From: Malacoraja senta
Lineage: Eukaryota
Assembly (NCBI GenBank): GCA_038087875.1
Contig: CM075988.1
Location: forward strand, 7,690,001-7,754,000
Length of the DNA: 64,000 nt
Direction: 5' to 3'
Below the pieces are notes generated by a model. That model was given only the letters and a program-made list of their open reading frames with translations, ran no database searches and was not told the origin of the DNA. The position numbers were made by a program, and so were the translations under genes. Shown here piece by piece: positions 1 to 64,000 of the stretch (position 1 is its first letter; each line of letters begins with the position of its first letter).

Positions 1-1266
1 CAGCTGCATATCTACTGGTGTCAAACAGTCAATGTAACGCCATAAGTGAGGTTACTTTCACCACATCTCATTGCCTCCATTCTTTAATGTGCAGTAAATA
101 TCTTGGATTCATTCATTTCTTTCCCCTCACACCCACTCACTCTTATATATCTGAACCTTTAAAATTCTCGTCTGTGATTTTGAGTCCCTCAATACCTTCT
201 GTAATCCCTTCTAACCCACCAGGAGCTTAATGCTTTTCCTATTCCAAGACTTCAATCATTTCAATGTTGGTGGATGTGTCTTCAGCTGTCAAGAACTGAA
301 CTCTGTTATTCCTTTACAAACCTTTCCACTTTATTGTGCAAGACAACCTACATTTCTTTCGGTGCCAAATTTTGATTGATAACGCTTTTGAGGAGCACCT
401 TGGGACCTGTTGCTACTTTAAAGTTGCTATATAAATGATGATGGTAGTTATTAAGCAGGCAGAGTTGGCAGTGTTAGTGAAAATTGTCAATCACTACTGA
501 GCTATCAAAGTGTAAATGGAAGTAGATGAATGAGGACAGGGAAGAGAAGAAAAAAACATTGTTGGAACAGTGAGATACAGAACAGTTCGTGCATATCCAA
601 ACTTCGTGAGAACCATGGAAATTCTGGTTGTGTCAATCACTCTCTATTCATCTCCAACCTCTTAGGGATATTCCCTCTGCTTCCCCTGCCCCTCTTCTCT
701 ACAACTTAAAACTTCTTTGATTTCTAATATTCCTGGTTCTGGTTGAAAAGTCTTCAACATGAAGTGTTTGCATTGTCTATCCCTCCATCCATGCTGCCTG
801 ACCTGCTAGTTCCTAATTTCTAATTTTATTTCATGACCTACTTATTGGATGTGAGGTTTTACCATTTGACGTGCTGTGTAGCTTTATAAGAACACCAATT
901 ACATTTTGCATTAACACCATATAAAGGTGTCCACAATGTTTCCGTCACTGCTATTAGCTGTGCTTTTGATAAGGTCTTGTTATGGACCATGGAAGAGTAC
1001 AGCACAGGAACAGGACCTTTGGCCCACAGTGTCTGTGAAGAACATGATGTCAGGATGAGCTAATCTCACTTGCCTGCACATGCTCCATAGCCTACCATTC
1101 CGTGTAGGTGCGAGTCTATCCGAAAGTCATGATCACATCAGTTACTTATGCTGTCACATTGTGCGACTGCTAATATTGAGACACAGGCTACTCCAAAGTT
1201 CATGGGTTTGTGTATAGTGTTATTGGTATGTCGAGGGGGGTTTGTGTGAATTTTAACTTCAATGAA

Positions 1267-1578
1267 GGGGCAGCACAGTGATACAGCGTTAGAGTTGCTA
1301 TGCAGCGCCAGACATTGCAGTGCCAGAGGCCCCGGTTCAATCCTGACTATGGGTGCTGTCCATACGGAGTTTGTACGTTCTCACTGTGATCAAGTGGGTT
1401 TACTCCGGGTGCTTCGGTTTCCGCCCACACTCCAAAGTCATACACGTTTGTATGTTAATTTGGCTTCGGTAAAATTGTAAATTGTCCTTCGTGTGTAGGA
1501 TAATGTTAGTGTACGGGGTGATCGCTGGTCGGCGCGGACTCGGTGGGGCGGAGGGCCTGTTTCCGCACCATTTCTAAA
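1267..1578 (+). mobile_element. tRNA-derived SINE (HE1/V-SINE-like)
   Basis: B box ggttcaatcc, core ggagtttgtacgttctc...cccacactccaaag, and a CR1-like tail. Confidence 0.85.
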
Positions 1579-1581
1579 GTT

Positions 1582-2397
1582 CCGGAAGTGGCGGCGCTGC
1601 CAAGCAGCTGCGGCTCGCCTGCAGTCAGTCTGTCTTTCCCTTTTTTTGTTTTATTTTGTCTTGTTAGATGTATGTTTTAGTTTATTTTTAGTTATGTATG
1701 TGTGGGGGGGTGGGGGAAACTTTTTTTAACCTCTTCCTTCAACGGGGATGCGACCTTTTCTTTGTCGTATCTCAGTCTCCGTCTGCGCTGAGGCCTAATA
1801 TCGTGGAGCTGGCGGCCTCCAACTGGAACCGACCTCGAGGCTCCGGTGCCAGAGCCTGTGGACTCACCATCGCGAAGCTGGCCGACTTCGGGGCTGTGGT
1901 GGCGCTGTGGCTGCGGCCCGACTTCAGAGCTTCGGAGGCTTCGGCCGCGGGCCCTGTGGACGGTAACATCGGGAGCTCGCAGGTCCCAGGTTGGTGACCG
2001 ATTCTCCGGAGCTCCCGCAACAACAGCTTCGTCCGCTGGACTGGAGGGTGGCAGCTTCGTCCGCCCCGGGCCGCGGAGTTTGAATTGGCCCGTTCGCGGA
2101 GCTTGGATTCGGCCACGGGACTTACCATCACCCGGCGGGGAGCCCAACATCGAAAGCCTGAGATCGCCTCAACGCAGAGGGAGAACAAGGAAGGAAGAGA
2201 CAAGGACTTTAAGACTTTTTGCCTTCCATCACAGTGAGGAGGTGCCTGGAGATTCACTGTGATGGATGTTTGTGTTAAACTGTGTTCATTCTGTGTTCTG
2301 GTGCGTTATTTTCTGTCATGACTGCAAGGTACACAATTTCGTTCAAACTAAAAGTTTGAACGACAATAAAGGAAACTCTAAACTCTAAAACTCTAAA
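1582..2397 (+). mobile_element. GC-rich non-autonomous retroelement (unclassified), inserted in a SINE tail
   Basis: Starts cggaagtggcggcg, followed by a T-rich tract, a G-run and a CpG-rich body. 3' end has a 13-bp stem (2225-2237/2254-2266), AATAAA and a (ctctaaa)n tail. No credible ORF. Confidence 0.65.
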
Positions 2398-2936
2398 GAA
2401 CTAGCTGCTCCTTTTTACCAAAGAGTGAAATTTAAAACGTAATCATTTTATAGACGCAAGTTCACAAACATTCTAAAGTGTCAATGAGGCTGCAAATTCC
2501 CACTTTTGTGGGATCTCATCGATCAGTTTTCCATCAACATATATGACTCAGTGCGCACTGGACCTATTAGATGATTTTTGAACATCTACCCATGCGTTTC
2601 ACCATTTTGTCAACATTACTATTTAAATGAGCTCATCTTATGAACATTTCTGATATTTGACCTGCCCAGTCCTAACATAGATTTAATTGAATCTCCTTTC
2701 TTGCCAGAAAAATGATTCCCCCTAATGAGGACTGAAAAGAAGGCAAGTCCAGCTGGTTGCAGCTGTTGGGTCAGAGATCATGAAGTCACCAAATTGACTT
2801 GGACAGCAACTTGAGCCCATGATGGAAAGCAGCAAAGACATGGATAACTTTTTAGTTGTAAATTAATTTAGTGTTGAGATAATATTCAGCAGAAATTCAT
2901 ACCTTTGCGCAACATTAAATCCATGTGTCCCGTTGG

Positions 2937-3236
2937 GGTGGCACGGTGGCAGTGCAATAGAGTTGCTGCCTTACAGCTCCAGAGACCTGGGTTCAGTCCT
3001 GACTATAGGTGCTGTGTGCACAGAGTTTGTACGTTCTCCCTGTGACCTGCGTGGGTTTTCCCTAGGAGCTCAGGTTTCCTCCCACACTCCAAAGACGTAC
3101 AGGTTTCACCATTGGCTTGGTAAAATTGTACATTGTCCCTAGTGTTTGCAGCATAGTGTTAATGTGTGAGGATCATTGGTCGGCGCGGACTCGGTGGGCT
3201 GAAGGGCCTGTTTCTGCGCTGTATCGCTAAACTAAG
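2937..3236 (+). mobile_element. tRNA-derived SINE (HE1/V-SINE-like)
   Basis: A/B boxes, V-like core and ctaaa tail. Confidence 0.85.
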
Positions 3237-3825
3237 CAAAGGTGTGATGTCCATTAGTTATGCCAGATACGTACAAAAATACTGTATATTTTCATGCATT
3301 CGTTAATTTGAGCTGGAATAAATAATGAGAACTGAGCAGAGTCAGCATGAATTTATGAAAAGGCAATTGTGTTTGGCACTTTCTTTAGGTTGTTGCTCAC
3401 AAAACAGGTCAGGGTGAACCATTGGATGTGATATATTTTGATTTTCAGAATGCCAATGAAGTGTCACGTATGGCTCTCGACCCGAAACGTCACCCATTCC
3501 TTCTCTAGAGATGCTGCCTTTCCCGCTGAGTTTCTCCAGTAAGCAGTAACCCATTGCAGTCCGCTTACTCCTCACAGCTTACTTTCCTACCTAACTTTGT
3601 ATTGCCAATAAACTGGGATATTTCACACTCTCTCCATTCTCCGTTATACACTGTGTGCAGGAAGCCTTGAACTGTGTACTTTCAAAGGTCATAAATTCTC
3701 CTTTCTACTCAGTTATCAAAGCCGTTTATAGTGATTTAGTACATGTTTTAGACGTCTGCAGTACGACTTCTGGTTGCCATCTTTATTTTATTTTGCATGC
3801 TGCTTATGTTAATTCCAGACATTTA

Positions 3826-4156
3826 AAGCCCTGTCCCACGGTACGAGTTCATTCCAAGAGCTCTCCCGAGTTTAAAAAAAAATCAAACTCGTGGTAAGCA
3901 CGGAGAATGAACGTAGCGGGTACGTCGGAGCTCGGGGACGTCTCTTAGTGGTTCATAACGCGAACAGCAGGTACTCGGGAAGACTCGCTAATGGCAGGTA
4001 AGCACGGGAAGACTCGTGAAGATTTTTCAACATGTTGAAAAATGTCCACGAGAGCCCCGAGTACCGACGGGTGGCCATTACCGTAAATCTCCGAGTTCGA
4101 ATCAGGGCAAACTCGGGAGAGCTCTTGGAATGAACTCGTACCGTGGGACAGGGCTA
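3826..4156. mobile_element. PIF/Harbinger-type MITE
   Basis: About 47-bp perfect TIR (agccctgtcccacggtacgagttcattccaagagctctcccgagttt); flanks TTA/TTG. Confidence 0.85.
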
Positions 4157-4164
4157 TTGTACAA

Positions 4165-4622
4165 AGCTTGGAGGAGCTATGGGGAGAGGTTGAGCAGGAT
4201 AGGACTCTATTCCCTGGAGCACAACAGGATAAGGGGTGATCTAATAGAGGTGTACAAAATCATGAGAAGAATAGATAGGGTAGACACACATAGTCTCTAA
4301 CCCAGAGCAGGGGAATCGAGAACCGGAGGACATCGGTTTAAGGTGAGGGGGGGGGGGGGGGGGGAATTTAATAGGAACCTGAAGGGTAACATTTTCACTC
4401 AAAGGGTGGTTGGTGTATGGAATGAGGTGCTTGAGGAGGTAGTTGAGGCAGGTGTCTTCACAATGTTTAGGAAACATTTAGACAGGTACATGGATAGGAC
4501 AAGTTTAGAGGGATATGGGCCAAACGCAGGTAGGTGGGACTAGTGTCGATGGGACATGTTGGGCGGTGGGGGCGATTTGGGCTGAAGGGCCTGTTTGTAC
4601 ACTGTAACATTCTATGACTCTA
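4165..4622 (+). mobile_element. CR1 3' fragment
   Basis: GLYSLE..R.RGDLIEVYKI, FTQRVVGVWNE, and a ctatgactct tail. Confidence 0.85.
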
Positions 4623-5087
4623 AGCAGTTTTGAACTAATTGGAAGGTTAATTCCTTGTGTTGCCCTAACCTGGAAATACAGGTTCATGGTGAAATCACCC
4701 AATTCTGCTGGTCCACAAAGATAATGGGCGGATATCATCAATAGAAGAAAGATGAAATGAAGTTGTAGATCTGTGGGAGCTTTCATGATCACACACCTAC
4801 AACAGACAATTTGTGTTAAAATGTTGTTATCTGTGAGCCAGGAAAACAAAAATTGGCAAATATTAAGTAAAAATGAGATTTTACAGTGGAATTAGGATAG
4901 ATGGGAGGTGTCCACTCTATAAACAGCAGTTTGTTTCGTAAGAAGGCATTGCCTGTAATCATGGGGAGAAAGTCAAGACTGTTGTCCCTGGAGTAAGCCC
5001 ATGTTTACAGTGAATTAGGTGGCTTTGCAATTGTGCTCTATGCCTCATAATTCTTGCCACCAAAGAGTTACTAAGTGAAATCTTATT

Positions 5088-5380
5088 TTAGTTTAGTTTC
5101 TCTTAGGGACACAGCACAGGAACAGGACTTTTGGCCCACCGAGTCCACCCCGACCAGCGATCCCCGCACACTATCCTACGCACTAGGAACAATTTTACCA
5201 AGCCAGTCAGCCTGGAAAATCAGCTATGTCTTTGCAATGTGGGAGAAAGTTGGAACACCTGGAGAAAACCCACGCAAGTCACGGGGAGAACGTGCAATAT
5301 CTTTACAGACAGCACTCATAGTCAGGATCGAACCGGGGTCTCTAGCTCTGTATGGCAGCAACACTACCACTGCGCATCCG
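5088..5380 (-). mobile_element. tRNA-derived SINE (HE1/V-SINE-like)
   Basis: Reverse complement of the same family. Confidence 0.8.
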
Positions 5381-5652
5381 TGCAGTAATTTGATTCTTCC
5401 AAAGCCAATCTCCCTTTGTAGTAATTATACTTTCAAAAGTAATTTAATTTTAATATTAACCAAGTTGGTCTGCTTCAAACACATTCTGTGATACCATATG
5501 AATCCAAATTAAGTTTCTTACTTTTTCCACTTTTCAGTAGATCTCTTCCTGGCCTGTGCAGAGTAGATCAATGTTGATGTAACCAACTCAAGGGAGCTGA
5601 GTAGATCAATATCCTTTTCTGAGATCAGGTAAAAAAGCTTTCAACGGCAAAG

Positions 5653-5935
5653 TGATTAAGAATAAGGGGTAGACCATTTAGGACTGAGATGAGGAAAAAC
5701 TTTTTCACCCAGAGAGTTGTGAATCTATGGAATTCTCTGCCACAGAAGGCAGTGGAAGCCAATTCACTGGATGTTCTCAAGATGGAGTTAGATTTTGCTC
5801 TTAGGACTAGGGGAATCAAGGGATATGGGGGGGAAAGCAGGAACGGGGTACTGATTTTGGATGATCAGCCATGATCATACTGAATGGCGGTGCTGGCTCG
5901 AACCTATTTCCTGCACCTATTTTCTATGTTTCTAT
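5653..5935 (+). mobile_element. CR1 3' end
   Basis: RKNFFTQRVVNLWNSLP and a ttctatgtttctatg tail. Confidence 0.85.
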
Positions 5936-6720
5936 GATGAGGGAAAGAGTTAACCTGCTCCATTTTGGCAGCATTGGAAGAATTCTGTGTGAGAAAGCTT
6001 TTCTTCTTTGTATCACAGTCTGTCTTTTCCTAGTAACTTGATACAGTTCTTGCTCCTGCACTGAGACTCGTCAGCTTGCTGACTGCTGAAGAAATCTCCA
6101 TTTGTTCAACAGAAGTAGTCCTATGTTGTCCCATGTGCCTCTGACCAATCTCTGCAAAAAAAATGGTGTCTTCTGGCTGCCTGCTAAATGCTTCTCCTTG
6201 AGGAAGAGTTGGGTTTCGTGAACGACTCGGGGGGGAGCAGACATTTTCTGTTTTCGTTTTTTTTAAGAGAAATGACCTCTGGGTCATTGCTTCATTTCTG
6301 CAAGTCAGCAGAATGCACTGATTATTTGTCTTGCAGGCAGCTAATGAAATATGCAGCTACTTTTTCTCCCATTTAATTCCCCTTGGCAATTGGCAGTACA
6401 CTTACAAAAGATTAATTAGCAGGGCTGTTGGGGAAAAAAAGCAAGCTAATAGAAATGTTTGTCGAACTCTTTCACTTCCAGGCCGGGCTGAATGGTCTCC
6501 TGTGCTGGGTGATTCTTTCAGTTGGTGTATCGTAAAGAAAAATGATGGAGATTCTGGTTTGTAAATTGAGGAAATGTTAATCAGTTTTCCAGGTTGAAGA
6601 AACAAAGAACTGCAGATGCAGATTTACAATAAAAGACACAAAGTGCTGGAGAATCAGTGGGTCAAGCAGCATATCCGGAGAACATGGATGTGTTATACAG
6701 GTTGTTTGTGTCATACTCAT

Positions 6721-7520
6721 AGCAAGGCTTTTGATATGGTCCCACATGGTAGGTTGCTCTGGAAGGTTAGATCACACTGGATCCAGGGAGAGCTAGACAA
6801 CTAGGTATAGAATGGAAGCAGAGTGATGGTGGAGGTTTGCATTTTTGGACTAGAGGCCTATGACTAGTGGTGTGCCTTAGGGTTCGGTGCTGGGCCCATT
6901 ACTGTTTGTGGTTTATGTCAAAGATTTTGATGAGAATATATAAGGCATGATTAGTACGTTTGCAGATGACACCAAAGTAGGTGGCATCATAGATAGCGAA
7001 AATGATAATTAAAATTTCTAATAGGATCTTGATCAGTTGGGCAGGTGAGCTGAGGAATTGTGAATGGAGTTTAATACAGATAAGTGTGAGGTGTTGCCGT
7101 TTGGGAAGTCAAATCAGGGCAGGATTTTCACAGTGAATGAAAGAGTTGTAGGGAGTGTTGTAGAGCAGAGGGAACGATGAGTGCCGGTACATAGTTCCTT
7201 GAAAGATACCTCATAAGTAGATAGGGTGGTCAAAAAGCCTTTTGGCACATTGGACTATATCAGTCAGCATATTGATTATAAAAGTTGGGATATTATTTTA
7301 CTGTTGTACTAGACATTCTGAGTTCGCATTTGGAGTATTGTCTCCAGTTTTGATCACCCTGTTTATAGAAAAGATGTTGTTAAGCTGGAAAGGGTGCAGA
7401 GAAGATGCCCGAGGATGTTGCCAGGAATCGAGGGCCTGAGCCATAGAGAGAGTTTGGGCAGGTTAGGGCTTTATTCCTTGGAGTACAGGAAGATGAGGGG
7501 TGATCTTATAATGGTGTATA
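6721..7520 (+). mobile_element. Degenerate CR1 RT fragment
   Basis: SKAFDMVPHGRLL, GV..GSVLGPLLF and FADDTK remnants. Confidence 0.85.
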
Positions 7521-8023
7521 CGCTGATTAGGGGATTCTGGACTATTGAGAAGTAAATTGATGCTACGACCAATGATGGCTTCTGTGGTCTTGCTTATGAT
7601 TGAAGGTGGGCTTATAGGAAAAAAATTAGCTGGATGATTTTTTTGTGAACAAAATATATCTATGGTCAATGTTCTGAATGCCTCCATTTCCAGATACTGG
7701 AAGGAGGTGGTCCCAAGTGCAATCCTTGTCTCAGTGGTGGTGGTGCCCAGTAGGCAAGTGCCAGATATATTTATATTTGCAACTAGCTTTGGCCAGAAGT
7801 GCCAAGGAAATTGTCCAACGCTGTCACTTACTGAGAGGTGCTAATCTCACAATAGGCAGTAATTAGACCATTTGATTCACACCACATGCTCTCAATAAAC
7901 AGCTCGGAGCACTGGATACATCAAACCCCGTGCGACCAAATAACATCCTGGATGTAGCATGGACAATTTATATTCTGGACTGGATTTCATCTGTACATTA
8001 AGCCAGGCAATATGCAACAGTTG

Positions 8024-8469
8024 TAGAAACATAGAAAATAGGTACAGGAGGCCATTCGGCCATTCGAGCCAGCACCGCCATTCAATATGATCATGGCTGA
8101 TCATCCAAAATCAGTACCCCGTTCCTGCTTTCTCCCCATATCCCTTGATTCTGTTTGCCCCAAGAGCTATATCTAACTCTCTCTTGAAAACATCCAGTGA
8201 ATTGGTATCCACTGCCTTCTGTGGCAGAGAATTCCACAGATTCACAACTCTCTGGGTGAAAAAGTTTATCCCAGTCCTAAATGGCCTTAAACTGTGACCC
8301 CTGGTTCTGGACTCCCCTAACATTGGGAACATTTTTTCTGCATCTAGCCTGCCCAATCCCTTAAGTATTTTATATGATTCCATAGGATCCCCTCTCATCC
8401 TTCTAAATTCCAGTAAATATAAGCCCATTCGATCCATTCTTTCATCACATGTCAGTCCTGCCATCGCTG
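8024..8469 (-). mobile_element. CR1 3' fragment
   Basis: GLYLLEFRRMRGD...FFTQRVVNLWNSLP on the - strand. Confidence 0.85.
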
Positions 8470-8860
8470 GAAGTGATATGGCAAGTGATATGGCAATACA
8501 GGCGAGGGGGTGGGGGTTGATAGGCTGATGGTTGGATGAAAAGACAAAAAAGACAAAATGTGTGAAATTAGGAGATAAGGATAGAAACGCAAAATGTGAA
8601 GCAAGAGGAACAAATACAGATGGATGGGAACGGGAATGGGGGGGGTTTGTTGGGGGGAAAGGAGGGGAAAGCTGGGCCATCCAGATGGGACAGAGAAGAG
8701 AGGGGGAGAAAGGAGGGGGGAGGGGGTATTCATAGGCTAATGATTTAAAATGAGGGAATTCAATGTTCATACTGTTTAGTTGTACACTACCTAGCGGAAT
8801 ATGAGATGCTGTTCATCCAGTTTGCGTATGGCCGCACTCTGGCAATGGAAGAGGCCTGCT
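8470..8860 (-). mobile_element. Penelope-like 3' fragment
   Basis: gaattcaatgttca...gagatgctgttc...ctctggcaatgga is homologous to the reverse complement of 29700-29800. Confidence 0.7.
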
Positions 8861-10534
8861 CTCCAGTTGCTGATAGGGGCCATTCTTTGGAAAGTGAACC
8901 AAAATGTCACACACGTTACCAAATGGCATCACATAAAATAATACTTTAAAAAATTATTGTAAGAGATTGATCTTATTCATTGCTATTTTCCTACCTACAG
9001 AACTATAATGCATGTCTGCTAAAGATATGAACATTCTAGCTTTTTGAAAATTCACAAGAGTTTGTAAGATAAAACTGAGTTATGAAAAAAATGCTTCCGT
9101 GGGCAGCCACACACGTGACCAGTCGTATTTGCCACGACTTTTCATATTTTTGGTCACACACGCGATGAAGAATGGGCCACAGGATGGTTCCGTTGCCTGA
9201 TAACAGTTCAATTACTGAAATTTGTGACTAATTCTTTCTCCCTGGTTGAGAAGCATGTGTTTGGGCTGTGGTGAAAGTTCTGTAACACAGAAGTCTGAAA
9301 ACACACAGCTCTGAATTCAGGGACAGTTTCTTCCCAGCTGTTATCGGGCAATTTAACCATCCTATCACCAACTAGACGGCGGTCCTGAGCTACCATCTAC
9401 CTCATTGGTCCTCGGACTATCTTTAGTTGGATTTTACTGGACACTATCTTACACTAAATGTTATACCCTTTGGCCTATATCTGTACACAGTGGACGGCTT
9501 TTTTGTAATCTTGTTTTCATTGACTGAATATCACCCAACAAGAAAGCTTTTCACTGTGCCTCGGTGCACGTGACAATAAACTAAACTAAGCAGATGGGTC
9601 AACTCTGCTGCATGGATGCTATCACCTGGCTTTTTAAACATGGAAGGGTATCACAGCTACATCTAATTTTCCCCTTGAAGTACTTGCTTCTAGCAAGGGT
9701 GGTTGTGTTTTTTTCTCCTTCCCGTGCTTGGTCCAAACATCTTGAAGTTAATTGTACAGCCACCATTCAGGTTGAGATGAGCCAGCTGAACACAGGAACT
9801 GAGCCTGGGATCTCCCTGATCTACTGTATGTTGGTTTGATATGAAACCATGCAGTATATCAGGGAACAATAAGGGCTATTCACCTCGTTTGTTTGACATT
9901 TTTATTGTTTTTTATCAGTAATGGGAGCTATAAACCGCATGGAATTTTATAAATTATGTGTCAGGCCTGTGCTGCTATGTGATAAATGGCTACACTGATA
10001 AGGATGAATGGCTAACTCAGGAGCAATGTAGACTCTGATCGTTTTTGGTTTGCTTCATAACGAGAAACTCACTTTTTCCACACTGACTCTGAAACAGTTT
10101 TTCAAATGGTTAAAAAGGACAATTATATTAATGAGTTTAATTCACCTCTAGAATGTTAAAAAGTGATGGTTTCAGATCAGAAGCTGTGAATAGTGCAGGG
10201 TGTCCAGATTCTGAAAAATGAAATGAAGCTATGAGACAGCAGTAAGCTAGAGGCCTTTGTAGTTATAAAGTACATTAAAACCGATAGTTAATTTGTGTAC
10301 AACCAGATCTAACAATGCTAGAGGTAATGAACAGGTCTTTCTGTTTAGTATTCCTGGAGTGAGAAATATTAGCCATGGTACGGTGAGAGAATGACTGCAC
10401 TGTTTCAAAACAGTGGCAGAATTTTTGAAATCTGTGTGAGAGGAATGTTGAGTGTCTCAGTTTGTGGTAAACTGCAAAAATAGTAATAGTTGTTCAACAG
10501 AGCAGCTGACTGAATCATGTGCAAATCTCCATTG

Positions 10535-10937
10535 TTAGCCGGTACTGCTGCTGCCTCACAACATCAGAGACCCGGGTTCAACCCTGACCTTGGGTGCTGT
10601 CTGTGTAGAGTTTGCATTTTCTCCGTGTGCTCCAGTTTTCCTCCCCATTTCAAAGACGTGTGGGTTTGTAGGTTAATTGGCCTCTGTAAATTGTCCCTAT
10701 TGTGTTAGTGAGTGGATGAATGTGAGAATTAATATAAAATCACTGAATCATGAAAGATTCAGCATCAAAACAGGTCCATCGGCCCTACACTGACTATTGA
10801 TCTCCCGTCCACACGAATTCTATATTATCCCACTTTCTCATCTACTCACTCACACACTAGAGGACAATTTACAGAAGCCAATTAACCTACAACCAGCATG
10901 TCTTTGGCATGTGGGAGGAGACCGGAGCACCTGGAGG
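10535..10937. mobile_element. Two partial SINEs tail to tail
   Basis: + copy at about 10535-10720 and - copy at about 10750-10937. Confidence 0.7.
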
Positions 10938-11504
10938 TCAGTGATGACAGACCTTGGAACAGGAACCTTGCACTTTGCATTATATTTTAAGGTCATGCTT
11001 TAAACAAAATATGTAGCTCTGGATCAGTTCCTGAAGGAAAATACCACTTTACAAAACATGGTCCAATGGTGCTTTGTTGTCACGTGTGCAAAGTCGCAGT
11101 GAAATTATTTTCTTACAAACAGTCCAGGTGAGTAATGCCGTACTCATGCACATTCTGATTAGCAAAGTGTTAAGAAATTGTCCACGGAGCCCGCATGCAA
11201 GACGTGCCACGTTTTCACACCATTTTCAAAGTCCAGTCTGCGCTCTGGTTCTTACAAGCGGTGCCCGGTCCAGGCAAGCCCCAGGCTGCTGCGGGCCTCC
11301 AGGCCCTGTTGCCTTCCTTGGTCATGTGGCTCGACCTGCGAACCGAGGTCCCTCTCCACTTGGTGGCTTCTCCCCTACATACAGCAGCCCGTCGGGTCTT
11401 AGTGCGTCCGGCTGCTGGGGACAAGCAGGGGCCGGAACAACGGTTTCTTACCAACATTAAATAAATGACCCAAGTTGTGCACTATGTTCAATCTATATGA
11501 AGAT

Positions 11505-11793
11505 ATTGCGCCGCTGTAGGAGTTCTGAATCAGCAGTGTAAGGACTGTCTATTTACTGCACTATATGGTGTTTGTATGCTTTCCCTGTGACCACGTGGGT
11601 TTTCTCCAGTTGCTCCTGTTTCCTCCCACACTCCACACACTACGTGCAGGTTTGTAGCTTATTTGGCTTCTGTAAATTGCAAATTGTTCTTAATGTGTAG
11701 GATAGTGCTAGTGTACGGGGTAATTACTGGTCGGCACAGATTTGGTTAGCTGAAGAACCTGTTTCCATGCTGTATCTCTAAAGTCTAAAGTCT
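11505..11793 (+). mobile_element. tRNA-derived SINE (HE1/V-SINE-like)
   Basis: Core and (ctaaagt)n tail. Confidence 0.75.
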
Positions 11794-12488
11794 ACAGGCC
11801 AGTCTTTCACTCTCAGCAGAGTGCCCTTTATGGGGTTGAGGGCCTTGGAATACACTTTGAAGGTAACTGATGACACTCTCTCTCCCAACTTCTGGGACAT
11901 GGCAGTGGGATTCTCATCAGAACTTCCCAATGGAATTCTGCTTTCAATCCAAGGAATCTCACTGACAACAGTGTCTCTAAGGGCGAGTCTTTGAATCCTT
12001 GCCTTATATGTAGCCGATGCCTGAGGCCTCCAGGTATGTGTGTAGCAGCCAGTGTGTGAGGAATACCTGAGCCACTTCATATCAGACCATCAAACATCGT
12101 GAGGATTAGAATCAGTTTTCATTACCTTTCACAAGGCATTTGAACTAGCCTTTCAGGAACCCAAGCAAAACACAAAGCTACAAAGTACTGGGATAATTCA
12201 ATGGGTCAGGCAGCATCTCTGGAGAAAATGGATGAAAATGTTTAGTGATGAGGAACTGTGAATGAGCAAAGAATGTGGGTACTTATGACGACAAATCATA
12301 AAAAGGTGGTGGGTGGTATTGATTTTATTATTGTCATATGCACCAAGAAACAGATAAAAGTTTTTTGTTAGTGTGCTATCCAATTAAATCTGATCATACC
12401 ACCCATGAGTACAATCCAGCCACACACAAGTGCAGCAGGGGGTGCAAAGAGTGCGGAAATATAGTTTACAGCTTTGTAGCGTATACAT

Positions 12489-13007
12489 TCATGAGGGGAA
12501 TAGATAGGCTGTATCCACAGAATCTCTTGCCCAGAGTAGGTGAATCGAGGACCAGAGGACATAGGTTTAAGGTGAAGGGGAATAGATTTAAAAGGAATCC
12601 GAGGGGTAAATTGTTCATACAAAGGGTAGTGGGTGTATGGAACAAGCTGCCAGAGGAGGTAGTTGAGGCAGGGACTATCCCAACATTTAAGAAACAGTTA
12701 GACAGATAATAATAATAATAATAATAGATTTTATTTATATAGCGCTTTTCAGGACTCAAAGTCGCTTTACATTGAGAGTCAAGAATAAACAAAACAAAAT
12801 AGAGCAGTAAGACAGAGATGCAAAGTGGAGGGGAACATGGGACTAAGGGTATGCAGAGGTGAAGAGATGCATGGTACATGGATAGGACAGGTTTGGAGGG
12901 ATATAGACCAAACGCCGGCAGTATGACTAGTGTAGCTGGGAAATGTTTGCCGGTGTGGGCAAGTTGGGCCGAATTGCTTGTTTCCACACTGTATCACTCA
13001 ATGACTT
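12489..13007 (+). mobile_element. CR1 3' fragment interrupted by an L2 tail
   Basis: TRGHRFKVKG..QRVVGVWNKLP; resumes at ggtacatggatagg near 12872. Confidence 0.8.
12706..12871 (-). mobile_element. L2-type LINE 3' end with (TTA)n tail
   Basis: - strand reads tgtaaagcgactttgagtcctgaaaagcgctatataaataaaatctattattatt, a typical L2 tail. Confidence 0.75.
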
Positions 13008-14503
13008 TGTGAGTTAGAGAGAAAATGCCCAATTTCTAACAACAAAGTAGGTTGGAAGATTGGGATTACATCTTAGCTAATGGAAGGACCACTCAATAAT
13101 CTGATCACCTTATGGGAGGACCATTCAGTAGTCTGTTAACAAGCTTATGAGGGAATAGTTCAGTAGTCTTTTCAGTGTTCACACATTCTGTTGTGCTGCT
13201 GCAAGTAAGAATTTCATTGTTCTATCAGGGATATATGACAATAAAATACTCTTGACTCAGTAATAGTCAGTAGTACTAAGTTGGAAGGAGGTACCATTCA
13301 AGAGGACTATCAGAATGTTAGCCTTTCTCTCCTTTAGAGCGGGAATATAAAATAAGGAGGGGTCGTTTGTTTTCTTGGACCTTGGTCAGATTTCAGCGTG
13401 TAGTTTCCTGCTTCCATCTCCCTTGTTTCCTGAGGAGCAACGTTACCTTGACTGTTATCCAATCCTCTGTGACCGCCCTAGAAACCGGGGGGATTTTGGT
13501 GGATTGCAAGCAATGCATTTGCTGCCTCTGCAGCAACCTCCTTTAAGATGCTAGGTTGCAGGCCGACAGGTCCGGCTGGTGGTCAGCCTCAACAAGCCTA
13601 CATCAGGAGTGGTCCATGTATCCTTGGCTACCACACCTCTACTGGGAGATGTTCTCCTTGAAGGATTAACCGTAGAGATTCATCAGAATGCTGGCAGTCA
13701 GTACAAGAAGTTCTCCCTATATCTCTACATTCCTTTGAAACATAGATGGAGGCCATTCAGTTCATCAAGACTATGATAGTTTACTGAGCAATCCAATTTC
13801 CTCACTCATTTTCCCTGTACCATATTCTCTGTATATTTCCATCAACTCCCCCCCCCCCAGAATCTACCACCCTCTTAAATGGTCACAACCTACCAACCCA
13901 ACCCCCCCCCCCGCCCCCCTTCCCCCCCCTCCCCCCCCCACCACCACCACCACAAGAATAAGAAAATAAGAGATAGACTAGCTTGGACAGACCTAGTATT
14001 GACTTCTTTAAAAGAGTGAGTAATGGAAAATGTGGATACTGGGATGATTGGGAAATTCTTCACAAGCTGCTAGGCTTCCGTTGGGCCTGAAGTGTTCATT
14101 GTCTTTAGGGGTGGAATTAAATTAGATTGTTGGGACTGATGAGTTTTAAAATGACATTAGTGCAATGGCAGTTTGAAGGTAATCCTCTGCATCTGGCTCA
14201 AGAGACTTGGTAATGGTCGGCCAAATAGCCAGACTTAATAACATAGTCTGGCTGTGAAAACAATATCACTCTGTGCCCTGGTAAATAGCAAGGATCTGGT
14301 TGCAAAACTGCGGGATGCCTGCCAACATGTGCAGTTTACAGATTCATGCTTTTTACTGGATTAAAATCGAACATTATCCCTGTCCACTCAAGTGGGCCTA
14401 AAGCCTTGGTTCTTGTCATCCCCTATTCCCTACCATGCTGGTCTGGGTAAATGGCCCGGGTCCCTGTGGAGAAGGGTTCAAAGGATCAGTTGCTTCAAAA
14501 GAG

Positions 14504-14797
14504 TTAGACTCTAGGGATACAGTGTGGATATAGGTCCATCGGCCCACCGAGTCCACGCCGACCATCGATCACCCCATACACTAGCACCACCCTCCACAGT
14601 AGAGACAATCTTTTACAATTTTTACCGAAGCCAATTATTCTATAAACATGTACGTTTTTAGAGTGTGGGAGGACAAGGGGGCACCTGGAGAAAACCCACA
14701 CAGTCACAGGAAGAACGTACAAACTCCATACAGAGAGTGTACATGGTCAGGGTCTCTGGTGCTGTTAGGCAGCAACACTACTGCTGCACCACCATGC
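14504..14797 (-). mobile_element. tRNA-derived SINE (HE1/V-SINE-like)
   Basis: Same family, - strand. Confidence 0.8.
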
Positions 14798-15127
14798 CTC
14801 TCTTTGTTTCAAAGTAGAAGGGAAGAGAATCCAGCAATGACCAAATTGGAATTGTCACTGATATTTTCCAGAGTGATTGGCCTAGTGATGTTGGTGAACT
14901 GGGCTTGTACGCAAAGTACGGCCACTTGATTGAGGAAGAGTAGTTGGCACTGACAGCAAAGCAGTACCTCCGATATCGATCAGGGATTGCAGCAAGGAAT
15001 AATAAAAGCACAGTGCAGTGCGAGCACACTGGTCAGATTTCTTTCAAGTGTAACTCAAAGTACTAAAAATAGAAAATGCTGGAAACACTCAGCAGATTAA
15101 AACAAATAATCTTAGATCTGAAACATG

Positions 15128-15412
15128 AGGCGACACAGTGGCGCAGCAGTAGAGTTGCTGCCTTACAGCACCAGAAACCTGGTTCGATCCTGACTACGGG
15201 TGCTGTCTGTTTGGATTTTGCACTTTCTTCCTGTGACCGCGTGGGTTTTCTCCAGGTGCACTAGTTTCCTCCCACATTCCAAAGACATGCAAATTTGTAG
15301 ATTAATTGGCTTCTGTAAATTGTCCCCAGTGTGTAGGATGAAACTAGTGTACGGGGTGATCATTGGTCGGCATGGTGGGCCAAAGGGCCTGTTTTCACAC
15401 TGTGTCTCTAAA
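15128..15412 (+). mobile_element. tRNA-derived SINE (HE1/V-SINE-like)
   Basis: gtggcgcagcagtaga (A box) and ggttcgatcc (B box). Confidence 0.85.
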
Positions 15413-15657
15413 CATTTACAATTTTTCCTACCACAGATACTGACTGACTTGCTGAGTGTTTCCAGAAGTTTTGTTAATTATTTCAAATTTCCAGTGTCTG
15501 CATTCTGTTTATTTTATAATTTAGTGTAGCTTCATATAGAGATTCAGCATAGAAACAAGCCCAGCAAGTCCACACCAACTATTGATCAGCCGTTCACACG
15601 CCTTCTATGCCATCCCACTTTCTCATCCACTCTCTACACAATAGAGGCAGTTTACAG

Positions 15658-15971
15658 AGGCATCGTGGCGCAGCGGTAGAGTTGCTGCCTTACAACGCTT
15701 GCGGCGCCGGAGACCCGGGTTCAATCCCGACTACGGGTGCTGCTGTCTGTACGGAGTTTGTACCTTCTCCCCGTGACCGCGTGGGTTTTCTCCGAAATCT
15801 TCGGTTTCATCCCACACTCAAAAGACGCACAGGTATGTAGGTTAATTGGTTTGGTATAAGTGTAAATTGTCCCTAGTGTGTGTAGGGTAGCGTTAATGTG
15901 CGGGGATCACTGGTTGGCGCGGACTCGGTGGGTCGAAGGGCCTGTTTCCGCACTGTATCTCTAAACTAAAC
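15658..15971 (+). mobile_element. tRNA-derived SINE nested in an opposite-strand SINE (15535-15657 plus 15972-16095)
   Basis: Full + copy; the flanks join into a - strand copy. Confidence 0.8.
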
Positions 15972-16323
15972 TTACAAATCCCTGTCTTGCGGATGTGGTG
16001 GGAAACCGGAGCACCCAGAGGAAATCCGCACGGTCACAGGGAGAATGTACAAACTACACCACCAGAGGTCAGGATAGAACCTGGGTCACTCTGCTGTCTT
16101 TGATTAACAACTTGCAAGATTATTAATTGCATTTGATTTTTCATTGAAATGGATCAAGCTATGAGGCACTGCACCACTGTGCATGCTGTTAATCTGAGTA
16201 ATTTTGCTTGGATCATGAACTTGTTTGGGATGTCCGATCAACTATGTAAATTGGACATAAGTTCTGGAAGCATGAACATTTCTATCATCACCACCACTTA
16301 AATTTCCTGAAAATGATTGTAAA

Positions 16324-16612
16324 TAGAGTCATAGAGTCATACAGCATTTAAACAGGCCCTTCAGCCCAACTTGCCCATACCGACCAACATGCCCCATCTG
16401 CAGCAGTCCCTCCTGCCTGCATTTGGCCCAAATCCCTCTAAACCTATCCTATCCATGTACCTGTCCAAATGTTTTTTCAATGTTGTGACAGTACTTGCCT
16501 CAAACGCCTCCTCTGGCAGCTCATTCCATACACCCACCACCCTTTGTGTAAAAAATAAATTGCCCCTCAGGTTCCTATTAAATCATTGGCCTCCTCACCT
16601 TAAACCCATGGT
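16324..16612 (-). mobile_element. CR1 3' end
   Basis: Reverse complement of the subfamily at 4165-4622, with a (ctctatga)n tail. Confidence 0.8.
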
Positions 16613-16777
16613 TTTGATTGAAAACAATACGTGAGCCTGACTTGAGAGACTGGCAGTTAGGCACAAAGAGGTACGAGCCTGAATTACCATCTTTCCGAAT
16701 TATTAATTCTTTTGTGAAATGAATATTCAAAGGGGCAAGCTGCCCTGACTATAGATAGACACAAAGTGCTGGAGTAA

Positions 16778-17474
16778 AGCCCCTGTCCCACTTACGTGTC
16801 CTTGGCACGCTAATTACGCGACCTCGTGGCCGCGTTGAGGCGCGACGGTCCCGCGAATGTCGCGCGCGACTTCATGCGCCCTCACATCCGTCTGGAGCGG
16901 GTGACGTCATTTGAAGATGGACACAAAATGCTGGAGTAACTCAGCGGGACCGGCAGCATCTCTGGAGAGAAGCAATGGGTGATGTTTTGTGTCGAGACTC
17001 TTCTTCAGTCTGAAAGAAGGGTCTTGACCCGAAACGTCATCCATTCCTTCTCTCCAGAGATGCTGCCGGTCCCGCTGAGTTACTCCAGCATTTTGTGTCT
17101 ATCTTCAATTTTCTTGGCCCCGCTCTGGGAGTAGAAGTGGGGGCGGATCCGGATCCGCAACGGCCGTGAGCCCCAGGCCGAGTTCGGCGATCGTTTGCCT
17201 GCTTCTGCTGCTGTTGGAGGTGAGATGTTGCATCGCGTCAAGGTCTTGGGCCTGTCCCACTTTGGACGTCAGTTACGCAACAGGCAGTTGGCGCGCGAAG
17301 ATTTAGTTCGCTACAAAAATTTCGGAGCCCCGCGCGATGTCGCGCACAACTACATAGCCCTCCTCGCTTCTCAGTGCGACCGGCCCCGCGCGGCCACACG
17401 ATGCCCGTGCACCTCAACGCGATGACGAGGTCGCGTAATTTGCGTGCCAACGACACGTAAGTGGGACAGGCCCT
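16778..17474. mobile_element. PIF/Harbinger-type non-autonomous DNA transposon with TAA target-site duplication
   Basis: TIRs cctgtcccacttacgtgtc...gacacgtaagtgggacagg. TAA at 16775-16777 and 17475-17477; removing the element restores the host repeat ggagTAActcagc. Confidence 0.9.
16913..17106. repeat. Head-to-head palindromic dimer of the Penelope terminal-repeat unit
   Basis: gaagatggacacaaaatgctggagtaactcagcggg...cccgctgagttactccagcattttgtgtctatcttc, a near-perfect inverted repeat. Confidence 0.85.
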
Positions 17475-17899
17475 TAACTCAGCAGGTCAGGTAGCTTCTC
17501 TGGAGAAAAAGGATAGGTGTTGTTTTAGGTTGGGACACTTCATGATGTAAAATGTCACCATCCTTTTTCTTTAGAGATGCTGACTGACCCGCTGAGTTAC
17601 TCCAGCACTTTGTGTCTATCCTTGATATAAATCAGCATCTACAGTTGTTTCTACAAGTTGTCCTGATTGTCTGAGCTATCGTCAGACTCCATATTTGGAC
17701 CAAATTAATGATGAGCCCAGCATTTATTATCCATGCCATGGGAAATGAGCCGTTGGTTGGCTCGTTCTGAAGCTAGTCGACAGGTCTGCAGTTGTATATG
17801 GGCATGATCATATTTTGTTACCTGGAGAATGTACCAATAGACTTTCATAATAGTTTCTGACCCTTTCTCAGATGCTGACTTTATATTTCAAATATTTTA

Positions 17900-18203
17900 G
17901 TTTTGTTTTCAGTTTAGAGATGCAGCACAGAAAACAGGCCCTTCACCGACTCCATGCCGCCAGCGATGCCCGCACACTAACACTATCCTACACACACTCC
18001 GGACAATTTACAATTTTACCAATCAAAATTAACCTACAAACCTGTACGTCTTTGGAATGTGGAGGAATCCAGAGCACCTGGAGAAAACCCACGCAGGTCA
18101 CGGGGAGAACGTACAAATCTGCACAGACAAGTACCCGTAGTCAGGATTGAACCCGTGTCTCTGGCGTTGTAAGGCAGCAACTCTACCACTGTGCCACCGT
18201 GCC
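17900..18203 (-). mobile_element. tRNA-derived SINE (HE1/V-SINE-like)
   Basis: Same family, - strand. Confidence 0.85.
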
Positions 18204-18315
18204 GTCTTTATATATTAAATATATTAACTTATCTCAATGTAATTATTCTCATCTGCACTGGGAGGATTCATACTTGTGTTTCTGGATCAATAACCCTAGT
18301 TCTGGGCTACTGCTG

Positions 18316-18515
18316 NNNNNNNNNNNNNNNNNNNNNNNNNNNNNNNNNNNNNNNNNNNNNNNNNNNNNNNNNNNNNNNNNNNNNNNNNNNNNNNNNNNNN
18401 NNNNNNNNNNNNNNNNNNNNNNNNNNNNNNNNNNNNNNNNNNNNNNNNNNNNNNNNNNNNNNNNNNNNNNNNNNNNNNNNNNNNNNNNNNNNNNNNNNNN
18501 NNNNNNNNNNNNNNN
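18316..18515. other. Assembly gap (200 N)
   Basis: Run of N. Confidence 1.
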
Positions 18516-18860
18516 CCCCCCCCCTCCCTCCTCCCCCCCTCCTCGCTCTCCCCCCTCCTCCACTCCCCCCACTCCCGCTCCCCCCCTCGCTCTCCCCACC
18601 TCGCTCTCCCACCTCGCTCTCCCACCTCGCACTCCCCCCTCGCTTCCCCCCTCCAAATCCCCCCTCTCGCTCTCCGCCTTCACTCTCCCCCCTCTCGCTC
18701 TCCCCCTCACGCTCCCCCCACTCACGCTCCCCACCTCGCTCTCCCCCCTCGCTCTCCCCCTTTGCGATCCCCTCACCCTCCCCCTTGCTCCCCCCCCTCA
18801 CTCACGCCCCCCCCCCCCCGTTCTTTTCCCCATTGCTCCCCCCCTATCGCTCTCCCTTCA
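18516..18860. repeat. C/T-rich low-complexity tract of (CTCGCTCTCCCC)-like units
   Basis: Nearly pure pyrimidine with recurring ctcgctctcccc units; abuts the gap. Confidence 0.9.
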
Positions 18861-18968
18861 ATGTCAATAGCCAGCTAAGTATACTTATTTTATTCTGAAC
18901 ATCCTCAGGTGCTGTAAACGCCAATTTTATTGGATTGTTCCCTCAGGTTCTAGATGTGAAACAATCCC

Positions 18969-19056
18969 ATGATGCAACATGCGTCCCCTGCATCATCACT
19001 GACCATGATGGCCACCCAGAGCGTACCTCCTCCTACCTACTCAAGAAAGCCAACAG
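18969..19056 (+). CDS. PKNOX2: PKNOX2 (PREP2) first coding exon; apparent +1 frameshift near 19040-19041
   Basis: Translates MMQHASPASSLTMMATQSVPPPTY, then in the +1 frame QESQQ up to the donor CAG|GTGGGT (GT at 19057). Matches the recalled human PKNOX2 N-terminus MMQHASPAPALTMMATQNVPPPPYQDSPQ. Candidate acceptors lie upstream at ccctcag|18947 or atcctcag|18909. Confidence 0.9.
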
Positions 19057-20212
19057 GTGGGTCTGAAGTAAACGAAGAGAAACTGTTGAGTCTGCAGAAG
19101 TCTCACCCAGGGAACGCTGTATGGAATTCCGAGAATGAGATCCCTGAAATTAATTTTAAAATTGGATCTCACCCACATACTCTTTTAGTATTGTCTTACC
19201 GATGTGGGAGAATAGTGGAAAAAATGTGCTGGTTCCATGCTGTAATATGTTAACAGTTTGCAGTATAGGTAATCTTAGTCGTTCTAATGATGAGATTTTT
19301 TTTTGTTCAAACTACAGTGTAATTTTTAGTTATTTAAAAAAATAACGTCGTAAGATATTCCATGTCTTGTTAACAATTCAGAGCTCTTTTTCTCTCTCTC
19401 ACGCCTTTGTGCTTTTTAAAAAAAAATTGCACTGCATGCAGTGAAATGGCATTTAATATGTAAAAGTTTTCAACCATTGAAAACTTAAAATGGAACTCCC
19501 AGATGAAGCATAGAAAAAGACCACTGGACCTACTGTCTATTCATTTTCACCACAAAAGAGGCACAGTATATTCTCCTCAATCCTCTTCACAGGCCAGATG
19601 TTATTAAATCAGGATTCATCTTTAAATATCAGCACTGAAGTCTTGTAACATTCCAGTTTTTTTAATCCTTTTCATGTACCCCTCTCCCTTGACTCTCAGT
19701 TTGACGAAAGTTCCCAACCCGAAACATCACCTATTCCTTTCCTCCAGAGATTTTACCTGACCAGCTGGGTTACTCCAGCTTTTGGTGTCTATCCTCATTT
19801 ATGTTCTGCCATTGTATTACAGTATTTTAATCGCAGGTAATTCTGGAGATTACTTTTTAATTTAAGAATTGGTGACCATTCTTTGTGCTAGGATGTAGAA
19901 TTCTATCAATTTGTCATGGTTAGGTTAGTTAGGTTGTGTAGGTTTAAATGGATGTGATTTAATTTGCTTACATACAACATAGAGCAGTACAGAAAAAAAG
20001 GACTGCACATGCTGGTTTATGCCATGGACAGACAAAAAGTGCTGGAGTTGTTTTGGTATTTCCACACAGAGCAATATAACAAAGACAAAGGCAGTGGACA
20101 AATGAACAGAATAGCTTCTGCAAGAGGAAGGAGGTGAAGGGAGGGGGGTGGGGTTGCAGAGAAGGGCTGTTATAAGGAGACATGTTCAGCCAAACTCTTC
20201 ACAACATTCCAG

Positions 20213-20503
20213 AGGTGGTGCATCGGTCGAGTCGCTGCCTTACAGCGCCAGAGACCCAAGTTAAATCCCGACCACGGGTGCTGTCTGTACGGAGTTTGTA
20301 AGTTCTCCCCGTGACCGCGTCGGTTTTCTCCGGGACTTCCGTTTTCTCCACATTCCAAAGACTTACAGGTTTGTACGTCAAATGGCTTCTTTAAATTGGC
20401 CCTAGTGTATAGATTAGAGCTAGTGTACGGGGTGATTGGTGGTCGCCGTGGACTCGGCGGGGCAAAGGGCTTGTTTCCACGCTGTATCTCTAAACTAAAC
20501 TAA
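20213..20503 (+). mobile_element. tRNA-derived SINE (HE1/V-SINE-like)
   Basis: Same family. Confidence 0.85.
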
Positions 20504-21204
20504 GCAATAAGTCTCATCAAGGATCAAAGCGTGGACAGCAGTGTTTTTATAAGGGCATTCTACCAAAATGTGCTGCATGTTTTTTGGCAGTGTACACTGA
20601 GAGCTGCCTTGTTTGTGCTATCAGGTTGTCGTGGCCAAGAATTGTAATGTGTGAGGATTTTCTCAGGCCGGGGCTGGAGATATTTGCTGCCTAGGCAGTT
20701 GCCATCCATTGTGCTGTGACTCACGGCTCCAATAAAGTGGAGTCATTTTGTTCTCTCCTGCCAGGGAGCAGCAGGCAGGACGACACGTGACTCACTGCAA
20801 GCGTGTTCATTTGCAGACGCCACTTCCCAAAGATAATCTGCAACTGGAAGTGGTTCAACTCCCTCATTTCCAGCTGATGTGACCGTGCACAATGAATCAT
20901 GCGGGTAACCTGGGATCTGACATCTGATCAATGTTTCTTTGCCACACAAAATTGTAAGATCAGACCAATGACTGGCTCAGACAAAGATTTAGCTGTGGGG
21001 GAGGTTGGTAGAGCGGGTCTCAATGTTTATTTAGTTTCGAGATCTTCTTCTTGCGAATGAAACATAAACCAAAGGAATAGTTAGATCTCAAGCTGGGTGT
21101 TGAGCAGCCAGTTTGTTTGTCTCTGCGTCAATGTCTGCCAGGCCCTGAGCTCCATTTGGTGGGTGGTAGAGCGGGCACCCAGAGGTAACATGGTTGGCTG
21201 GTTG

Positions 21205-21505
21205 GTTCGAGATACAGCGTGGAAACAGCCCTTCGGCCCACCGAGTCCGCGCTGACGAACAATCACCCGAGGGCTAGTTCTATCCAATACTCTAGGGCTA
21301 ATTACAAATTACAATTACAGAGGCCAATTAACCTGCAAACCTGTACGTCTTTGGAGTGTGGGAGGAAACCGGAGCACACCATAAAAACCCACTCAGTGAA
21401 CCCACGCGTGTAACCTTGGTACGGACAGTAGCCAGTAGTCAGGATCTAACCCAGGTTTCAGGTGCTGTAAGGCAGCAGCTCTACTGCTGCGCCACCAAGC
21501 CACCA
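21205..21505 (-). mobile_element. tRNA-derived SINE (HE1/V-SINE-like)
   Basis: Same family. Confidence 0.8.
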
Positions 21506-22473
21506 AATGATGGCCTGCTCGACGTTGCTCAATAACCATCAGGCTCTTGAACACTACGCAACACTAATCTCAACGGTGATCTTCTGGGGATCAACCATCT
21601 TTGGTTGCATTGAAACCATGAGCTTTTTTTGCACTAGTATTGTGGGTATTAATTTATAGATTTTGTTTTTGGTTATTATACATTATCTGCGCCTATTGCG
21701 TTTACAGGCTTATTTTCGCTGCTGCAAGTATGAGTTTCATTGTTCTGTTGTCCGTACAATTAAATACTCTTGAATCTGGAACCATTGTGAAAATTTGACT
21801 CTTGTCAAACATACACCAGAGCAGAAGGACAAGGGAGGAGAAGGAAACCTGGTCACTTGGAGGATACAATCCCGTTTTAATACCTCAACGCACTTGCCTT
21901 GGAGCTAGTGCAGTTTAGATTAAGTAGTTAGACTCCTCGAATGAAAGGGCTGTTCTATGAAGAGAGATTGCAAAGGTTTTGACCTGTTCTTACTTAAAGA
22001 ACAAGAAGTAATTTCATTCACTTAGAAGGCTTGGAAGGATTCACAAGATAGATGTAGTTTAAAATGTCTCTTTGAGCTGGAGAATCTAGAAGCAGCATCG
22101 TTCTCGGGTTAAGAGGATAACGAAGATGAGGAGAATTTCCTCGACACAGCTGTAAATCATTTGAATTCTCTCCCTCTGAAGGGCTGTGCATTTTATGTTA
22201 TTAAGTTGTATTCACGACGCAGATTGACAGAATAAAGATGGAGAGAATGACAGACATGGGAGATCGTATCAGGAAAGTGGATTCAATTTTGGTTCAGTCA
22301 TGGCAACCCTTTGGTCTTTTGCTTATATTTTTTTCTATTTATATGTACCAATACCCCCCCCCCCCCCCAATAGTTAATGAATTCTCTTTTAAGTAGAATG
22401 GATCTTTTCGATTCACATCTGGGAACTCAGAATTTTATGCCCCTCAATTAAATCTCCCTCCGCTCTCCTCTGC

Positions 22474-22739
22474 TTTAGACTTTAGCGATTCAGTGCGGAA
22501 AGAGGCCCTTCGGCCCACCAGGTCCGCGCCGATCTACTATCACCGCCGTACATTAGCACTGTCCTACACACTAGGGACAATTTACAATTTAACAAAGCCA
22601 ATTAACCTACAAAGCTATACATCTTTGTAGTGTGGGAGGAAACCGGAGCACCTGAACAAAACCCACGCTGTCACGGGGAGAAACCAGGGTCGTTGGCGCT
22701 GTGAGGTAGCAACTCTACCGCTGCGCCACCGTACCACCC
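22474..22739 (-). mobile_element. tRNA-derived SINE with internal deletion
   Basis: Same family. Confidence 0.8.
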
Positions 22740-24211
22740 TCAATGCATAAGAACATAAAATGTAGAAGTGAAATATATCATTTGACTTCTTGAGCCGACT
22801 CGTCCATTCACTCTCTTGGTTGATTTTTTATTTCAGCCCCACTTTCTGCATATCCCTTAATATCTGAACTCCTCGCTGACCCCTTTTGAGGTCATGAGTT
22901 TTAGGTATGGTATCCAGAGGAAACATCGACTTGGCATCTACCCAGCTGAAGCATTTTGTACAGATCTGTGGGATCATCACTCATTCTTCTAAATCCTGAA
23001 CAACCTGCCTGTATTCTCCAAGTTCAAATTTATTGTCTATGCATGAGTACGTTGAGATACAGGTACAATGAAACATCTTGTTTGCAGCAGCATCACAGAT
23101 ACTTAGACACAGATAAACACACCAAAGCAAATTATATTACCTGTATGCATTATATAAAATTATACATACATTTCACATAAAAAACTATAAAAAGCAAGAC
23201 ATTATAACCAAAATCATTAGAAAATAAAAGTCCATATAACGCACATTTATTATATAAATTATACGCAAATCGCACATGAAAGGCTAAAAGAAAGAAGGCT
23301 TCAAAAGACGCAAGACATTATTGCAAAACCAATATTAGAAAACAATAGTCCATATAGTGGAAAAGATGGGCAATTGTTAAATTGTTAAGTGCACATTGTT
23401 AAACATTGTACGCATTGTTACGCATTGTTGCAAATGTTTACACATAATTACACATTGTGGTCAGTTGTTGAGGTAGGATTAGGGTTGTGTAGGTTGGTTC
23501 AATAACCTGTTAGTTGTAGGAAAGTAGCTCTTCCTGAACTTGATGGTGAGGGACCTCAGGCTTCTGTACCACTGGTCATATAACGAAAGCCGGGCGTCAA
23601 CCTGGTGATTTTTTTGTTGTTGCTGAGATCCTCTTTCACAAGTATATCAAGCGTCTCGACCCGAAACGTCACCCATTCCTTCTCTGCCTGTCCTGCTGAG
23701 TTACTCCAGCTTTTTGTGTCTATCTTGCTTCCTCCGATGCAGTCTCTTCAGGAGTCCATGTAATTGGAGCAAGCCACCACGACTCTTGCACAAACACCCG
23801 ACTGCCACTTCAGTTGGAATTGAAGCTAAGAGTTAACATTGATGAACAGTGACCCCCCAGGTCCCTATGAACACCTGTGCTACATAGTAACCCACGCCAA
23901 TTTGCTGTTGCACCCTGCATTTCCACTGCCATGTTCTCAAGCAAATGGAAATGTTAATCAATTGGGATGTATGTGAATGATATGGTTGCAAGGTGTGAAG
24001 TGTGCATGTGTGAGGGTGTTGTGGAGAGCTAAGTCTGTGTGGTGTTGATTGCTTGAATTTAATAACATTTCCACTGACCCCGATTAAATAAATGATGTTA
24101 GTAAACCTTTTCCAAATTGGATGTAGACACAAAATGCTCGATTAACTCAGCAGGTCAGGCAGCATCTCTGTAGAAAAGGAATAGGTGTAGTTTCGGGTGG
24201 AGACCCTGCTA

Positions 24212-25358
24212 GAGATTAGTATGCAAACTTAAAGCACACGGTATTGGGGGTTCAGTATTGATGTGGATAGAGAACTGGCTGGCAGACAGGAAGCAAAGAG
24301 TAGGAGTAAACAGGTCCTTTTCAGAATGGCAGGCAGTAACTAGTGGGGTCCGCAAGGCTCAGTGCTGGGACCCCAGCTATTTACAATATATATTAATGAT
24401 CTGGATGAGGGAATTGAATGCAACATCTCCAAATTTGCGGATGACACGAAGCTGGGGTGCAGTGTTAGCTGTGAGGAGGATGCTAGGAGGCTGCAAGGTG
24501 ACTTGGATAGGTTGGGTGAGTGTGCAAATGCATGGCAGATGCAGTATAATGTGGATAAATGTGAGGTTATCCACTTTGGTGGCAAAAACAGGAAAGTAGA
24601 CTATTATCTGAATGGTGGCCAATTAGGAAAAGGGGAGATGCAACGAGATCTGGGTGTCATGGTACACCAGTCATTGAAAGTAGGCATGCAGGTGCAGCAG
24701 GCAGTGAAGAAAGCGAATGGTATGTTAGCATTGATAGCAAAAGGATTTGAGTATAAGAGCAGGAGGTTCTACTGCAGTTGTACAGGGTCTTGGTGAGGCC
24801 ACACCTGGAGTATTGCGTACAGTTTTGGTCTCCAAATCTGAGGAAAGACATTCTTGCCATAGAGGGAGTACAGAGAAGGTTCACCAGACTGATTCCTGGG
24901 ATGTCAGGACTTTCATATGAAGAAAGACTGGATAGACTCGGCTTGTACTCGCTAGAATTTAGAAGATTGAGGGGGGATCTTATAGAAACTTACAAGATTC
25001 TTAAGGGGTTGGACAGGCTAGATGCAGGAAGATTGTTCCTGATGTTGGGGACGTCCAGAACAAGGGGTCACAGTTTAAGGATAAGAGGGAAGTCTTTCAG
25101 GACCGAGATGAGAAAATCATTTTTCACACAGAGTGGTGAATCTCTGGAATTCTCTGCCACAGAGGGTAGTTGAGGCCAGTTGATTGGCTATATTTAAGAG
25201 GGAGTTAGATGTGGCCCTTGTGGCTAAAGGGATCAGGGGGTATGGAGAGAAGGCAGGTACAGGATACTGAGTTGCATGATCAGCCATGATCATATTGAAT
25301 GGCGGTGCAGGCTCGAAGGGCCGAATGGCCTACTCCTGCACCAATTTTCTATGTTTCT
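24212..25358 (+). mobile_element. CR1 LINE 3' part (RT C-terminus, frameshifted)
   Basis: LGPQLFTIYINDLD...KFADDTK, RPHLEYCVQFWSP, and a ttctatgtttct tail. Confidence 0.93.
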
Positions 25359-25452
25359 AGTGTCAGTTTGAAGTGCTGCCTCACAGCACCAGAGACCTGG
25401 GATCGATCCTGATCCTTGATTCGAGCAAACAAAGCCCTCCCTGACTCTTGGT

Positions 25453-25480
25453 CTGATGAAGGGTCTTGACCCGAAACGTC
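25453..25480 (+). ncRNA. Minimal hammerhead-ribozyme-like core (PLE type)
   Basis: CTGATGA-A-GGGTC-TT-GACCC-GAAA-CGTC; stem I is weak. Confidence 0.55.
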
Positions 25481-25522
25481 TCCTATTCCTTTTCTCCTGA
25501 GATGCTGCCAAACCCACTGAGT

Positions 25523-25663
25523 TCCCAATTTGGAAAAGTGTGTAAGAAGGAACTGCAGATGCTGCTTTACACGGAAGGTAGACACAAGATGCGGAATTTT
25601 GTGTCTGTCTTCGGTGTAAAGCAGCATCTGGAGTTCCTTCTTACACACTTTTCCAAATTGGGA
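25523..25663. repeat. 141-bp foldback hairpin built from the tail of the same repeat family
   Basis: tcccaatttggaaaagtgtgtaagaaggaact...agttccttcttacacacttttccaaattggga. Confidence 0.9.
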
Positions 25664-25974
25664 CAGGTTGCTGAGCATTCCTATTTTGGAAGGTCTCTCT
25701 CTGGCTGCCACCTTTCACTGTTGCTTTATGTCAGTGGCTTCCTTAGCCCCTCGTGTCCACATCTCCTCCCCTTGGTGTCATCTTCTTCAGCTTAGATATC
25801 CAGTGAAACTCAGTGTGGACTCAGGTGTGTCGCAGGTCCCTTGTTGCACAATGACTTCCAATAGTAGTTGGTCCCAGTGCATGTTAGAGGTCCACATTAT
25901 ACACAGAAAATGATGCAAATGATCATTGGGTCAGGCAGCGTGTGTGTGGAGAGAGAGACGGAGTTATGTTTCAT

Positions 25975-26288
25975 GTTTAGTTTTGTTTAGTTTAAAGATT
26001 TAGTGTGGAAACAGGCCCTTTGGCCCACCAAATCCACACCGACCTACATTCACCTAAACACTACTTTTATCCTACACCCTGGGGACAATTTACAGAAGCC
26101 AATTAACCTACAGACCTGTACGTCTCTAGCGTGTGGGAGGAAAACAGAGCATCCAGAGAAAACCCACGCGGTCACAGGGTCACAGGGAGAACGTACAAAC
26201 TCGGTACAGACAGCACCTGTAGTCAAGATTGAACCCGGGTCTCTGGCGCTGTGAGGCAGCAGCTTTACCGCTGCGCCACTGTGTCGCC
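25975..26288 (-). mobile_element. tRNA-derived SINE (HE1/V-SINE-like)
   Basis: Same family. Confidence 0.85.
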
Positions 26289-26659
26289 ATGTGTCAACTT
26301 GTGATGGGCGGTCCTGGACCCAACACAATAACAGGTTTTCTCTCTTCTCAGATGCTGCCTGACCCACTGAGTGCTTCCACCATTTTCAGTTTTCACTTCA
26401 GTTAAATTAGTTCGAGTAGATACATTTGATGGAGAGGAATATGTGTGATAAACCTTTATAACCAAAATTATGTTTGCAATAGGAATCCTGGGGTATCATG
26501 CAAGAACTATCTTCAGTTTTTGAATCTTCCACTTCTTGCTATGTACTGAGCAAGAGCATCATGTCCAAGGGGCTGTGTCCCACATGAACCCTCTTACACA
26601 AGGAACTCTGTGGCATGAATGAGAAGCCTGGTTAATCTGTTGTGTTTTTATCTATAGCA

Positions 26660-27568
26660 TCATCATCAAATCTGAAGCAGGCCACACAGGTTGATACTGT
26701 GGTTGGGAAGGCCTATGGGATGCTGCTTTTTGTTAGGCAGTCCATTCGGTACAAGAGCAGAGAGATTATGCTCCAACTCTTTAAACATTGGCCAGATGGA
26801 GCACAATGTGACCAAAATGACATGGTAGCACTGGAGAGGAGGCAATGCAGGATCTCACCTGGGATGGAGCAGTTCGAGGGGAGACAGGCGAGGTTAGGTC
26901 CGCTCTCCCTGGAATGGACGTGGTTAAGAGGGGATGCGATGAGGTATATAATGTTAGGAAGTGACGGCGCAGTGGTAGGGTTGCTGCCTTACAGCGCCAG
27001 CGACCTGGGTTCCTTCCTGATGACGGGTACCGACTGTACAGAGATCGTACGTTCTCCCCGTGACCTGCGTGAGTTTTCTCCGAGATCGCCGGTTTCATCA
27101 CACATTCCAAAGACGTACAGGTGTGTGGGTTAATTGGCTTGATAAAATTGTAAATTGGCCCTCGTGTGTGTAGGATAGTGCTAGTGTGTGGGGATCGCTG
27201 GTCGGCACAGACTCGGTGGGCCGAAGGGCCAGTTTCCTCGCTGTATCTCTAAACTAAACTAAGCTAAAAGAGGTGCACATGGGGTAGACTGCAGGAACCT
27301 TTTTCTCCAAATGAGGGGAAGGTCGTTAAATGAGGGGAAGTAGATCTGAAGGGAGACCATTTTTACCCAGTGAGTACATGGAACACAGAGAGTGGTGGAA
27401 GCAGAGTCACTGCCAGTGTATATCTCAACATACACTTAAATTTGCTCAGCATAGAAGATTATGGCTGAAGTGCTGCAAGATGGGGTTAATACGAACGGGT
27501 CCACACTGTCAGCATGGACATGGAGGGCCGAATGGCCTATTTCAATGTCTCCAGGACTTATGACTCAT
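26660..27568 (+). mobile_element. Old CR1 fragment interrupted by a SINE (26963-27262)
   Basis: QVDTVVGKAYGMLLF..SIRYKSREIMLQL. Confidence 0.7.
26963..27262 (+). mobile_element. tRNA-derived SINE (HE1/V-SINE-like)
   Basis: Same family, inserted in a CR1. Confidence 0.85.
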
Positions 27569-29249
27569 GGAAGAGCTAGAACAGTACAAGAACAGGCCCT
27601 TTGGCCCACAATTTCCGTGCCGAACATGATTATAAGCCATCACACATCTACCTGCACACATTGCATATTCCTCGCTGTCCTGTAGATCCATATGCCTTTC
27701 CAAAAGTCAGTCTACCCCACGACAGAAGGGGGAGAAGTTGTACAGTTTGATAGCCACAGGAAGAAGCATGTCCCGTGGCGTTCTGTGCTGCATCTTGGTG
27801 GAACCAGTCTGTTGCTGAAGGTGTTCCTCGGGTTGGATTTGAAGCGAGGATGATGTTGGCCTGTGCAAGACATGATGCCGTGTGCTACCTGAATGCCCAG
27901 GGAGCTGGCACAAGTACATACAATAACACAGAGGGTGCAGATTTATCTTGTCAGAGCTCTGCGGTACATATTGAGACAAATAGACACATCAAGCACCCAC
28001 TCATTAACAATCTGCTGCCGCTCCGATTTGCCCAGTGATCAGGAGAATGAAAATAAATTAGAATGTCTTAAATTAAGCTTCTTTGTTCTTTGCGCATAAA
28101 TTCTGTCCTTGAGGATTTGTGGCGGAGGGATTTATAGCAGACAGTGGCTGTCAGTCATTTCCACAGGCTTGATACCAGGATGACTGAGCCTCGATAGAGG
28201 TCCCTGGGGAGGCTGGTATCTGTAGCAGGTGAGCGTGAGACGACCAAATAAAACTTAAAAACCTGTGGAGATTTAAGAGCTGCAAGTACAAAGGAATGTA
28301 GAATGGGGTTAGTTGAGTGTGAAGAGCCCAATTTAATTCACACTGAAGCAGGGATTAAGAATTTATGGCTTTTGAAAGAGCTGATAATGAACCAAGCAAC
28401 CTTATCCTTGTCACTCCCTTGAGAAACAAATTGACTGTTTAATAAAATGGGATTGAGATCAAAATCCAGAAAGAGTTCCCTAGGGAAGGAAATGGGAGGG
28501 GGAAGGAGAGAAGCGTTTCCCTTGAGTCAGGTAACACAACAGCTCTCCCTCCCATTGCCCACCAAATCGTCTGTACTGAGTGCCTGTTCTGTCAGACAAG
28601 CTATTTGCTGACTGATAGTGTGTCACCTCCAATGGCCCCTGGGAGCAGGAACCTGGTTTTAGAGGAAACAGGGGGCGAGTGGTGTTTAAAAGCAGAGCAG
28701 ATTCTCTGCTCTTATAGACTGGAAACGTCACCCATTCCATATCTGCAGAGGCGCTGCCTGTCCCGCTGAGTTACTCCAGCATTTTGTGCCTATCTTCAGT
28801 GTAAACCAGCATCTGCAGCTCCTTCCTACACATGTCTCTGCTCTTACAGCAGCTTGGGATGGATTGGAGCAGAGAGGCCTTGACTTCATTGAAGCACCCA
28901 ACAATAGGGTAGGAGGCGGAGATCGACAGATTCTTGATTAGTATGGGTGTTAGGGGTTAAGGGATGAAGGCGGGAGAATGGGGTTCAGAGGGAAAGATAG
29001 ATCAGCCATGATTGAATGGAGGAGTAGACTAGATGGGCCAAATGGCCTGATTCTATTCCTGGAACTAATGAATTGTAGATGCTGGTTCATACCAGATGTA
29101 GATGAAAAGTGCTGGAGTAACACAGTGGGTCAGGCAGCATCTCTGGAGAAAAAGGATGGGTGACGTTTTGGATCAGGGCCCTACTTCAGACTGAAGGAGG
29201 GTCCCGATCAGTCGACAGTCTAAAGAAGGGTTAGCAAGACCTCATGCTC

Positions 29250-30305
29250 TTCAACTCTTCAATAACTTACACATAATCCCCTGATATTTCCATCACCTCC
29301 ATGCCATCACCAGTCGCATCCTCCCATCTCCACCCCTTCTGCAGAGACCGCTCCCTCCGCAACTCCGTGATTCACTCATCCCTTCCCACCCAAACCATCC
29401 CCTCTCCAGGTACTGTCCGCTGCAACCGCAGGAGATGTAACACCTGTCCCTATACCTCCACCCGGGCCTCCATCCAGAGACCCCAGCATTCCTTCCAGGC
29501 TGCGACAGGTTCATGCATACCTTATCTAACCTCATCTGCTGCATCCGTTGTTCCTGAGCTGACCGCCTGAACATCAGTGAGACCACGTGCCGATCCGGTG
29601 ACCGTTTCACTCAACATTTGCGCCCAGCCATCAAGACCAACTGGATCTCCCGGTTGCTAATCATTTTAACTCCCCTTCCCATTCCCACACTGACCTTTCT
29701 GTCCTGGGCCTCCTCCATTGCTAGAGTGAGGCCCCACACAAACTGGAGAACAAGCACCTCATATTTAGCTAGGGTAGCTTCAACGGTGTGAACATTGAAT
29801 TCTCCAATTGCAGGCAACCTCTAACAAACCCCCCCCCCCCCCCACCCCACCCCACCACATTCTTCTGCCCCCCCTCTTTTCAGTGCCCCACCTAGACATA
29901 CCAATCTCTCTCCTCCCCATCCCTTTTATCTCTCCCCTCTCCCTGCTCTGATTCCCCACTTCTTTATCTTCTCTCCCAATCCCTACTCCTACATTGGCCT
30001 CACGATTCACAACTCTTCAACCCCCTCGCCTGTGCCCACCTATTATCTGCTATGCTTTGTCTCCATCAGTCTGAAGAAGGGTCTCGACCCGAAACGTCAA
30101 CCCTTCCTACTCTCCAGAGATGCTGCCTGTCCCGTTGAGTTACTCCAACATTTTGTGTCATGCTTTGTCCTGCTTCTAGTCTTCCATCTTTCTTTTCCCC
30201 CATGCAATCAGTCTGAAGAATGGTTCCGATCAAAAATGTCACCTATCCACGTTCTCCAGAGATGCTGCCTGACCCGCTGAGTTTCTCCAGCACTTTGTGT
30301 CTTTT
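29250..30305 (+). mobile_element. Penelope-like element 3' part: GIY-YIG endonuclease remnant plus terminal repeat
   Basis: CNRRRCNTCPYTS and frameshifted PVANHFNS and LE.QHLIF motifs, then a polypyrimidine tract and two hammerhead-like repeat units (30071 and about 30213). Confidence 0.85.
30071..30098 (+). ncRNA. Minimal hammerhead-ribozyme-like core (PLE type)
   Basis: CTGAAGA-A-GGGTC-TC-GACCC-GAAA-CGTC, downstream of the Penelope GIY-YIG remnant. Confidence 0.55.
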
Positions 30306-30329
30306 TGAGAGCAGGATTGTTGTTCTGGC

Positions 30330-31380
30330 ACCATTCATTCAGAGTTACAATATTTGTCCTGTGCTCTGGAATCATTAGCTGTTAATCATCCAACAATGGT
30401 GATATCATCGGGAAATTAAAAAATGTCTGGGTGTAGAGTGAGTGGTGTCGGTAACTCAGCACACAGCCCCGAGGTGTACCTGTATTGAAGAGGTGATGTT
30501 ACTGCTTTGTACTGATTGTGGTCTGCCAATGAGGAAGTCAAAGATCCAGTTTAGTTTGGTTTAGATATACAGTACAGAAACAGGCCCTTCGGCCCACCAA
30601 GTCCGCACAGTCCAGTGATCCCCATATACTAACACTGTCCTGCACACCAGGGACGTTACAATTTTTACCAAAGCCAATTAAGCTTCAAATCTGTAAGACT
30701 CCAGAGTGTGGGAGGAAACCTGAGCACCTGGGGAAAACCCACGAGGTTACAGGGAGAACGTATAAACTCTGTACAACAGCACCCATAGTCAATATCAAAC
30801 CCGGGGCTCTGGCGCTGTAAGGCAACGACTCTACCGCAGCACTACTATGCCATGCAGTTATGTGGGGAAGAGCAGAGATCTCGTTCCCTGACTTTGATCG
30901 AATCTTTGGAGTTGATTACAATGTTGAATACCAAGCTGTAGTCGATGAATAACAACCTGACTTTGTCCAAGTGGTCCAGTGCTGAGTGGAGAGCCAGCGA
31001 GATTGCATCCCCTGTGACCTATTGAAGCGGTAGGAGAATTGCAGTGGGTGCAGGTTCTTACTAAGATAGGAGCTGATGTACATCAAAACCAACTTCACAA
31101 AGCACTTCACCACCACAGATGTTAGTAGTAATTGAGGAATTACCAGTATTATTGATGTCCTTTTAAACCAGGTGGGAACCTCATACCTCAGTAATGAGAA
31201 GGTGAAGATATCCATAAATGCTCCAGCCAGTTAGTCCATGCAGGTTTTAAGAATGCGTCAAGGTACACCATCACGAGTGGACCCTTTCTGAAAGTTCACC
31301 CTCATGAAGGATCTTCTGACGTCGGCCTCTACAACTGAGAATACAATGTCATCACAGATGATGAGGGCAGGAGAAGGTTC
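30330..31380 (-). mobile_element. Rex1/Babar-like LINE RT remnant, interrupted by a SINE (30550-30852)
   Basis: VPTWFKRTSII, KCFVKLVL and LHPLQFSYRFNRS; sequence resembling GVPRGCVLS is visible on the - strand near 30455-30480. Confidence 0.75.
30549..30852 (-). mobile_element. tRNA-derived SINE (HE1/V-SINE-like)
   Basis: Same family, inserted in the Rex1-like LINE. Confidence 0.85.
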
Positions 31381-32099
31381 AGATTAGGCACATTACTGTT
31401 CAAACTGCCCGCATGCTTTCTTTCTGGTGTTCAGTCGCACTGAATTATCGGACCCCTTCCCAGATTGAGGTGTCAGTAAATGAATTGAAACCCATTTAGC
31501 TCATTAGTGTTTAAATACCGCAGGGTGCTGCGGAAGTGATAAGATTAATGGAGGGACTTTGCAAGGTGAGATTGGGCCTTAAACACTTAATGAAAGATTT
31601 TATGACTGGATGGGCTGCAGTTCAGCCCTTTAATCATTGCTGCTTTGGTTCTGACATGAATTAAAATCCTTAGATGTCTCTTCATTTATTGTTCAGAGTT
31701 ACCGTTGGTTATCTTATTTGATTGACTGCAGCTCGCAATGTGAACGGACTGCTAACAGCAACAACATAAATTGTAACATTCTGGAGGATGCATTCAATAT
31801 CGTCTCTTCCCAAAGGTCTATTGTGTAAAGGCATTGTACCAGTGGTATTAAAGTGGGCAGATCAGAAGCATTCATTCAATTACTGCGTGGTGCTACATTC
31901 ATACTACCTCATCGTTACGTTCTTGCTGTTAGATGCAATAACTGAGGAGTCTGTTTTAATTTTTAATGATCTCACCCACTCTTTAATAATCTATGTATCT
32001 GCATGCATGAGTCTCTGTGCTCTATTGAAAATCTTGCTTCTTTCCGTACTTCCAGGCCAGGCATTAACAGTTAGGTTTAGGTTTGTTTATTGTCACGTA

Positions 32100-32425
32100 A
32101 AGGTTGTCAGGTGAATGTGTTCACCTTCGCTCAGTCCAACTTGGTCGGCTTAATGTCCCGGTTGCCAAACATTTAAACTCCCCTTTCCAGTTTCTCGTTT
32201 TCACCCAACAAACAGCTAACAATGGCCTGTTTCCTTTATCATCGTCACTTTTTTGCATATCTTTTATTCATTGTTCTTTATCTCTCTACATCATCATCTA
32301 TATCTCTTGTTTCCCTTTCCCCTGACTAATCTGAAGAAGGGTCTCGACCCGAAACGTCACCCATTCCGTCTCTCCAGAGATGCTGCCTGTCCCGCTGAGT
32401 TACTCCAGCTTTTTGTGTCTATTGC
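32100..32425 (+). mobile_element. Penelope-derived fragment with terminal repeat
   Basis: ccggttgccaaacatttaaactcccct matches 29650-29680, followed by the repeat with a hammerhead core at 32331-32358. Confidence 0.7.
32331..32358 (+). ncRNA. Minimal hammerhead-ribozyme-like core (PLE type)
   Basis: CTGAAGA-A-GGGTC-TC-GACCC-GAAA-CGTC. Confidence 0.55.
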
Positions 32426-32784
32426 CATGTAAAACCAATCTCCTCTGCCTGCACATGGTCCATATCCCTCCATCTCCTACATATCAACATGCATGCCTCT
32501 CTTAAAGCCTCTTAAATGCCAATATCATATCTTCCTCCATCATTGGTTGCTGTGTTCAGAACTCCCGTGTGCCTGCTACTGAAACTAATGGTATGCAATA
32601 GAGATTCTATGATTATTCTTAAGCTTGGCACAACATGTGGGATTTCTGAGTAGTTTAATTATATCAAAGTGATATCCACTAACAAGTATAGTCTGTCCTC
32701 GGGCTATAAACGTCTGACTCATCTTACTCCTACGTACAATCCCATAACATTACTAAATTCAAAAGTTGGCTTTACATACACATG

Positions 32785-33068
32785 TTTAGTTTTTTAGTTA
32801 GAGATACAGTGCGAAAACAGGCCGTTCGGCCCACCGAGTCAGCGCCGACCAGTGATCCCCATACACTAGCACTATCCTTTACGCTAGAGTCAATATACAA
32901 TTTTAACCTACAAACCTGTACATCTTTGGAGTGTGGGAGGAAAGCGGAGCACCCATGGAAAACCCACGCAGTCACAGGGAGAACGTGCAAACTCCATACA
33001 GACAGCATTCATCATCAAGATCGAACCGGGTCTCTGGCTCTGTAAAGGGCCTGCACTACTGACCACTG
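32785..33068 (-). mobile_element. tRNA-derived SINE (HE1/V-SINE-like)
   Basis: Same family. Confidence 0.8.
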
Positions 33069-33204
33069 TGGAATAATTATGAAATGTATTCCATTTCAAT
33101 CTTTACAACAGCTGGTTGGCTAAACCGCACCAAAGAATTGGTGTATCAGTAGTGTAAGGAAGTGGGAATGCTCAGGGCACTTTGGTCAAACAAACTCCTC
33201 AAAG

Positions 33205-33408
33205 TAGTGAAGGTAGACATAAAATGCTGGAGTAACTCAACAGGACAGGCAGCATCTCTAGATAGAAGGAATGGGTGACGTTTCGGGTTGAGACCCTTCT
33301 TCAGACTTCCCGTTCCTTCCATCCAGAGATGTTGCTTGTCCCGCTGAGTTACTCCAGCATTTTGTGCCTAACTCCGGTGTAAACCAGCATCTGCAGTTCC
33401 TTCCTACA
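33205..33408. repeat. Palindromic Penelope terminal-repeat element just upstream of PKNOX2 coding exon 2
   Basis: aaaatgctggagtaactca...tgagttactccagcatttt, with a hammerhead-like core on the - strand at 33277-33304. Confidence 0.8.
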
Positions 33409-33472
33409 AAGTGGTGTATTTTTCAGAGGTGAAGAACGATTGTAAAGCTTTCTTGTATCTTCTCCTCCACAG

Positions 33473-33609
33473 ATGACAGCCACGGCGCAGCAGACTACCA
33501 AGACGCAGCCAGTGCATATTCCAGCATCCTCCGCCACTGCTACTCCAGTAGCCACTGTACCACTTGACCCTCAGGCACAGCTGGAGTCTGACAAACGAGC
33601 AGTCTACAG
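33473..33609 (+). CDS. PKNOX2: PKNOX2 second coding exon (N-terminal region leading into the MEIS/PKNOX HR1 domain)
   Basis: Acceptor ttgtatcttctcctccacAG|ATG and donor TACAG|GTATAT. Translates MTATAQQTTKTQPVHIPASSATATPVATVPLDPQAQLESDKRAVY(R), versus recalled human MTATAQPPSKAQAVHISAPSAAASTPVPSAPIDPQAQLEADKRAVYR. I did not find the next exon (HPLFPLL...) in the window. Confidence 0.95.
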
Positions 33610-33677
33610 GTATATCCCAGTTATAAAAACTTCATACAGAGTGGCTGTGATAAATACGCAAAGTGACACATGGTTAT

Positions 33678-33985
33678 GTTTAGTTTAGCTAAGAGATACA
33701 GCATGGAAACAGGCCCTTCGGCCCACCGGGTCCGTGCCGACCAGCGATCCCCGCACATTAACATCATCCTACACCCACTAGGGAAAATGTTTACAATTAG
33801 CCCTACAAACCTGTACATCTTTGGAGTATGGGAAGAAACCGAAGATCTCGGAGAAAACCCACGCAGATCACGGGGAGAACGTACAAACTCCGTACAGACA
33901 GCACCCGTAGTTAGGATCGAACCCGAGTCTCTGACGCTGCAATCGCTGTAAGGCAGCAACTCTACCGCTGCGCCACCGTGACCGT
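33678..33985 (-). mobile_element. tRNA-derived SINE (HE1/V-SINE-like)
   Basis: Same family, about 70 bp downstream of the PKNOX2 exon. Confidence 0.85.
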
Positions 33986-34079
33986 GTGGATATGTAGCCA
34001 TGGAGCAGTAGGGCAGAAATGGCATTTGGTGGACCCATACCAGTGGGAAAGCATGGACAGAGCAGAGGGCAGTAATCTA

Positions 34080-34478
34080 ATCATACAGTGTGGACACAGG
34101 CCCTTCGGCCAACTTGCCCACAACGACCAACATGTCACATGTACACTAGTCCCACCTGAATGTATTCGGCCCATATCCCTCTAAACCTATCCTATCCACG
34201 TACCTGTCTAAATGTTTCTTAAACGTTGTTATAGTACCTGCCTCAACTCCCTCCTCCAGCAGCTCGTTACATACATCCACCACCCTTTGCGTGAAAAAGT
34301 TACCCCACAAGTTCCTTTTAAATCTTTCCCCCCTCAACTTAAACTTATGTCCTCTGGTTCCTGGTTCCCCTATTCTGGGCTAGAGACTCTGTGTGTCGAC
34401 TTGATCTATTCCTCTCAAGGTTTTGTACACCTCTATACGATCATCCTCCTGTGCTCCAAGGAATAAGAGTCCAGCCCT
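34080..34478 (-). mobile_element. CR1 3' fragment
   Basis: RGERFKRNL.GNFFTQRVV on the - strand. Confidence 0.85.
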
Positions 34479-34531
34479 AATGAAAAGGTATATGGAGTAA
34501 AGGTGTAAAATGCTTGCATTGTGCAAGATTC

Positions 34532-34965
34532 TGTGGATTGTCACCTTGTCGTGGTGGAGAAGCTTGTGTGGACCTGAAATCCTGAGAGCGATGCCGTCTG
34601 GAGCTATGCTCCTGGTAGGGCCACCCATGGTGGTAAGGTCGAGGGGGAGGTCTCTGACAAAGAGCAATCCAACCAAGACCTCAACGGTGGAACAGGAGGA
34701 GGACGATGGCTGACCTTAGTGGAGCGTCACGACGGCTGGGAAGGCGGATGAAGGCTGCAGCAGAAAAGGGTCTCCGGTCGTCATGGACTCCATTCCACTG
34801 GATCCTGACCCAGTTCTGTCAAGGACCGTGGGGTGTCTGTCTGTGCACCAGACAGTTAAACAACTGTCTGTGCTCCCCATGTTACACAAAGTCACTCACA
34901 GGCGTCCTCCATTTTGGGAATAACGCCATGGAGACACACATGGTCAGTCATGACTGAAGGGGGCC
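34532..34965 (+). mobile_element. RTE (Expander/Rex3-like) 5'UTR-derived element
   Basis: caccttgtcgtggtggag...ctatgctcctggtagggccacccatgg resembles the recalled 5' end of fish Expander/Rex3 RTE elements; no ORF follows. Confidence 0.6.
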
Positions 34966-35649
34966 TGAGAGAAGGAGTTAGACTGGTACAAAAATTGCAT
35001 TGTAAAGGTACAAAAACCATACACATAAACAGTGTAACAAATCTGTATACATAACAGGTAGGAGAGGTATGTGCAGAGTATGTGCAAATATGTCTCTAGT
35101 GCAGTTCAAAGAGGCAAGGGCAGACATTGTGTTCTATCAGCTGAACAAAATATGCAAGGATTTTAGATGACTTTCTGAATGTTGTGTTCCAAATAAGAAA
35201 AAAACACAATATATATCAATGACCTTTGGATACACCTTGCACAAGTCAATATTCTTGAGAAGTCTGAAAATCCATTACAAAATAATACTTTCAGGAGAAC
35301 AGAGAAAAAAATACAGGGGGTAGAAATATTAAAGGAAGATGAAAGTCTCAATGGTGATGTAAAAATTAAAATTCTGTTGTGGGTCAATGTCAACGGTACC
35401 AGGCAATATGTTGTTATGTTGGAGGGACTGAATATTAAAATTGGCTCCAGCATTTTCTTTCAGCTTCAGGATCTGTTTGACTGCTCATGAAACAAATAAA
35501 ATGAGAGACTTGCACCAGAGGTTCCACTGTTAATTATGCTTGAGTAGTATTGTTCTAGTTTCTGATAAGTAGAGATGGACAGCACTTAAACTTGCACCAG
35601 TTGCTAATGCTAATTTGACATGCCCAAAAATGGTAGATAATTAATATGT

Positions 35650-36062
35650 TGAGAGAATGGAGTGACTGGGCTTGTATTCTACTGGAATTTAGAAGGATGA
35701 GAGGGAATCTTATAGAAACATATACAATTATTAAGGGATTGGGCACGCTGGATGCAGGAAACATGTTCCCGATGTTCGGGGAGTCCAGAACCAGGGGTAG
35801 GCCCTTTAGAACTGAGATGAGGAAAAACTTTTTCACACAGAGAGTTGTGAATTTGTGGAATTCTCTGCCTCAGAAGGCAGTGGAGGCCGATTCATTGGAT
35901 GCATTCAAAAGAGAATTAGATAGAGCTCCTAGGGCTCGCGGAATCAAGGGGTATGGGGAGAAGGCAGGAACGGGGTACTGATTGTGGATGATCAACCATG
36001 ATCACATTGAATGGCGGTGCTGGCTCGAAGGGCCGAATGGCCTACTCCTGCAAATGTTGTCT
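35650..36062 (+). mobile_element. CR1 3' fragment
   Basis: LEFRRMRGNLIETY...FFTQRVVNLWNSLP. Confidence 0.85.
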
Positions 36063-36123
36063 GTGTATTCATAATGACAAATCAGTGTTATTCCCTAGAC
36101 TCCCATCTATTTCCCCCCTTACC

Positions 36124-36181
36124 TCCCCCTCTCCCCTCTCCCCTCTCCCCTCTCCCCTCTCCCCTCTCCCCTCGCCCCTCC
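36124..36181. repeat. (CCCTCTC)n microsatellite
   Basis: Direct inspection. Confidence 0.9.
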
Positions 36182-36431
36182 TACTACTTTCCTCCCTCTA
36201 TCATCACAATTTGCAGATTTTCAACCCTGTCCCACACCCTTCTGCTTTTTTCTCGGGCTTTATTCCAACCATCTTCCTGTCAATAGCTGCCAATGGCCTC
36301 CCTCGCCTATGTCCATCTATTACTTGCCACGCTTTGTCCTGCCTCTCCCCACTTCTAGCTTTCTTCTCCCCCTCTTACAATCAGTCTGCAGAAGGGTCTC
36401 AATCCGAAAAACATCATCAACCCAAGTTTTT

Positions 36432-36651
36432 TGTTTTAGTTTTTAGTTTTAGTGATACAGCGCAGAAACAGCCCCTTCGGCCCACCGGGTCCAGCAATCC
36501 CTGCATATTAACACTATCCTACACACACTAGGGACAATTTTTACATTTACCAAGCCAATTAACCTACATACCTGCACGTCTTTGGAGTGTGGGAGGAAAC
36601 CGAAGATCTTGGAGAAAACCCACACAGAACATGCAAACTCCATGCAGACAG
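36432..36651 (-). mobile_element. Partial tRNA-derived SINE
   Basis: 3' two-thirds of the same family. Confidence 0.8.
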
Positions 36652-37646
36652 TTCTGTAGAGATGCTGCTTGCCTGTCTGCTGCTGAGTTACTCCAGCACT
36701 TTGTGTCCTTTTGTGTATTAACCAGCATCTGCAGTTCCATGTTTCTACAAAGTAGCTCATCGATTGATTTGGATTTCATCTTTGATAAATATCCGGATAA
36801 ATTTCACCAGTAAGATAATATGTTAGAAAGATCATCATATATTTCTTGTTAGATAGATATCCTAATGGGGTCGAGCAAAGAAGAGACCTGTGGCTTTTGG
36901 GTCCCAAATCACTGAAAGTAGCATTGTAATCTCAGTAAAAATGCGTCAAAGCATTAGATTAAAAAGTAGAGAAGTTATGTTGAACTTGTTTAGATCACAT
37001 GGTTAGATCACACTTTCACACCTGAACAGTTGATTTCTGAACAGTTGAAGATAGACACAAAAAGCTGGAGTAACTCAGTGGCACATGAAGCATCTCTGGC
37101 GAGAAGGAATGGGTGGCGTTTCGGGTCGAGACCTTTGAACAGTTGATCTCTATTGTACAAAAGATAATGAGCCACTGTAGAAATGTTTTTTTTAAATGAT
37201 TTATTCAATGACACAAGTGATTGTGTTTCTGTCAGAAAGTATTATATCTTAGTAACTAAACCGAATAGGGTGATAATAAACATATTTGAGTTTATGGACA
37301 ATTTAATAGAAGTAGATTAATTCCTCTTGAGATTAAACCAGTATCTAGGCAGGGCGGTCAGTCATATCTAAGGTACCACTTACCCTTGACTCAAAATGTT
37401 GAGCACAAAATTACGGAGTAACGCTGAGGGATTACCACACTTCTATTGATGGTTTCATTCACATGAGACCAAGCGATGTCTATCCTGAGATGAAGTTTTA
37501 AAGATTTAAAGGTACGTATCAAAGAATAACATTACAGTTGGACACCACAATTTGTCTCTCAACCAACTTATTTTATGCTGTTGCTTTGTTTTAACTTCAC
37601 TTGGTGCTCATTCATCTCTTGAGCACCTCCTCCAAAATCAGAAAAT

Positions 37647-37872
37647 ATTCTGGAACTCTCTGCCACAGAAGGTAGTTGAGGCCAGTTCATTGGCTATATT
37701 TAAGAGGGAGTTAGATGTGGCCCTTGTGGCTAAAGGGATCAGAGGGTATGGAGAGAAGGCAGGTATGGGATACTGAGTTGGATGATCAGCCATGATCATA
37801 TTGAATGGCGGTGCAGGCTCGAAAGGCCGAATGGCCTACTCCTGCACCTATTTTCTATGTTTCTATGTTTCT
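37647..37872 (+). mobile_element. CR1 3' end, near-identical to 25145-25358
   Basis: WNSLPQKVVEASSLAIFKRELD and a ttctatgtttctatgtttct tail. Confidence 0.85.
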
Positions 37873-38821
37873 TGGCAAAAAATATTTTGGATGCCTTTGG
37901 TTCATAAACGAGGATCCATTCCTTACAACATTTTATTTATATTGCCTGTGTTTAGTTTAGTTTAGAGATACAACATGCAAACAGGCACTTTGACCCACCG
38001 AGTCTATTAGTTCTATATTATTCCACTTTCTCATCTATTCTCTACACAAATGGGGCAATTTTTACACTGGCCAATTAACCCCCAAACCTGCATGTCTTTT
38101 GGATGTGAGAAGAAATCGGAGCACCCAGTGCAACCCCACGCGGTCAAAGGGAGATGTTTAAACAGAGCTCGGCTTTATGTCTGCATGTGTTAATGGTCAG
38201 GTAATGCTGGATGACTTTCGTCAATGTTCAGTTGTGCATTGGCAATGGAGAGACCCAATGTTCTGAATATTCTTGATCCTGCTAACTCTAAGTGCAAAGT
38301 GTATAGTGGATATTGTTTACAGCTTGATTTTGGACGGGGTACTGATTGGGGATGATCAGCCATGATCACATTGAATGGTGGTGTTGGCTCAAAGGTTCGA
38401 ATGGCCTACTCCTGCACCTATTGTTTATTGTCTATTTGTTGTCTCTGCAGAGTTTTGTCTGCCTTAGGCACAACCACTAGTTGTTTTTCCCACTCATTCT
38501 AATGTGCTGCACATTGTACAGTAGCAATTTGGTTAAGTTACTGATCCACCATCCAAGTCTATTGATCCTAGCACATGTTCAAAGCCCATCAAGGCAGATG
38601 GAGAACTCAAGTTCAAGTAATTTTTTAAAGTAATGATTTCTCTCAGTAGCATGAAACCATTGGATTGTTGTTAGAACCCATCTTTTTTACTAATGTAATT
38701 CAGAGAAGGAAATCTGCTCTCTCTATCCCATCTGGCCTATGTGTGGTTCCAAACCATGTGATTCAATCCCAACGACCCAACATATGATGAAAGAATGGAT
38801 CGACTGGGTCATCACACAAGC

Positions 38822-39220
38822 CCAGCCCAGACCATCACACAAACCAACCTCCTTTCCATTGACTCCATCTACACTTCATACTGCGAAGTCAAGGCTGCCA
38901 GCATAATCAAGGACGAGTCGCCCCCCAGATGCTCCTCTCTCCCATCAGGCAAGAGATACAGAAGTGTGAAAATGCACACCTCCAGATATAGGAACAGTTT
39001 CTTCCCAGCCGTTATCAGGCAACTGAGCCGTCCCATCAGCAACTATAGAACGTTCCTGATCTACCATCAACCTCATTGGAGATCTTCGGACTATCTTTAA
39101 TCCCTTTATCCTGTATCTGTACATTTTGGATGGCTTGATTGTAATCATGTATAGTCTCTCCACTGACAGGATAGCATGTAAGAAAAAAGCTTTTCACTGT
39201 ACCTCGGTACATGTGACACT
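38822..39220 (+). mobile_element. Rex1/Babar-like LINE 3' end
   Basis: AQTITQTNL.SIDSIYTS.C..KAASIIKD...LPSGKRYRS..TSRYRNSFFPAVIR. A related 3' piece lies at about 9285-9590. Confidence 0.75.
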
Positions 39221-40299
39221 AATTTTTTCCTCTCATTAATAATTTTTTGATTCTGCTCTGCAGAATTCTGAACCTCTTTATTCCCAGGCTTTGCTCTTTT
39301 TTGACAATATTCTAAGCTTTTTCCTTTCGATCTAATGCTCTCTAATTTATTAGCCTTTATTTTTTATTTTTCCTGCTTTTTATTATTTTTCCTGTTGTTT
39401 TTCGTGTCCTCAAGGCACACATATTAATGGTAAATTCTTTAAATCTTAGTCATTCCTCTTAAGAATAGTCTCAACCCGAAACTCTGCCCATTCCTTCTCT
39501 CCAGAAATGCTGCCTGTCCTGCTGAGTTACTTTGTGTTTATCTTCCATTCCTTTTAATATAGTTTTCCGATTGACCATAGCAAACGCGCAACTCATACCT
39601 TACTCAGATTTAAAAATCCTTATTCCAAAGTCATATTTTGCTTGAAAATGGACAAAGAGGTCCAGGTATAACTTGCTGACTTTAATGCCTTGGCATCGGA
39701 AATAATGAGTGCCAATGACAGAGAAATTTAATATGGGTCCAGGTCCAAAGGTCAAAACTGGAGTGTTACAGAAATGGTTGTTGGTTTGGAAGAGAATGCA
39801 AAATAAATGAGTGAGAAACAAAGCTTACTAGTTTTCTTGAGCAAGAATGAGGGTTTTCAAAGTGACTTGATTAAAAACGAAGTAATGTAATCTGGGACAA
39901 CGGTGGAGGAAGTGGGATAATAGGTGAATTTGGCCGGGTTTGTTTTTACTGAGGGTAGTGTAGAAAATGCCCAGGAACTCGGATTTCATGGGTCATTATT
40001 TCCGGGAGGCTAGCGATATGGAGGAAGTAGGTGGTTAGGCCAAAATCAAAGGAAGATTGAAATCCAAGAATGGAATTTTAAATTTGAGAATGTTGCTGGA
40101 TTGGGAGTAATTATATATCAGTCAGAACAGGTGTGTTGGGTGAATAATATATTGATTTCTATGGAACACAATATGTCTAAATTAGCTGCTCTTCATAGTT
40201 TGCCCAAGTTTTGCTGTTTCTCTTAATGTTATCTTTTCATGTTGTAATGTTCCTCATAGCCATTCCATTATTTGCAGTTTGATTAATTTCCTTACAGTT

Positions 40300-41160
40300 A
40301 ACATAGAACAGTGCAGTGCAGGAACAGGCCCTTCGGCCCACAGTAACCTTGCTGAGCATGATGCCAAGATAAATGAACCCTCTCTGCCTGCACATGATCC
40401 GTATCCCTCCATTCCCTGCATATCTATGTACCTATCCAAAAGCCTTTTAAACACTACTATTGTATCAGCCTCCACCACCACTCCTGGCTGTGTATTCCAG
40501 GCACCCACCTCCCTCTGTGTTTAAAAAAAATAGTCCCAGCACATCTCTTGTAAACTTTGGCCCTTGACATTTAGTACATTGACAGTATAGGCCTTGGGAG
40601 ATGATGTTGCAGCTATATAAGATGTTGGTGAGGCCACATTTAGAGTATTGTGTTCAGTCCTGGGCACTGTTAAAGTAAAGATGTTGTCAAGCTGGAAAGG
40701 GTGCAGAGAAGATTTACAAGGATGTCACAGGACTCGAGAGTCTGAGCTCTAAGGAGAGGGTGAGCAGGCTAGATCTGTATTCCTTGGAGGGCAGGAGGAT
40801 GAGTGGTGATCTTATAGAGGTGTAAAGAATCATGAGAGGAATAGATCAGGTAGATGCACAGACTAGGGGAATCAAGAACCAGAGGATACAAGTTTAAGGT
40901 GAGGGAGAAAAGATTTAATAGGAACCTGAGGGATAACTTTTTCACACAAAGGGTGGTGCGTGAGTGGAACGAGCTGCCGACAACCGTAGTTGAGGAAGAT
41001 ACTATTGCAATGTTTAGGAAATATTTGGACAGGTGCATGAATAGAACAGGTTTAGAGGGACATGGGCCAACACAGGCAATGGGACTAGTGTAGATCTGGC
41101 ATGTTGGTCGGTGCAGGCAAGTTTGGCTGAAGGGTGTGTTTCCACACCTGATGACTATTT
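40300..41160. mobile_element. Two CR1 fragments in opposite orientation (about 40300-40565 on -, about 40590-41160 on +)
   Basis: WNTQPGVVVEAD on the - strand; RPHLEYCVQ and FFTQRVVREWNELP on the + strand. Confidence 0.8.
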
Positions 41161-41434
41161 GACATTTTTATTCATGTGAATGACATCCCATTAGTTGATC
41201 ATAATCTGGTGCTTTAACTATGTTAGCTAGGAAGGAGCTGATTCAAAGTTATGATGTAGTGGGATTTGCATTTAGTTGCTTGGCCTCTGAATTTTCACAC
41301 TGATGCTTGTTTTTGGTTTTGATGTTTGGAAAATAATTAGCTCAATCCGAACGGCCATAATTTATTTATTTCTATAATGCAAAAGCAGAATCATAAATCC
41401 ATGGAAACCTGAATGTTTTCTGAATAAAAGGAAA

Positions 41435-41865
41435 AACATTTATATACTGTTTTTCACAGCCTCACAGCATCCAAAAAGCTTTAAGTGAAGCATGAAATAT
41501 TACTGAATTATAGCCATTGTCGAAAAATCTAAAATGTGGCAGCCCACAGTGGCAAAGTGAGGTGCACAAATGGTAATGATTTACTCACGTATTTTTAATG
41601 TATCGTAGATTACGAGATAAATCTTGGCCAGAATAGTGGAGAGGACACCTTCAATATTCTTCACACGTTGTCAAAAAGCATTTTATGTCCTCTTGTTAGG
41701 ACACATCTACTTCGGTTTAACACCTCACGTAAAAGAAATCTGAAAACTGGCATTGTCCATCGATGCTAAAGTGGTTGCATCTTAGATACTGTGCGCAAAC
41801 ATCTGGACTAGGACTTCAGCCCTAATTATAGAAGTGAAAGGTTTGCCGCTGAGAGAAGGGAGGCA
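41435..41865 (-). mobile_element. Highly diverged ancient SINE (SacSINE1/Deu-domain-like)
   Basis: An L2-type tail remnant (cattt.atata) followed by gagataaatcttggccag and cggtttaacacctcac blocks resembling the Deu domain; recognised from memory. Confidence 0.45.
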
Positions 41866-42964
41866 CATTCAGTTGTATAAATTGAGAAGACAATTTGTAG
41901 ATTGGAGACACAAGTATTTGCACATGCTGAAATCTCGAGCATAAAACCAACAGCTGGAGGAACTAAGCGGGTCAGGCAGCATCAGTGGAGAGAAATGGAT
42001 AGTCAGTATTTTGGACGGAAACCCTTCATCTGAACTGAACGAGTAGGGTCAACGTAAAGAGTTGATGGGATGGGGCAAGATCTGGCAAGTGATTTGTAGA
42101 TGCTTTACCTCAGAATTCAACAGCATCTTCTTCCTAGATGAAGGCTGATGTAAAGTCCTTATTTAATACCCCAGTCATAGAGTTTAGTTTATTGTCACGT
42201 GTACTGAGCTACAGTTTAAAGCTTCACGGTCATTCTCCCTACTTTCATTCAGACATACAGGCAGACATTCTCTCCAGCTCCATGAATAGATTTGTTCTTT
42301 GGACTCCAATTGTCTTCTCAACTTTTCATCCTGACCTGTTCACGTGACTATAGAATATTTTGGGATTTGGGATCAGCCTTCCTGCATCCGTAGACTTGGG
42401 AAGTGCCGCCAAGTTCCCACATGACATAGGATGTACATTCCAGGGAGTTGGGCTGCGCTATTCCTGCTGTGCTTCTATTTATTCGATTAACTTGACCAAC
42501 AGGAAAAAAAAACTTAAAATACCATTACTGTTTCACTTACCCCAAAAGAAATGTATTTAATTCACCAGCTCCTATTTTAATAGAAATGCTTGTTTGATCT
42601 CACCAGGCCTCTGTTTCCCACACATTGTAAATTCGCCAGGCTTCCTTTAAAAGCCCCATTAATCTCTTGGTTCTTATTTCCTCTTTATCAATTTACTTAT
42701 CATTGTTTGATGATTTTTTAAAAACCCGTTTTGATCCCCAGATTACAATGTTTCTTTTTTAGGGTAACATTGTAAGCTTTTAATTTTCAATGCTGAAGAT
42801 CTCTCATTAGCCATGATCGTATCAAATGTCCTGTGGAATTTTTTGTTCCAAGCAAATGTGATTCTTTGAAAATAAAAACTTTGCTTTTCAAGTTAGCCAT
42901 CACTCATCTACCGTCATATCTTCCAGTCTAATTTTCCAACCTACCTTTGGGAACGAGATCCTAA

Positions 42965-43305
42965 TGGGCATGTCCCACTTACGCGACTTTTTCGGGAACT
43001 GCCGGCAACCGTCATAGGTCGTTACATGTCAGCGAAAATGTTCAACATGTTGAAAATCCAGCGGCAACCAGAACAAGGTACGACTCTTTGGGCGACTACT
43101 CATGACCATACAGGCTTCACCCCGCAACATGTCGCCAGGATGTCGCCTGTACGGTCGTGAGTAGTTTCCTCAGTCGCCCAAAGAGTCGTAGCGTCTTTCT
43201 GGTCGCCGCTGGATTTCCAATATGTTGAACATTTTCGGCGACCTGCAATGACCTATGACGGGTGCCGGCAGTCGCCGAAAAAGTCGCCAAAGTGGGACAG
43301 GCCTA
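42965..43305. mobile_element. PIF/Harbinger-type foldback MITE with TAA target-site duplication
   Basis: Termini tgggcatgtcccact/agtgggacaggccta; palindromic over almost its whole length; TAA at 42962-42964 and 43306-43308. Confidence 0.9.
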
Positions 43306-43420
43306 TAATACTTCCTTTAATTGGACTGATAAAATTTTCAGTTCACTTTAATTCTATCCTAATTCTCAAGTCAAAGGTCCTTCCTGTGTTTTTATCTCAT
43401 CCTTTTATCAGCTTTTAAAA

Positions 43421-44363
43421 CATGGGGACTGGGCAATCTGAACCCGAGCACCGTTGTAAGCGGCCGAAGGAGCGCAACCCTCTGGGGGGGGGGGGGGGGG
43501 GGAGTGGGAGGAGATAAAATCGTTCGTTGTCATGCACACGTGTCATCAGCCCGCCAGGGAATGTGTGTCCCCTCCCCCATGTTTTAAAAGCGATTTACTA
43601 TGGCTACACCTCCGCTCCACCCGACCCACAGCCTGTCACAGTGCGGCAGCATGGGGGAGATGAAGCGGAGGGCGGCCATGGCCGTGGGAGAGTGGGGGCT
43701 GTCCCGAGGGTTGCTCTCCTTCGGCTGCTTACAACTTGATGCTTGGGTTCAGGTTGCCCAGTCACCTATGGCTTGTGTGGTAAAATGACCAACACATACC
43801 CTTCTCCACTGGCGGGAGGTTGGGGGTCATTTTCCCACACAAGCCATAGGTGACTGGGCAATCTGAACCCAAGCACCAAGTTGTAAGCGGCCGAAGGTGC
43901 GCATCCCTCGGGACAGCCCCCACTCTCCCACGGCCACCCTCCGCGGGCTGTGGGTCGGGTGGAGTGGAGGTGTGGGACAATGTTCATCCCTCCACAGTGA
44001 TGTGATGGACGTGGGGGTCTGGACCAATCGCTGACAAGTCCCGCAAGAAACCAAGAACCAAGAACCAACGTCATGTCCGTTATTTGACTTTTCTGTTGAG
44101 CGGCATTCGGTTCATTGGCTTGTAGGCGACGCCGCCTTTTGGGTAGGTGGCGTTTCAGCAGAGCGGACATTCGGTGAATTTGCTTTTAGGCGACGCAGCC
44201 TTTCGGTTAGTTGGTTTTATAGGCGTCCCGCCTTTTCGGTTAATTTGCATTTAGGCGTCCCACCCTTTCGGTTAGTTGGCGTTTCGGCTTTGTTTCCATT
44301 CGGTTATTTGGCTTCCACTTCTTTGCTTCGGCTTCTCGTCCATCGGCGCCATGTCCGGGTACC
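43421..44363. mobile_element. Unclassified GC-rich repeat with internal inverted arms and short subterminal repeats (probable DNA-transposon derivative)
   Basis: About 43607-43790 is inverted relative to about 43824-43973. A third partial copy lies at 43427-43482, and ggcg...ccttt.cggtt units repeat across 44120-44290. Confidence 0.55.
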
Positions 44364-44765
44364 ACCTGCCTCAAATACCTCCTCTGGCAGCTCGTTCCGT
44401 ATACTCACCACCCTTTGAAAATGTTTCCCCTCAGTTTCTTCTTAAATCTTTTTCCTCTTACCATAAAACTATGTCTACTGGTTCTCGATTCTTCTACTCT
44501 GGATAATAGACTCTGCATTCACTATCTATTCCCCTCATGATCTTATACACCTCTAAAAGATATACCCCTCAGCCTCTGGTCTCCAAGATATGAAGTCATT
44601 CACTCTATATTCCCCTCATGATTTACACACCTCTAAAAGATCCCCACAGCCCCCTGCACTCCAAGGAATGAAGTCCTAGCCCCCTGCACAATCTCTCTCT
44701 GCAGCTCCGGCACTGAGGCCTGACAAGATAGGTTTTCTCTAATACTCTTTCCAGCTTAATGGCAT
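44364..44765 (-). mobile_element. CR1 3' fragment with an internal duplication of about 80 bp
   Basis: cattcacta..tattcccctcatgat..tacacctctaaaagat occurs twice. Confidence 0.7.
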
Positions 44766-45262
44766 GAAACTGAAGATGCTCATCCAAAAATTATTCTCCA
44801 TGCCATTTTCTAGTTTTGCTTGGAGGTTTGCTGACTCTGTCTGATATGGGCCCCAAACAATACATTCCCTCTCAATGATATTACAGAAGGCTGTGAGATG
44901 ATGTCTATATTATTCATGAGCAGTTTTCATTTTGATGTGATGTTGCCCTGCCAGGGTGCTCTTTCAGTAATGACTGACTAATGATTCACTTCCTCACACA
45001 TAATAATTGATAGCAACGATTGAGCGGTTACTTGTAAAAGCGTTGTGGGCGGGGTGAACGCTGATGGGCCTGTGCACAAGGGGCCCTGTGATCCCACTGG
45101 TCCTTTGAAATTGATTACAGGTACAGCAATAAATCATCGTCTTCCTTTTAGCGTTGTGAGGCATATGGGGCAGCTTCTCCCCTGTGGCGCTCAGTAAATC
45201 AACCTTAATGGGGGTCATTTTAACATTGCACGTCTATTGGGCTAACAATCGGGTGGCTGCCA

Positions 45263-45421
45263 GTTTAGTTTAGTTTAGAGCTACAACGCGGAAACAGGCC
45301 CTTCGGCCCACCGAGTCCGACCAGCGATATCCCCACACGTTAACGCTACCCAACACACACTAGGGACAATTTCCACTTATACCAAGCCAATTAACCTACA
45401 AACCTGTACGTCCTTAGAGTG
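45263..45421 (-). mobile_element. Partial tRNA-derived SINE (3' half)
   Basis: (tttag)n tail and core. Confidence 0.8.
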
Positions 45422-46299
45422 CACAGTTTTACAGTTAGTTTTACAGCTCTTCCAGATATTTGTTTCATTCATCGTTGAAGCTAATGGAAAGTAATATTGG
45501 GCAGTAAGTAAAGCTGGTGTTCTCCTTTAACCCAGCGGGCCACTGTTAGTTTGGTTAAAATTATTCCTGATCACCTGGTCCTTTTAACATAAACAAGGGT
45601 GTTAAAAGGGTTTCAATGGAGGGAAACGTTGTATGTTAATGTCCCTCAACAGGTAGTTCTGAAGGTTTGGATCTTGTTCAATGTCAACTCTTTATAATCA
45701 GTGACTCAAGCCGCAGTCTGTTGTGGCTTCAGTGAAATCATGTATGGCATTGTACCAAGATCTGATTTTTTAATAATATAAATCCAAAAATGTAATCCCA
45801 AAGACATGTGGGTTAGAGTCATCGTCATAGAGTCATACGGCATGGAAACAGGCTCTTCGGCCCAACTTGCTCATGTCGACAAGGATGCCCCATGTACATT
45901 AGTCTCACCTGCCTATAGAGTCATACAGCATGGAAAAGGCTATTGTTGCTAGGTTATCTTGCCCCCTGTATGTAGAAGAGTTGTGGAATCTTGAGGTGGG
46001 AGTAGTTGATGGGAATAGGGTAGAAGAGTAGGATTAGTGTCAAGTGGTATTAATAGTAAACATAGATTTACTGGGCCAAAGGCCTGTGCTGTATCTCTCT
46101 TTGACTCTAAAAGCTGTTTGTCATGATCTTTTTCATATCAATTACAGGAATCTGGATTTAGGATGGAGACCATGCTCTGTCAAAACTGCATGAGTGTAAA
46201 TGAAGCAATCTTGGGTCATCTAATTTCTTGAGAGTCGGACTCCATGGCATTAGGCTGTCCAGATGGGTCAATGAATTATCTTTAAATAAGTGGTGGAAA

Positions 46300-47070
46300 T
46301 CAATTCAAGTGCTGGAAATAATCAGCAGGTCAGATTGCACATATGGGACAAGAAAGAGTTCATGGTTCATGTCAAAGACCCTTTGTCCTAGGGAGAAACT
46401 TGTTAAATTGTAGGGAAGATGAAGGAGGGAGGGATCATAAGATCATAAGTTGATAAGCGATAGGAGCAGAATTAGGCCATTCGACCCATCAAGTCAACTC
46501 CGTAATTCAATCATGGCTGATCTATCTCTCCCTCTTAACCCTTCCTGCCTTACCCATAACCTCTGACACCCATATGTCTCTGATAGGGTATAACCGGGGT
46601 GACCACAGGAGTAAGCAATAAATAGGTTCACCGATCAATGGGTGAATGGGAGCAGTTAGAGAGGGAAAACATAGACAAAAGAATGATGGTTGCTAAATGC
46701 AAAGTGTGAATTAATGCCTGACAGATCAGACCCAACACACCCTCCACTCCTAGAGAGAGAAAAAAGAAAGTGTATGTGGAGGTGGAGGTGGTAGAAGGTG
46801 CAAGCAGCCGAGTCAATACCACGGATGCACAGGCAGAAAAATCACAATAACTGAAGTTTATAGAATTCAATATTAAGCCCAGAATGTTGTAGCGTCACGA
46901 GGATGTTCTGTTCCTCAAGCTAGTATTGATGCTCTTTGGAACAATACAGGAGGCTGCAGACTGAGAGGTCGGAGTGGGGAATGAGTGTGGGATGTGATCG
47001 GAGATTATTAAAGTGGCGGGGATCAGGAAGCTAAGGGATTCCCCATGGACTGAACGCAGGTAGTCTGCAA
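46300..47070 (-). mobile_element. Penelope-like element, 3' piece (continues at 52690-53280)
   Basis: Reverse complement encodes the GIY-YIG C-terminal region (FADYLRSV..., tgaattc end motif) followed by a degenerate terminal repeat. Confidence 0.7.
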
Positions 47071-47773
47071 AGTTCAAGTTCAAGTTCACATTGATTGCCA
47101 CATGCACCAATTGTAGCACAGTGGAATTTGACTTACCATGCAGCCATACAAACAAAAGAGCACAATACACAATAGAATATAACATGAACATCCACCACAG
47201 TGGAATAGTAAGATTAAATGAGAACTTACCAGTTTGAAGTTTGATCTTTATTTTATGAGGAGTTACGTTGGTGATTACGTGAAGAAGCCCGTCAGGGCGC
47301 ATGCGCGTCAATCTTCAAAGCAGCGGTATGAAATCACAGACAAAACCATAATTGAAGTAACATATTAAGATGATCAACATGAGAACTACCATTATGACCT
47401 TTTTTCTATGAGAGAGGGTTGGGCGTGGCAGGCACGTAATCACCAACATAACTCCTCATAAAATAAAGATCAAACTTCAAACTGGTAAGTTCTCGTTTAA
47501 TCTTACTATTTTACTTCGGAGTCACGTGAGTGACTACGTGAAGATTTTAAAGCTCTGTGATTTTTATGCCGCAGATCAAAATCCCGGCTTCTCACTGCAT
47601 CGATTGACTGAGTATCATCAATAATGCTGTAAACATGACATTGCATATCATGCAAAAACAAAACAGTTTTATTTTTGGTCATAAAACAAGCAATAAACCC
47701 TCTTAATGTAGGGCAACAAACGAAACAGAATGAAACAGTATTGAAAACAGACTTTAAACAATAGCAACAGCAC

Positions 47774-48384
47774 TCAATATTGAGTTAGCAAACAGCCCTC
47801 CATCGCAAACGGCCGATGGTAGTATTGCTGAAACACAAGTTCATTTTTCCAACCTGCGGCTTTTAATATATGGTCGATGGGAACGTCCATCGCCCTGGCC
47901 GCGGATGTTGCTACTGCGCTAGTGGAATGAGATGTAAACACATAAATGTTAATTCCTGCCTGAACCAACTCTTGCTTTAACCACCTTGAGATAGTCTGAA
48001 CTGCCACTCTTTTATGTTGGCTTATTGTAACTGACAAATAATCCTGTTTCTTCTTGTCTTAAAGCCCTTGTGGCTTCAATGTAATGTAACAAATGTGTCC
48101 TTACACATAAACATGGAGCTGTAGGATATGCTGAGAACACAATCTTAAAACCTGTCACACCTGGCCTGCTTTGTTTGAGCAGGTCAGAAATATAAAACAG
48201 AATATTCTCTGTATTCACTTCCATTCTCTCGAACTGAAGTTTTTTGGAAAGTCTGCACTCTCTGTACTGACACCAATGCCATTAGCATAGCCAATTTCAT
48301 GGTTAATTTTAACAAAGTTATAGCCGTGACAGGGACCCAATGACGAAGTATGTTACGAACAACGCTTACCTCGCAGATTACCAT
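47774..48384 (-). pseudogene. DIRS tyrosine recombinase remnant (split over three frames)
   Basis: Motifs KLAMLMALVSVQRVQ, LLKQSRPG, LCVRTHLLHYIEAT, TISRWLKQEL, FTSHSTSAVATS and AAGWKNELVFQQYY. Confidence 0.9.
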
Positions 48385-48859
48385 ATACCTAGGCTTAGGC
48401 GGTTTGGAATTAGATTCCTTTCATCAACCTAGATATGAGAGGGTGAGAACCTATACTTTGTGTCCGTGTACCTATTACAAGATATGCGGACAAAGCACTT
48501 CTAGCTGTATTGATAGCAGTATAGCTAAGACCTTCATCATAATAAAGTGTAGATAAACTCTAACACATTTTCAATAACTACAGTATCATATTGAATATTC
48601 TTTTGAACACAATATTGTTCCTTTTTTTTTTTTTTATTTTTTTTTTTCATAAGTCATATACTGTTTTTTGAGTACTCTTTCTCCAGACTGCAGCGAGTAT
48701 ATACACCGTTGGCCTAGAAAGTCCTCGACCAATGTAAGGCATTCTTGAAACCTGCAAACTAACAGATCCATACCGTCACATAACGGATGAACTTAATGCG
48801 TTACTGGATGCTCCAGCAAATTCCTACTGTTTGGAATCAGCAAAAAGAGGTTGGATTGC

Positions 48860-49050
48860 TATCTGTAACATCAAAGGGAACCATGGTTGAATCAGGCAAT
48901 TTGGTATCACCAAAACCCCTGAAGCGGCATCCTGCTTGATTTTCTCAAACACCGACCTATGAGGCAGAATGGTGGGAAAATGTACACAAACATATCATCC
49001 CAATTTAGTGAAAAAGCATCAATTGCCACTGCCCCTGGATCTGGTGCCTA
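48860..49050 (-). pseudogene. DIRS Dam-like methyltransferase domain remnant
   Basis: Manual translation of the - strand gives PDPGAVAIDAFSLNWDDMFVYIFPPFCL...QPWFPLM, the DAF..W..Y.FPPF signature of the DIRS MT domain. Confidence 0.8.
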
Positions 49051-49335
49051 TGAAACATATTTTGGCCTTCCATATAGAAGTACTATGTTCTTGAACACAT
49101 CCTGGTTCCACATCCACTCTGTGTTATGATGGAATTTTCGTGAGCTGCCATCTGGTACTACATTAAGTTTCCCTGGCAGATAGATAGCTCCAATCCAAAT
49201 CTCTCTATCCCTACTCCAGGTCCCATTGTATTTGCCAACCTGTCACATGATAACAATTTGATTCCACCCATGTGATTCATATCAGCAACTGCTGCAGTGT
49301 TGTCTATTTTGCACTGCACATGCAAACTAGTTTAG

Positions 49336-50360
49336 TTAGTGCCATAAGCCTTGAGTCCATAAAATACTCTTGGTTAATTCCCCATGTATGCAGAAGCAAT
49401 GTTCATCTGTCTCCACCGCTGGATCTTGTATCAGTAGCACCCTACCGAAGTGCTCTGACATCTGTCTGCAAATCATGGAAGCTTGGTCCAATAACACTTT
49501 GGAACTACTAGTGGACACATGCTGAATCCACCATTGTACATCAGCAACAGCCTCTATTGATAGAAGCATAGGTCTATTATAATGACCCCAATGTATCCTC
49601 AATGCTTGTTCCTTTGACCTTTGTAATTGTAGATAATAAAGTGTCCATATTGAACTGCTGGAAATGCTGGCAGCCATTACCACAGCAGTCTTGTCACCTG
49701 GCTAATTGAAGGCTGTGTGTTAGCAATTAACTTGATATAGCTCTTAATTAGCTGTACCCTTTTTTGCCTGGGCAAGGTCACAATGATATTGATTAAGTCC
49801 ATTGTGAACCCAACTAGTCAATTTGTGTCACAGGTATAAATTTAGATTCCTCAGAATAGCTTATAAAGCCCAATTAAAAATTGGTTTTTACCAACTGCCA
49901 CTGATGCTTCAGCTGTTTCCTTTGATTGTGCTACAATCAAGATATTATCTAGCTAAGCCATGAGAACATGACCTTGACTTCTCTTCATGCCTAGAATAAG
50001 TTTTAACAACTTTGTAATCCCTCTGGGAGCTGAAGACAAACCATTAGGCAGTGGATTGTATTGGCATAATTCTATCCTGCAAATGAACAGACACTGAATC
50101 CGCATCTTTAAGATCTCCTTCACAAACGTTTCCATCTTAAAATGTCTATACCGTACAAAAGGGTTAAGCCTATTCAGGTCTGTATAATTCTGCATCCCCC
50201 CATCCTTTTTTGGTCTGGGAAAGATATTGGACACAAACTGATGGCTTTGGTAAACTGCCTTAGCAATTACACCTTTATTACATAAGCTTGCAAGTTCCAG
50301 CTGAACTTCCAATTGTTCAGTGATACTGAAGTCAAACTCCTTTTTTGGAACATGTTGCAT
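49336..50360 (-). pseudogene. DIRS reverse transcriptase / RNase H remnants (frameshifted)
   Basis: Motifs FVSNIFPRPKKDGG, DLNRLNPFVRYRHFKMET, LPNGLSSAPR and ADVQWW. Confidence 0.88.
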
Positions 50361-50532
50361 GGGTAAATCAGAATTTGCATTTAAGCTTTATTCGATGCCC
50401 TTGAATAACCTTCAGTATAAACATATCTGAGGTAAACATTTAATTGTATCACATTAGATCTGTCTACATGAGAACCAGACCCTCTTACCTCCTTACCACC
50501 TGGCATTCTTCCCCGGCCTCGAGCTGGATATC

Positions 50533-51255
50533 TCACCTCCGTGGCGGTGCTACAGCCGAACGCCAACTGCGCTGCATCGTAGCTGGACTCGTCCCTTGCC
50601 CGGACCAGTCTACTCCCTTATAGGGATACTTCCGCTTTGGTGAATATGTGGCTGCCGTCTTAGCCTCCTCCTCCAGCTCCTTCACCTGCTGTGCGAAATC
50701 CTCGCCAAACAGCTGTGCCGGTTGCACTGTGCCAGGCTGGCAGAGTGAAGCATATTTAGCATTGATGGTTGGTCTAATCGCAGTCTTGCGGAGGCAGTTG
50801 ATCTCAAAGTGGGCACTCCACAATAGCGCCTTTTGTTGTAATTTGTCATTGCCTCTCCATCTACCATCCTGGCAAAGCTCGTTATACCAGATGCCAGCAA
50901 CTTTAAAAATATGCTGGAGCTTCACATGCTCCTGGGCTTTCATTAGTATGCCCATCTTGCCCCAATTCTTCCTGTTCCCAACAGGAACTTTTAACAGTCC
51001 ACAGTTGATTGGGGCTTCATACTTCGTTACTGTCTCATCCATTGTCAGCTCCTGTAGCTGATGTGAGACTTGGTAATTTATGCTGGTGGCAAGTTCCTCA
51101 CCCAGAGGCTCACCAGCGTCCGACGACATGGCAAACCGTGCTGCACACGGTGTCAGCTCTGGCAGCTGCCTGCCCTCCCTTTGGAAGTCGTCAGACTCAG
51201 GGTCAGAGCGTAGCTGCCCTTCTGCACTCACCTCTTGCAAAGAGGGTGCTTTCAA
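50533..51255 (-). pseudogene. DIRS gag-like ORF1 remnant
   Basis: 240-aa ORF upstream of RT containing ...EINCLRKTAIRPTINAKYASLC...LFGEDFAQQVKEL, which resembles DIRS ORF1. Confidence 0.7.
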
Positions 51256-51495
51256 GCAGGCCTCTACTAGGCACTGCCGGCGGAGCCGTCCCCACGGCTT
51301 CCCGCCTGCACAACTCCTCCTGGAGTATGGCTTTATGAAGCAGGCCTCTCCAAGGCACTGCCAGCGGAGCCTTCCCTAAGGCTTCCCGCCTGCACAACTC
51401 CTCCTGGAGTTGTGGCTTTATGAGGCAGACCTCTCCTAGGCACTGCCAGTGGAGCCTTCCCTATGGCTTCCCTCCTGTATTACTCCTCCTGGAGC
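51254..51495. repeat. About 3 tandem copies of an 84-85 bp unit inside the DIRS 5' region
   Basis: Units start at about 51254, 51338 and 51423 (aagcaggcctct...ggcactgcc...ggcttccc...actcctcctggag). Confidence 0.9.
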
Positions 51496-52689
51496 GTCTC
51501 TGTGGAGCAGCCCCTGTATGAGCTGCTCCTTTTGGATAACCGCTGGGGAACGGTATCCTGTCCCCGAAGGGACTCTCGTGGCCCGACTCTACGGAGTCTA
51601 TAGCCCTGACAGACTTGGCGTATGCCGACCGCCCGACTGGCGGTGGCTGTGTACCCGGCTGGGCACTTTGCCAAGTCTGTCGCCGCACCGCTATCGGCTT
51701 GCGACTCCCCCGAGGTGACAGGCTGCCTTTCAGAGACTGCGTCCCGCAGCTCTCTCTCTCCTTGTCCGCAGCAGCCTGCACCTTTTACTTGTTCCTGCAT
51801 ATGAGGGAAAAAACACACAGAAACAATTTATTTACTTTTTCCTAACTCCTCCAAAGTCTCCCCGACTATGGTGGAGCTGTATTTACTCACGTTGCAGCAG
51901 GACGTCCGTGCTCCTGCTGCCGTTGTCGCCAATGCGTCCGACGTAATGACGCGCATGCGCCCTGACGGGCTTCTTCACGTAGTCACTCACGTGACTCCGA
52001 AGTAAAATCAACATTCTTCACTGTGGTGGAAGGCAATAACGTTTAGTCAGTCCTCCTCCTTTGTTCATCCGTGGCGGGGCCATGAACCATCCGCAGTCGT
52101 CGCTACGGATGGCCCGATGTACAGGCACTCTTGTCGGGATGCTCGAAACTTCAACGTCGGGACGGACGGACACTCCACGGCTTGGAGGTCCCGAATTGGC
52201 CGCTTCCTACCGGAGACCGGGGCTTCACGATGTTATAGGCCGCAGGCCGGCGGTCGGGACTCTTAGAGTCCACACTGCACCCGTGGCTAGAAGCTTCGCA
52301 GACTGCGGCTTCAGTATGTTATAGGCCGCAGGCAGGAGGTCGGAGCACTTCTTCTAGTGACCCCCGGCAAGGGATCGCCCGGCTCCGCGATGGAAAGTCT
52401 GCGCTGCACCCGCTGCTGAAGCTCTGGACCCGACTCTGGGAAAGGCCGCACCAATCCAAGTTATTAGGCCGCGAGGGAGGGCGAAATGCAACTAGGAGAA
52501 AAAGTTGCATTCCACCGAGGTAAGTGACTAAAAAACAGTTTCCCCCAATTCCCGCCCCCACCCCCACCACACTGAAACACACTTAAACACACTTTTAGAC
52601 ATACTAAAAACAAAAACAAAGTGGAAAGAACGAACAGCTGCTGGCGAGGCTGCCGGCTCGTGGCGCCATCCGTTTATTCAACAAAATGC

Positions 52690-53280
52690 ATTGCGTTCAA
52701 CAAATCTGCGTTTGGGTTCCCAAATGCCAAGGAGACCACATTGTGAACAGTGAACGCAATGCATTATGTTGAATAATGTCTAAATGAATCGCTGCTTCAC
52801 CTGGGAAGACTCTCCAGGTCCCTAAGGGCGAAAGGACAAGTATTGCATCGCCTGTATTTGCCAGGCAAAGTGTTACCAGAAGGGAAGAGGATTGGTTTGT
52901 GGAAATGGACGAGGGAGTCATGAAGGGAACGATCACTGCAAAATGCTGAAAGGGAAGCAGATAAGAAGATGTCCGTTCGTGGAATCTCTTTGACGGTGGA
53001 GAAAAATGTGGAGAATGATCTGTTGAAAGTGAAGGCTAGTGGGATTGGAAGATGAGGACCAGTAGAACTCTATCTTGTTCTGTCCTACACGAGAGGGAGT
53101 GAGAGGAGAGGAAGTGGACGAGATGCCTTGTAGACAATAGTAGCGGGGAAGCCCAAGGTTCAGGAAGAAGGAAGACAAATCAGAGATATTGAAGTATGTG
53201 CTGGAGAACTCAGCGTGTCCAGTAACATCTCTGGAGAAAAGAAATAGGTGACGTTTCGGGTCGTGACCCTTCATCAGAGT
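52690..53280 (-). mobile_element. Penelope-like element, upstream piece with hammerhead-like repeat
   Basis: Reverse complement resembles the C.RCS.CGL..GE...R GIY-YIG region and upstream PLE ORF; hammerhead core at 53250-53277. Confidence 0.7.
53250..53277 (-). ncRNA. Minimal hammerhead-ribozyme-like core (PLE type)
   Basis: - strand reads CTGATGA-A-GGGTC-AC-GACCC-GAAA-CGTC. Confidence 0.55.
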
Positions 53281-54725
53281 GGGAGCCAGGGTAGTACACC
53301 TACTTCCACAGGAAGTATGTGGGGTTGTGCAGAAAAGTTGGAATGCCAAAAAGAATGTTTTATGTAAGAGTAAAATCTTTAAATAATGATACTATCAGAC
53401 CTACTGCTTCTATATACTGTATGAATAAAATACCCTTCTCCCTTTTGATGATTGGTGTATTTTTTTGGTAGATCCCTTTAGTTCAGATGGATTTTAAAGA
53501 TTGGATTTGTATCTTCAAGTGATTTGTAGAATCATTTTTTTGAGGTCAGCAATATCTTGAGATATTGTTGATGATACCCTTTGTGGCTCCAAAACATTTT
53601 GGGAGTCCTATAGTTGTGAAATTTGGAAGTTCTTTATTTTACTCTCTTATTCCGCATCCCATCTCAATCTGTTGGCACAAGAAGGGAAAAGTTGGAAGAC
53701 GTGTTTAAAAACAGCGAATAAAAGTTAGTTTTAGCTATTGACTTTGGCTCAGTTGCCTGGTTTGCTGAAGATTTATTAGTGTTTGTAATTCACTCATCAC
53801 TGTCATGGCCCAGTTAATGACCGTAGAGAATTATTGCAGATCAAAACAAACCATAATTTAGCCCAGAACCAGAGCCTATGTGTTTTGTTTTGTTTTCTTT
53901 GTGAAATGACTGAGTGGAGCACTGTAGCTAAATATCAGGCAGCCCCAGAGGCACTTTAACATTTTCCCTTTGACCTTCTTGTCTGGTCCCCTTGTCTTCT
54001 GAGAGTACAGGTTCCTCTGACTGCAGCAGTTGCTAGCAGTCGGTACCTTCCCCCGTGGACTTGAATGTTATGTTGTTGATGTTCCCAGGAACATACTAAT
54101 ACTCAGTTCATGTTCCTTTTATAATCTCCTGTCCCATGGGTTGTGTAACAATGCTTGAAGCCTGAAGGCAATCAGGGAAATTATGCGCACTTTCAAAATA
54201 GATGTATATATTTTTTCTCTCTCCTGATGGTGTATTGTGCACAGGATCAAAAAGTCCTCTGAAATTCATAACTGTGGAGATGTTGATGGGTGATTTTTTT
54301 AGAGACGCACCAAGTTGTCCCAGTGCACTGCAGCTGCCAGTTCTCAGTTAAAGACAGTGGACTGGTTTTACATGGCATTGTACGCAGGCAGTCTTTTACA
54401 GTGACGGACTGCACAAAATAAAATGATTTCCATAAGCAATGCACGAGTGATAACTGGCATTAACTAACAATATCTTGGTCAAGATTTGTTAATTAAGCAA
54501 AGAGACAGAAGAAGCAGTGATGAGTCTTTGTGTCGAGCGGTTGTGGGAGATTTAATTGAGGTGTTTGAGAGACTATTTCCACTGGCGCAGTGAATACAAG
54601 TTTTAGATAATTGGGAACTGAAGAAAATTGCTTTCACATATTAAACAATGATCTGGAAAGCCTAAAAGAGGAGTTGAAGGATATTCCATGCAAACTTTGA
54701 AGAGCACATTGGAGAAATGTTCGAT

Positions 54726-55017
54726 TTTAGACTTTAGAGATACAGCGCGGAAATAGGCCCTTCAGCTCATGCCGACCAGCAATCACTCCGTACACCAGCA
54801 CGATCCCACACACTAGGGACCATTTACAATTTACGGAAGTTAAATACCCTACAAGCCCGTACGTCTTTGGAGTGTGGGAGGAAACCGGAGCACCCGGAGG
54901 AAACCCACGCGGTCATAGGAAGAACGTGCAAACTCCATACAGACAGCACGCAGAACCAAGATCGAACCCGGGTCTCCGACGCTGTAAGGTAGCAACTCCA
55001 CCGCTGCGCCACTGTGA
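54726..55017 (-). mobile_element. tRNA-derived SINE (HE1/V-SINE-like)
   Basis: Same family. Confidence 0.85.
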
Positions 55018-55809
55018 CTCCCAAATTCTTGAAAGGGGGAAATATGCAAAGAAGAGTGGAACTGGAATAACCTTGTAGCTCCTACAAAGATCCAGCACAG
55101 GCTCACAGCACAGAATTTACTCATTTTGTGCTGTGTAATTATTTGCCTTTTGTTCCTTTGTCTGGGCATTTTTTCCAATGCTAAAGTAACATTTTCTAAA
55201 CACTGCAAACTAACCAATACTATGTGCCAGTTTATTATTTGGGGACCAAGGTAGTATGTGTTTGAGTCATGGATTCATGTGCATTAGTTGGCTATCAAAA
55301 TATAACAGGGCTGTCAACACCGAACACCTTGTGGTGCTTCCCAGTATGTGTACTTGCAGCAGAAATCAATGGATAGCAACTAATTGTGATGGTATTTAGT
55401 TATTTTTGTTGTTTCTCTATAGGGTGCTGAAGCTAATTGTATTTCCTTTAATCAATACTTAGATCGTGATTAAATATAGCAGCTTCCAATCTTCATCACC
55501 ACCATACAACAGACCAAACCAGAGTGCAGTACTGAATGATTTTGCAGCATTATTGAACATAGAAAATACAGCAATGTCTCTGTTGAACATGATGCCAAGA
55601 TCAACTAATCTCATCTGCCTGCACCTGTTTCATCTCACTCTATTCTCTGCATATTCTCTGTCCATCTAAATGTCTCTTAAATGCCACTATCTTAATGCCT
55701 CCGCCAGCATTTCTGACAGTATGCTCCAGTCACACGCCACCGTCTGTGTAAAATAACCTGCCCTGCACATCTCCTTTCAACTTTAACACTTTAACTATCA
55801 GGTTAATGG

Positions 55810-56016
55810 GCGTGGGTTGCCTTTGGCTGCTCCAGTTTTCTCCCACATTCCAATGACATGCGGGTTTGTAGGTTAAATGACCTCTGTAAATTTCCCCTAG
55901 CGTGTTGGAAGTGGATGCGCAAGTGTGAACTAGTGTGAACAAGTGATCAGCGGTCGGCATGGACTTGGTGGGCTGAAGTACTTGTTTCCATGCTGTATCT
56001 CTAATCTCTAAACTAA
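55810..56016 (+). mobile_element. Partial tRNA-derived SINE
   Basis: Core and tail. Confidence 0.7.
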
Positions 56017-56446
56017 AATTGAACTAATAAGAACAGAGGTATGTCATTGAGACTCTTTATTTGCATGTTTGTGGAATATGGTCATCAGTGATCATTGCCC
56101 ATGCATATTGGCCTATGAACCAATTGGCTTGGAGGACATGTGGTGTTCACAGTACTGCGGTAGGTCAGGGGTCATGTAAGAAGGACAGGTTTCCTTTCTT
56201 GAGGGCATCAGTGAAGTAAATGGATTTCTATGATTATTTGGAGATTTTCAGGTCAGCATTTCATATACAAATTGTTTTTATCTGGTATTTATGCTCTCAG
56301 GCTTGTTCCACTGTTTAATTGTATCATGGCCAATTAGTATCTTGCCTCCATGTATCTGCCTCATTTCCAGAACCCTTCAAACTAATTTTTAAAAAAAATC
56401 TGTCTTAGAGTAGAAATCTTCAATTTATTTCACCTGAACAGCTTTC

Positions 56447-56772
56447 ATAAGAAATAGGAGCAGCATGAGGCCATTCGGCCAGTGGAGTCTGCTCCGCCAT
56501 TCGATCATGGCTGATCTATTTTCCCTTTCAACCCCATTCTCTTGCCTTCTCACCATAACCTTTGACAACCTTACTAATGAAGAACCTTTCAATCTCTGCT
56601 TTAAAAAGACCCAATGACTTAGTCTCCACATTCGTCTGTGGCAATGAATTCCATGGATTCACCAGTCAGTGAAATTCCTCCTCATCTCCTTTCTAAAGGT
56701 ATGTCCCTTTTATTTTGAGGCTGTGCCCTCTGGACCTCGACTCTCCCATTACTGGAAACATCCTCTCCACAT
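56447..56772 (-). mobile_element. CR1 3' end
   Basis: Reverse complement of gatagatcagccatgatcgaatggcggagcag...ctcctatttcttatg. Confidence 0.75.
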
Positions 56773-57114
56773 CCACATGAGCATAAGTTACATATTTCCA
56801 TGACCCTATGTGTGAACAACTGATTCTTTCTTTCATTTGCATCTGCATTATAGAGCAGTTCTTGCATTTTATCGGCTTGGTTTAGCACATGCAGTGTTGC
56901 TATTAACATGCATAAGCTAGTTTATGTGCAAGTATCAGGAGTGTGTGTCTTAATCACGATTCTCAGTGGCACCAGAGTATCAGCAAGCAACGATTCTGTT
57001 TGTGAGTAGACAGCAGTGAATTGTTGCTGCCAGTATTTTTTAGCTGGACTAACAGTACTGAGTGATAAGTCTGTAAAAGACAGACCTGTAAACGACAAGC
57101 CAGCTCATAACTGT

Positions 57115-57310
57115 GCAGGGAAGAACTGCAGATGTTGGTTCATACCGGTTGGCACAAAATGCTGGAGTAACAGTGGGTCAGGCAGCATCGCAGGAAAAAA
57201 GGAATAGGTGATGATTCAGATCGAAAGTACCGACCCGAAGCGTCACCTATTCCTTTTATCCAGAGATGCTGCCTGACCCGCTGTTACTCCAGCATTTTGT
57301 GCCTATCTTC
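57115..57310. repeat. Palindromic Penelope terminal-repeat element
   Basis: ggcacaaaatgctggagtaacag...ctgttactccagcattttgtgcc. Confidence 0.8.
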
Positions 57311-57729
57311 AACAGGATGACTGATGGGGATGGCTGGGAGAGTCTCTATAAATGATCTGGAGAAGAGTGAGGACCTTCAAGCCAAAAGGAACAATGGGCA
57401 GATTATAAACAATGGCAGCTCACTCAATAAAATCTATTGAATGCACCACATGTCCACCCCGGTAATACGCCACCAAGCCACACTGACCATCATAACTTCA
57501 TTGTTATTGTAGGCAGGAACTGCAGATGCTGTTTTGAACCTGAGATAGACACAAAAAGCTGGAGTAACTCAGCGGGTCAGACAGCATCTTTGGAGAAAAG
57601 GAATAGGTACCGTTTTGGGGCGAGACCCTTCTTAAATCTCATTAAGGAATCACCTGTTTGACTGACCACATAGAATAAAAGAAGATAGACACAAAAAGCT
57701 GGAGTAACACAATGGGACAGGCAGCATCT

Positions 57730-59778
57730 GGGTTTCAAGGGAAATTGGACACTTGGTTCAGAAAAAGAGAGAGATCTACAATAATTATAGGCAGCAAGGA
57801 GTAAATGAGGTGCTTGAGGAGTATAAAGAATGTAAAAAGAATATTAAGAAAGAAATTAGAAAAGCTAAAAGAAGATATGAGGTTGCTTTGGCAAGTAAGG
57901 TGAAAGTAAATCCAAAGGGTTTCTACAGCTATATTAATAGCAAAAGGATAACAAGGAATAAAATTGGTCCATTAGAGAGTCAGAGTGGACAGCTATCTGC
58001 AGAGGCAAAAGAGATGGGGGAGATATTGAACAATTTCTTTTCTTCGGTATTCACCAAGGAGAAGGATATGGAATTATGTGAGGTAAGGGAAACAAGCAGA
58101 GTAGCAATGGAAACTATGAGATTCAAAGAAGAGGAGGTGCGGACACTTTTGAAAAATATGAAAACGGATAAGTCTCCAGGTCCTGACAAGATATTCCCGA
58201 GGACATTGAGGGAAGTTAGTGTAGAAATAGCAGGGGCTATGACAGAAATATTTCAAATGTCATTAGAAACGGGAATAGTGCCGGAGGATTGGCGTACTGC
58301 GCATGTTGTTCCGTTGTTTAAAAAGGGTTCTAAGAGTAAACCTAGCAATTATAGACCTGTTAGTTTGACATCAGTTGTGGGCAAATTAATGGAAAGGAAA
58401 CTTAGAGATAATATATATAAGTATCTGGATAAGCAGGGTCTGATTAGGAACAGTCAACATGGATTTGTGCCTGGAAGGTCATGTTTGACTAATCTAGAAT
58501 TTTTCGAAGAGGTTACTAGGGAAATTGATGAGGGTAAAGCAGTGGATGTTGTCTATATGGACTTCAGTAAGGCCTTTGACAAGGTTCCTCATGGAAGGTT
58601 GGTTAAGAAGATTCAATTGTTGGGTATTAATGGTGGAGTAGCAAGATGGATTCAACAGTGGCTGAATGGGAGATGCCAGAGAGTAATGGTGGATGGCTGT
58701 TTGTCAGGTTGGAGGCCGGTGACTAGTGGGGTGCCTCAGGGGTCTGTGTTGGGTCCACTGTTGTTTGTCATGTACATCAATGATCTGGATGATGGTGTGG
58801 AAAATTGGATTAGTAAGTATGCAGATGATACTAAGATAGGTGGTGTTGTGGATAATGAAGTAGATTTTCAAAGTCTACAGAGAGATTTAGGCCATTTGGA
58901 AGAGTGGGCTGAAAGATGGCAGATGGAGTTTAATGCTGATAAATGTGAGGTACTACATCTCGGCAGGACAAATCAAAATAGGACGTACATGGTAAATGGT
59001 AGAGAATTGAGGAATGCAGTTGAACAGAGGGATCTAGGAATAACTGTATATAGTTCCCTGAAGGTGGAATCTCATGTAGATAGGGTGGTAAAGAAAGCTT
59101 TTGGTGTGCTGGCCTTTATAAATCAGAGCATTGAATATAGAAGTTGGGATGTAATGTTAAAATTGTACAAGGCATTGGTGAGGCCAATTCTGGAGTATGG
59201 AGTACAATTTTGGTCGCCTAATTATAGGAAGGATGTCAACAAAATAGAGGGAGTACAGAGGAGATTTACTAGAATGTTGCCTGGGTTTCAGCAACTAAGT
59301 TACAGAGAAAGGTTGAACAAGTTAGTCTTTATTCTTTGGAGCGCAGAAGGTTAAGAGGGGACTTGATAGAGATCTTTAAAATTATGAGCGTGTTAGACAG
59401 AGTTGACGTGGATAAGCTTTTTCCATTGAGAGTAGGGAAGATTCAAACAAGGGGACATGACTTGACAATTAAGGGACAGAAGTTTAGGGGTAACATTAGG
59501 GGGAACTTCTTTACTCAGAGAGTGGTAGCTGTGTGGAATGAGCTTCCAGTGGAAGTGGTGGAGGCAGGTTCGATTTGATCTTTTAAAAATAGATTGGATG
59601 GGTATATGGACGGGAAAGGAATGGAGGGTTATGGTCTGAGTGCAGGTAGATGGGACAAGTGGGGAAGTATTTATATTAAAAAATAAAAATTTAAAAAAAA
59701 ATGTTCGGCACGGACTTGAAGGGCCGAGATGCCTGTTTCCGTGCTGTGATGGTTATATGGTTATATGGTTATTTGGTT
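57730..59778 (+). mobile_element. CR1 LINE, 5'-truncated, young
   Basis: 533-aa ORF2 part plus a frameshifted C-terminus, (ttatatgg)n tail, and ATCT on both flanks (57726-57729 and 59779-59782). Confidence 0.95.
57753..59578 (+). pseudogene. CR1 ORF2 reverse transcriptase (no endonuclease domain; frameshift near 59325)
   Basis: Motifs KSPGPD, NYRPVSLTS, QHGF..GRSCLTNL, DFSKAFDKVPH, GVPQGSVLGPLLF, YADD, RPILEY and FFTQRVV..WN.LP. Confidence 0.95.
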
Positions 59779-61103
59779 ATCTCTAGAGAGAAAATAATGA
59801 AGAAGGGTCTCGACCCGAAATGTTTCTTCTCCCCAAAGATGCTGCCCGCTGAGTTACTCCAGCTTTTTGTGTCTATCTTTGGTTTAAACCAGTATCTGCA
59901 GTTCCTTCCTACACATAGAAAAAAAGGTTAAGCTATGAAGTCAGGGGCTATCTCTCAGTGTGAAGTAGGGTCTGACTTGCTGAGTTACCCCAGCTTCTTG
60001 TGTCTATCATTGTTTTTGTAATTGTTTAACAGTGAATTTGTTCGCACTACGGGTTCTCTTTAGGTGTTAATTTCAAAATCCTCCTTTGTACATGGTTAGG
60101 AGATAGTCACTTACTATTCACTCTGACTCCATGCACGTTTCCTTCTTTGCTGCAAAAACTGGCACTTCCAGCAACTTGCTGCATCAAACTTTATATTTTC
60201 AAGGGACAAATCCAGCAGCCGACAGAAACTATTCGGTCGTTCCTACAGTAACATCTGGCCCATTAAAAATATAATCAATGTTAAATATTTTAACTTGTTT
60301 CTTATTTTTCCTTTGTGCCTTTGACTCTCTCGTTAAGTCTTTCTCCCTCATTATTCCTCTTCCAAATCTGATTATCATTGAATTCGCTTCTTTAATCCGT
60401 TCCTGCTCCTTAGTCCTGCTGCTGTTTATTTCCCAGTCCTTAAATCTCATTAAGGAAATCCCTTCTTCAATGGGGACTCAGATGCTCAATTTCCCTTGGT
60501 GCACCATTATCAGTTCACACTTGGAATTCAGGAGCACAGTTAAACCTCCAGCTCAGATGTAGTGTGCAATTTCAGGTCAGTTTCCTGAACCTTCCCTATT
60601 AACATGGAGGCTGCTCATTTGGAACAAATCATAGGGAACATCTGGTTTGGGGTTAAAGAGCACCATGTAAAGGAGCGGATTCAGTCCATTTGGGAGTGAA
60701 TGAGACTGAAGCAATGAGTTGTTAAGTGGAAAACTGCTGGAGTAGTAGCCTCTCTGTATTCCTGCCTGTGTTCTCTGCTGCCTCAGCTAGCTAGCAGAAC
60801 AGTGCTGAATGTGCTAAATTAGCCCATTACATGAATTCATTTGCCTTTATTAGGCAATGTCAAATCCTTTTTTTTATTATTAGAGGCAGCAAACGACCTC
60901 TCAGTCGCAGTAAATGTCACAGCCGTTTAGCTGCATATTTGTATAGATTCATTGAAGATCAATCTATCCCTTCTCACCCTTCCCCCACACACGTCCGCGA
61001 CACTAATCAGCCAGTTCATTTTTTTTTAAATATAATTTTTTCTGCCACCCTCGGTGTTCAGTTTGAAGTATTTAATTTCATTTTGAAAAAAGAACTGTGG
61101 TGA

Positions 61104-61152
61104 GTGTGTGTGTGTGTGCGTGTGTGTGTGCGTGTGTACGTGTGTGTATGTG
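61104..61152. repeat. (TG)n microsatellite, imperfect
   Basis: Direct inspection. Confidence 0.9.
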
Positions 61153-61856
61153 AGGTAAAGAGTTAATAGTGGGCCAGAAATACTTGAACTCTCAACACCA
61201 GCTGTTTTACCACCATTAATTCCAACCAATTTAGTGGCCATGTATGACCAGCTCTCGTCTTCCTGTTATAATTCATCTTGAGGCAGGTAAATGGCAACTG
61301 CTGACCAACAGGGCTCACGAGGTGCAGACATTTCATAATGGTAATACTGGCTGGAATTTGCCTTTCATTTATTGCTGCCCGCTCCTCTGAGAAGAGTAGA
61401 TTGATGTGAGCCTGCTATTTCCTTTTTATCCTAGCATGAATCACAGGTTTATATTAAAGTGGGATCACACAGATCATTTTATAATATACAACACCTTCTC
61501 ACACACAAAGTGGAGCCTTCCATTCAGCTTTGTCGGGATCTCAAAATTTAAGTAGTAATTTTATTTTGAATTAACAATAAAAGGTGCCACAAGCTCAGCA
61601 TTTCTGACAAGCTGTCTGCCCGCATAGAGGAAAAGGTGAAGCTATGAAGTACTGTAAATGCAGACCATTTGATTCAGTGGGCAACACTTGATACAACTAT
61701 TTTACAGAGCCACTTCCAATTAGTTTTGGTGCTAAACATATCTTGTTTTGGATGCTCATGGGTTCACAAGGTTGGTGGTAAAATTAACGTGCAAATTGTT
61801 TAACTCTTAGGAGTTCCACTGATGCTAGTGGGATATGGTACTGGGATGCAAGTAGG

Positions 61857-62150
61857 GGGGCATGGTGGCGCAGTGGTAGAGCTACTGCCTTACAGCGCCA
61901 GAGACCCGGGTTCAAACCTGACTACGGACGCTTGTCTTTATGGAGTTTGTACGTTCTCCCCGTGGATTTTCTCCAAGAACTTCGGTTTCCTCCCACACTC
62001 CAAAGACATACTTGTTTGTAAGGTTAATTGGCTTGGTATAAATGTAAATTGTCACTAGTGTGTGTGGGATAGTGTAGGTGTGCGGGGATCGCTGGCCGGT
62101 GGGCCGACGGGCTATGTTTCCACGTTTTATCTCTAAACTAAACTGAACTA
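61857..62150 (+). mobile_element. tRNA-derived SINE (HE1/V-SINE-like)
   Basis: ggtggcgcagtggtaga A box and ggttcaaacc B box. Confidence 0.85.
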
Positions 62151-62353
62151 ATCTCACAAGCTTCTGTGCTATATTTGCATTTTTACAATTTATGCAAAAC
62201 CATTATTTTATTTAGGAGGCATAATTGATGTTTGTTGGCTCTGCCTTATTCTCTACCATTGTGCCAAAATGATGGAACTCTTGTCGTCAGCTACTTCAAC
62301 TATCTAAAGATAACATTGCCCTGTCATTATAATTTAATTTGAATCGGTATAAA

Positions 62354-62680
62354 TTTAGGTTTTATTTAGTTTAGAGATACAGCGTGGAAACAGGCCCTTC
62401 GGCCCACCGAGTCTGCACCGAACAGTGATCCTCGCACATCAACACAAGCCTACACACACTCGAGACAATTTTACACTTATACCAAATATACAAACCCAAG
62501 CCAATTAACCTACAAACTTGTACATCTTTGGAGTGTGGGAGGAAACCGAAGATCTCAGAGAAAACCCATGCGGTCACGGGAAAAATGTACAAACTCCGTA
62601 CAGACAGCACCTGTAGTCGGGATCGAACCCGAGTCTCCAGCGCTGCAAGGCAGCAACTCTACCTATGCGCCACCGTGCCG
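62354..62680 (-). mobile_element. tRNA-derived SINE (HE1/V-SINE-like)
   Basis: Same family. Confidence 0.85.
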
Positions 62681-62772
62681 CAGTAGACTTGATATTCTAT
62701 ACATTTTAGTCCATTGCACATAGACAGTTAGTTTTCTCAATTTCTCAAAAATTATTGCTGTCAATTTATGTA

Positions 62773-63085
62773 TAGAGATACAGCATAGAAACATGCTTCT
62801 CGGACCATCGTGTCCACACTGATCATTGCTCACCCCTTCACACTAGTTGTATGCTGTCCCATGGTCTCATCCACTGCCTGCACACTAGGGACAATTTAAT
62901 GAGGCCAATTAACCTACAAACCTGCACACCTTTGGGATGTGGGAGGAAACTGGAGCACCCGAACGAAACCAGCACAGTCACGGGGAGAACGTGCAAACTC
63001 CACACAGACAGTACCCAAGGTCCGTATCGATCTCGGGTCTATAGCGTGGTGGGGCAGCAGGTCTACCTGCTGCACAACTGTGCCA
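62773..63085 (-). mobile_element. tRNA-derived SINE (HE1/V-SINE-like)
   Basis: Same family. Confidence 0.8.
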
Positions 63086-64000
63086 GCTGTTATGTTTTGA
63101 TGATCCAATACATAGAAACATTAGAGATGAGTGGAAGAATATCCATGTAACTAAAGTTTAATGTGGCTGATACCTATTAAATTATTGTCCATTAATATCC
63201 AGGAAATGTGAGGCATGGGACAGGTATTATCAAAGGTTAAAACTGATTCTTTAATTATTAAAACAAATAAAATTGTATTTATTTTTCATCAAAGTAGGTA
63301 ATATTATAATATGAGAGTGGATCATTGGCACGCCTTATAATGGCATCCTAGTTTTGTTTTAACATATAGGGGTACTTCATTATTTTCATATTGCTTGCTA
63401 ACATGGAACAAAGATGTGTGAAGTGAGGGTGAGGGCAGTGCTAACGAGCATGAGTGTCTGTGCAGGAATGAAGGGAAAATAGTTTAAATGTTCTCATAGT
63501 TGTCTGAAATTTAACGAATGTTTAGGTAGACGTCCAGACCAACATTAGGGTGCACTGTGCGACAAAAAAATAATAGTATAGATGTTTTCCAAGATAAAAC
63601 ATTGACATTGGACTGCATAACACAGACACAAATTGAGCAATTATTTTGTCATTGATGTCTGGCGCAACTGCACGAGGGTAATGAAAGTCTGGAATCAGCA
63701 GGGATAGAAAAACAGTCTTTGAAATAACACTGGAAAAAATTATGTCACTCATTCCCTTTCACAAATAACGTGTGAGATGCTTTGATTTTCTTCCTCCTTC
63801 CCGCCACCATTTTCTGGTCTGGCGCTTGGTGTTCGTATGAAAGACGGTGAAAGGCTGCAAACTCTCAACACCTATTCTCATGTTACTTTGGCTTAAAGAA
63901 AGATATCTCCTTATAGATGGGGAAATAAACAAAGAATGCACAACTCAATAATACCTGATGATAATTCCTGATGATATCTTAATGCAATTTTATCACAAAG

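Follow-up and report, generated by a model that had tools for sequence, protein, structure and literature searches.

The hammerhead-bearing repeats found in a 64,000 nt stretch of Malacoraja senta contig CM075988.1 (the window) are very probably 5'-truncated, mostly dead terminal-repeat copies (pLTR plus an optional tail) of an autonomous Neptune-type Penelope-like element (PLE). The repeat is the usual terminal part of a Penelope-type retrotransposon, with no sign of a separate mobile element or of host-RNA cutting. It is a textbook PLE footprint, useful for repeat annotation, and our literature search found no paper describing such a hammerhead footprint in this lineage. The copies also form a natural data set on PLE mechanism: the one in vitro study agrees with their 5' ends lying at the hammerhead 5' edge and not at the cut site, with their apparent fold-back at CAG-T-CTG and with two putative start points for reverse transcription.

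Hammerhead motif

The motif CTGA[T/A]GA-A-GGGTC-NN-GACCC-GAAA-CGTC, picked out earlier from the letters alone (the sequence-only reading), occurs exactly at 25453, 30071 and 32331 (+) and at 53250-53277 (-), and the copies described as nearly intact carry one mismatch (33277-33304, -) or three mismatches each (17011 and 59797, +). A scan allowing up to three mismatches gave seven matches in the window and none in 100 shuffles, while the two-base loop takes the forms TT, TC and AC, as had been stated. All 19 positions given in that reading, including those of the 12 decayed copies, lie within profile hits of one repeat. Its assignment as a minimal type I hammerhead is confirmed in anatomy: the core CUGANGA...GAAA...UH, an extra base after A9 (an A kept in 15 of 15 copies), the G10.1-C11.1 pair, a palindromic 15.2-16.2 (ACGU) and the GUC triplet are all present. 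Helix II, written as 5 bp with a 2-nt loop, is better read, from established RNA geometry, as a 4-bp helix capped by a CNNG tetraloop. The caveat that helix I is only about 2 bp was well placed, as no copy forms more than 2 bp within itself and in none can the helix be extended further. A canonical type I hammerhead, which would show loop-loop contacts and a helix I of 6 bp, is absent, and the five Rfam matches in the window at E<=5 include no hammerhead model. The two best of these matches are to microRNA models and lie on head-to-head hairpins. Pattern scans for the motif gave no match in metagenome contigs and none in viral contigs.

Copies in the window and the host gene

A profile search (E<=0.05) returned 37 repeat pieces in the window, 13 of them seeds of that profile, versus one in the reversed window. 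Grouped by eye, they make about 27 insertions (Table 1), or roughly one per 2.4 kb, a higher density than the one copy per 3-4 kb estimated earlier. Head-to-head inverted pairs, target-site duplications and the optional tail had been overlooked at that stage.

Table 1. Repeat copies, PLE remnants and PKNOX2 exons in the window.
Feature	Position	Strand	Remarks
Copy starting at helix II	3472..3539	+	upstream of PKNOX2 first coding exon
Copy without hammerhead	6605..6690	-	start near cut site; duplication 11/13
PLE endonuclease end and pyrimidine spacer	8698..8856	-	cut off by LINE-like insertion before any hammerhead
Tail-side fragment without hammerhead	12176..12234	-	
Older head-to-head pair	16747..17655	both	16747-16777 and 17475-17543 (-), 17549-17655 (+); duplication 11/13; split by ~700-bp inverted-repeat element
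Near-perfect head-to-head palindrome, two hammerhead modules	16912..17108	both	centre CAG-T-CTG; arms share rare variant; sits within an inverted-repeat element
PKNOX2 first coding exon (matched part)	18969..19040	+	tblastn 24/24 identical to skate PKNOX2 P0002
Decayed copy	19660..19796	+	pyrimidine tract and CAG-T upstream
Copy starting at helix II	23649..23726	+	
Composite	24107..25661	both	- arm (24114-24219), then CR1-like fragment and + arm holding the intact core 25453; tail duplicated locally in inverted form; perfect 14-bp direct repeat at each end
Copy starting inside helix II, long tail	28718..28832	+	exact 12-bp duplication
Inverted copy, long tail	29067..29210	-	head-to-head with short + arm (at 29191); junction centred on CAG-T-CTG
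Broken 3' part of Neptune-type PLE ORF	29275..29817	+	linker, CX4CX2C zinc finger, GIY-YIG endonuclease with CCHH; frameshifts, stops
Pyrimidine-rich spacer, 253 nt	29818..30070	+	ends CAG-T; 77% pyrimidine vs 50% in window
Intact minimal hammerhead core and downstream module	30071..30159	+	short 3' end
Second, decayed copy	30160..30309	+	partial tandem with 30071; G12 lost, helix II damaged
Internally deleted PLE end	32102..32419	+	endonuclease scrap 32122-32189, pyrimidine spacer, intact core 32331, short end; duplication 15/18
Head-to-head pair	33208..33411	both	- arm with hammerhead (33277-33304); + arm begins just past cut site, long tail; duplication 9/10
PKNOX2 second coding exon, AG/GT bounded	33473..33609	+	98% identical to Leucoraja and Amblyraja PKNOX2; splice context
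Single copy, interrupted	36311..36752	+	other repeat at 36410-36650
Copy starting at helix II	37046..37136	-	duplication 15/16
Decayed copy	39463..39544	+	duplication 11/12
Old decayed copy, long tail	41913..42054	-	
Much older PLE end	46307..47036	-	endonuclease scrap 47036-46863, spacer, barely recognisable module 46388-46307
Intact core 53250-53277, then decayed PLE ORF fragment 53021-52687	52687..53290	-	partial-tandem layout
Head-to-head pair	57111..57310	both	long tail on - arm only; arms share 2-nt deletion
Two decayed tandem copies	57507..57729	-	57682-57729, 57507-57644
Copy with 7-nt deletion across cleavage site, long tail	59796..59915	+	
Other tail-side fragments without hammerhead	19999-20048, 26342-26386, 59972-60012, 15431-15466	-, +, +, +	last one weak

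Judged by its exons, the host is a cartilaginous fish and the repeats lie within PKNOX2 introns; this placement, already made in the sequence-only reading, is certain downstream of 19055 and ceases to be so further upstream, the first coding exon beginning at 18969. That exon fixes the + strand as the host transcript strand, and no PKNOX2 exon was found after the second one within the window.

Penelope remnants and the pyrimidine-rich spacer

The broken ORF at 29275-29817 is collinear with proteins bearing weak GIY-YIG matches (best tblastn E about 3e-24), and its homologue P0148 combines weak RVT_1 and weak GIY-YIG matches in one protein. The zinc-finger motif reads CNRRRCNTC, and CX4CX2C plus CCHH fits the Neptune layout as given in part of PMC8557442. 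An unindexed protein search with the zinc-finger piece gave 43 matches, a word-index search with the last endonuclease piece gave none, and none of the three remnant pieces had any Pfam family match. Endonuclease ends lie upstream of the module at 29275-29817, 32122-32189 (copy 32331) and 47036-46863, and an ORF remnant follows copy 53277 downstream, at 53021-52687. The Penelope origin proposed earlier is upheld by this physical continuity of the hammerhead motif with PLE endonuclease ends. No PLE reverse transcriptase or full-length element was found within the window, so it is only the endonuclease-side remnants that point to an autonomous parent.

Copy 30071 had been described as directly following the endonuclease remnant, which needs correction since the spacer of Table 1 lies between them. 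From its composition and its CAG-T end, the spacer may be the spliceosomal intron that PLEs retain in the terminal repeat, with its 3' splice site, and a pyrimidine tract (72-85%) with CAG-T precedes the core in four of the five sense copies checked. Among the joints listed for the contigs of four runs (a listing short of 6690 further joints), none is a splice joint across 29818-30070; one run is unlabelled, and the three guessed to be RNA did not cover the PKNOX2 exon, so that these contigs weigh neither for nor against splicing.

Structure of the insertions

Target-site duplications of 10-18 bp (p<=0.017) were found in 8 of 25 units versus 0.4 expected, and were not significant in the other 17, several unit boundaries having been set after the repeat had been seen by eye. 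Head-to-head inverted pairs lie at 16912-17108, 16747-17655, 24114-25647, 33208-33411 and 57111-57310, plus the short arm at 29191, and a rare variant is common to both arms in 6/6 inverted pairs as against 72/389 other pairs. A single MITE-like palindromic family was rejected on account of the junctions, which vary from pair to pair. The 3' ends fall in two clusters (model columns 165-177 and 197-208), and the long tail (35 nt) is carried by exactly one arm in four of the five two-armed pairs. Twelve of 34 arms have their 5' end in the first third of the hammerhead, and three at the cut site (read by eye), giving a density of 0.075 per nt in that first third versus 0.006 per nt downstream, and the stop rate within the hammerhead is not significantly above that of the 60 nt upstream (p 0.27-0.47). 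The preference for the hammerhead 5' edge over the cut site is in line with uncut RNA as the template (PMC11167929).

In a mechanism built on these features, the protein of the Neptune-type element would nick DNA and start reverse transcription at one of two tail-region sites about 35 nt apart. Nicking and initiation of this kind have been demonstrated for an anole PLE (PMC11167929), and here the two clusters of 3' ends suggest them. Reverse transcription would usually halt within 70-135 nt, most often at the hammerhead 5' edge; frequent fold-back, suggested by the shared variants and the CAG-T-CTG junction, would produce the head-to-head inverted arm, and integration would leave the 10-18 bp duplication seen in 8/25 units. 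The hammerhead would owe its many copies to its place in the first-copied part of the element, and it would matter, if at all, only in the RNA of the parent element, probably helped by the element's protein.

Decay of the copies

The core is no better conserved than the repeat sequence around it (mismatches 19/164 in the core vs 131/970 in the tail, p 0.62). Covariation was likewise not seen: only one of 101 cells had a two-sided change, and 237 of 500 shuffles were as high, on 15 decayed copies of one family. Four intact copies compare with 2.2 expected (P 0.15), which subfamily structure may explain, and the intact cores 25453 and 53277 sit in quite diverged copies, with tail divergence of 22% and 15%. 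Sense copies are not depleted (11 sense to 8 antisense). Intact cores at first looked more frequent on the sense strand (core changes 5/87 sense vs 14/77 antisense, p 0.015), but this was rejected, as p rose to 0.20 on 12 copies once those truncated inside the core were left out. The copies decay neutrally within the PKNOX2 introns.

An independent family or an active ribozyme?

The retrozyme-like, non-autonomous family proposed in the sequence-only reading did not stand: none of the 14 tandem-repeat rows in the window is an array of the hammerhead unit, 5' ends and inverted junctions vary, and several copies keep endonuclease or upstream PLE sequence. The sole direct neighbour pair is 30071/30213, in which the second core is broken. 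It is rather unlikely that a hammerhead-plus-tail module of about 100-135 nt is nevertheless a non-autonomous family, with short RNAs from the hammerhead 5' edge (of solo or tandem masters) copied in trans by PLE protein. The crowding of 5' ends in the first third of the hammerhead agrees with it, and the window holds far more short copies than copies with endonuclease sequence; contigs show the same, with a coverage depth of 3.4e7 at 32368 vs 1.9e6 at 32265, and in one contig of run X1 four letters separate the tail (33397) from the hammerhead start (30067), an undirected join of the kind that a head-to-tail unit would make. However, the starts are not fixed but spread over about 30 nt and beyond, the stop rate does not significantly exceed that upstream, the tandem array is missing from the window, and PLEs as a rule show steep 5' truncation. 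It is likewise unlikely that the final 100-135 nt of a Neptune-type element act in skates as a self-standing SINE-like partner, transcribed from the hammerhead 5' edge and recognised via the tail stem-loop by PLE protein, at the order of 1e5-1e6 sites. Such a partner would rank among the largest vertebrate families of a ribozyme motif, and PLE protein, where present, might switch on those of its intronic copies that are intact. The repeat would gain greater importance only if the short module proved to be a family in its own right, or if intronic copies were activated by PLE protein.

The suggestion that sense copies could cleave the pre-mRNA was not supported. Intact sense copies would have to pair as dimers, or be folded by PLE protein, and cut PKNOX2 pre-mRNA after GUC with effects on host transcripts, which we regard as highly improbable. 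Every core and helix II base is kept in three sense copies, copies 30071 and 30213, 142 nt apart, could formally form one active site, and an anole PLE hammerhead cleaves on addition of PLE protein (PMC11167929). Yet helix I in the three intact sense copies has 0, 1 and 1 bp, mixed pairs reach at most 3 bp, and minimal hammerheads are inactive as monomers and weakly active as dimers (PMC4209133). Folding places the active cis dimer at +19.5 kcal/mol (fraction about 1e-14) and trans dimers at 16-20 kcal/mol above the monomer folds, while predicted duplexes with antisense copies 0.8-1.3 kb off come to -69 to -120 kcal/mol net. These values cannot prove inactivity, since nearest-neighbour folding takes no account of tertiary contacts or of proteins and also folds the majority sequence wrongly. 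Anole RNA-seq had no reads at the cut site (PMC11167929), and neither excess core conservation nor loss of sense copies (11:8) is seen here.

There is next to no chance that an unrelated SINE or MITE resembles a hammerhead here by accident, as the missing Rfam match and the copies without covariation might suggest, since all four features that are listed for PLE minimal hammerheads outside the descriptor are matched or testable here, the motif runs on physically from PLE endonuclease ends, and the Rfam models probably need helices that this variant does not have.

Comparison with known elements

Parts of PMC8557442 and PMC3846280 describe, for endonuclease-positive PLEs of the Neptune clade, the features seen here: 5' truncation, partial tandems, target-site duplications, an adjacent inverted and truncated head-to-head copy with a palindrome at the inverted junction, a 30-40 bp tail on one end, and a CX2-5CxxC linker with a C-terminal CCHH GIY-YIG. 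Unlike those elements, the copies of this window include no full-length ORF or reverse transcriptase and are extremely short and dense. The minimal type I hammerheads of metazoan PLEs (PMC4209133) share the extra base between 9 and 10.1, G10.1-C11.1, the palindromic 15.2-16.2 and the lack of helix III, and are likewise mostly solitary, with opposite-strand pairs. The Drosophila virilis variant matches in its 2-bp helix I beside a splice-acceptor-like site, but has a 2-nt insertion in helix III that is lacking here, and helix II has 4-5 bp here versus 7-8 in Schistosoma and 6 in D. virilis (PMC4209133). Neither the text nor one supplementary table of PMC4209133 holds an example from a cartilaginous fish. 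Non-LTR retrozymes, as described in parts of PMC7229834 and bioRxiv 10.64898/2026.07.22.740005, share the type I hammerhead core, PLE kinship and dispersed monomers; they form 150-450 bp tandem repeats with canonical active hammerheads, complete in at least two consecutive units, and yield abundant linear and circular monomer RNA, whereas the present repeat has no array and a minimal hammerhead. The ORF of PAc, an Anolis carolinensis element of the Poseidon clade (PMC11167929), begins at stem II, whereas an ORF starting in the hammerhead was not supported here, all three frames of the majority module containing a stop. In PAc, as here, the hammerhead is closely followed by two 3' end points some 35 nt apart, and the copies include it uncut.

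Copies of the Hammerhead Motif

A pattern scan of the window located exact matches to the minimal type I hammerhead core at 25453, 30071 and 32331 (+) and at 53250-53277 (-), along with a copy carrying one mismatch at 33277-33304 (-) and copies at 17011 and 59797 (+) with three mismatches each; no match arose in 100 shuffles. A profile search, seeded with 13 copies from the window itself, returned 37 pieces at E ≤ 0.05 compared to 1 in the reversed window, and all 19 motif positions listed in the sequence-only reading fall within these pieces (19/19). Grouped by eye, the pieces amount to about 27 insertions per 64 kb. An Rfam scan of the window matched no hammerhead family. In run X1, a sequencing run present as contigs and aligned to the window, depth was 3.4e7 at position 32368 versus 45-56 in single-copy bins; depth does not equal copy number, and gives only a hint of a family size in the order of 1e5-1e6.

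Penelope-like Remnants and the Upstream Spacer

The translation of 29275-29817 (+) is spread over three broken frames, the first translated piece of which matched 43 proteins in a protein search. Twelve of 24 scanned homologues gave a GIY-YIG match at E ≤ 0.01, with three of these exceeding the Pfam cut-off, and one scanned homologue showed a weak RVT_1 match besides GIY-YIG. When realigned to the window, the homologues were collinear across the linker, zinc finger and endonuclease. In the remnant, a CX4CX2C finger precedes a CCHH-type GIY-YIG domain at the C-terminus, the layout ascribed in PMC8557442 to Neptune elements, with Penelope and Poseidon described there as lacking it. Because of this layout the remnant probably belongs to the Neptune clade, an assignment made by motif rather than by tree. 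Further ORF remnants of Penelope-like elements (PLEs) are listed in the table.

Coordinates of further PLE ORF remnants and of the first PKNOX2 coding exon
Feature	Position	Strand
Further PLE ORF remnant	32122-32189	+
Further PLE ORF remnant	53021-52687	-
Further PLE ORF remnant	47036-46863	-
Further PLE ORF remnant	8856-8698	-
PKNOX2 first coding exon	starts 18969	+

Between the ORF end and the hammerhead lies a pyrimidine-rich spacer of 253 nt that ends in CAG-T and resembles the end of an intron, making it a putative PLE intron. An intron terminating at a 2-bp helix I is described for the Penelope element of D. virilis (PMC4209133).

Structure of the Insertions

The 3' ends of the copies, as judged from the profile pieces, form two groups about 35 nt apart. 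The window holds five head-to-head pairs with two arms (an arm being one copy, whole or truncated, of the hammerhead-plus-tail module) and one with a short arm, and in four of the five two-armed pairs the longer 3' end is found on a single arm. A rare variant was common to both arms in 6/6 inverted pairs tested, a set that includes the local tail duplication at 25539-25647, versus 72/389 other pairs; because of these common variants, the arms of a pair either derive from a single source molecule or were homogenised later. CAG-T-CTG, a natural micro-palindrome, lies at the centre of two junctions, while the remaining junctions differ. Flanking direct repeats of 10-18 bp were found in 8/25 insertion units (p ≤ 0.017 against 292 random pairs); two loci enter the 25 with more than one choice of boundary, and five of these eight positives had been noticed by eye beforehand. 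These are structural features described for PLE insertions, for which partial tandems, a truncated copy lying alongside in inverted orientation and a 30-40 bp tail at one end (PMC8557442), as well as palindromes at inverted junctions, interpreted as self-priming (PMC3846280), have been reported.

Judged by every structural feature open to testing, the repeat consists of truncated ends of endonuclease-positive PLEs, and it behaves like them too. The retrozyme-like system previously proposed is rejected: non-LTR retrozymes by definition consist of tandem units whose hammerheads are complete and canonical, whereas the window copies form no tandem array and the module accounts for none of the 14 tandem-repeat rows in the window. 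The feature is real, but of a kind already known. From fish, coelacanth and frog, PMC4209133 reports solitary minimal hammerheads and pairs on opposite strands, in the thousands. Retrozymes have been found in one chondrichthyan, according to a 2026 preprint (bioRxiv 10.64898/2026.07.22.740005). Among the papers listed in literature searches none dealt with this skate family, which a supplementary file of PMC4209133 or the supplements of the preprint may contain. The downstream module can fold into a stem-loop; of its 19 predicted pairs only one shows a two-sided change, so that the structure is suggested rather than proven.

At 24107-25661, an exact 14-bp direct repeat flanks two PLE arms, which are separated by about 1.2 kb of CR1-like and SINE-like DNA. 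Either a LINE inserted in the middle of a head-to-head pair, or the intervening DNA was carried between PLE ends. In the right arm, the tail and its flank are locally duplicated in inverted orientation (25523-25663). Nesting at three levels is seen at 16778-17476, where a GC-rich element of about 700 bp, presumably Harbinger-like, with terminal inverted repeats of about 67 bp and a TAA duplication, splits one PLE pair and itself contains a PLE palindrome (16912-17108).

Starting Points of the Copies

With 5' ends assigned by eye, 17/34 arms start inside the hammerhead, 12 of them within its first 11 columns, and only 3/34 start past the cut site by 5 nt or less. Stops are more frequent in the hammerhead than downstream (p 0.0004, or p 0.006 with one arm per insertion), but not significantly more frequent than in the 60 nt upstream (p 0.27 and 0.47, respectively). 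That the pile-up of 5' ends at the hammerhead edge reflects a short independent template is improbable; alternatively, it would only mark the points at which the full element's reverse transcription tends to stop or fold back. In the anole PLE, the hammerhead is reported to be dispensable for insertion, with cleavage only in the presence of the element's protein and a tail defined by two initiation sites (PMC11167929), and the use of uncut RNA as template in the window copies would fit that element. A high-depth contig of run X1 connects the tail at 33397 to the hammerhead start at 30067 across four letters, in a joint of unstated direction that may represent a head-to-tail unit at another site of that genome.

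Conservation of the Hammerhead

Across the 15 copies spanning the whole motif, mismatches to the majority were 19/164 in the core and 131/970 in the downstream module (p 0.62), or 14/149 and 85/842 after removal of CpG and subfamily columns (p 0.88). Given the divergence of each individual copy, 2.2 fully intact copies would be expected and four were seen (P 0.15), and no covariation was seen among copies in helices I and II. Two observations count against neutral decay: the extra A after A9 is invariant (15/15 copies), and intact cores are favoured in sense copies in the raw strand split (p 0.015). In the 12 copies with homology extending past the 5' end of the core, the split weakened to 4/82 core changes in sense versus 7/60 in antisense copies (p 0.20). 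The comparison with the CChMVd viroid made in the sequence-only reading agrees with the title of a reference on a viroid hammerhead whose core has an additional nucleotide.

PKNOX2 and Possible Effects of Sense Copies

PKNOX2 of Leucoraja and Amblyraja shares 98% identity with the exon at 33473-33609, and most other shark and ray entries share 93-96%. These matches place the host among the cartilaginous fishes, probably the skates, and the gene on the + strand. A run of N (about 18315-18517), an assembly gap, lies shortly 5' of the first coding exon.

Contiguous helix I pairs number 0, 1 and 1 in the three intact sense copies, and do not exceed two in any copy or three in mixed pairs. In predicted folds, helix II competes with a hairpin in which the purine-rich core pairs with bases after the cut site. 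Imposing the active dimer on 30040-30310 is predicted to cost 19.5 kcal/mol, and dimers formed in trans are placed 16-20 kcal/mol above the monomer folds. For duplexes with antisense copies at a distance of 0.8-1.3 kb, the predicted net energies are -69 to -120 kcal/mol. Tertiary and protein effects are not part of these energies, and the majority sequence is also predicted to misfold. Published minimal hammerheads are described as lacking activity in monomeric form and as weakly active when dimeric (PMC4209133), and 8/9 Xenopus retrozyme dimers as showing no cleavage (bioRxiv 10.64898/2026.07.22.740005). Single insertions in coding introns are 11 sense and 8 antisense (p 0.65), and therefore give no sign, in these small numbers, of selection against sense copies. 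Sense copies carry a polypyrimidine tract and CAG into PKNOX2 introns at 19660-19700, 30030-30070 and 30170-30212. They could thereby supply a cryptic splice acceptor, which seems more likely than cleavage to affect the host.

Other Repeats

Two other long inverted repeats, at 42964-43306 and 43679-43936 (arms of 110 and 112 nt), are unrelated to the hammerhead module, and the ends of the first resemble those of the element at 16778. A young LINE fragment (57708-59780) has an open frame of 548 codons with an RVT_1 match (E 5.7e-35), and terminates in an 8-bp microsatellite just 5' of the copy at 59796. Decayed ORFs at 49336-51494 (-), reverse-transcriptase-like and gag-like by eye, may be a DIRS-type remnant, and an 85-bp tandem repeat occupies 51254-51494.
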